Source: Candidatus Saccharimonadota bacterium (GTDB lineage: Archaea; Nanohalarchaeota; Nanosalinia; Nanosalinales; Nanosalinaceae). Taken from it: a stretch of 32,000 bases of DNA. Shown in pieces: positions 1-32,000 of this stretch (positions within the stretch are counted from its first letter, which is position 1; each line of letters starts with the position of its first letter). The translations under genes and the position numbers were made by a program. The stretch spans positions 300,001 through 332,000 of the forward strand of contig CP012986.1 of the NCBI GenBank assembly GCA_001761425.1, in the 5' to 3' direction. Under the pieces are notes generated by a model. The model was given only the letters and a program-made list of their open reading frames with translations. It ran no database searches and was not told where the DNA came from.

Positions 1-345
1 AGACCTGTAACATTTACAACAGAGCTTGACCAGGTCGCAGACCTGATAGGAACAAGCCCAGACCTCATAGAAGGAGATGGATACCTCGATGCAGAATGCG
101 CAGAGTTCCACGACCTTGAGCTAAACCAGACATACACCTACAGCCAGGAAACAATCACGGGAGAACACTCCGACCGAGTTAAAACTGTAGGATACGAAGA
201 ATACTGGGAAAGAGGCCAGCCACAGCCATACACCGAGGCCAACAGCTACGGAGAAAAAAACGAATCCGACGGAAGAATCCATCTTACGCCAGGCGATGAC
301 AACCGCCACGCAGAAATCATAATTATAAACCAGATAACAGGATAG
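1..345 (+). CDS. hypothetical acidic protein, C-terminal fragment (5' end lies outside the window)
   Basis: Frame 1 is open from base 1 to TAG at 343-345 (...TPGDDNRHAEIIIINQITG*). Composition is D/E-rich like neighbouring genes. It is absent from the ORF track because it has no in-window start. No family recognised. Confidence 0.45.
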   Translation, partial: RPVTFTTELDQVADLIGTSPDLIEGDGYLDAECAEFHDLELNQTYTYSQETITGEHSDRVKTVGYEEYWERGQPQPYTEANSYGEKNESDGRIHLTPGDDNRHAEIIIINQITG

Positions 346-364
346 ACAAAGGCCTTCCATTTAC

Positions 365-383
365 CTTTTTTCCTTTCTTTTTA
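365..383 (+). terminator. T-rich tract downstream of the truncated CDS (archaeal oligo-T terminator candidate)
   Basis: The sequence ccttttttcctttcttttt begins 20 nt after the stop at 345. Archaeal termination typically uses oligo-T runs. Confidence 0.35.
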
Positions 384-402
384 CTCGCAATTGAAGGAAA
401 AA

Positions 403-429
403 TGGCAGGGCAGGGATTTGAACTACCCG
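403..429 (-). other. degenerate copy of the 3' end of tRNA-Pro (T-loop plus acceptor-like sequence); not a functional tRNA
   Basis: tggcagggcagggatttgaact (403-424) matches the 3' end of the intact tRNA-Pro, tggcggggccgagatttgaact (467-488), at 19 of 22 positions. The T-stem cannot pair and there is no 5' half. Confidence 0.4.
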
Positions 430-466
430 AAAATCTCTGGAGATTTTCTAAAAAACGTATAAATCT

Positions 467-539
467 TGGCGGGGCCGAGATTTGAACTCGGGTCCGTACC
501 GCCCCGGGGTACGATGATAGTCCACTACACTACCCCGCC
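467..539 (-). tRNA. tRNA-Pro (anticodon GGG)
   Basis: The minus strand reads GGCGGGGTAGTGTAGTGGACTATCATCGTACCCCGGGGCGGTACGGACCCGAGTTCAAATCTCGGCCCCGCCA. It has a 7-bp acceptor stem, anticodon stem GTACC/GGTAC with loop CCGGGGC (G37), and T-arm CCGAG-TTCAAAT-CTCGG. CCA is not encoded. Confidence 0.85.
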
Positions 540-649
540 GAACTTAGATGATAAGTTCGAGCAATCGAAGCCATGCTATGCATCGCTTTCAGGAATACCC
601 TACAGACGAGGCCTTTGTCGTGAGAAATTTTAAATCTGAACTTGGGGGA

Positions 650-2545
650 TCAGTCCCTGATCTCGGATTTTCCCGGCGGTAAAGCTCTGATAATGTAGTC
701 CAGTTCGAGTTCCCTGTTTAAACGGGACTGAATTGTCTTCGCCAGATCCGACTTCTTTTCGTGTCCAGGCCTTAGAGATAGGTAGTTACCGCAGTGTTTC
801 TTCACTGCGGATTCAGGTCCGCACATCGGAACTTTGTGATCCTCTATCTCGTAGACTCCGATAGAGGCCTCGACTGACATATTTCTCATGTAGGTTCTGT
901 CCCCCCGGATTACGAAGGCGCCTTTCTGCAGGTACTCTCCTGACTCGGCCTCTTCGGTGACCTGTTCTGGGTCGACATAGTAGACGTCATCAGCGCCTAT
1001 GCCAGCCTTCCAGGTCTTTGCGAACGTGACAGCAGCCTTCGCAGCCTCCTCTCGCGTCGCCTCTCCACATTCCTGACCTTCCTTGACTACGACACTGGGC
1101 GCGCCGTCAAAGTCTGCGTGGAAGTAGAGATCGTTCTTCTCCATGTGTTTGTTGACCAGCATATCGTTGGTCTGAGCATCTCTACCGGCAAGAACCAGGT
1201 AGCCTTCGGAGGACTTGAACCAGCGGTATTTCTCGTACCATTCTTTTTCACGTTTCTCGGTCTTATCCTCCATCACTTCCTCAAGCTCTATATCCTCCTT
1301 CTTCAATTCCTCAAGCTCTTTTTCCGTCTCTTTCAAGGCCTCTTCGACTGAGTCAATCTTTGACTCGGAGTTCTTCGCCTTATCGTAGTACCGGGAAGCT
1401 ATAGCCTCCAGATCCTCGTCCAAAGTAAGTTTTATCTTCATCCCGTCAACTGAGACAGAGATAAACTCGTCCTGCTCATTCAGGGAATTAATGCGGTCCG
1501 TCATAGGCCTTTCTGACTCTTCAAGCATCTCCTCGGTCTCCTTCCAGCCGTGTTTCTCAACTCCTTTACTTGCTGCTTCCTGGATCTCCTCCAGAATCTG
1601 ATAGTTCTCATAGACCAGTTCGGCCTTTTCACGGTTCTGCTCCGCGGACTTTTTTAGGCCTTTCTTCTTCCGCTTCTGCTGTTCTAGTTTTCTTTCAATA
1701 CCTTCCTTTCTTTCTTTATAGGCCTTTTTCTTCTGTCTCTCCTCTTTCCTCTGCTCTTTTCTGTAGAAAAACTCGTCTAAGGCCTCTGAGAATTTTTCGA
1801 ATTCTTCGCTGTTGTATTTGTCGTAGGTCTGTAACGGGAACGGTGTCGCGCGCTCCATTCTTTCCCCGTCCTTGTAGAGGATTGGTTCTGGCTTGTCTGC
1901 TGATTCAAAGATTTTTCTGATCTCCTCTTCTGTCCTTTCTTTTTCTTCTCCGCTGAGACTTGAAATCTCCGTGTTTTTCTCGATCTCTGCCCGGGCGCAG
2001 ATTTCCTCTCCATACGTTCCTCCGAGGCTGAGGCCTGCTGCGATCTTTCGCACGATCTCTCCGTCTTCAAGGCCTTCGACAAATTTTTCCTGGCCTCTCG
2101 GGTCTTCGGTCGGCTCAGGATATCTGTATTTGTTTCCTACTCTGATCTCTCTGTCTGCCCATTCTTCCTCTCTCAGTGCTCCGATTATCTTGTCATCTTT
2201 CAGGAGAATAAAATTTCCTTTACCGAATATTTCACAGATCAAAGTATGTTCTCCGCTCTCTATCTCCAGTATGCGGTCAAATCCTTTCTGCCTAATACTG
2301 TCTACCCGTGAAAGATGCTTTCTGAGCTCCATGCAGAAACCCGGCGGCTTCATAGGATTGTCCCGCTTGTACTTTGAGATAAATGCGTGGTTCGTCCCGA
2401 TTATAAGCCGTTTCTTGCCTTCGCCGTGTACATAGATTTCCAGTGTTAGTTCCTGGCCTCTCTGGTAGACTTTCTGAATATGTCCTTCCTCAAGTTCCCT
2501 GAACTCGTCTTCCAGAATCGAGAGATCCAGGCTCGTAAGTTCCAT
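650..2545 (-). CDS. rqcH: NFACT-family ribosome quality control protein (RqcH/Tae2/FbpA-like, archaeal form)
   Basis: 631 aa. The N-terminus MELTSLDLSILEDEFRELEEGHIQKVYQ is typical of the NFACT-N domain. There is a central K/E coiled coil and a C-terminal NFACT-R (DUF814) motif: WFKSSEGYLVLAGRDAQTNDMLV...DLYFHADFDGAPSVVVK. Confidence 0.85.
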   Translation of the reverse strand: MELTSLDLSILEDEFRELEEGHIQKVYQRGQELTLEIYVHGEGKKRLIIGTNHAFISKYKRDNPMKPPGFCMELRKHLSRVDSIRQKGFDRILEIESGEHTLICEIFGKGNFILLKDDKIIGALREEEWADREIRVGNKYRYPEPTEDPRGQEKFVEGLEDGEIVRKIAAGLSLGGTYGEEICARAEIEKNTEISSLSGEEKERTEEEIRKIFESADKPEPILYKDGERMERATPFPLQTYDKYNSEEFEKFSEALDEFFYRKEQRKEERQKKKAYKERKEGIERKLEQQKRKKKGLKKSAEQNREKAELVYENYQILEEIQEAASKGVEKHGWKETEEMLEESERPMTDRINSLNEQDEFISVSVDGMKIKLTLDEDLEAIASRYYDKAKNSESKIDSVEEALKETEKELEELKKEDIELEEVMEDKTEKREKEWYEKYRWFKSSEGYLVLAGRDAQTNDMLVNKHMEKNDLYFHADFDGAPSVVVKEGQECGEATREEAAKAAVTFAKTWKAGIGADDVYYVDPEQVTEEAESGEYLQKGAFVIRGDRTYMRNMSVEASIGVYEIEDHKVPMCGPESAVKKHCGNYLSLRPGHEKKSDLAKTIQSRLNRELELDYIIRALPPGKSEIRD

Positions 2546-2736
2546 ACAAAGGCCTTGTGACGTGAAAAGTTAAAACCGGTGCCGGGGGTTCGGGATATTC
2601 GAACAGTTTCAACATGGAAGAGTTTATAATAAAGGCCTTCCAAAAAAGAATTACGCACGAGATATCTGGGGGAGAGGGAATTTTTACCCACAACATATAG
2701 TGGGTCTCCAAAATCATCTAGTCCCAGCTATACCCT

Positions 2737-2757
2737 GAAGGCCTGTTTCAGGCCTTC
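2737..2757. repeat. perfect 9-bp hairpin built from two AGGCCT copies (GAAGGCCTG-TTT-CAGGCCTTC)
   Basis: Read directly from the sequence. It lies in the divergent intergenic region between rqcH (-) and nrdA (+). Confidence 0.8.
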
Positions 2758-2782
2758 TCTGGTTTATCTGAGCTAGCCTCAG

Positions 2783-2790
2783 CTATATCT
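2783..2790 (+). promoter_or_regulatory. candidate TATA box for nrdA (leaderless or short-leader transcript)
   Basis: ctatatct is centred about 27 nt upstream of ATG 2813. The same spacing is seen upstream of dut, endA, the 18577 ORF and the initiator tRNA. Confidence 0.4.
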
Positions 2791-2812
2791 CTGTATAACG
2801 GTGTTATATAAG

Positions 2813-5185
2813 ATGTCAGAACAGAGGAATGTCAGCAAAAAATCGGGGCCTGAAAGCTCCAAAATCGCTCCAGAGAAAATTCTTGAAGAGGCCTATCAGG
2901 GTCTTGATCCAGAGATCGATAGGGAGGAACTGGTTTCCGAGGCGGGGAAGCAGCTTTATGCTTCTGCGTCTCTGGATGAGAAATTTGAGGCCTGTATCCA
3001 GGTGGCAACTTCTCATATAGATCGTGACCCTGAGATGAAGAAGGTAGCTGCCGATGTCTTTCTTCAGAGGTATTACCGGGAGGTGATGGGGGATTACAGT
3101 GAGGAAAGTTTCGAGGAGAAGTACAGAGCGAGCTTTGCGAAGAATATTCGGAGGATGGTTTCCGAGGAACTTCTGGATGAAAGGATGCTTGCCTATGATC
3201 TCGAACTCTTGGCCGGTAAACTAGTGCCGGAGCGTGATGAGCTTTTTGATTATATGGCACTGGATACCCTTTACCAGCGTTACTTCCTGAAAAAAGAAGA
3301 TGAAAGGCTGGAGTTGCCCCAGGTTTTCTGGATGCGCGTCGCTATGGGTGTGGCACTTCAGGAGCCTGTTGCGAACAGGCAGGAGAGAGCGACAGAGTTT
3401 TACGAGAAGCTCTCTCAATTGAAGTTTGTTCACTCAACGCCGACTCTTTTCCATGCCGGTACAACTCATCCACAGCTCTCTTCGTGTTATCTGACGACTG
3501 TGAAAGATGATCTGGAGCATATCTTCAAGTCCTACCAGGATCATGCACTGCTTTCGAAATGGAGTGGAGGCCTGGGAAACGACTGGACCAGTGTCAGAGC
3601 TGAGGGAGCGTGGATAAACTCGACCGGGGTCGAATCCACAGGAACAGTGCCGTTTCTTAAGATCTCTAACGATGTGACCCATGCGATTAACAGGAGCGGA
3701 AAGCGTAGAGGAGCTGCAGCTGCCTACCTTGAGGCCTGGCACCTGGATTTCGAGGATTTCCTGGATCTGAAACGCAACACAGGCGATGAACGCCGGAGAA
3801 CACATGATATGAACACGGCAGCCTGGGTGCCCGATCTTTTCATGAAGCGGGTTCAGGAAAACAAGGAATGGACTCTTTTCTCTCCAGATGAGGTACCGGA
3901 ACTTCACGATATCTACGGACAGGAGTTTGAGGAAAAGTACAGAGAGTACGAGGAGAAAGCGGAAAACGGCGAGCTTAGGCAGTACGAGAAAGTCGATGCG
4001 CAGGAGATGTGGCGTACCATGCTTACCAGACTCTTCGAAACAGGACATCCATGGATAACTTTCAAAGATCCATGTAACATCAGAAGCCCGCAGGATCACG
4101 CAGGAACAGTCCACTCCTCAAATCTGTGTACAGAGATCACGTTAAACACCAGCGAGGATGAAACCGCGGTATGTAATCTTGGCAGCGTTAATCTGGCGAA
4201 ACACGTCGATGAGGAAGGCCTCAAAGCTGATGAGCTGAAGGATACGGTTTCAACCGCGATTCGGATGCTGGACAACGTCGTAGACCTGTGTTTCTACCCA
4301 ACTGAGGAGGCGGAGAACTCGAATATGAAGCACAGGCCTATAGGCCTCGGAGTTATGGGTTTCCACGACGCATTGATCAGACAGGGTATTCCGATAGCTT
4401 CTGATAAGGCCCTGGAGTTTGCGGACATGTCTCAGGAGTTCATCTCCTACCATGCTATCATGAATTCTTCGAAGCTGGCGGAGGAGCGCGGAAGGTATGA
4501 ATCCTTTGAGGGAAGTAAGTGGGACCGCGATATTCTTCCCCAGGATTCTCTAGAGCTTCTGGAAGAAGAGCGAGGCCTTGAAACTCCTCTTCCAAAGGAA
4601 GAAAGCCTGGAATGGAGTCAGGTACGTCAGCATATCCAGGACAATGGTATGAGGAACTCTAACGTCATGGCTGTGGCCCCTACCGCGACTATCTCAACGA
4701 TCTCAGGTGTTTCTCCAAGCATCGAGCCTCGTTACAGCAATCTTTACGTCAAATCCAATATGAGCGGAGATTTCACGGTTATCAACGACTACCTGGTCAG
4801 TGATCTGAAGGATAAAGGCCTCTGGGATGAAAAAATGGTCGAAGAGATCAAGGCCCGGGACGGCTCGATCCAGGAGATCGGAAGGATTCCTGAGGAGATC
4901 AGGGAACTGCACAGAAGTGCTTTCGAGATAGATCCAAGGCATCAGATCAAGCTGACCGCTCACAGGATGCAGTGGATAGACCAGAGTGTTTCTCACAACG
5001 TATTCTTTCCTAGCACGGATGGAACAAAGCTTGACTCAGTCTACAGAACAGCGTGGAAATGGGGTCTGAAGACCACCTATTACCTGAGATCGCTCGGTGC
5101 TTCCCAGATAGAGAAATCAACTGTAGACATGGACAAGTACGGAAAGACCCAGAAGTCACGGGACGGAGGTGAGGCCGATGAGTGA
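2813..5185 (+). CDS. nrdA: ribonucleoside-diphosphate reductase, class I alpha (large) subunit
   Basis: Catalytic motifs are present: SSCYL, NLCTEITL, AVCNLGSVNL, PTATIS, KTTYYLRS. A class I beta subunit follows it. ATG 2813 (MSEQRN...) is preferred over the GTG at 2801 given in the ORF track. The protein ends without the usual C-terminal Cys pair (see findings). Confidence 0.9.
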   Translation: MSEQRNVSKKSGPESSKIAPEKILEEAYQGLDPEIDREELVSEAGKQLYASASLDEKFEACIQVATSHIDRDPEMKKVAADVFLQRYYREVMGDYSEESFEEKYRASFAKNIRRMVSEELLDERMLAYDLELLAGKLVPERDELFDYMALDTLYQRYFLKKEDERLELPQVFWMRVAMGVALQEPVANRQERATEFYEKLSQLKFVHSTPTLFHAGTTHPQLSSCYLTTVKDDLEHIFKSYQDHALLSKWSGGLGNDWTSVRAEGAWINSTGVESTGTVPFLKISNDVTHAINRSGKRRGAAAAYLEAWHLDFEDFLDLKRNTGDERRRTHDMNTAAWVPDLFMKRVQENKEWTLFSPDEVPELHDIYGQEFEEKYREYEEKAENGELRQYEKVDAQEMWRTMLTRLFETGHPWITFKDPCNIRSPQDHAGTVHSSNLCTEITLNTSEDETAVCNLGSVNLAKHVDEEGLKADELKDTVSTAIRMLDNVVDLCFYPTEEAENSNMKHRPIGLGVMGFHDALIRQGIPIASDKALEFADMSQEFISYHAIMNSSKLAEERGRYESFEGSKWDRDILPQDSLELLEEERGLETPLPKEESLEWSQVRQHIQDNGMRNSNVMAVAPTATISTISGVSPSIEPRYSNLYVKSNMSGDFTVINDYLVSDLKDKGLWDEKMVEEIKARDGSIQEIGRIPEEIRELHRSAFEIDPRHQIKLTAHRMQWIDQSVSHNVFFPSTDGTKLDSVYRTAWKWGLKTTYYLRSLGASQIEKSTVDMDKYGKTQKSRDGGEADE

Positions 5186-5330
5186 TTCAAGGCCTCGCCT
5201 GAACTGGAGTGATGAAAACCTCTCAGAGATTACAGAAGATGCAGAAACTGAAGACTCTAAGAAAGACGAAAAGGACTCGGAGGAAGGCCTCTGTAAAGTT
5301 GAGGATCCGACCTGTGAGGCCTGCCAGTAG
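5178..5330 (+). CDS. 50-aa acidic ORF ending in CKVEDPTCEACQ; probably the displaced C-terminal redox tail of NrdA
   Basis: ATG 5178 overlaps the nrdA stop (gATGAGTGA). My translation is MSDSRPRLNWSDENLSEITEDAETEDSKKDEKDSEEGLCKVEDPTCEACQ*. It is too short for the ORF track. The acidic stretch followed by a C-x6-C-x2-C end resembles class I R1 C-terminal tails. Confidence 0.45.
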   Translation: MSDSRPRLNWSDENLSEITEDAETEDSKKDEKDSEEGLCKVEDPTCEACQ

Positions 5331-5336
5331 AGACGA

Positions 5337-5342
5337 TTTTTT
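5337..5342 (+). terminator. T6 run after the nrdA / tail ORF
   Basis: gattttttatg begins 7 nt after the stop at 5330. Confidence 0.3.
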
Positions 5343-5499
5343 ATGAAAAATGAAAAACGTGATGTTTCAAAAGTTTACGAAGTTGAGGCAAGCAAGGCCT
5401 TAAAATCTCCTAGTTTCGAGTTTGATTTCCGGGGTGAGAGGCAGTGACTGCCGGAGATCAGATGTTTTCCTGGAGTCAGATTCTTGAGGTGGGTTCGGG

Positions 5500-6492
5500 A
5501 TGCCTGTGATTAACAGCGAGTCGAACCATGATCCCAATAAGATCCTGCCGATCGATTATGACTGGGCGAGGGATTATTACCAGCGTGGCGTTGCTAACAA
5601 CTGGACGCCCGAGGAGATTTCGATGCAGGACGATATCAGCCAGTGGAAAAGCGATGAACTGTCCGAGGCGGAGCGACAGCTGGTAGAATGGAATCTAGGT
5701 TTTTTCTCGACCGCTGAGTCTTTGACTGCGAACAATATTGTCCTGGCGATCTATGATTACGTTACTGCGCCGGAGTGCCGTCAGTACCTTCTGCGTCAGG
5801 CCTATGAGGAAGCGGTTCATACGGATACATTTATTTACTGCTGTGACTCGTTAGGTTTTGACCCTGAGTATATGTATGGGATGTATGACAGGATTCCGAG
5901 CATCAGGGAGAAGGATGAGTTTGTTGTGGATCTGACACAGGCGATAGATGATCCTGATTTCACCATGGAGACCGAGGAAGATATGCGGGATTTTGTCCGT
6001 GACCTGATTGGATTTTACGTGATTATGGAGGGTATTTTCTTCTACGCTGGCTTCGCCATGATGCTAGGCCTTAAGCGACAGGGTAAGATGAGTGGTATAG
6101 GCCAGCAGTTCGAGTATATCCTGAGAGATGAATCATTACATGTAGGTTTCGGTGTTGACCTGATCAACCAGATGAGAGCGGAGAGCGATTTCTGGACGGA
6201 GGAATTCGAGGAAGAGATCGTTAACCTGATGAAAGAAGCTGTTGAACTTGAGAAGATCTATGCAGAAGAGGCCTGCCCGGAGGAAGTTCTTGGAATGGGT
6301 CCTGACCAGTTCAAGGAGTACGTAGAGTACATTGCCGACAGAAGATTCGAGCAGTTGAACCTTGAAAGACAGTACGTCACTGAGAACCCTTTCCCATGGA
6401 TGACAGAACAGATAGACCTCAACAAGGAGAAAAACTTTTTCGAGACCAACGTCACAGAGTATCAGGAAGGAGGACAGCTTGACTGGGACTAG
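5500..6492 (+). CDS. nrdB: ribonucleoside-diphosphate reductase, class I beta (small, di-iron) subunit
   Basis: 330 aa. Ferritin-like iron-ligand motifs are present: YEEAVHTDTFIY and ILRDESLHVGFG. The C-terminal acidic tail ...EYQEGGQLDWD is typical of the R1-binding peptide. GAGGTG lies 9 nt upstream of the ATG. Confidence 0.9.
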   Translation: MPVINSESNHDPNKILPIDYDWARDYYQRGVANNWTPEEISMQDDISQWKSDELSEAERQLVEWNLGFFSTAESLTANNIVLAIYDYVTAPECRQYLLRQAYEEAVHTDTFIYCCDSLGFDPEYMYGMYDRIPSIREKDEFVVDLTQAIDDPDFTMETEEDMRDFVRDLIGFYVIMEGIFFYAGFAMMLGLKRQGKMSGIGQQFEYILRDESLHVGFGVDLINQMRAESDFWTEEFEEEIVNLMKEAVELEKIYAEEACPEEVLGMGPDQFKEYVEYIADRRFEQLNLERQYVTENPFPWMTEQIDLNKEKNFFETNVTEYQEGGQLDWD

Positions 6493-6495
6493 ACT

Positions 6496-7239
6496 CTACA
6501 GAACTCTGTTCTTGTCCGCGAAAGTAGGAGGCCCTTCCTCCTCATCCTCATCTTTTTTCTCTTCTTCCTGGACATGGTCCTGAGTCTCCTCGTGATCGAT
6601 CTCTTCCACATCAGAGAACTCGTCATCTCCATCTTCGTCTTTTGAGGCCTCAACTCCCTGTTTTTCAGCTTCTTCAAGGCCTTCATCCTGTTGAGATTCT
6701 TCGATCCTTTCTTCGTCCGCACCGATAACCTCTGTATCCAGGTCTTCTCCAAGATCTCTCTTGAACTCCTCCAGCGATTCGATGTCGAAATAATCCAGGA
6801 AAAAATCAGTCATTGAAAGGATCGCGGTACGTCCGTCTTTTTCTTTAGAGAGGAATCCACGGTTCACAAGTTCTTTGATATGCTGGTAAGCCCGGTTTCC
6901 CCTGATCTCGACAATATCAGTCTGTTCTACGGGCGCGTTGTAGGCAATTATGGAAAGAGTCCTTAACTGGCCCTTGTTCAGGTCCTGATGCGGTGCCAGG
7001 TGATCGACATGCTCCAGATGATCTTTTTTAACCTTCAGCTCGTAGCCCTGGTTGGTCTCGATCACTTCAAGGCCTCTGTCCTGGTCTTCAAGTTCCTCTG
7101 TAAATTCGTTGATCAGCATGTCGACGAATCCGATGCTTCCAAGATTCAAGACGTCAGCGATCTCGTCTTTGTCTATTGGTTCCTCCGCCAGGTAAAGCGC
7201 TGCTTCCAGTCGGGCCTTCTTTTCATCTTCCATAACCAT
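6496..7239 (-). CDS. scpB: segregation and condensation protein B (ScpB) with a long acidic C-terminal extension
   Basis: Two winged-helix ScpB signatures are present: LEAALYLAEEPIDKDEIADVL and LRTLSIIAYNAPVEQTDIVEIRGNRAYQHIKELVNRGFL...TDFFLDYFDIESLEE. The last ~70 aa are almost entirely D/E/K. Confidence 0.85.
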   Translation of the reverse strand: MVMEDEKKARLEAALYLAEEPIDKDEIADVLNLGSIGFVDMLINEFTEELEDQDRGLEVIETNQGYELKVKKDHLEHVDHLAPHQDLNKGQLRTLSIIAYNAPVEQTDIVEIRGNRAYQHIKELVNRGFLSKEKDGRTAILSMTDFFLDYFDIESLEEFKRDLGEDLDTEVIGADEERIEESQQDEGLEEAEKQGVEASKDEDGDDEFSDVEEIDHEETQDHVQEEEKKDEDEEEGPPTFADKNRVL

Positions 7240-7304
7240 GTATATGTATCCCGGTATTCAAAAGTCTGCCAACCTTTTTTACTCGATATCGCTAATAGGC
7301 CTTC

Positions 7305-8312
7305 ATGAATGATAGTCGTGTCCTCTTACTTCTGACCTTCTCGGTGCTGGTTATATCCTCTGGTTGTGCGGAGATCCTTCCTGGTTCAGAACAGAAAAGA
7401 ATAGTAGAGGAGGGAACGGCTCTAGAGTACGAATCTGGAAAACACAGTTTCAGTTTCCTGTTCTTCAACGGAACTGAGGATACGATCTATCTGAACTCTA
7501 CTCCTCTGTTGACACCAAGTTATTCCACCGAAACAAGGAAGATTTACAGGGAGAACTGGTCAGCAGCAGATGGTGAGGAGGTAGCAATTTTTCTATCAGG
7601 CCGGGTCAACCGTATGGATATCTCAGATTATCAGGATTCCAAATTACAGTCGGTTATGGAAGAAGGTGGAGAGGCCACTATCGGCGTCTCAGAAGGATCT
7701 AAAGTGAATCTAACCAGATCGGAGAGCTTCCGGAAAGACGGCTTTCAGGCCTATAACGTAACCCTTGAGAAAGAAGATGAAGGAAGAACTTTGACTGTTC
7801 ATGCCCGTAGCCCATATATTCTCATTGACTCCTATTTCTCAGAGTCAGGTATGTCTTTAGTAAATATAACTAGAACAGAATCCCCGGATGATTACAGTAC
7901 TAGTAATAATTATCCCCAGAGTACATGGGTAAAGCCGGAGCATGACACAGAGATAGATCTCGGTCCTGTCTATCTGAATGACAGTGGCTCGTCGGATGAG
8001 ATGCAGATAATGGTGAAAAACGAAGGTAATACCGGATTCAACACATCAGAATTCTCGATATATTATGAACTCCCTGGGTCCCAGACACTGTTGGAAAGAG
8101 AGAAGATAGATGAGGATTGGAAGGTGGAGAGATCGAATGACTGTCTGAAAGAGGACAAGTTCCTGGCGGTTGGAGAATATTTCGTTTGCAGCACAGGAGT
8201 CAGGCCCCCGGACTATGGTCAAGAACTTGAGATTAAGGTGGAGGCTGACAGCTTTGAATATGAAAAATCTAAAACCTGTGAACCAGAAACTTCAGATTCT
8301 CCGACATGCTGA
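7305..8312 (+). CDS. secreted putative lipoprotein, function unknown
   Basis: N-terminal signal peptide with a lipobox-like LVISSGC. Several N-x-S/T sequons. C-terminal Cys pair (KTCEPETSDSPTC). No recognisable family. Confidence 0.6.
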   Translation: MNDSRVLLLLTFSVLVISSGCAEILPGSEQKRIVEEGTALEYESGKHSFSFLFFNGTEDTIYLNSTPLLTPSYSTETRKIYRENWSAADGEEVAIFLSGRVNRMDISDYQDSKLQSVMEEGGEATIGVSEGSKVNLTRSESFRKDGFQAYNVTLEKEDEGRTLTVHARSPYILIDSYFSESGMSLVNITRTESPDDYSTSNNYPQSTWVKPEHDTEIDLGPVYLNDSGSSDEMQIMVKNEGNTGFNTSEFSIYYELPGSQTLLEREKIDEDWKVERSNDCLKEDKFLAVGEYFVCSTGVRPPDYGQELEIKVEADSFEYEKSKTCEPETSDSPTC

Positions 8313-8318
8313 ACGTTT

Positions 8319-9059
8319 TCAGTTAGGAACGTAGTTTTCGTTCTCCTGAAGGCCTTCCTTGTTTTCAGGCTTTATCTCCAGGTCGCCCATGAACTCTTCC
8401 TGGATCAGTTCGACTTTTTCATCGTTTTCAAGGTGGAGGATGTGTTTGAATTTTTCGATCTTTTCCTCTTTGTCTTTCTGTTCAAGTATTTTTTCGAAAT
8501 TGACTTTTTCCCTGGTCTCCGTTGATACGATATTTCTTATCGAGCCAAGCAGGCTGTCAAGTTTATCGTTGATATCCTGCTCACCCATCTCGAACTGTTG
8601 ATCCATCTCCATCCGTCTTTCCTGACGCTGTTCTCTCTTCTTGTTGACCTCCACTGCGTCGCGCAGAGCATCTTTCAGTTCGCCGATCTGCATACGCCTT
8701 TTCGGCTTCTGTTTCACCGGCATATCCAGGTCAGGACCGACCTTCAGTTCTGTAGTATCTTCTTCCCAAGCCTCTTCCTCCATCACGGCCTCGTCCTCGA
8801 AATCCATAGGATTCTCCTCATTCTTTTCCTCTTCCTGGTAGTAGATGGCCCGGGCCTTCAGCTTCAGAAGCTCAGCGCATACACGTATAGCCTTCGCGGG
8901 AACAGAAAGCTCGTACTCCTGCAGTTCGGAAAGATAACTCCTGTAACGATCCGCCAGCAAGGCGATATCAATATCCTGAGCCGGCATATCCGATGTCAAA
9001 AAATCTAGAGTTTCTTCCCAGGGCTGCTCCGCCAACACCTCAATATCATGCTCTTCCAT
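8319..9059 (-). CDS. scpA: segregation and condensation protein A (ScpA, kleisin)
   Basis: 246 aa. The N-terminal kleisin-like region is DIDIALLADRYRSYLSEL...VPAKAIRVCAELLKLKARAI, followed by an acidic linker and a C-terminal helical domain. It clusters with smc and scpB. Confidence 0.7.
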   Translation of the reverse strand: MEEHDIEVLAEQPWEETLDFLTSDMPAQDIDIALLADRYRSYLSELQEYELSVPAKAIRVCAELLKLKARAIYYQEEEKNEENPMDFEDEAVMEEEAWEEDTTELKVGPDLDMPVKQKPKRRMQIGELKDALRDAVEVNKKREQRQERRMEMDQQFEMGEQDINDKLDSLLGSIRNIVSTETREKVNFEKILEQKDKEEKIEKFKHILHLENDEKVELIQEEFMGDLEIKPENKEGLQENENYVPN

Positions 9060-9197
9060 TATAGATCATTCACTGAATCCCCCACTCACTGACCCCTTAC
9101 ACCAGAAAATAGGCCTCACAGCCTTTTAACTTTACGCCATACACCGGTATAACAAACTCAGATAGAGATTTAACATTGGAAAAAGAGGCCTGAAAAC

Positions 9198-9707
9198 ATG
9201 GAAGTCAAAATCTTCATGGCACAGACGGTCAACGGAAAAATCGCCCGAGAAACCGGCGAAGAAGACTTCCTCTCGCCCAGGAACTGGCAGGAATTCAAAA
9301 AAATCGCGGAAAAAACAGGGGCCTTCACAGTCGGAAGAAAAACCTTTCAGGCAGTCAAAGAATGGGAGGACAAAGGATTCAAGGATATCAACGCGGAATG
9401 CATAGTCCTGTCACAGAAGGAAGGCCTGGAAGTTGGAGAAGGATTTATCAAGGTTTCAAGCCCGGAAAAAGCAGTAAAGCTCGCTGAAGAAAAAGGCCTG
9501 GACGCGTTACTTGTTACAGGCGGTGCATCTGTCAACTCATCTTTCATGGAAAAGAAAATGGTCGATGAACTGATTTTGGATATCGAACCCTATGTTCTCG
9601 GCGAAGGCCTTGATCTCTTCGCTCGAAGAAGCTTTGAGGGAGAACTGGGGCTTGAAGAGGTCAGAAAACTGGAAGAAGGTATAGTCCAGCTGCGTTATAG
9701 GCTTTAG
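9198..9707 (+). CDS. RibD C-terminal / dihydrofolate-reductase-like reductase domain protein
   Basis: The pattern KIFMAQTVNGKIA...FTVGRKTF...LLVTGGASVNSSFMEKKMVDELILDIEPYVLGEGLDLF matches the RibD_C (bifunctional deaminase-reductase C-terminal) fold. Confidence 0.65.
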   Translation: MEVKIFMAQTVNGKIARETGEEDFLSPRNWQEFKKIAEKTGAFTVGRKTFQAVKEWEDKGFKDINAECIVLSQKEGLEVGEGFIKVSSPEKAVKLAEEKGLDALLVTGGASVNSSFMEKKMVDELILDIEPYVLGEGLDLFARRSFEGELGLEEVRKLEEGIVQLRYRL

Positions 9708-9713
9708 GCCTTT

Positions 9714-12251
9714 TTATTCATCTAGTTCTATGCTGCGGACTTTTGATACTCCGTCTCTCATGGATACGCCGTAGGCTCTTTCTGCGTGCCTTACTGTGAT
9801 GTCGTTGTGGGATATTACGATGAACTGGTTGCCTTCAGCGTATTCTTTCAGGATTTCGCTTAGTTTCTTTGAGTTTGTGGTGTCCAGTGCTGCGTCTATT
9901 TCGTCCATGATGTAGAAAGGACTTTCCTCGTATTCGAGGATGGCGAAGACGAATGCGATCGCTGTCATTGTTTTTTCTCCGCCTGAAAGCGCTGTTATTA
10001 TGTGAGGGTCTTTGTTCGGCGGTGCTGCTCTGATTTTAAGGCCTTTGTTGATGTCGTCGTCTTCTAGGACTAGTTTTCCTGTTCCTCCGCCGAACAGTTT
10101 TTCGAATATTTCCGTGAAGCTGTTCTGAAGCTGTTTAAGCGTCTTCATGAACCTCTCTCGTTTCTCCTGTTCGATCTCCTGGATCATGTCTTCTATCTCC
10201 AGTTTTTCCTGTCTGATCTCGGATACCTGTTCCTTGAATTCGTCGTATTCTTCTTTTTTCTCCTTGTATTCTTCTATTGCACGCATGTTAACCGGGCCCA
10301 TGGAGTTTTGCTTCTTGACGATCTTTCTCTTCTTGGTCTTCAGTTCCTCCGGTGAGGAGTCAAGGCCTGTTAGCTCGTCTTCATCGAAATCGTATTCGGA
10401 TTGATCTTCTTTAACATTGTCAAGCTCAGCTTTCAGGTTGGCTTTTTTGCTTCCGACCTGATCTATCTTGGATTTGAACTTCTGTTTCTCGCTGTAAAGT
10501 TCCTGGTGCTCATCTCTCATGTCCTGGAGTTTTTCACGAATCTGTTTCTTTTCCTCTCTCAGTTCTTCGTCAGTTTCCTGTTCCTCCTCTTTTCTCTCCT
10601 TCATCTGTTTCAGTTCTGCGATGTCTTTCTGCAGATCTTCGATCTTGTCCTCAACCTCCTCTTTCTCCTTTTTCTTCGCTTCAGGGTCGAGGCTTTTCGA
10701 GAGGCTTTTACTGGAGTTGCCTTTCCTTTTCTTCTTTTTACCTCCGCTCATGGCGCCTCCACGACTCATAACATCTCCGTCCAGAGTCACAACCCGGACC
10801 CCGTCAATATCCTTTACGGAATCAAGATCCTCTGCTATAAGAGTGTCGCTGAAAACGTAACGGATCGCTTTATCAAACTTGGAATTGTTGTCCACAAGCT
10901 CTGAGGCAAAACCGATCACTCCTTTCTTTTTCTTCGCCATCTTCGACTTCGCACTTTTTGACCGGTCCTTAATCTTGTCCATAGGCAGCATTCTTGCTCG
11001 GCCGATGCTCTCACGCTTCAGGTAGTTGATCGCATCTGTAGCAGTGTTCCTGTCCTCTACAACTACATCGTCCATATGGCCTCCGGCAGCGGTCTCAATC
11101 GCTACGGCGAACCGTTCATCGACAGAGATCAAATCCTCGAATGCACCATGTATCCTGTCGTTATCAAGGCCTAGAACCGCTTTAACAGCTCGCTTCTTGT
11201 TCCCGCCTCCACGGGACTTCATCTTTTTCAGTTCTCCGATAGTCTCTTCCAGATCCTCTATCTTATCCCGCTTGTTCTCAATCTTTCCCTTCTTCTTCTC
11301 AATCCTGTTTTCCAGATGCTGGATATCACTTCCGCCCTGAGACTGTTTATCCTCTATCTCCTCGATACGATCCTGCTTCTCATCAATCCTCTCATTGATC
11401 TCCTCAAGCTCCTCTTCAAGCTCCTCGATCCTTTCACGTTTCTCCGAAGTATCAGTATTGATATTCGCAAGCTGGTTGGAAAGCGCACGCTTCCTGACCT
11501 CCAGAATAGAGGCCTCAAGCTTCTCCTTTCTCTCCTCTAGCTCCCGGTATTTCAGTGCGAGTTCTTTCTGCTCTTTCAGCTTGTCGACCTGTTCTTTCTT
11601 TTCGTTAAGTATAATTTCCTGTTCCTGTAACTTTTCCTCGACCTCTTCAAGCTCTTCTTCAGCTTCCTCCTTTTTCTCATCGAACTCTGCAACGCCTGAA
11701 AGCTCATCGATTACTTTCCTACGCTCCACATCGCTCTGTTCCACGATCTCTGTAACTTTCCCCTGACGTACAAAGTGGTATCCACCCGGATCAATGTTTG
11801 CCTTTCTCGCAATATCATCTATCTTCGAGGCCTTGCAGTTCGAACCCTGGAACTTGTACATCGAGGAACCGGCCTGGGTGATCTTTCGACCGACCTTGAT
11901 CTCGTCTGCCTCTTCCTCTTCTTCCAGAAATTCGTCGAAGACTCCAGAAGTATTGTCGAGACTCACAGTGACTTTTGCATAATCCGCCGGCTTCCTGCTC
12001 TCTCCACCGTTAAAGATCAGTTGCTGCATCTTCTCTGCACGGAGCTTTGAACTTCTGCGTCCGAAAACAAAACTCATCGCGTCAAGAACATTTGACTTAC
12101 CTGAACCGTTTTCCCCGACTATCGCTGTAAGGCCTTCGTAGAAAGGTACTGCGGTCTGTCTCTGAAAACTCTTGAAACCTTTAGATGTGACCTTGTTGAT
12201 CTTCGTCCCTGCTTCCTGACCTGTTTTCTGCTCTGTCTCTTGCTCGGTCAT
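9714..12251 (-). CDS. smc: SMC chromosome segregation ATPase, unusually short (845 aa from ATG 12251)
   Basis: Walker A is in KGFKSFQRQTAVPFYEGLTAIVGENGSGKSNVLDA. The hinge is IHGAFEDLISVDERFAVAIETAAGG...VVTLDGDVMSRGGAMSGG. Signature and Walker B are LSGGEKTMTAIAFVFAIL...FYIMDEIDAALD. The ORF-track start at 12308 adds 19 hydrophobic residues and is less likely. Confidence 0.85.
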   Translation of the reverse strand: MTEQETEQKTGQEAGTKINKVTSKGFKSFQRQTAVPFYEGLTAIVGENGSGKSNVLDAMSFVFGRRSSKLRAEKMQQLIFNGGESRKPADYAKVTVSLDNTSGVFDEFLEEEEEADEIKVGRKITQAGSSMYKFQGSNCKASKIDDIARKANIDPGGYHFVRQGKVTEIVEQSDVERRKVIDELSGVAEFDEKKEEAEEELEEVEEKLQEQEIILNEKKEQVDKLKEQKELALKYRELEERKEKLEASILEVRKRALSNQLANINTDTSEKRERIEELEEELEEINERIDEKQDRIEEIEDKQSQGGSDIQHLENRIEKKKGKIENKRDKIEDLEETIGELKKMKSRGGGNKKRAVKAVLGLDNDRIHGAFEDLISVDERFAVAIETAAGGHMDDVVVEDRNTATDAINYLKRESIGRARMLPMDKIKDRSKSAKSKMAKKKKGVIGFASELVDNNSKFDKAIRYVFSDTLIAEDLDSVKDIDGVRVVTLDGDVMSRGGAMSGGKKKKRKGNSSKSLSKSLDPEAKKKEKEEVEDKIEDLQKDIAELKQMKERKEEEQETDEELREEKKQIREKLQDMRDEHQELYSEKQKFKSKIDQVGSKKANLKAELDNVKEDQSEYDFDEDELTGLDSSPEELKTKKRKIVKKQNSMGPVNMRAIEEYKEKKEEYDEFKEQVSEIRQEKLEIEDMIQEIEQEKRERFMKTLKQLQNSFTEIFEKLFGGGTGKLVLEDDDINKGLKIRAAPPNKDPHIITALSGGEKTMTAIAFVFAILEYEESPFYIMDEIDAALDTTNSKKLSEILKEYAEGNQFIVISHNDITVRHAERAYGVSMRDGVSKVRSIELDE

Positions 12252-12329
12252 TACTAATTGAAATGTGTATCTACAGGTTAAAAAAGAAGGTGAAGAAAAA
12301 CATAACAAAGGCTCTTAGAAGGTGTATTT

Positions 12330-12890
12330 ATGCAGAAAGCGTTTATATTCCACGGAACCGGTGCAGGACAGTACGACCACTGGTTCCCTGATATCAAACA
12401 GAAGTTAGAGGAGGAAGGGATAGAGGTCGCGGTACCTGAATTCCCGACGCCGAAAGCCCAGAACCTGAACAACTGGCTCCAGGTACTGGAACACGAAGGC
12501 CTTCAAATAGATGAAGAAACGGTCCTGATCGGACACAGCACCGGCGCAGTATTCATACTTAATGTTCTGGAGAGATTAGACTTCGAGATAAAGGCCGTGT
12601 TTCTGATCTCTGGATTCACAGGCCCTCTCAACGACGAAAGATTTGATCCGCTTAACAAAACCTTCGCAGAACGAGAGTTCGATTTCGAAAGTATAAAGGC
12701 CTCCGCAGCAGAGATCTATGTCTTTCATTCAGGTTCAGATCCCTATGTTCCTCTGGAAAAAGCTGGAGAACTTGTAGAAGATCTTGACGCTAACTTCGAA
12801 CTTGTCGCGAACGCAGGACACTTCAACACTGAGTCAGGGTATATAGAGTTCCCTGAGCTGTGGAAAAAACTGCAGAAGTATCTGGAATAG
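12330..12890 (+). CDS. alpha/beta serine hydrolase, YdeN/RBBP9-like
   Basis: 186 aa. It has FIFHGTGAG, the nucleophile elbow GHSTG, and HSGSDPYVP...AGHFN, consistent with a Ser-Asp-His triad in the Ser_hydrolase family. Confidence 0.6.
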   Translation: MQKAFIFHGTGAGQYDHWFPDIKQKLEEEGIEVAVPEFPTPKAQNLNNWLQVLEHEGLQIDEETVLIGHSTGAVFILNVLERLDFEIKAVFLISGFTGPLNDERFDPLNKTFAEREFDFESIKASAAEIYVFHSGSDPYVPLEKAGELVEDLDANFELVANAGHFNTESGYIEFPELWKKLQKYLE

Positions 12891-12906
12891 AAAAATAAGA
12901 TATATG

Positions 12907-12924
12907 AGGCCTTTTCCAAGGCCT
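12907..12924. terminator. AGGCCT-tttcca-AGGCCT hairpin flanked by T runs, between convergent genes
   Basis: Two AGGCCT copies (12907-12912 and 12919-12924) can form a 6-bp stem. It sits between the stops of the hydrolase (12890) and aspS (12930). T-rich runs flank it on both strands. Confidence 0.45.
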
Positions 12925-12929
12925 TTCTT

Positions 12930-14240
12930 TTATGGTTCGAGTCTGTCTGGGTCTCTTGGGAATAGGATTGCTTCTTTGATGTTGTCCAGTTCTGCGATTT
13001 TCTGGATCATCCTGTCGATTCCCAGGCCGTATCCTCCGTGTGGAGGCATTCCGAACTTGAATGCTTCAAGGTAGAACTGGAAGTTGGATTTGTCTACTTC
13101 CTGTTTTTCCATCCATTTTTCTAGTGTCTCAAGATCGTGCTGTCTCTGTCCTCCGCTTGAGAGTTCCTGGCCTTTGTAGATCAGGTCGAATTTTCTGCTT
13201 GCTACTTCGTCGTCTTCTACTTGTTGCATGTAGTAGAATTTTTCGCCTGGGTAACCGACTACGAAGAACGCAGGATGGCCTTTTTCCTCGAAGTATTCTC
13301 CGAGAAGTTTCTCTCCCTTGGTGTCGAGGTCGCCTTCGTCGTCCGGTATATGGTTGAACTCTTCTTCCAGGATTTCCAGTGCTCTGTCGAATTTGATCCT
13401 CGGGAATTCTTCCTCTGGAACTGTCAGATTGACGTCGAGAGTCTCAAGTTCATCAGCAGCTTCCTCCTTAACCTTCTTGAGGGTGTGTCTGAAGCTTTCT
13501 TCCTGGACGTCCATTACGTCGTGGTGGTCTTCGATGAAAGCGAGTTCTACGTCGAACATGTTGATCTCGGAGACGTGTCGGGATGTTGCGAACTCCTCTG
13601 CTCTGAAAGCTGTTCCGGTTTCGTAGACTTTGTCGAATCCGGCTGCCATCAGCATCTGCTTGTAAAGTTGTGGAGACTGGGAGAGAAAGGCCTCTTCATC
13701 GTAGTAGATTACCGGGAAGAGTTCTGCTCCGCCTTCTGCTCCTCCTTTGGAGATCAAAGGTGTATCGATCTCAATGTAGCCATCTTCGTCAAACCAGTTC
13801 TGCATGGCCTCCATCGCTTTGGTTTTCAGTGAGAAGATTGCGTGTATTTCCGGCTTTCTTAGGTCCATGAACCTGTTGTCCAGTCTTGTGGATAGGTCTG
13901 AATCAATATTCTTCGATACATCCATGGGTAAAGGAGTTTCCGCTTCTCCAATTATTTCCAGAGAGGTTGGCTGGATCTCCCTGTCGCCTGGAGCCTGATC
14001 GTTTTCCTCAACTATTCCTTCAACGTGTACAAGATCTTCCTTGCCTACATCCTGGGCTTTATTGAAAAGATCTTCGTCCTCGTCTTCCTTGAAAATTACC
14101 TGGATTTGTCCCTTTCTATCCCGCAGAATCACAAATGTGATACCTCCGAGATCTCTTATCTCATGCGCCCATCCCGCGACAGCGACTTCCTCCCCACTGT
14201 CACTGGATGTGACTTCGTCTGTGTAAGCTCTGTCTAACAT
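12930..14240 (-). CDS. aspS: aspartyl-tRNA synthetase, archaeal type
   Basis: 436 aa. The OB-fold N-terminus is [28 protein letters not shown]. Class II motifs are present: [35 protein letters not shown]. Confidence 0.9.
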
Positions 14241-14336
14241 AAAAGTTTCACAGAGATTACTTCACGAGCCATTTTTTTATGCGCTTCGCGAACACAAAAA
14301 AAGAAAAAGAGAGGGAAAGGCCTCAAGACCAGGATC

Positions 14337-16124
14337 TTAACCTTCTAATGTCACACTGCTTGAGGACCTGGCGGTTTCTTCTCCATCAACTGAGACCACG
14401 ACTTCCACTGAGTAATTCCCGGATTCGAGTTCTGTTTGAGAACTGCTTTCCTCTACCTCTGTCAAGGCCTGAGTGGCGATACCGTCAGGAGAAGAGAGAT
14501 CATAGTTGAATGTTACCTTGTCTCCTTCAACTGAGCTATCGGTCTCAACAGAGAAGCCTCCAGTACTTGCCATGTAGGTTACCTGCGAGGAAATCACAGA
14601 TCCTTCGCCTTTGATCTCCACATCGACTTCTCCGGCTGCAAGGCCTTCACTGTTCTCGCTGTCCGAGCTATCGCCGTTATCTTTCCTATTGTCTTCATCT
14701 CTATCGGATCTGGAGGAGTCCTTACTGTCTTTACCTCCTAAAAGGCTTTCTCTCTGGCTTTTGAACTTTTTGATGGCTTCAAATTTTTCTTCCTGATTCT
14801 CAGCGTTTCTTAACTGTTCGCTCATCTCCTGGCCTGATTCTCTGAGCTTCTGTGCTGTGGCTTTGAAATCTTCTGTTTCACTGCGGTAGGAATCTCTGAC
14901 TTCTTCCCTGCTCAGGCCTTTGAACTGCTTTATAGTTCTTTCTGAGATAGCAGCTGTGGCTTTTGCTCTGGCCTCGAAGAAATCACCTGCTTCAAATGAT
15001 GTTTTCGCCTCTGCAAGAAGATTCACTGATTTCTGGCTGGAATTTTCGTCTACAACGGATTCAGCCTTTGTCAGGGTCTTGTTCGCTGCTTTTTCAAGGC
15101 CTGGATTGTTTTTCAGTGATTTGAGCTTTTCTTCCTGTTTCTGGCTCCATTCAGGCCTTTTGTTGGAGGTCTGTTCAGCTGTTATTTCCTCTGCTTTTCC
15201 TGTCTTTACTTCTACGGTTTTTTCCGTCTCGTTTCTGATTCTGTTGGCGATCTGGTTGCTGAGTTCGGAGTCGCCTACTACTTTGATCTCTGTTACCGAT
15301 TCGCTCTTTGAGGCCTCCAGTGCTTTGCTGATCTCTGCCTCTGAGCTGACCAGAACTTTGTTGCTGTTAGCGCTGGAGGGAATGCTTAAAGATTGCCTGA
15401 AGTTGGCTGCTGCGACTACTGTTAGCTTTGAGCTTTCTCTTTCCTGTTCCTGGTTTTCTGCCTCGTTTTTTACTTCTTCTAGACTGCCTTCGTTGATTTC
15501 GATGTTTTCTGCTCCTGCTGACTCGAGGTTCTGGGTTACGTTGACTGCTGAAGTCGAGTAGACCTCAACTTCCGAAGCTCCGAGCCTTTCTATTTCGGAG
15601 AGTACTGAAGCTGAGACTGTTCCTGGTTTGGAGATCAGTACGGGTTCTTCTTCGTTCTTGACGTTGTTTTTAACTGCTGAAAGCAGTTTGTATCCGTCTT
15701 CTGAGTTCTGGGGGTACTGGACTACTGTTGCTGAGTTGCTTTCCGTCCAGAAGAACTCTGAGATTTCTACTGATGTACCTGTCTGGCTGACTCCCCATAG
15801 ACGTGTGCTGGTTGAGACAGTGGAATCAATCTGTGCCTCGACATTTTCTGAGAGAACTTCTGGTCCTCCGAGGATGATAGCTTTCTCCACGCCGAGGTTT
15901 TCCAGTGCTGTCTCTGTTGAAGATGTCAGGGAGTCTTTTTCAGTAAGCAGAACTGGTGCGCCTATCTGACTGGACGCTGCTGCACCAACCATTGCGTCAG
16001 GATAGTTCGCACTGGATGCGACTATCGCTGTTTCGATATTTCCCTGTGTGTGTTGCGATGCTGAAGTTAAACCGATCAAGGCCACCATGGCCATCAATAG
16101 AACTGTTCTTTTCATACTGTACAA
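14337..16124 (-). CDS. secreted surface protein with three cell-wall-binding-repeat-2 (CWB2)-like modules, a helical linker and a C-terminal beta domain (S-layer/cell-envelope candidate)
   Basis: Signal peptide MKRTVLLMAMVALIGLTSA. CWB2-like repeats are seen: ANYPDAMVGAAASSQIGAPVLLTEKDSL...AIILGGPEVLS and RLWGVSQTGTSVEISEFFW. It is a paralog of the next gene along its whole length. Confidence 0.65.
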   Translation of the reverse strand: MYSMKRTVLLMAMVALIGLTSASQHTQGNIETAIVASSANYPDAMVGAAASSQIGAPVLLTEKDSLTSSTETALENLGVEKAIILGGPEVLSENVEAQIDSTVSTSTRLWGVSQTGTSVEISEFFWTESNSATVVQYPQNSEDGYKLLSAVKNNVKNEEEPVLISKPGTVSASVLSEIERLGASEVEVYSTSAVNVTQNLESAGAENIEINEGSLEEVKNEAENQEQERESSKLTVVAAANFRQSLSIPSSANSNKVLVSSEAEISKALEASKSESVTEIKVVGDSELSNQIANRIRNETEKTVEVKTGKAEEITAEQTSNKRPEWSQKQEEKLKSLKNNPGLEKAANKTLTKAESVVDENSSQKSVNLLAEAKTSFEAGDFFEARAKATAAISERTIKQFKGLSREEVRDSYRSETEDFKATAQKLRESGQEMSEQLRNAENQEEKFEAIKKFKSQRESLLGGKDSKDSSRSDRDEDNRKDNGDSSDSENSEGLAAGEVDVEIKGEGSVISSQVTYMASTGGFSVETDSSVEGDKVTFNYDLSSPDGIATQALTEVEESSSQTELESGNYSVEVVVSVDGEETARSSSSVTLEG

Positions 16125-16184
16125 TATGCAGATGGACCTTAATTAAGATTCCTGCAAAGAAGAGAAAAGGGAAAAATGAGTGTT

Positions 16185-17846
16185 TTAGCCTACCACTTCA
16201 ACGGTCTCGTTCAGCTCGTTGACAGTCTCTCCATCAACTACGATCTCTACATTGACTGTGTAGTTCCCCGTATCCAGGTTCTTGATCGAATCTTCTCCAG
16301 TGACTTCTGTCAAGGCCTGGCCTGAGACCTCATCTGAGGAAGTCACGTTAAAGGTGAAACTGATCTCGCTGTCACGGCCTTCAGTGTAAGAATCTACAGA
16401 GTACCCTGTATTAGACGCTACATAGCTCATAGAAGCATTGATCGAACTATTGGAGGCACTGAGGTTTATCCGCGAATCTCCTGCGTTCAACATTTCTCCA
16501 GTTTCGTTTTCTGCTTCTGTACGGTTTTCGCCAGCTCCATCAGGTCCTTCATCATCCCTGAGGAAGGCCTCGAGACGGGCTTCGGAATGAGCTGTTATTG
16601 CGAGGTTCCGGGCCCTGAAATAGTTCTCTTCTTCTAGTTCTTTTCTAGCTTCTTCAACCAGGTTCTGGACTTCTTCAGATACATTGGAGCTTCCATTGAT
16701 TGTTTCTTCGGCCTCTTCAACTGCGTTTTCGGCAATTTCATCTATCTGAGGACTGTCCGTTTCTGAGATCCATTCAGGAAGTCTTTCCCTCTGAATCATG
16801 CTCCAGACCTCTCTGTTTTCCCCAAGCATCTCTGCTACCGTCTGGACAGGCCTCTCTGCCCGTAATTCAGCTGAGATGTTCGTTGAGTTCTCTATTGCGT
16901 CCGCTACTTGCTGTGAAAGCCCTGGTTCTCCCAGTACTGTGATATTTTCATCCTGTGTACTGTTCAAGGCCTCTACAGCTGTTTCTATCTCGTTTTGACC
17001 TGTTACGAGGACTGTAGGTTCCCTGATGTTTGCCCCGTTAAGGGAATAAGTGAAGTTTGAGGCAGCTACCACGGTTACGTTTTCAGTATCGTTGGTAACG
17101 GTTTCTTCTCTTATCTGTTCTCTGAGTTCGCTTACAGATCCTTCATTTATGTTTGAGTCTGCTCCAAGGTCTTCTAGCTGTTGTGACACGTTAGAGGCGT
17201 TGGAGGTGTTTGTGGAGTATACGTCTACCTGATCTACATCAAGTCTTTCAAGTTCCCTGACGGTTTCTTCAGACAGATTTCCTGGTTCAGATATCAGTAA
17301 AGGTTCTTCGTCTTCGGTGATTGCTGATTTCAGCGATGTAAGTAGTTTGTATCCTTCCTCAGAGTCAACCGGTTGCTGGACAACTGTCGCTTCGCTGTTT
17401 TCCATCCAGAAAAACTCTGATACCTCTGTAGATGTCTCTACCTGTGTCTCTCCCCATAGTCTTGTCGTGGAGTTTTCAGTTATCGAATCAACTTCCGATT
17501 CAACTTCCTCAGAGATCACGGCAGGCCCTCCGATCACGTAGGCCTTTTCCACATCAAGGTTCTCTATGGTATCTCTGGTCTCTTCAGAAAGGTTGTTGCT
17601 TTCCGTCAGCAGGACAGGAATTCCTGTTCTTTCACTTGGCGAAGAACTGATCACTGTATCAGGATAATTCAAAGTGCTGGTAAGCATTACAGTACTGATA
17701 TTTGAAGCACCGGTATCTTGTAACGCGGTAGTATTATTGTATGTGAGATTTCCTGCGGTCTCATTATCTGCTGAGTCGTTAGGTTGTGCCAAAGCAGAGA
17801 AACTGACCGCTAATATAAGGGCCGTCAGTATAGCGATTCTTCTCAT
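16185..17846 (-). CDS. secreted surface protein, paralog of 14337..16124, very rich in N-glycosylation sequons
   Basis: Signal peptide MRRIAILTALILAVSFSALA. Architecture matches the paralog (NYPDTVISSSPSERTGIPVLLTESNNL..., RLWGETQVETSTEVSEFFW, C-terminal ...GNYTVNVEIVVDGETV). I count about 29 N-x-S/T sequons. Confidence 0.65.
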   Translation of the reverse strand: MRRIAILTALILAVSFSALAQPNDSADNETAGNLTYNNTTALQDTGASNISTVMLTSTLNYPDTVISSSPSERTGIPVLLTESNNLSEETRDTIENLDVEKAYVIGGPAVISEEVESEVDSITENSTTRLWGETQVETSTEVSEFFWMENSEATVVQQPVDSEEGYKLLTSLKSAITEDEEPLLISEPGNLSEETVRELERLDVDQVDVYSTNTSNASNVSQQLEDLGADSNINEGSVSELREQIREETVTNDTENVTVVAASNFTYSLNGANIREPTVLVTGQNEIETAVEALNSTQDENITVLGEPGLSQQVADAIENSTNISAELRAERPVQTVAEMLGENREVWSMIQRERLPEWISETDSPQIDEIAENAVEEAEETINGSSNVSEEVQNLVEEARKELEEENYFRARNLAITAHSEARLEAFLRDDEGPDGAGENRTEAENETGEMLNAGDSRINLSASNSSINASMSYVASNTGYSVDSYTEGRDSEISFTFNVTSSDEVSGQALTEVTGEDSIKNLDTGNYTVNVEIVVDGETVNELNETVEVVG

Positions 17847-17876
17847 ACTCTTAGAGTAGGTAGGCCATCCTATTAA

Positions 17877-17884
17877 CCTTTATA
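17877..17884 (+). promoter_or_regulatory. candidate TATA box for dut
   Basis: cctttata is centred about 28 nt upstream of ATG 17909. Confidence 0.4.
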
Positions 17885-17908
17885 GCACCTGAAAACAAGT
17901 TACAAATT

Positions 17909-18427
17909 ATGACATTAAACCGACAGCAGATGAAAAAGATGATCGAAGAAGAAGGCCTCATACAGAATTATATCCATCTTGAGACACAGCTCACACCTCA
18001 GGGATTCGACCTTACCGTAGACGAAATCCATGAACTCGAAGGCAGCGGGAAACTGGATTTCTCAAACGATGAAAGAGAGATACCTGATTCAAGGCCTATA
18101 GAGCCAGAGAAGAATGAAGGAGATGAGTACGGATGGTGGAAACTGGAGCAGGGAACCTACAAAGTCGTCATGAATGAGAAAGTCGATATACCAAATGACG
18201 TAACAGGCTTCGCCTTTCCAAGAAGCTCTCTGCTCAGGATGGGAGTAACTATCGAAAACGCAGTCTGGGACTCCGGCTTCACGGGCACCGGAAGCTTCAA
18301 ACTCTCCGTAGACAATCCTGAAGGCGTCGAGATCAAAGAAAACGCAAGAGTAAACCAGATAGTCTTTGAAAAGATCAAAGAGGCTGAGAAAGGCTACAGC
18401 GGAAGATACCAGAATAAAAAACTGTAG
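17909..18427 (+). CDS. dut: dUTP diphosphatase (archaeal dCTP deaminase/dUTPase superfamily)
   Basis: 172 aa. It has LTPQGFDLTVDEI, AFPRSSLLRMGV and VWDSGFTGTG, typical of the archaeal DCD-DUT family. Its size fits dUTPase rather than dCTP deaminase. Confidence 0.75.
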   Translation: MTLNRQQMKKMIEEEGLIQNYIHLETQLTPQGFDLTVDEIHELEGSGKLDFSNDEREIPDSRPIEPEKNEGDEYGWWKLEQGTYKVVMNEKVDIPNDVTGFAFPRSSLLRMGVTIENAVWDSGFTGTGSFKLSVDNPEGVEIKENARVNQIVFEKIKEAEKGYSGRYQNKKL

Positions 18428-18442
18428 AGAAAAGGCCTTGAC

Positions 18443-18517
18443 GTGGCAATGATGAAGACTTTAGACATCGTCTGAACTTCGAAAGAGGGATGATGAAGAC
18501 GAACACCTCTGAGCTAC
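18443..18517 (+). ncRNA. C/D box sRNA (2'-O-methylation guide)
   Basis: Layout: gtggc-a-[AUGAUGA C box 18449-55]-16 nt-[CUGA D' 18472-75]-14 nt-[AUGAUGA C' 18490-96]-12 nt-[CUGA D 18509-12]-gctac. The flanks GUGGC/GCUAC form a 5-bp terminal stem with one G-U pair. It starts 16 nt after the dut stop and is followed by cttttcc. Confidence 0.75.
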
Positions 18518-18576
18518 ACCACTGCTTTTCCAGGGCCTAGGTTATTTTTAATAACGGGCAACCGAATTCAGTTTAC

Positions 18577-18939
18577 ATGGCTTCCGAACAGGATCAACTC
18601 TATGTCAAAATAGAAGGCCAGGACACAATCGTAAAAGACCTGGAAACCGTCGAACAGATAGTAGAAAACATCAGAGAGGCCTCCAAAGTCCTGGAGCAGG
18701 CAAGAGAAGTAAGAAAAAGATCTATAGAAAGCATTCAGAACAACGTCAGCCAGCTAAACGGGTCACTGCAAGGCCTCCAGAACTCTCTACCACAGGTAGA
18801 AGACAGTACACAGAAAGAACAAATAGAGGTCGAGGAGACGCCGGAAGTCGAAGCCGAGGTAGACGGCTCCGTTCAGGAACTGCATTCAGAACTGGAGAAC
18901 CTTCAGAAAGAGCTTTCAGACCTGGAAAACATCCAGTAA
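18577..18939 (+). CDS. small acidic coiled-coil protein, function unknown
   Basis: 120 aa with heptad-like E/Q/L-rich sequence. A TATA-like tttttaataa is centred about 28 nt upstream of the ATG. No family recognised. Confidence 0.5.
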   Translation: MASEQDQLYVKIEGQDTIVKDLETVEQIVENIREASKVLEQAREVRKRSIESIQNNVSQLNGSLQGLQNSLPQVEDSTQKEQIEVEETPEVEAEVDGSVQELHSELENLQKELSDLENIQ

Positions 18940-19049
18940 AAAGGCCTCTATCATCCCAGTGTATCGCTTCACGCATCAAAGCAGAAAACTTTACTGTCAG
19001 ACTCATTTACTTATGAGACTATCTCCAACAGAATATCAGTAAACTTCTA

Positions 19050-19238
19050 TGCCGGGGGCAAGATTTGAACTTGCGAACCCCTGCGGGAACGGATATCTCA
19101 GCCACAGCTTTCGCCCTGGAAAGCTTTTACAGCAACTTTACTGTAAAGGAAGCATGAAGCTCTCTCTTGTCAAAGCCCTCTTCCAGAGGAACTAGTTGTT
19201 CTTGAGTCCGTCGCCTTTGGCCACTTGGCTACCCCGGC
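19050..19238 (-). tRNA. tRNA-Leu (anticodon CAA) interrupted by a ~106-nt intron at the canonical 37/38 position
   Basis: The 5' exon is GCCGGGGTAGCCAAGTGGCCAAAGGCGACGGACTCAAG. The 3' exon is ATCCGTTCCCGCAGGGGTTCGCAAGTTCAAATCTTGCCCCCGGCA. It has the long Leu-type variable arm, T-arm GCAAG-TTCAAAT-CTTGC and acceptor GCCGGGG/CCCCGGC. Confidence 0.85.
19095..19200 (-). other. tRNA-Leu intron (bulge-helix-bulge-type splice sites)
   Basis: Anticodon-loop CUCA pairs with intron-3' UGAG to form a 4-bp central helix. It is flanked by 3-nt bulges AG|A and AU|A, placing the cuts after G37 and before A38. The intron contains several internal hairpins. Confidence 0.65.
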
Positions 19239-19301
19239 TTTGAGCCACATTCAGTAAGTTATTGCATAGATTTTTGTACATAGGCCTTCCCCTGGAGAAA
19301 C

Positions 19302-19656
19302 ATGGTTAAACAAGGCGAGCCTCTTCCGAGTTTTGAAGTGGAAAACCATAGAGGTGAAACTGTGTCCTCAGAAAATATCGAAACTGCCTTGATCTATTTC
19401 TGTCAAAGATCTTAGATTTTATCGACTCGCAGAGAATCTCCGATTTTCGAGTACCCGGAAGCGGATACCCTGGGATGCATGGAGGAGGCCTGTAACTTCA
19501 GAGATAGTATATCCCGTCTTCAGAAATTCGGCTTTTTGAAAGAATCTGGTTTCAGAGAGAACAACTTTTTTGGTCAGAGAAGTCAGAGTCCTGAAAGTTT
19601 TCAGAAAAGTGGATCCTGGAAAACGTATTGGTGAGCTTCTTGATTATCTGAATTAG
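19302..19656 (+). pseudogene. bcp: decayed peroxiredoxin (Bcp/thiol peroxidase family) gene
   Basis: MVKQGEPLPSFEVENHRGETVSSENIETALIYF is followed by a 51-nt in-frame segment containing TAG (19413-15). Then comes YPEADTLGCMEEACNFRDSISRLQKFGF, the Bcp-type PxxxTxGCxxEAC active site. The remainder is far too short and changes frame before a C-terminal-like GELLDYLN*. Confidence 0.6.
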
Positions 19657-19659
19657 GCC

Positions 19660-20025
19660 TTAGAACTTTATGCTCTTTCTCATCCCGGCTCTCGAAGGAT
19701 CGGGACTGACAAGCTCGTAGGCATTGTTTTTGACCTCTGCGAACTTCCCGCATTCAGGACATTTGGTATAGCCTTTCTTGCTGTCAACTAATTGTTCACG
19801 GTAACCGCAGGAACACTCAACTCTGGTATCCAGTTCCTCGACGTGTAAATTAATCCTTTCAAGAATAGTCCCACGTGTGAAATGTCCGAACAAGGCCTCA
19901 AACTGCTCCGGCTCACACAGATGATTGTTGACACGTACATGGGCCTCTCCGTTCGTCGAAAGCCTTGACAGGTCCTGCATCAAATTCACGAGTACTGTCC
20001 CTACCTTCTGCATAACTTCGTCCAC
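19660..20025 (-). CDS. HypA/HybF-like zinc-ribbon metallochaperone homolog
   Basis: 121 aa. HypA-like layout: RVNNHLCEPEQFEALFGHFTRGTILERINLHVEE followed by the CSC...CPEC zinc site. The N-terminus is MDE rather than the MHE nickel-binding motif. Confidence 0.5.
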   Translation of the reverse strand: MDEVMQKVGTVLVNLMQDLSRLSTNGEAHVRVNNHLCEPEQFEALFGHFTRGTILERINLHVEELDTRVECSCGYREQLVDSKKGYTKCPECGKFAEVKNNAYELVSPDPSRAGMRKSIKF

Positions 20026-20529
20026 CTCATTCTATTATTGTTCTCCATCACGACTTTCGTATTGGTTGTAATGTAATACAATGTATCATCCTTATTTAAG
20101 TTAACGGTAGAAACCGGTTCAAACCTTGGAAAGTTCACGAAAAACTCAAAACCCAAACAAAGGCCTTAGAGAACTTCCAGACCTCTTGGAAAGAATTAGA
20201 AAACTAACTGGAAAATTGAGGCCTCCGGAAAAACTTGAAACCTGGAAAAAAGCGTTTTGAACTCTTCGATTAAATTACGGGAAAGTTTCAGGCCTTCATA
20301 ATTTACTTGTCCTGAGGTAAATATGTGGTCCGGAGCAAAGGTTTGTTCAGGGATTTCCCTGGATCGATAAACAGAATTTTTTCCCTCAATGAACGACAAA
20401 CGATTCGTTCGAGCGATCTGGAAGCCACGCTGTATAATGGCTTATCCGAAGACCGGAGATCTTCTGGTGTAAGAAAACCTTCGGTTTTCGTGTAGTAGAA
20501 AATCTGTTATTTTCAAACTTTCAGAAGTT

Positions 20530-20551
20530 TTAGCGGGGCGTGGGTTTGAAC
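20530..20551 (-). other. partial duplicate of the 3' end of the initiator tRNA-Met (T-loop to discriminator)
   Basis: tagcggggcgtgggtttgaacc (20530-20551) matches tagcggggcgtggatttgaacc (20611-20632) at 21 of 22 positions. The upstream sequence cannot complete a T-stem and there is no 5' half. Confidence 0.6.
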
Positions 20552-20610
20552 CCGAAGCTCGCAGGAATGGAGCTTCTTACATCAAATCCTGCCTAAAACA
20601 GATTTGATGA

Positions 20611-20685
20611 TAGCGGGGCGTGGATTTGAACCACGGACCTCCGGGTTATGAGCCCGACGAGCACTCCTGGCTGCTCCACCCCGCT
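20611..20685 (-). tRNA. initiator tRNA-Met (anticodon CAU)
   Basis: The minus strand reads AGCGGGGTGGAGCAGCCAGGAGTGCTCGTCGGGCTCATAACCCGGAGGTCCGTGGTTCAAATCCACGCCCCGCTA. The A1:U72 pair and three G:C pairs closing the anticodon stem (GGG/CCC) are archaeal initiator hallmarks. Confidence 0.9.
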
Positions 20686-20710
20686 TTAGGTATGAATTCG
20701 AGAAGTGAAT

Positions 20711-20718
20711 ATTATAAA
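20711..20718 (-). promoter_or_regulatory. TATA box for the initiator tRNA gene
   Basis: The minus strand reads tttataat about 26-33 nt upstream of tRNA position 1. Confidence 0.5.
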
Positions 20719-20807
20719 TGGTGCAGAAGTAGAGGCCTTTCGGTGTCCGGTTAATTATATTCTTGGGGGTTCTAAAGTTATTTGTTGGGAGGTTTTGTAA
20801 GATAGAT

Positions 20808-21464
20808 ATGAAAGTTCTGGGCTTGGATGAAGCGGGTAGGGGTCCTGTGATCGGTTCGATGTTTATCGGCGGTTTTATGGCAGAGGAAATTGATGTCGAG
20901 CTGGAGGATCTTGACGTAAAGGATTCGAAGAAACTTTCCGATAGTAAGAGGGAAGGCCTTCGCTCGGAACTGGGAAGGTACGGTGATGTGTTCCTGAAGG
21001 AGGTTACTGCCTCTGAAGTCGATGAACTTAGAGAGGTCATGAGTCTGAACGAGATCGAGATCCAGGCCTTTGCCGATGTTATTGAGAGGGCGGATCCGGA
21101 TAAAGTTATTATTGATCTCCCGGAGCCTGATGCGGACAGGTTTATCGCAAAGCTGAAACGCGAGCTTCCGGGGAAGTTCTCGGATCGTGAGTTCGTTGCA
21201 GAGCACGAGGCAGATGATGAGTTCCCGATTGTTTCTGCGGCTTCGATCGCTGCAAAGTCTGCGAGAGAGAACCATATCGAAGAACTTCATCAGAAGTATG
21301 GCTACGATTTCAAATCTGGTTATCCACATGACAAGCCGACGATAAAGTTCCTGGAGACATACCTGGGTGAGAAAGGTGAGATGCCTCCTGAGACCAGGAT
21401 GTCATGGAGCACTGCTGAACGTATCGTGAAAGAGAGTTCGCAGAAAGGCCTTGAAGATTTCTAG
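20808..21464 (+). CDS. rnhB: ribonuclease HII
   Basis: MKVLGLDEAGRGPVIGSMFIGG carries the DEAGRG catalytic motif, with a downstream HEADDEFPIVSAASIAAK. ATG 20808 is preferred to the ORF-track start at 20763. Confidence 0.85.
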   Translation: MKVLGLDEAGRGPVIGSMFIGGFMAEEIDVELEDLDVKDSKKLSDSKREGLRSELGRYGDVFLKEVTASEVDELREVMSLNEIEIQAFADVIERADPDKVIIDLPEPDADRFIAKLKRELPGKFSDREFVAEHEADDEFPIVSAASIAAKSARENHIEELHQKYGYDFKSGYPHDKPTIKFLETYLGEKGEMPPETRMSWSTAERIVKESSQKGLEDF

Positions 21465-21482
21465 TATCTTCCTGCGGTTTTG

Positions 21483-21490
21483 TTTAAAAA
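21483..21490 (+). promoter_or_regulatory. candidate TATA box for endA
   Basis: tttaaaaa is centred about 27 nt upstream of ATG 21513. Confidence 0.4.
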
Positions 21491-21512
21491 GTTCTCCAGT
21501 ATTTAATATTTC

Positions 21513-22052
21513 ATGATAGAGGCCTCCTTGGTCGATTCCCAGGTTAAGATATGGGATGAAGACGATGCTGATGAGATCCACGATGAGAAATACTACGGCA
21601 AGAAGATGGAACAAGGAGAGCTTTTGCTTTCTATGTCGGAAGCTCTGCATCTGGTAGACAGAGATGAGATCGTTGTCAAAGACGATGATCAGGAAATGAG
21701 CAGGGAGGAGGCCTTCGAAAAGTTCTGTTCTCTCGACGAAGAGTTTGCTCAGAAGTTCCAGGTTTACAGCGATCTCCGTGAAAGAGGTTATATCGTGAAA
21801 AGCGGTTTCAAGTTCGGTGCTCATTTTAGGGTCTATCCGAGAGGAGTTAATCCCTATGTTGACGGGCCAAAAGATAATAAACAGCATACTCAGTGGGTTG
21901 TACATGCTGTTTCTGAAAACAAGACGATGAGTTTCCAGGAGATGTCACGTGCAGTCCGTTTAGCTAACAATATCCGCGCAACAATGCTTTGGGGCGTAGT
22001 GGACTCTGAAAACGGTGTAACTTACTACGAAGTCGATCACGTCAACCCGTGA
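21513..22052 (+). CDS. endA: tRNA-splicing endonuclease (short, homotetramer-sized form)
   Basis: 179 aa. YSDLRERGYIVKSGFKFGAHFRVYPRG...HTQWVVHAV matches the EndA catalytic C-terminal domain. Its size resembles the alpha4-type enzymes. Confidence 0.85.
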   Translation: MIEASLVDSQVKIWDEDDADEIHDEKYYGKKMEQGELLLSMSEALHLVDRDEIVVKDDDQEMSREEAFEKFCSLDEEFAQKFQVYSDLRERGYIVKSGFKFGAHFRVYPRGVNPYVDGPKDNKQHTQWVVHAVSENKTMSFQEMSRAVRLANNIRATMLWGVVDSENGVTYYEVDHVNP

Positions 22053-22809
22053 GTTCTTCGATCTTTTTCGCCTTGAAACCTAGCTGGCCATTGTATCCTT
22101 CTGTAGACATCAGTACAGGGTAGAAGTCTTCTTTTGCTACAAGTTTCTCTCCGCCTCTTTCAGCGAAGCTTTCGCCTGCTCTCACCTTCTTGAAGTTCTC
22201 TGCGGTGAACTCCCAGTCACCTTCTACAGTATCGAACCGTTTGAAGATACTGGGATCACTTCTCTCGAATTCTCCATCTATTACACCCTGATCTGCCAGG
22301 AAATTTCTGATAACTCCGACAGCATTAGCTTCAGCCTGTTCCGTCTTCTGATAACCGGTCTCCACGACGACAGCATTCGCCTGCTCGTTCAATGCTCCGA
22401 TTCCATCAGGAAAATAAACTGCCTCCTTGACACCTGTGGATCGCATAAGGTCTCTCGTCGTATCGTTCAGATTGGAAAAAGTCGCAAAGGGCTGAGGATA
22501 GGAATGAGTCGTATGCAGATCCAGAACCTTCGTACCCTCGATCTGCTCCATGATCTCCGCAGCAAGACGCTCCTCATAACATTTACTCTCACTGTCGCCG
22601 GGAAAACTCCTGTTTGGATCACACTCGGTAAAACGAACATCTTTCTCCAGAGCTTTCTCATTAGCCACGATAAACTGGACAGGCCTCTCAAACTCAAGGC
22701 CTTCACCAAGCACTGTCTCTATAGCATTCTTGCCCGCAGGCTCATCGCCGTGCAGAGAACCGATAACAGTGAATTCAGGATCACCATCTCCTCTCTTCTC
22801 AACTCTCAT
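22042..22809 (-). CDS. succinylglutamate desuccinylase/aspartoacylase (AstE/AspA) family zinc hydrolase
   Basis: VIGSLHGDEPAGKNAI is the HxxE zinc motif, with a later LDLHTTHS. ATG 22809 (MRVEKRG...) is preferred to 22839. The 3' end overlaps the endA stop by 11 nt (convergent genes). Confidence 0.6.
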   Translation of the reverse strand: MRVEKRGDGDPEFTVIGSLHGDEPAGKNAIETVLGEGLEFERPVQFIVANEKALEKDVRFTECDPNRSFPGDSESKCYEERLAAEIMEQIEGTKVLDLHTTHSYPQPFATFSNLNDTTRDLMRSTGVKEAVYFPDGIGALNEQANAVVVETGYQKTEQAEANAVGVIRNFLADQGVIDGEFERSDPSIFKRFDTVEGDWEFTAENFKKVRAGESFAERGGEKLVAKEDFYPVLMSTEGYNGQLGFKAKKIEELTG

Positions 22810-22871
22810 ACAAAAACAGAAAGCTACGGGAATATTCAAAAATCAAGGCCTCAAAATCAGCGAAGCCTTAT

Positions 22872-23816
22872 CTAGTGGCTTAACGGGTTGAAAACCGATG
22901 TACGTTTCCTGTGCCTGTCTCTCAGCTTTCTCCCGTACCACAGACCTATCAGTAAGCCGGCGAGATGTGCCGAGCTTGCGAAATTCCCGATAACAGGTAA
23001 ACTGTATCCCAGAAGCTTTGCCATAAGATTGAAGGCTTCAAGGCCTCCAAAGGCATAGACTGCGGTCTTAATCTTCATAGGGATGACAAAGTAAAGCAGG
23101 ACTTCCGCTTCCGGATAAAGCATTGCTACTGCTCCGACGAACGCTACTACCGCGCCTGAAGCACCTACTGCAAGGCCTAGAGTATCCATGCTGGCGAATT
23201 GCATGCCGAAAAGAGTTTTGGCAGCGATCTCAGGTCCGTAGATGCTGGAAAGCAGATTCCTGAACCCTACAAATCCGAGACTGGCGACTATACCTGCTCC
23301 GACGTACATTTTCAGCAGTTCTTTTCCTCCAACTGCTTTTTCAACAGGTGTTCCGAAAAAGTAAAACGTTATCATGTTCGCAAGCAGATGAAAAAGGCCT
23401 CCATGCAGAAGCATCACTGTCACCAGTGTCCAGGGCCTGTAGAGGATAGAAACCAGATCAGGATCCAGTACAAGAAGCTGTGAGAACCCCGGGACAAGGT
23501 ACTGCATGAAGAAAGCGATTACTGTTACGAGTATAATGCTTAACGTATAATTTGATTTCAAAGTATTAACTATGCTTTCTCCGAGGCCTGGAGTCCTTCT
23601 GGTTGATGCGGTTACTGTTCGAGTTTCCTGCTCGTCTTTGGATTCTTTTTCCTCGAACCATTTTTCCTTGGACTGTTCTTTTTCTTTCTGGACTTCTTCG
23701 TCAAGGCCTCCGCAGTCGTGGTTCTCAGGGAGTCTGTGTTCTGAGCAGAATTTTTCTCCACAGTAGCGACAGGTAAAGGTCATCGCTTTTTTGCCGCATC
23801 TGGAGCAGTCTCCCAT
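22872..23816 (-). CDS. rhomboid intramembrane serine protease with an N-terminal AN1-type zinc finger
   Basis: The AN1 finger is CSRCGKKAMTFTCRYCGEKFCSEHRLPENHDC. Rhomboid motifs are HGGLFHLLANM, the catalytic GASGAV and AHLAGLLIG. Multiple transmembrane segments are present. Confidence 0.8.
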   Translation of the reverse strand: MGDCSRCGKKAMTFTCRYCGEKFCSEHRLPENHDCGGLDEEVQKEKEQSKEKWFEEKESKDEQETRTVTASTRRTPGLGESIVNTLKSNYTLSIILVTVIAFFMQYLVPGFSQLLVLDPDLVSILYRPWTLVTVMLLHGGLFHLLANMITFYFFGTPVEKAVGGKELLKMYVGAGIVASLGFVGFRNLLSSIYGPEIAAKTLFGMQFASMDTLGLAVGASGAVVAFVGAVAMLYPEAEVLLYFVIPMKIKTAVYAFGGLEAFNLMAKLLGYSLPVIGNFASSAHLAGLLIGLWYGRKLRDRHRKRTSVFNPLSH

Positions 23817-23842
23817 AAATGATGATGATAGCCTAGGTTTTT

Positions 23843-25159
23843 ATGTTTGAACGGGGTGAAGGCCTTCAATCAATCTTAAATTCTGTTCTTATCTATTATG
23901 AAGTTATGTCTACGAACGTAGGGGTATCAGCTGTCGATCCTGAAGGCGATCAGAAGGTTTTGGGCGATAAACTTGTTAGAGAGGCGCGTGAAGATGGAGG
24001 GATAGAAAAAGAAAGCTTCGGTATCCTATTTACTTCCACGGATTTCAACTTCAGATCCCTGGTAAATGAGATTGATGAAGAAATAAACTCTGAATGGGTC
24101 GGAGGCACTACTGTCGCAGAGATGTCCTCGGAAGGCTCAGGTCGAGGTACGGCAGTTTTCATGCTGATCGAATCCGATGAGATATCTTTCGATACCCTGG
24201 AATCGTCCGCCGTCTCAGAAGGCCCAGAAAAAGCAGCTGGGGATGCGGTCTCAGATGTAGAGAGGCTTTTCGAACCTGATAAGAACAGCCTCCTGTTTAC
24301 CCTCGTCCCGGGGTTCACCATACAGAGAAACGGAAGAGAGTTCAAGTTCCTACAGGGCCTGGAAAAAGAACTGGATAAAGATGTGAAGATCAGCGGAGGA
24401 TCGACGGGAGACTCCCACAGACTGAGAGAGAACTACCAGATAGCCAACGGAGAAATATACGCAGATAACGCTGTCATGGCACTCATACAGACAGAGAAAG
24501 AAATCATAACAGGTCAGGCCCATGGATTCAAGGACAGCGTGAGAACAGGAGTCGTGACGCAAGCTGAAGGCCGGATACTCAAGGAGATAAGCGGGAAACC
24601 CGCAGCAGAATTCTACGCAGACGCTATAGGAGAAAAAGTCTCCGAACTAAACAGTATATATGACGCAAAGGCCTTAGAAAAACTCAAGGCAGGCCTCTAC
24701 TATATTTATCTGAAACTCAGGAGAGAAGATCCCAACATGTTTGACCAGGTCCTCAAGTTCTCACTTGAATCAGCTATCGCACAGCAGATCACGCCTGGTA
24801 ACTACAGAATCATCGCACCTCTGGAAGTCAGGGACGGTGGAATAGTGATGATGGACAAGATAAAAGAAGAGGAGACGGTGGATATCCTGGAGACAGACAA
24901 GGAATCGGTCATAGAAGCAGGGAGGAAGGCCTTCGATCAGACAAGTCCCGAGGAAACGCTTTTCGGAATTGTGGCTGACTGCGCAAACAGACATATGATA
25001 CTTGACAGGAACGATAGAGACAGAGAAATAGAGAGAGTTACCGAAAAAATAGGCGAAAACATGATAGGCTTCTACGGAGAAGGAGAGATAGGAGACGGAG
25101 GCCTCGGTATCTGCACTTTCATGAGCCAGACGATAACAGGCTTCGCAGTAAAGAAATAA
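23843..25159 (+). CDS. stand-alone FIST (N+C) domain sensor-like protein
   Basis: FIST_N-like ILFTSTDFNFRSLVNEIDEEINSEWVGGTTVAEMS and FIST_C-like ending IGFYGEGEIGDGG...SQTITGFAV. ATG 23906 (MSTNVG...) is a plausible alternative start. Confidence 0.65.
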   Translation: MFERGEGLQSILNSVLIYYEVMSTNVGVSAVDPEGDQKVLGDKLVREAREDGGIEKESFGILFTSTDFNFRSLVNEIDEEINSEWVGGTTVAEMSSEGSGRGTAVFMLIESDEISFDTLESSAVSEGPEKAAGDAVSDVERLFEPDKNSLLFTLVPGFTIQRNGREFKFLQGLEKELDKDVKISGGSTGDSHRLRENYQIANGEIYADNAVMALIQTEKEIITGQAHGFKDSVRTGVVTQAEGRILKEISGKPAAEFYADAIGEKVSELNSIYDAKALEKLKAGLYYIYLKLRREDPNMFDQVLKFSLESAIAQQITPGNYRIIAPLEVRDGGIVMMDKIKEEETVDILETDKESVIEAGRKAFDQTSPEETLFGIVADCANRHMILDRNDRDREIERVTEKIGENMIGFYGEGEIGDGGLGICTFMSQTITGFAVKK

Positions 25160-25165
25160 ACCTGT

Positions 25166-25417
25166 TCAAACCTTGAAAGAATCTGTAATACCGTCCATGG
25201 AACCAAAACTCTCGTACCACGATTCAGCATAACCTACAGGATCATCAAAGGCCTCCTCACCGCTGTAAAAATCTCTGTAACTAGCTACAAAATAGGCAGC
25301 GCTCTCAAAGTCTTCAAAGTACTTTTCAACCTCTCCAGCATCTTCAAGAACTCCAGAACTATACCTGTCCTCGACACAGCCTTTCTCAATCTCCTCAATT
25401 ATATCTCTTATAGACAT
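25166..25417 (-). CDS. small very acidic protein, function unknown
   Basis: 83 aa with D/E/Y/F-rich composition consistent with the local proteome. No family recognised. Confidence 0.4.
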   Translation of the reverse strand: MSIRDIIEEIEKGCVEDRYSSGVLEDAGEVEKYFEDFESAAYFVASYRDFYSGEEAFDDPVGYAESWYESFGSMDGITDSFKV

Positions 25418-25437
25418 AGATCAAAACACTGGAAAAG

Positions 25438-25453
25438 TTTAGGCGCGCCTAAA
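25438..25453. repeat. perfect 16-nt palindrome TTTAGGCGCGCCTAAA
   Basis: Read directly from the sequence. It lies between the glyS 3' end and the start of the 83-aa ORF. Its core is AGG-CGCG-CCT, that is AGGCCT split by CGCG. Confidence 0.8.
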
Positions 25454-25495
25454 AAATAAAAAAGCAATGAAAAGATGTCGGCGAACAAATAAAGT

Positions 25496-25502
25496 AAAAA
25501 AA
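25496..25502 (-). terminator. T7 run downstream of glyS
   Basis: An A7 run on the plus strand (T7 on the minus strand) lies about 23 nt after the glyS stop. Further T runs follow on the minus strand. Confidence 0.45.
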
Positions 25503-25524
25503 GAGATAGAAGAAGAAAAGGCCT

Positions 25525-27234
25525 CTATTTCAGGTGTTCAGCAAGATCCTGGATTTTCACACGTTTCTGATCCATCGAGTCACGGTCTCTGACTGTTACC
25601 GTCTCAGCCTCTTCCTCAAGAGTCTCGTAATCGACAGTGACACAGTAAGGAGTACCGACCTCATCCTGACGACGGTAACGGCGACCGATATTACCTGTAT
25701 CATCGTACTTCACTGAGAGGCCTTCACTTCTCAGTTTATCAGCGACTTCACGCGCTTTCTCGCCGAGGCCTTCCTTATCCATCAACGGGAAGACAGCGAC
25801 CTCTGTCGGCGCAACTCTATCTGAGAGATGCATTACGGTTCTCTCGCCGTCTTCCACCTGTTCTTCATCGTATGCGTGCGCCAGAACAGTGTAGACTATC
25901 CTGCCGATACCGAAGGATGGTTCGACGACGTGAGGAAGGATCTGCTCACCATGTTCTTCAGTTTTTTCAACAGAGAAGTTTGCCTTCTCAGATGGAACGG
26001 AAAATTCCTCATCTTCAACTTCCACGATAACCTTGTCGGCTTCAAAGGCCTCAGGCTTCTGTCTGGCAAGCTCTTCCAGTTTGTCCTTGATCTCTCCGGC
26101 TTTATCCCCGAACTCAGGGCCTAGATAGCCCATGTCCGCGTCAACGGCTTTTTTCTCGACTACTTCTGGCTCATCGTACTCCTTGAAGACTGTGAAATCA
26201 TTCTGGGAGTATTCGTCGTGTTTTTTCAGGTCGTAACAGCCTCTGTACGCAAAGCCTGTGATTTCAATCCAGTCTCCGTCGACCTCTGCCTCTGCATCCC
26301 AGCAGTCGGTCGCGTAATGCGCTCTCTCACCTTCATTATGCTGTCTGTACCGGAAACGGTCCATATCAACGCCGATCTCTTTATACCACTTCTTTGCGAT
26401 ACCGAGGTAGTACGCAACCCACTCAGACTCGACAATATCCTCCTCGACCGCTTCCTCAACCGTTGCGTAGACGTATTCGCCGTCATCCTTCTCCTGCTCG
26501 CCTACAGGATAAAGCATCAGCTCCACATCCGCAACACGTTCAATATCCGGCTCATCTTCTTCAGGATCGATAAAATGCTCCAGCTCTGCCTGAGTGAACT
26601 CCCTAACACGTACAAGGCCTTTTCTGGGCGAGATTTCGTTCCTGTAGGCCTTGCCGATCTGGGTGATGCCGAACGGTAACTGGTTCCGGGCATACTCTTT
26701 CAATCTAGGGAACTCGACGAAGATTCCCTGAGCGGTCTCAGGCCTCAAATAACCAGTCTGACCGGATCCAGGACCTATCGAGGTTTCAAACATCAGATTG
26801 AAGTCCTCGACTTCTACATCTGTCAGGGAATCGCCACAGCTCGGGCATTCAAGATCATGCTCCTTGATCAAGGCCTCTACCTGGTCTGTGGAGAAACTCT
26901 CCGCCTCCTCGACCTCAGTGTTATCTTCAATGAGGTGATCGGCACGTGAACTTGTTCCACATTCCGGGCATTCGATTATCATGTCATCGAAGCCGTCCAG
27001 ATGTCCTGAGGCCTTGAAAACATCTTCCTGCATGATGGTCGGTGCCTCGATCTCACGGTGTCCAAGGCCTCTGGAAAAAGTTTCTCTCCACGAGTTTTCT
27101 ATCTTTCTCTTGACTTCTGCGCCTTCAGGTCCGAAAGTCTGGAAGCCTGCGACGCCACCATAAGCTTCGCTGCTCTGGAAGAAAAAGCCTCTCCTCTTCG
27201 ATAGCTCGGCTACTTTTTCAGTAAGATTATCCAT
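25525..27234 (-). CDS. glyS: glycyl-tRNA synthetase (archaeal/eukaryotic alpha2 type)
   Basis: 569 aa. Characteristic motifs are RRGFFFQSSEAYGGVAGFQTFGPEG, YLRPETAQGIFV and RNEISPRKGLVRVREFTQAE, with a C-terminal anticodon-binding domain. Confidence 0.9.
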   Translation of the reverse strand: MDNLTEKVAELSKRRGFFFQSSEAYGGVAGFQTFGPEGAEVKRKIENSWRETFSRGLGHREIEAPTIMQEDVFKASGHLDGFDDMIIECPECGTSSRADHLIEDNTEVEEAESFSTDQVEALIKEHDLECPSCGDSLTDVEVEDFNLMFETSIGPGSGQTGYLRPETAQGIFVEFPRLKEYARNQLPFGITQIGKAYRNEISPRKGLVRVREFTQAELEHFIDPEEDEPDIERVADVELMLYPVGEQEKDDGEYVYATVEEAVEEDIVESEWVAYYLGIAKKWYKEIGVDMDRFRYRQHNEGERAHYATDCWDAEAEVDGDWIEITGFAYRGCYDLKKHDEYSQNDFTVFKEYDEPEVVEKKAVDADMGYLGPEFGDKAGEIKDKLEELARQKPEAFEADKVIVEVEDEEFSVPSEKANFSVEKTEEHGEQILPHVVEPSFGIGRIVYTVLAHAYDEEQVEDGERTVMHLSDRVAPTEVAVFPLMDKEGLGEKAREVADKLRSEGLSVKYDDTGNIGRRYRRQDEVGTPYCVTVDYETLEEEAETVTVRDRDSMDQKRVKIQDLAEHLK

Positions 27235-27499
27235 ACTTTATGCACCGAGCTGGAAATTTTTATAGTCAGAACTAAACAGGTTTTGAAAGTCCGAAACCCG
27301 CAGAGTTCCTGGTTGTGAGAAACCCTGTAGAAGTTTCGGGGTTCGTAAATCACCGATAGACTGTCGATTTACGCGACAGTCCAAAACGTCCACCTTTCAT
27401 TGGTATCAAGGAAACATAGGCCTTGAATGTTAAAAGCTCTTCGTGCTTTCTGGGAAATATTAAAAACGTGGAGGTATTACATCGTATTACGGTGTTTGT

Positions 27500-28675
27500 T
27501 TGGTGAAGAATCTAGACTACGCTGAGCTTGAAGGGAAGAACGTGGTTCTTAGGACTGATCTTAATCTGCCTGTTGAGGACGGCGAACCTCAGAAAACTGT
27601 GAGGTTTGACAGGTATCTTGAAACTATCAGGAGGCTCAGCGAGGCCGGTGCACGGACGATGATCATGGCGCATCAGGGAAGGCCTGCGAGAAACGATTTT
27701 CTGTCACTGGAAAGGCATTCGGAAATCCTTTCGGACTCTCTGGATCAAGAACTGGATTTCGTCCAGTGCTTTTTCGGCTCCAGCTTCGGTGACGCAGTAG
27801 ATTCTATGGGCGATGGAGATATCTGCATGCTGGAGAACGTGAGGTTTCTTTCAGAAGAGCTCCAGAACGCACCGCCAGAGAAACACGCAGATGATTACTT
27901 TGTCCAGAACGCCAAAGATTACTTTGACCTCTACGTCGACGATGCTTTCTCCGCAGCTCACAGAAGCCATGCATCACTCGTAGGCTTCACAGAACACCTT
28001 GACAGCTACCCAGGCCCTATCATGCAGAGAGAACTCGAAAACTGCAGAAAAGTCAGAGACCAATTTGACGAAGGCCTGCTCGTACTCGGAGGAGAGAAGC
28101 CGTCGGACGTCATAGGAATGCTTGAAGAGATGATAGAGAGCGTAGACGAAGTCCTACTCGGCGGGGTACCCGGAGAACTCGCACTCAAGATCAATGAGAA
28201 GAAACTGGGGCAGAAAACAGACTGGATAGAGAAACACGGCTTCAATACAAAGGCCTCGGAACTGGAAAAGATGCTGCAAAACTACAGCGAAAAAATAACA
28301 GTCCCAGAAGATCTCGAAACCGATTCAGGCAATCACGAGGCCGGCGAAGTACCTGAAGACGAAATGACCTGGGACATCGGAGAAAAGACAAGGGAAAAAT
28401 ACGCTCAAAAGATAAAAAAAGCAGAAGCAGTCGTGATGAAAGGCCCTATGGGCGCATTCGACCAGGGACATGAAAAAGGAAGCAAAAAAATAGTAAACGC
28501 CCTGGCTGAGACCGAGGCCTACTCTGTAATAGGAGGAGGCCACACATCATCGCTCGTACACAGATACGATCACGAAATAAAAGATTTTGACCACGTCTCG
28601 ATAGCAGGAGGAGCTTTTGTAAGATTCATGAGCGGAGAAAAGCTTGCAGCGGTAGAAGCCCTCAGAAACCAGTAG
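27500..28675 (+). CDS. pgk: phosphoglycerate kinase (archaeal type)
   Basis: 391 aa. It has VLRTDLNLPV, MAHQGRP, NVRF, and C-terminal GPMGAFD...IGGGHT. The start is TTG 27500 or GTG 27503. Confidence 0.85.
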   Translation: MVKNLDYAELEGKNVVLRTDLNLPVEDGEPQKTVRFDRYLETIRRLSEAGARTMIMAHQGRPARNDFLSLERHSEILSDSLDQELDFVQCFFGSSFGDAVDSMGDGDICMLENVRFLSEELQNAPPEKHADDYFVQNAKDYFDLYVDDAFSAAHRSHASLVGFTEHLDSYPGPIMQRELENCRKVRDQFDEGLLVLGGEKPSDVIGMLEEMIESVDEVLLGGVPGELALKINEKKLGQKTDWIEKHGFNTKASELEKMLQNYSEKITVPEDLETDSGNHEAGEVPEDEMTWDIGEKTREKYAQKIKKAEAVVMKGPMGAFDQGHEKGSKKIVNALAETEAYSVIGGGHTSSLVHRYDHEIKDFDHVSIAGGAFVRFMSGEKLAAVEALRNQ

Positions 28676-28744
28676 AAAACTACAGATACAGATTTTCTAT
28701 CTTCCGAAAGTTAAAAAACAGTTGCCTCACCATAGAGAGATATG

Positions 28745-28809
28745 GTCGCTAGAGGCCTCCATAATTCGGAAAATACACTGAAGGCCTTAGGGTTTAGCGA
28801 CAGCTTTTT
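28745..28809 (+). terminator. long imperfect hairpin (GTCGCTA..AGGCCT / AGGCCT..TAGCGAC) followed by a T5 run, downstream of pgk
   Basis: GTCGCTA 28745-51 pairs with TAGCGAC 28795-801. AGGCCT 28753-58 pairs with AGGCCT 28782-87. The T5 run is at 28805-09. Confidence 0.4.
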
Positions 28810-28979
28810 CTATAACTTTATGTTCTAAGAAGCAGACCGTTCCGGTTTGCTTTGTCACTTCCAACAGGTGTCTTCTATGTTTAACACACAGGACTATACC
28901 CATGGTACATCAGGTACGCAAGGACAGCGTGAAAACCTTCAGAAGCCTTCTGGAGAGCCAGGGCCTCAAATACTGATCA

Positions 28980-30119
28980 TTGATGATAGGAACAGCACCT
29001 GAATTTGAACAGCTCTACGAACAGTCAAAAACAGGTGATATAGAAGGCCTTATAGACCAGCACTACGACAGCCTGGGCCTTGAAGATATCGATGCCCAAT
29101 GGATAAGGGAAGCGTACGAGGATGCCGGAGTAATCGACTCTGAGGACGATTATACGTTTTTGATTCCCCGTCAACAGCCTGCCTCGACAGTAGAGCAGAT
29201 ATCGATGGCACAGGTGGCAGAGATGCTCGGAGATCAACTTCAGGAAGACGGGGAGATCGGAGAATATAGTGTAGTCGGAGCGCCACTGAGTGACAAAATG
29301 TATGGCAGGAACGCGGAGAAGAGAGGATACGCCATGCCTGTCGTCGCCACAGATGAAGGCCTCAGGCAGGCACAGATCGCCGATATCAGGGACGGCTACA
29401 GCATTGGCTCACACCGGATCAATTGCGGTGAAGGCAGCCAGCAGGTCGTAGATGAGGAACTTGGAGGTGATCCAGAGGCCTCTGATCTGAGAGAAATGCA
29501 TGACAGCCTTGAGAATCCTATCGTCGAAACCCGCGGTGACTTTACAGACATCCAGAGAAGCATGATAGAGGAGATGATCGACCACGGTCAGGAGCCGGAG
29601 ATACTGGGGTTTGAGGACTCTGACGGCAAGATAGTCGGTCTGAAGTACGACGCGGAGACAGGTAGATACGAGTCTCTGGATGACAGGAGAGATATTTCGC
29701 TGTCAATGGACGAGGCCTCGAAACAAGGTATCCTCACCCCTGAGACTAACTACGAGGCACTGATTTTCCCATCCGCACTCCATGAAGAGATCGGCTATAT
29801 GCTGAGGGGCCTGGAAAACGGAAAGTTCAGGACGGAAAACACCGATGAATTGGAGAGACAGGCAGAACTGGAAGGCCTTGACACCTTCCCGTTCATAGAC
29901 GTCTCCTCACGTAAAGGTTACGATCAGGCGGTGCCTAGAGAAGTGATGAAAGAGCTTAAAGATACAAAGTTCGGCAGATCCTCAAGCCTGAAGAATAGCG
30001 GGATAGCTGTCAACATCTACCCTTCCCAGAGAAAGAGACAGGAGATCAAGGCCTCGAATGTCGAAGCGGACAGGTTCCAAGATGTCACAGAGCAAATCCT
30101 TAACATGACCCTCCGGTGA
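28980..30119 (+). CDS. hypothetical acidic protein (379 aa), no recognisable domain
   Basis: Long ORF with proteome-typical acidic composition. The likely start is ATG 28983. It ends 9 nt before the next gene, so it is probably co-transcribed. Confidence 0.55.
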   Translation: MMIGTAPEFEQLYEQSKTGDIEGLIDQHYDSLGLEDIDAQWIREAYEDAGVIDSEDDYTFLIPRQQPASTVEQISMAQVAEMLGDQLQEDGEIGEYSVVGAPLSDKMYGRNAEKRGYAMPVVATDEGLRQAQIADIRDGYSIGSHRINCGEGSQQVVDEELGGDPEASDLREMHDSLENPIVETRGDFTDIQRSMIEEMIDHGQEPEILGFEDSDGKIVGLKYDAETGRYESLDDRRDISLSMDEASKQGILTPETNYEALIFPSALHEEIGYMLRGLENGKFRTENTDELERQAELEGLDTFPFIDVSSRKGYDQAVPREVMKELKDTKFGRSSSLKNSGIAVNIYPSQRKRQEIKASNVEADRFQDVTEQILNMTLR

Positions 30120-30128
30120 AGAATAAAC

Positions 30129-31049
30129 ATGAAAGAAGAGATCATCGAAAGAGCCTCAGAACTGGCGGATCTGGCGCCGAGACAGCTCGAAAACGAAAGA
30201 AAAGCAGCAGACTTGATCGAAAAAGAGGTAGAGGCCTTTGGTCCAGAGATTCAGAGATTCCAGATCCTGGTACCGGATTTCCAGGACTGGGGTCTGAAAG
30301 CTGATGGCGAGGAGATCGAATGCCTTCCTTCAGGCCTTGAATCAGGGAAGATAAGGTCCAAAGCTCTTGTGAACTCTATACTGAACGGTCAGGGTTCGAT
30401 GAACAGGCCTAACATCAGTTTCAATCCTTATGCGGAAGGTATCTCGGTTCCAAATTTCTACGAGGCTCCTTCCGTCGCTATTAGTCCTGAAGACGTTGAG
30501 AAAGTGGTTGAGGCGAACGAGGTCGAAGGATATCTTGAGGTCGAATGGGAGAGCCACCAGTCCAGGAATATACTGGTCGGGAACTCTGAGGATCCTGACA
30601 GGATAGTCATGACCCATTACGACAGTGTATGGGGAGGATTCATCGACAACGGCTTCACAGTCAGTCTTCTTATCCAGCTGCTGGATGAACTCGATCTGGA
30701 AGAAAACCTGATTGTCTTTGCCGGAGCGGAGGAGATCTCACAGGAAAGCCCGTACCACTGCTACGGATACAGAAGATTCGAGGACGAATACATCAAACAG
30801 ATCCAGGAAGCGGACGAAATCTTCCTCGCCGACTCGCTAGGCAGAAACACCCAGAAAGTCATAAAGCAACCAGAAATAGTGGAAAAAGCCATAGTCCTCA
30901 ACAGGCCTGGCTACAGGGAAAAAGTCAGGTTCGTCGCTTCAGAGTACCACGAAGTCCTCGACATCTATCACTCACCGGAAGACACGAAACAGGCCCTAAA
31001 CAGCTACGAAGAAGCACTCGAACTCGTCAGAAAAGAACTAGGCCTCTGA
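30129..31049 (+). CDS. M28-family zinc aminopeptidase-like protein
   Basis: IVMTHYDSVWGGFIDNGFTVSLL, VFAGAEEISQES and IYHSPEDT line up with M28 metal-ligand motifs (HxDS, DN, EE, H..D). Confidence 0.6.
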   Translation: MKEEIIERASELADLAPRQLENERKAADLIEKEVEAFGPEIQRFQILVPDFQDWGLKADGEEIECLPSGLESGKIRSKALVNSILNGQGSMNRPNISFNPYAEGISVPNFYEAPSVAISPEDVEKVVEANEVEGYLEVEWESHQSRNILVGNSEDPDRIVMTHYDSVWGGFIDNGFTVSLLIQLLDELDLEENLIVFAGAEEISQESPYHCYGYRRFEDEYIKQIQEADEIFLADSLGRNTQKVIKQPEIVEKAIVLNRPGYREKVRFVASEYHEVLDIYHSPEDTKQALNSYEEALELVRKELGL

Positions 31050-31405
31050 ACCTCGCCCCAGAAACAGTTTTAAATTTTCTATTCCAGTTTCCTCCTATGG
31101 CTCAGAAGGGGGGATATTTTTGGAAGAATCTTTCCCGAAAAGAAAACGTTGACCGGGCAACAGGCCTCAAAGCCTGATGAAAATAATTCTTTGAGCCACA
31201 GCTTTCTCCAGATCTCTTCTGTAAGAAACGTTTCATGGCAGAGCTATCAATAAACGTTTCTACGGTTCAAGAATACTTCAATTGTTCTCAAAAGTTTTCC
31301 AGCTCCTGCTATATCGACTTGAAGGCCTGAAAGGCCCTTATGTTATTTAAAATTTTCTGACGTATATGTTGATGTGATCAAAGATGAGCACATCCGCTAA
31401 TTTGG

Positions 31406-32000
31406 GTGGACGTTTTTGGAATAGAGGACGTCCCGCAGTTGCTGGAAGGAGACGAGCTTGAACAGACTCACGAATCCTTCCAGCAACAGGTAAAAGATAT
31501 AGTTCAAAATCCTTCTAGATACGATAACCCAGAGGCCTTGAAAGCCGGTTTCGAAATGGAGTATACTCTACTCGACGGAAGCAACGGACAGGCCTCGGAA
31601 CAGGAACGTGACAGAATCAAGGAACGTGCTCCAGAAACTCTGGACTCTGAGCTTGCTGCATCAGTTATTGAGGCGAGGACAGATCCTGTGGTCCCTGAGT
31701 CTCTCGGAGATCTGGAGAAAGAGATGAGGGAGAAAGAGGCCTTGACCGCTGATTTTGCGGCTGAGGAAGGATTTGATCTACTCAGGTATGGTACAAATCC
31801 TTTTCCGACTGTCGAGGAGTTTGAGAGAAGTGGCGGAGAAGGCTCGCGTTATGACGTGTTTGCTTCCTTCCTGGATGAGAACAGGAACGACGATATGGTG
31901 ACCTCCAGCTTTGGGGAGAAAGAAAGTTTCGATCCACGTGATATCCATTACTCGGGTATGATCGCTTCTACCCAGACCAATCTCCAGGCCGGAGGCCTTC
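31406..32000 (+). CDS. GCS2-family carboxylate-amine ligase / glutamate-cysteine ligase-like protein (3' end outside the window)
   Basis: The frame is open from 31388 to the window end. GFEMEYTLLD and ELAASVIEARTDP resemble the GCS2 (YbdK/GshA-type) N-terminal motifs. The start is uncertain: GTG 31406 or TTG 31439, with no in-frame ATG. Confidence 0.5.
   Translation, partial: MDVFGIEDVPQLLEGDELEQTHESFQQQVKDIVQNPSRYDNPEALKAGFEMEYTLLDGSNGQASEQERDRIKERAPETLDSELAASVIEARTDPVVPESLGDLEKEMREKEALTADFAAEEGFDLLRYGTNPFPTVEEFERSGGEGSRYDVFASFLDENRNDDMVTSSFGEKESFDPRDIHYSGMIASTQTNLQAGGL

Follow-up and report, generated by a model that had tools for sequence, protein, structure and literature searches.

We analysed a 32-kb stretch of DNA (the window) of the DPANN member Nanohaloarchaea archaeon SG9, from whose genome of at least 1.1 Mb ~52 kb were read in all. 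The hexamer AGGCCT occurs in the window in 133 exact copies, about one per 240 bp, carried by genes of both strands and by spacers. The following copies illustrate its settings.

2546..2800, dense spacer of the divergent NFACT and ribonucleotide reductase (RNR) large-subunit genes, with 4 copies in its 255 bp
2739..2755, pair of copies at a distance of 11 bp (AGGCCTGTTTCAGGCCT), upstream of the gene for the RNR large subunit
9706..9711, copy within the 6-bp spacer of the convergent DHFR-like and SMC genes, overlapping the TAG that ends the DHFR-like gene (tataggctt TAG GCCTTTTTA)
10039..10044, SMC copy in Lys-Gly-Leu (AAA-GGC-CTn), by synonymous codon choice; alignment column 3911
11167..11172, SMC copy by amino-acid replacement, Leu-Gly-Leu against Leu-Ser-Leu/Met in relatives; column 2783
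12907..12924, pair of copies at a distance of 12 bp (AGGCCTTTTCCAAGGCCT), within the 39-bp spacer of the convergent Ser-hydrolase and AspRS genes
13688..13693, the sole AspRS copy, in Glu-Ala-Phe, kept in 5/5 motif-rich genomes; column 625
19655..19660, copy at the end of the HypA-like gene, overlapping its TAA stop (TAA GGCCT on the minus strand), an arrangement kept in genome L038
21064..21069, RNase HII copy by replacements, Gln-Ala-Phe against Lys-Gly-Phe in relatives; column 271
21520..21525, copy in EndA (tRNA-splicing endonuclease) by replacements, Glu-Ala-Ser against Glu-Gly-Val in relatives; column 124
25519..25524, copy directly after the TAG stop of a class-II aminoacyl-tRNA synthetase gene (minus strand)
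31040, copy ending 1 base before a TGA stop

A copy placed as in the DHFR-like/SMC pair is also present at convergent gene pairs in L003, L011, L014 and L037. The two palindromes at 12907..12924, lying on one strand, can be predicted to pair as a hairpin.

AGGCCT is the most frequent hexamer of the window, and the next-ranked words overlap it. One hundred dinucleotide-preserving shuffles yield 8.59 ± 3.03 copies and never more than 17, confirming that the word stands at ~16 times its chance frequency in SG9. Markov models of orders 0 to 2 predict 6.9, 8.1 and 21 copies, whereas the maximal-order model (order 4) proposed in the preliminary description predicts 128 and its z is not significant. 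The sub-words AGGCC and GGCCT consist almost wholly of the motif itself, and the maximal-order test is therefore unable to refute the excess. The core GGCC occurs 201 times, flanked by A and T in 133 cases (66%), and the remaining NGGCCN words are each present 0 to 12 times. The earlier estimates of ~130 copies, of ~70% A/T-flanked cores and of several-fold rarer outer-base variants were thus close to the exact values, and the word does lie, as had been claimed, in all three frames and in genes on both strands: among coding copies 11 read AGG-CCT (RP), 38 nAG-GCC-Tnn ([EKQ]A[SLFYCW]) and 46 nnA-GGC-CTn (xGL). Flanking bases show a weak preference for A/G at -1 and T/C at +1 and are random beyond ±1, indicating that the hexamer by itself, rather than some longer repeat containing it, is the unit. 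Close pairs are depleted (18 gaps below 30 bp against 36 expected), as would be expected if a further copy beside an existing one adds nothing. Copies right after stop codons were found for 23 of 99 genes, compared with 4.5 ± 2.1 under a permutation null, and the contacts with stop codons noted earlier were borne out at 9706, 19655 and 31040.

Coding sequences hold 95 copies, whereas 13.8 ± 3.2 remain (z ~25) when synonymous codons are shuffled with protein sequence and codon usage preserved. Intergenic DNA holds 36 copies, at 6.6 per kb, against 0.85 expected, and the density in spacers (6.5–7 per kb) is about twice that in coding sequences (3.3–3.6 per kb). The same pattern appears across 73 genes of five motif-rich loci. 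Codon-shuffle and intergenic tests, both proposed beforehand, were positive and decisive, in agreement with the earlier claim that selection acts on the DNA word and not on codons. Codon positions at which a synonymous choice permits AGGCCT are filled in 95 of 123 cases (77%) in SG9 and in 71–92% in four further motif-rich genomes, compared with 18 of 157 (~11%) in motif-poor relatives; such near-saturation would imply a per-site scaled advantage near ln(26), or about 3.3. Furthermore, the tripeptide [KEQ]-A-[FLSYCW], which permits the word, is ~1.85 times commoner in motif-rich proteomes. Together the results show that AGGCCT is enriched at the DNA level, independently of reading frame, strand and coding status.

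The word is hyper-abundant across all SG9 DNA read and in a subset of other Nanohaloarchaeota. Observed-to-expected ratios (O/E) of 11–16 were found in SG9, L003, L011, L012, L014, L037, L038, L163, L164/L185 and L179; in total ~11 of the sampled nanohaloarchaeal lineages are motif-rich and ~17 motif-poor (O/E ~0–2), as are the haloarchaeal loci; no replacement word takes its place in the motif-poor sister lineages. In a bootstrapped tree of 2262 amino acids, two clades (100% and 80% support) each unite a motif-poor genome with motif-rich ones. Both states of this patchy trait occur within supported clades, which suggests a mobile determinant. GGCC as such is scarce in some nanohaloarchaea (8 occurrences in L040 and 1 in L166, in 21 kb each); restriction-type pressure on the core differs among these archaea.

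Where synonymous sites are saturated between motif-rich genomes, AGGCCT is nevertheless kept in position in 42–76% of cases, and in 78–100% at unchanged amino acids; hexamers in general give baselines of 12–25% and 22–34%, respectively, with synonymous identity at ~50%. As the preliminary description had suggested examining at synonymous positions, copies are retained in motif-rich orthologues and absent from motif-poor relatives. At SMC column 3911 the word is present in 5/5 motif-rich genomes and in 0 motif-poor ones, which encode the same KGL as aggctt, agggct, gggact, aggttt or aggact. Likewise, at AspRS column 625 the motif-poor genomes encode EAF with aagcct, aggctt, aagctt or aggcat. 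Otherwise invariant protein positions repeatedly show lineage-specific replacements that create AGGCCT; at SMC column 2783, LGL with AGGCCT is found only in SG9 and L012, and the others have LSL, LSM, LKM, LNM or LQL. SG9 and L038, at 92.8% identity, have 35 of 37 copies in common, above a baseline of 70% (p = 2e-4); divergence within copies is 2.1%, compared with 7.7% for their 6-nt flanks and 6.6% for the remaining sequence. Half-sites are up 1.0–2.4-fold, bare GGCC cores are down to 0.2–0.46-fold, and deviations fall mostly at the outer bases. Thus AGGCCT has been maintained through evolution and has imposed amino-acid changes on conserved proteins.

Genome-wide accumulation of a word by drive is familiar from the uptake sequences of Pasteurellaceae (USS) and Neisseriaceae (DUS), which resemble AGGCCT in being enriched after genes, in constraining protein sequence and in being spaced more evenly than random. 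USS and DUS differ in being 9–12 nt long, asymmetric, non-palindromic, shared by whole families and tied to a known competence receptor; we know of no competence system in nanohaloarchaea. As a DNA site, AGGCCT is identical to the recognition sequence of the StuI-type restriction-modification (R-M) system of Alcanivorax borkumensis SK2. Host genomes normally avoid, and do not enrich, R-M recognition sites, which counts against a StuI-type R-M reading of AGGCCT. The A. borkumensis system methylates cytosines on both strands of AgGCcT and is described as ordinary defence, and the whole genome has 1,674 sites (PMC12128166), far sparser than the ~4 per kb of SG9.

The closest resemblance is to the iterated palindromes of cyanobacteria. 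HIP1 (GCGATCGC) is likewise hyper-abundant (15–300-fold), lies within and between ORFs and is conserved beyond the background rate, and a peptide-level or gene-regulatory role is unsupported for either word (Xu, Lawrence & Durand 2018, PMC5861425). HIP1 differs in being an octamer that nearly all of its phylum carries and that two known orphan methyltransferases recognise; it also shows a 10–90-kb periodicity, whereas the SG9 DNA read here spans only ~50 kb. The alternate HIP hexamers (for example GGCGCC in Calothrix PCC 7103) are nearer still: like AGGCCT, they are G+C-rich palindromes at O/E ~15 in coding and non-coding DNA, confined to single lineages whose relatives lack them, with deviations biased to the outer bases, where those of HIP1 also concentrate (PMC4390886). 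Each co-occurs with a matching methyltransferase (Elhai 2015, PMC4390886), by which it is defined, whereas for AGGCCT such an enzyme is putative. AGGCCT is further distinguished by its host, a DPANN episymbiont among Archaea, by its identity as the StuI site, by a density of ~3,700–4,200 per Mb against 500–2,500, and by recurrence in several nanohaloarchaeal clades, where an alternate HIP is found in one strain. On this comparison, AGGCCT is best read as an archaeal counterpart of HIP1 and the alternate HIP hexamers.

We suspect that AGGCCT is read by a protein, horizontally mobile and specific to certain lineages, that would let word-bearing alleles beat alleles without the word. The reader would most plausibly be a putative StuI-specific DNA methyltransferase, as an orphan or within an R-M system. 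Its methyl mark, of a kind that sequence data do not show, would tilt a later step: mismatch or heteroduplex repair may be guided by the methylated strand (Elhai's ratchet), or marked DNA may be taken up and recombined preferentially. Both routes would result in biased fixation, converting near-cognates to AGGCCT and shielding existing copies from loss, and a lineage that lost the determinant would decay to the chance frequency. We give about an even chance to the proposal that such a mobile reader, probably a methyltransferase acting together with a bias in repair, recombination or uptake, drives the enrichment. That AGGCCT is a real enzyme recognition site supports the methyltransferase reading. 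Genes for a DNA methyltransferase, restriction endonuclease or Vsr-type protein were not found in the ~52 kb of SG9 or in any related locus, which is weak evidence because <5% of the SG9 genome is covered. Persistent orphan methyltransferases are known in archaea, with 4–5-bp sites, none specific for AGGCCT (PMC10609329). Conservation of the copies fits organism-level selection for a function no less well than it fits biased repair, and such selection was the conclusion of Xu et al. (2018) on HIP1 (PMC5861425).

A possible, though unlikely, alternative is that AGGCCT serves as a signal for DNA uptake or transfer, a surface or transfer machinery of the episymbionts preferring DNA that bears it and homologous recombination spreading the word with no need of methylation. 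Enrichment in spacers and right after stops (the 23 of 99 genes above), the skew of coding copies to certain frames and common tripeptides, the measurable effect on protein sequences and the depletion of close pairs all recall USS and DUS, as these are known from the Haemophilus and Neisseria literature. In the sampled loci of haloarchaea, the known hosts of nanohaloarchaea, AGGCCT occurs at 0.05–0.7 per kb against ~4 per kb in motif-rich lineages, ~15–40 times rarer, so the word could tell self from the DNA of such neighbours. However, a palindrome of 6 nt with a patchy distribution among sister lineages is unlike known uptake sequences, its 4 per kb is several times their density, and we are aware of no demonstration of competence or DNA exchange in DPANN archaea. 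Also in favour of an uptake signal, giant surface proteins of nanohaloarchaea carry VirB4/TraG-like ATPase domains (PMC10266531), and HIP1 itself is now proposed as an uptake sequence, with methylation-dependent improvement of transformation and a correlation with type IV secretion genes.

Rather improbable, in our view, is that AGGCCT is the site of an abundant chromosome-organising or genome-maintenance protein, with organism-level selection keeping ~1 copy per 250 bp. The binder might be a nucleoid-associated protein, an SMC-loading factor or a priming or replication factor. Copies are conserved in position as functional sites are, the depletion of close pairs suggests diminishing returns from neighbouring copies, and a nucleoid-structure role was favoured for HIP1 on similar grounds (PMC5861425). 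Nonetheless, thousands of copies, each in need of an advantage large enough to override amino-acid conservation, are hard to square with a weak benefit per site, sister lineages manage without the word or a replacement, and no candidate protein has been identified.

We hold out little prospect for very-short-patch-type repair alone, in which an m5C methyltransferase and a T:G mismatch endonuclease would restore C in AGGCCT as Dcm/Vsr does at CCWGG in E. coli. Three of the five SG9/L038 differences within copies are indeed C/T at the first C (AGGTCT twice, AGACCT once), and the one that can be polarised is a T-to-C gain. Five events are too few for a mutation spectrum, however, and many gains of AGGCCT require transversions or several changes. 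The deamination-product neighbours stand at 0.79 (AGGTCT/AGACCT) and 1.01 (AGGCTT/AAGCCT) relative to motif-poor genomes and are thus undepleted, leaving no very-short-patch signature; such repair yields only modest over-representation, not a 16-fold one.

That the excess simply follows from base composition, codon usage or dipeptide preference, or from a longer dispersed repeat or a mobile element, is next to impossible: the top contexts, GAA-GGC-CTn and GAG-GCC-Tnn, do use codons frequent in the acidic proteome, but the idea is refuted by the synonymous shuffling (13.8 against 95), by relatives of similar G+C content and proteome at O/E near 1 and by the positional conservation of copies, and the enrichment is highest in intergenic DNA, the flanks are random beyond ±1 and the pattern is repeated in independent assemblies, a closed genome included.

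Full-text literature searches returned no paper that links AGGCCT to nanohaloarchaea or reports its over-representation in any genome, so the earlier statement that no such element had been described for this hexamer holds. We found no prior report of the phenomenon in archaea; within the Nanohaloarchaeota the trait is lineage-specific and patchy, stands near saturation and overrides amino-acid conservation.

The hexamer AGGCCT occurs in 133 exact copies in the 32,000-base window and ranks first among all hexamers; the next commonest (AAGGCC, GGCCTT, GGCCTC and GAGGCC) all overlap it. Shuffles that preserve dinucleotides contain 8.59 ± 3.03 copies, with a maximum of 17. The observed/expected ratio (O/E) in the window is 16.4; the count bears out the preliminary description, which had estimated about 130 copies, far above chance. 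Markov models of order 0, 1 and 2 predict 6.9, 8.1 and 21 copies, and all three are far exceeded. The maximal-order (order-4) model that had been proposed for scoring the excess expects 128 copies and gives no signal, because the sub-words AGGCC and GGCCT are almost entirely the motif itself, so that z-scores of this order are uninformative. GGCC cores are flanked by A and T in 133 of 201 cases (66%, against roughly 70% in the preliminary description), and each other NGGCCN word is present in 0 to 12 copies, in line with the earlier impression that outer-base variants are several-fold rarer. Beyond a weak preference for A/G at -1 and T/C at +1 the flanks are near background, and therefore the unit is the bare hexamer rather than part of a longer repeat. 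Spacing between copies ranges from 8 to 1002 bp (CV 0.8) and is evenly spread modulo 3. A longer repeat or mobile element built around the hexamer (REP, MITE, CRISPR or tandem array) is rejected, as the flanks are random beyond ±1 and there is no regular head-to-tail spacing. Two flanks of the window in SG9, the halite nanohaloarchaeon of Crits-Christoph et al., carry 3.4–4.7 AGGCCT per kb, and the window sequence itself is found with 100% identity in JGI metagenome 3300010222 and in a Logan contig of run SRR2630167.

Other palindromes are strongly avoided in the window: TTGCAA (0 copies, 7.5 expected), CTCGAG (2, 17.5 expected), GAGCTC (2, 17 expected), CTTAAG (2, 10 expected) and CTAG (40, 118 expected). 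The avoided set differs from one nanohaloarchaeal locus to the next, a pattern expected from differing restriction pressures. GATATC shows a mild excess of about 3-fold, both in the window and in the compared loci L005 and L007.

The genes of the window are archaeal housekeeping genes, encoding NFACT, class I ribonucleotide reductase, ScpA/ScpB/SMC, AspRS, a second class II aminoacyl-tRNA synthetase, dCTP deaminase, RNase HII, a tRNA-splicing endonuclease and PGK, together with three tRNA genes, one of which has a long intron.

Features of the window referred to in the text
1–345 and 31406–32000: coding, according to gene calls from flanking loci
2801–6492, 9198–9707 and 17909–18427: nucleotide-metabolism neighbourhood
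7305–8312 (+): 335-aa protein without a Pfam match, between scpB and scpA
12930–14240 (-): AspRS
14337–17846 (-): two tandem genes (592 and 553 aa) with a CWB2 cell-wall-binding domain
19050–19238 (-): tRNA
21513–22052: tRNA-splicing endonuclease gene

The Rfam match to the listed tRNA (42.5 bits; not reported by ARAGORN) spans 189 nt, and a long intron is therefore implied; the splicing endonuclease gene lies 2.3 kb from it. AspRS is 58–72% identical to that of Halobacteria (Halorussus, Haladaptatus, Halorubrum) and about as close to these as to many other nanohaloarchaea, a sequence relationship that suggests an old transfer of the gene between nanohaloarchaea and haloarchaea. Among the window genes AspRS is the poorest in AGGCCT, with 1 copy in 1.3 kb. 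The nucleotide-metabolism neighbourhood, to which L041 (14326–21896) also belongs, contains both ribonucleotide reductase subunits, a DHFR-like protein, dCTP deaminase, an HD hydrolase, a thymidylate kinase/dNK-like protein, two NUDIX proteins, SHMT and thymidylate synthase. No homologue of the 335-aa protein was found in the related loci, where scpA and scpB adjoin. The CWB2 proteins diverge fast, with 32–47% identity among relatives, and the motif-rich locus L037 lacks them.

Within the coding sequences the excess persists when the protein is held constant. The 24 CDSs contain 95 copies, against 13.8 ± 3.2 (maximum 25; z ~25) after synonymous codons were shuffled within each gene with protein sequence and codon usage kept. 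All three frames are used, as had been described, with 11 copies read as AGG-CCT, 38 as nAG-GCC-Tnn and 46 as nnA-GGC-CTn. Intergenic DNA as first classed holds 36 copies where its own composition predicts 0.85, a density of 6.6 per kb where CDSs have 3.6. Reclassing the two window ends as coding strengthens this contrast: about 32 copies then fall in 4.5 kb of intergenic DNA (7.1 per kb) and 99 in 27.5 kb of coding DNA (3.6 per kb), so that the non-coding copies noted earlier are about twice as dense as the coding ones. Together these counts show that the enrichment of AGGCCT is not a codon or peptide effect.

The pressure is close to saturating the positions open to it. We defined as permissive those positions where synonymous choice alone could give AGGCCT, namely Arg-Pro, [Lys/Glu/Gln]-Ala-[codon starting T] and [codon ending A]-Gly-Leu. 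SG9 fills 95 of its 123 permissive positions (77%) and four other motif-rich genomes fill 71–92%, whereas eight motif-poor relatives fill 18 of 157 (11%). The resulting odds ratio of ~26 would correspond to a scaled per-site advantage or conversion bias of ~3.3, above that of typical codon-usage selection.

We compared syntenic loci around AspRS (designated by L-numbers), taking one genome per species and adding metagenome and assembly loci. O/E values of 11–16 were found in SG9, L003, L011 (Nanosalina sp. VS9-1, a closed genome), L012, L014, L037, L038, L163, L164/L185 and L179. About 17 other nanohaloarchaeal loci, Ca. Nanohalobium constans among them, have values of ~0–2, and most haloarchaeal loci ~1. 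L013/L168 (Ca. Nanosalina sp. J07AB43 and a 98.5%-identical contig) are intermediate, with O/E 3.2–3.6, 37–43% of GGCC cores inside AGGCCT and ~21% of permissive positions used; their copies lie mostly at other positions than those of SG9, and the lineage could be one that is gaining or losing the trait. No substitute hyper-abundant word was found in motif-poor nanohaloarchaea, where the maximum O/E is 3–5. The words that are depleted in motif-rich genomes include no obvious specific precursor that AGGCCT might have consumed.

In a bootstrapped neighbour-joining tree of 2,262 ungapped residues from five proteins, motif-poor L009 groups with motif-rich L011 and L014 (100%), and motif-poor N. 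constans groups with motif-rich SG9 and L012 (80%). Rich and poor genomes are thus interleaved, and the trait has therefore been gained or lost several times, which is the typical pattern of mobile restriction-modification genes (PMC10609329). Motif-rich L164 and motif-poor L004, which have similar AspRS scores, do not serve as a natural experiment, as they share only 70% nucleotide identity and L164 belongs to the L011/L014 clade. L004 (JBLGBK010000002.1) is titled a Colwellia polaris MAG, yet it carries nanohaloarchaeal AspRS, SMC, ScpA/B, NFACT and dCTP deaminase in a gene order matching other nanohaloarchaeal loci, and looks like a mislabelled bin. GGCC is nearly absent from two motif-poor loci, L040 (GCA_022729235.1, 1–21311; 8 copies in a 21-kb locus of 48.7% G+C) and L166 (SL_4KL_010_BRINEDRAFT_10000092; 1 copy in 21 kb at 38.3% G+C), a scarcity that points to restriction specific for GGCC in the two lineages. 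In L006, which is sister to L040, the number of GGCC tetramers is normal.

Existing copies are protected over long divergence. Codon alignments of up to 15 orthologous genes show a synonymous third-position identity between motif-rich genomes of only ~50%, and a generic hexamer is identical in 12–25% of cases (22–34% where the encoded residues are conserved). AGGCCT is retained in 42–76% of cases, and in 78–100% where residues are conserved, while motif-poor genomes have the word at SG9 positions in only 0–13%. The closest pair, SG9 and L038 (92.8% identical), has kept 35 of 37 copies where the baseline is 70% (p = 2e-4); the two sequences differ by 2.1% inside copies, compared with 7.7% in the six bases next to them and 6.6% in the remainder. 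This pair offers five difference events, two of them polarisable, too few for a mutation spectrum. Where distant motif-rich genomes have copies at the same position, convergence could explain this as well as inheritance, because at ~77% saturation the same pressure yields most permissive positions in both genomes. The suggestion of the preliminary description that selection acts on the DNA word rather than on codons is thus supported by the synonymous shuffle, the intergenic excess and the conservation in orthologues.

The pressure also overrides protein constraint. A per-site alignment table reveals that many lineage-specific copies arise by replacement of otherwise invariant residues, and the tripeptide class [KEQ]-A-[FLSYCW] reaches 6.1 per 1000 residues in motif-rich orthologues versus 3.3 in motif-poor ones (z ~3.8).

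Replacements of otherwise invariant residues at lineage-specific AGGCCT copies
L012, AspRS: KAS for HVT/HVE; QAS for EEN/EET; KAF for TAF
L012, ScpA: EAF for QQF
L012, NFACT: KAW for KTW
L011, dCTP deaminase: QAY for EGY/QGY
SG9, RNase HII: QAF for KGF
SG9, EndA: EAS for EGV
SG9, SMC: LGL for LSL

To compare near-cognate words we pooled 90 kb of DNA from motif-rich genomes and 144 kb from motif-poor ones. AGGCCT itself is enriched 15-fold in the motif-rich pool; the half-sites AGGCCN/NGGCCT occur at 1.0–2.4 times their motif-poor frequency, variants at the inner four positions at 0.5–1.0 times, and GGCC cores with both flanks wrong at 0.2–0.46 times. One-nucleotide deviations from AGGCCT concentrate on the outer bases, a pattern to which codon constraints probably contribute. 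Close pairs of copies are scarce, with 6 gaps under 15 bp where 18.7 are expected and 18 under 30 bp where 36.4 are expected.

Copies gather at the ends of genes. In motif-rich loci AGGCCT lies at the stop codon or at most 5 nt after it in 23 of 99 genes, against 4.5 ± 2.1 (P < 0.0005) when the same number of copies is placed at random in the same non-coding DNA, and paired copies are present in convergent spacers. The association is in part geometric: stop codons supply the first one or two motif bases (TAG|GCCT, TAA|GGCCT, TGA|GGCCT), and the palindrome gives a stop on both strands (TAGGCCTA, TAAGGCCTTA, TGAGGCCTCA), so that a single copy can be common to two convergent genes. This account does not cover 15 of the 25 stop-adjacent cases, which lie 0–5 nt past the stop without overlap.

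Enrichment downstream of genes is a feature shared with the DNA uptake sequences (USS/DUS), which have an asymmetric core of 9–12 nt read by a competence receptor. The anatomy is not shared, as AGGCCT is a 6-nt palindrome with weak ±1 preferences, and it resembles uptake sequences in its consequences, unlike in its signal. The likeness to the highly iterated palindromes (HIPs) of cyanobacteria goes further. These are short palindromes that are enriched at least ~15-fold and form the top oligomer, and AGGCCT likewise exceeds expectation in the window and in ten further motif-rich loci (O/E 11–16). They occur in all frames of coding DNA and in non-coding DNA without codon or peptide bias as the cause, and are conserved at orthologous positions above background, as is AGGCCT. 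Furthermore, the concentration of deviations on the outermost bases was described by Elhai for HIP1 (PMC4390886). Four of six listed HIP features are thus found here; the other two, a matching methyltransferase and a quasi-periodicity of 10–90 kb, call for whole genomes or longer contiguous sequence. AGGCCT behaves as a highly iterated palindrome, one set apart from the cyanobacterial HIPs by belonging to a different domain of life, by being a different word, by its higher density (~4 per kb) and by recurring in several clades. Full-text searches returned no report of AGGCCT over-representation in any genome and none tying AGGCCT or GGCC abundance to nanohaloarchaea, in agreement with the earlier statement that no such element has been described for this hexamer. 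The observation is confirmed, and we class AGGCCT as a HIP-type element in archaea; its mechanism we infer.

Our data show that the pressure acts on the DNA word itself, creating copies where constraint permits and sometimes where it does not, protecting existing copies, and switching on or off between sister lineages. A protein that reads AGGCCT is therefore required, and because the trait is patchily distributed, its gene may well be mobile. One scheme would couple restriction at GGCC with protection of AGGCCT only; it is rejected, since half-sites show no depletion and new copies have arisen where no GGCC was present. Very-short-patch repair of the Dcm/Vsr type leaves a footprint, the depletion of T-containing deamination neighbours of the methylated word. 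Neither the window nor pooled motif-rich DNA shows this depletion; in the pool the C-to-T neighbours stand at 0.79 (AGGTCT/AGACCT) and 1.01 (AGGCTT/AAGCCT) of their frequency in motif-poor genomes, and such a footprint is likewise rejected.

The most economical candidate for the reader would be a methyltransferase of StuI specificity. AGGCCT is a genuine recognition site, cytosine-methylated in a bacterial StuI-type system (PMC12128166), and in cyanobacteria a matching methyltransferase co-occurs with every alternate HIP hexamer (PMC4390886). Variation of GGCC-core restriction-type pressure among nanohaloarchaea (the 8 and 1 GGCC in 21 kb each of L040 and L166) also counts toward it. No gene for a DNA methyltransferase, restriction enzyme or Vsr was found in ~52 kb of SG9 or in the relatives' loci (at most 21 kb each), as judged from Pfam searches of all window ORFs and of non-syntenic ORFs of motif-rich loci and from gene tables of the SG9 flanks and relatives. 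A 2023 REBASE survey of archaeal restriction-modification systems, whose sole nanohaloarchaeal genome belongs to class Nanohalobia, contains no AGGCCT-specific enzyme (PMC10609329).

The site of a type II restriction-modification system is normally avoided, or at most neutral, in the genome encoding it. The 16-fold over-representation of AGGCCT is the opposite of this usual host-genome behaviour. Once a StuI-type methyltransferase had marked AGGCCT, methyl-directed repair might act as a ratchet, as in Elhai's model; alternatively, marked DNA might be preferentially taken up and recombined, as recent work on HIP1 proposes. A more far-reaching reading is possible, though short of probable: AGGCCT would be a self-marking word of certain nanohaloarchaea, which one horizontally transferable reader, probably a methyltransferase, makes into a signal for the choice of strand or allele during repair, recombination or the import of DNA. 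The signal would have the strength to rewrite positions by the thousand, conserved amino acids included, in a genome of ~1 Mb, and would have arisen or been lost repeatedly in the phylum.

In an IMG/VR scan for AGGCCT-dense viruses, with three clustered copies as the criterion, the matches listed were chance occurrences, and the dense ones among them were tandem repeats, a telomere-like eukaryotic array included, or stood in unrelated sequence contexts. One entry filed as viral, L146 (IMGVR_UViG_2595698529_000001, 23982–35847), looks eukaryotic, as it contains telomere-like CCCTAA repeats as well as a tandem array of 73 bp with AGGCCTAGGCCT. Another, L043 (IMGVR_UViG_3300029432_000018, 1–3639), is an AT-rich viral contig (36% G+C) with 13 AGGCCT in 3.6 kb, mostly in AAGGCCTTAA-like words.

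To our knowledge, HIP1 has gone three decades without an agreed function, in part because it is near-universal in its phylum and offers few natural contrasts. Nanohaloarchaea present the same kind of phenomenon in another domain and with another word, and their motif-rich and motif-poor genomes are interleaved on the tree. These genomes are ~1 Mb in size and at least one motif-rich strain, Nanosalina VS9-1, is closed, so a comparison of gene content together with one methylome could name the determinant. AGGCCT distorts codon usage and amino-acid composition, and compositional binning, detection of horizontal transfer and substitution models will therefore be misled for these lineages. Its density per kb is also a very cheap marker, by which contigs and mobile elements in hypersaline metagenomes can be assigned to motif-rich nanohaloarchaea. 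If AGGCCT is indeed a self-marking word, these archaea would provide a small cultivable system of rich and poor sister lineages, whose gene contents need only be compared to identify the mechanism behind HIPs, and genome rewriting of the HIP type would be no peculiarity of cyanobacteria but general among prokaryotes.
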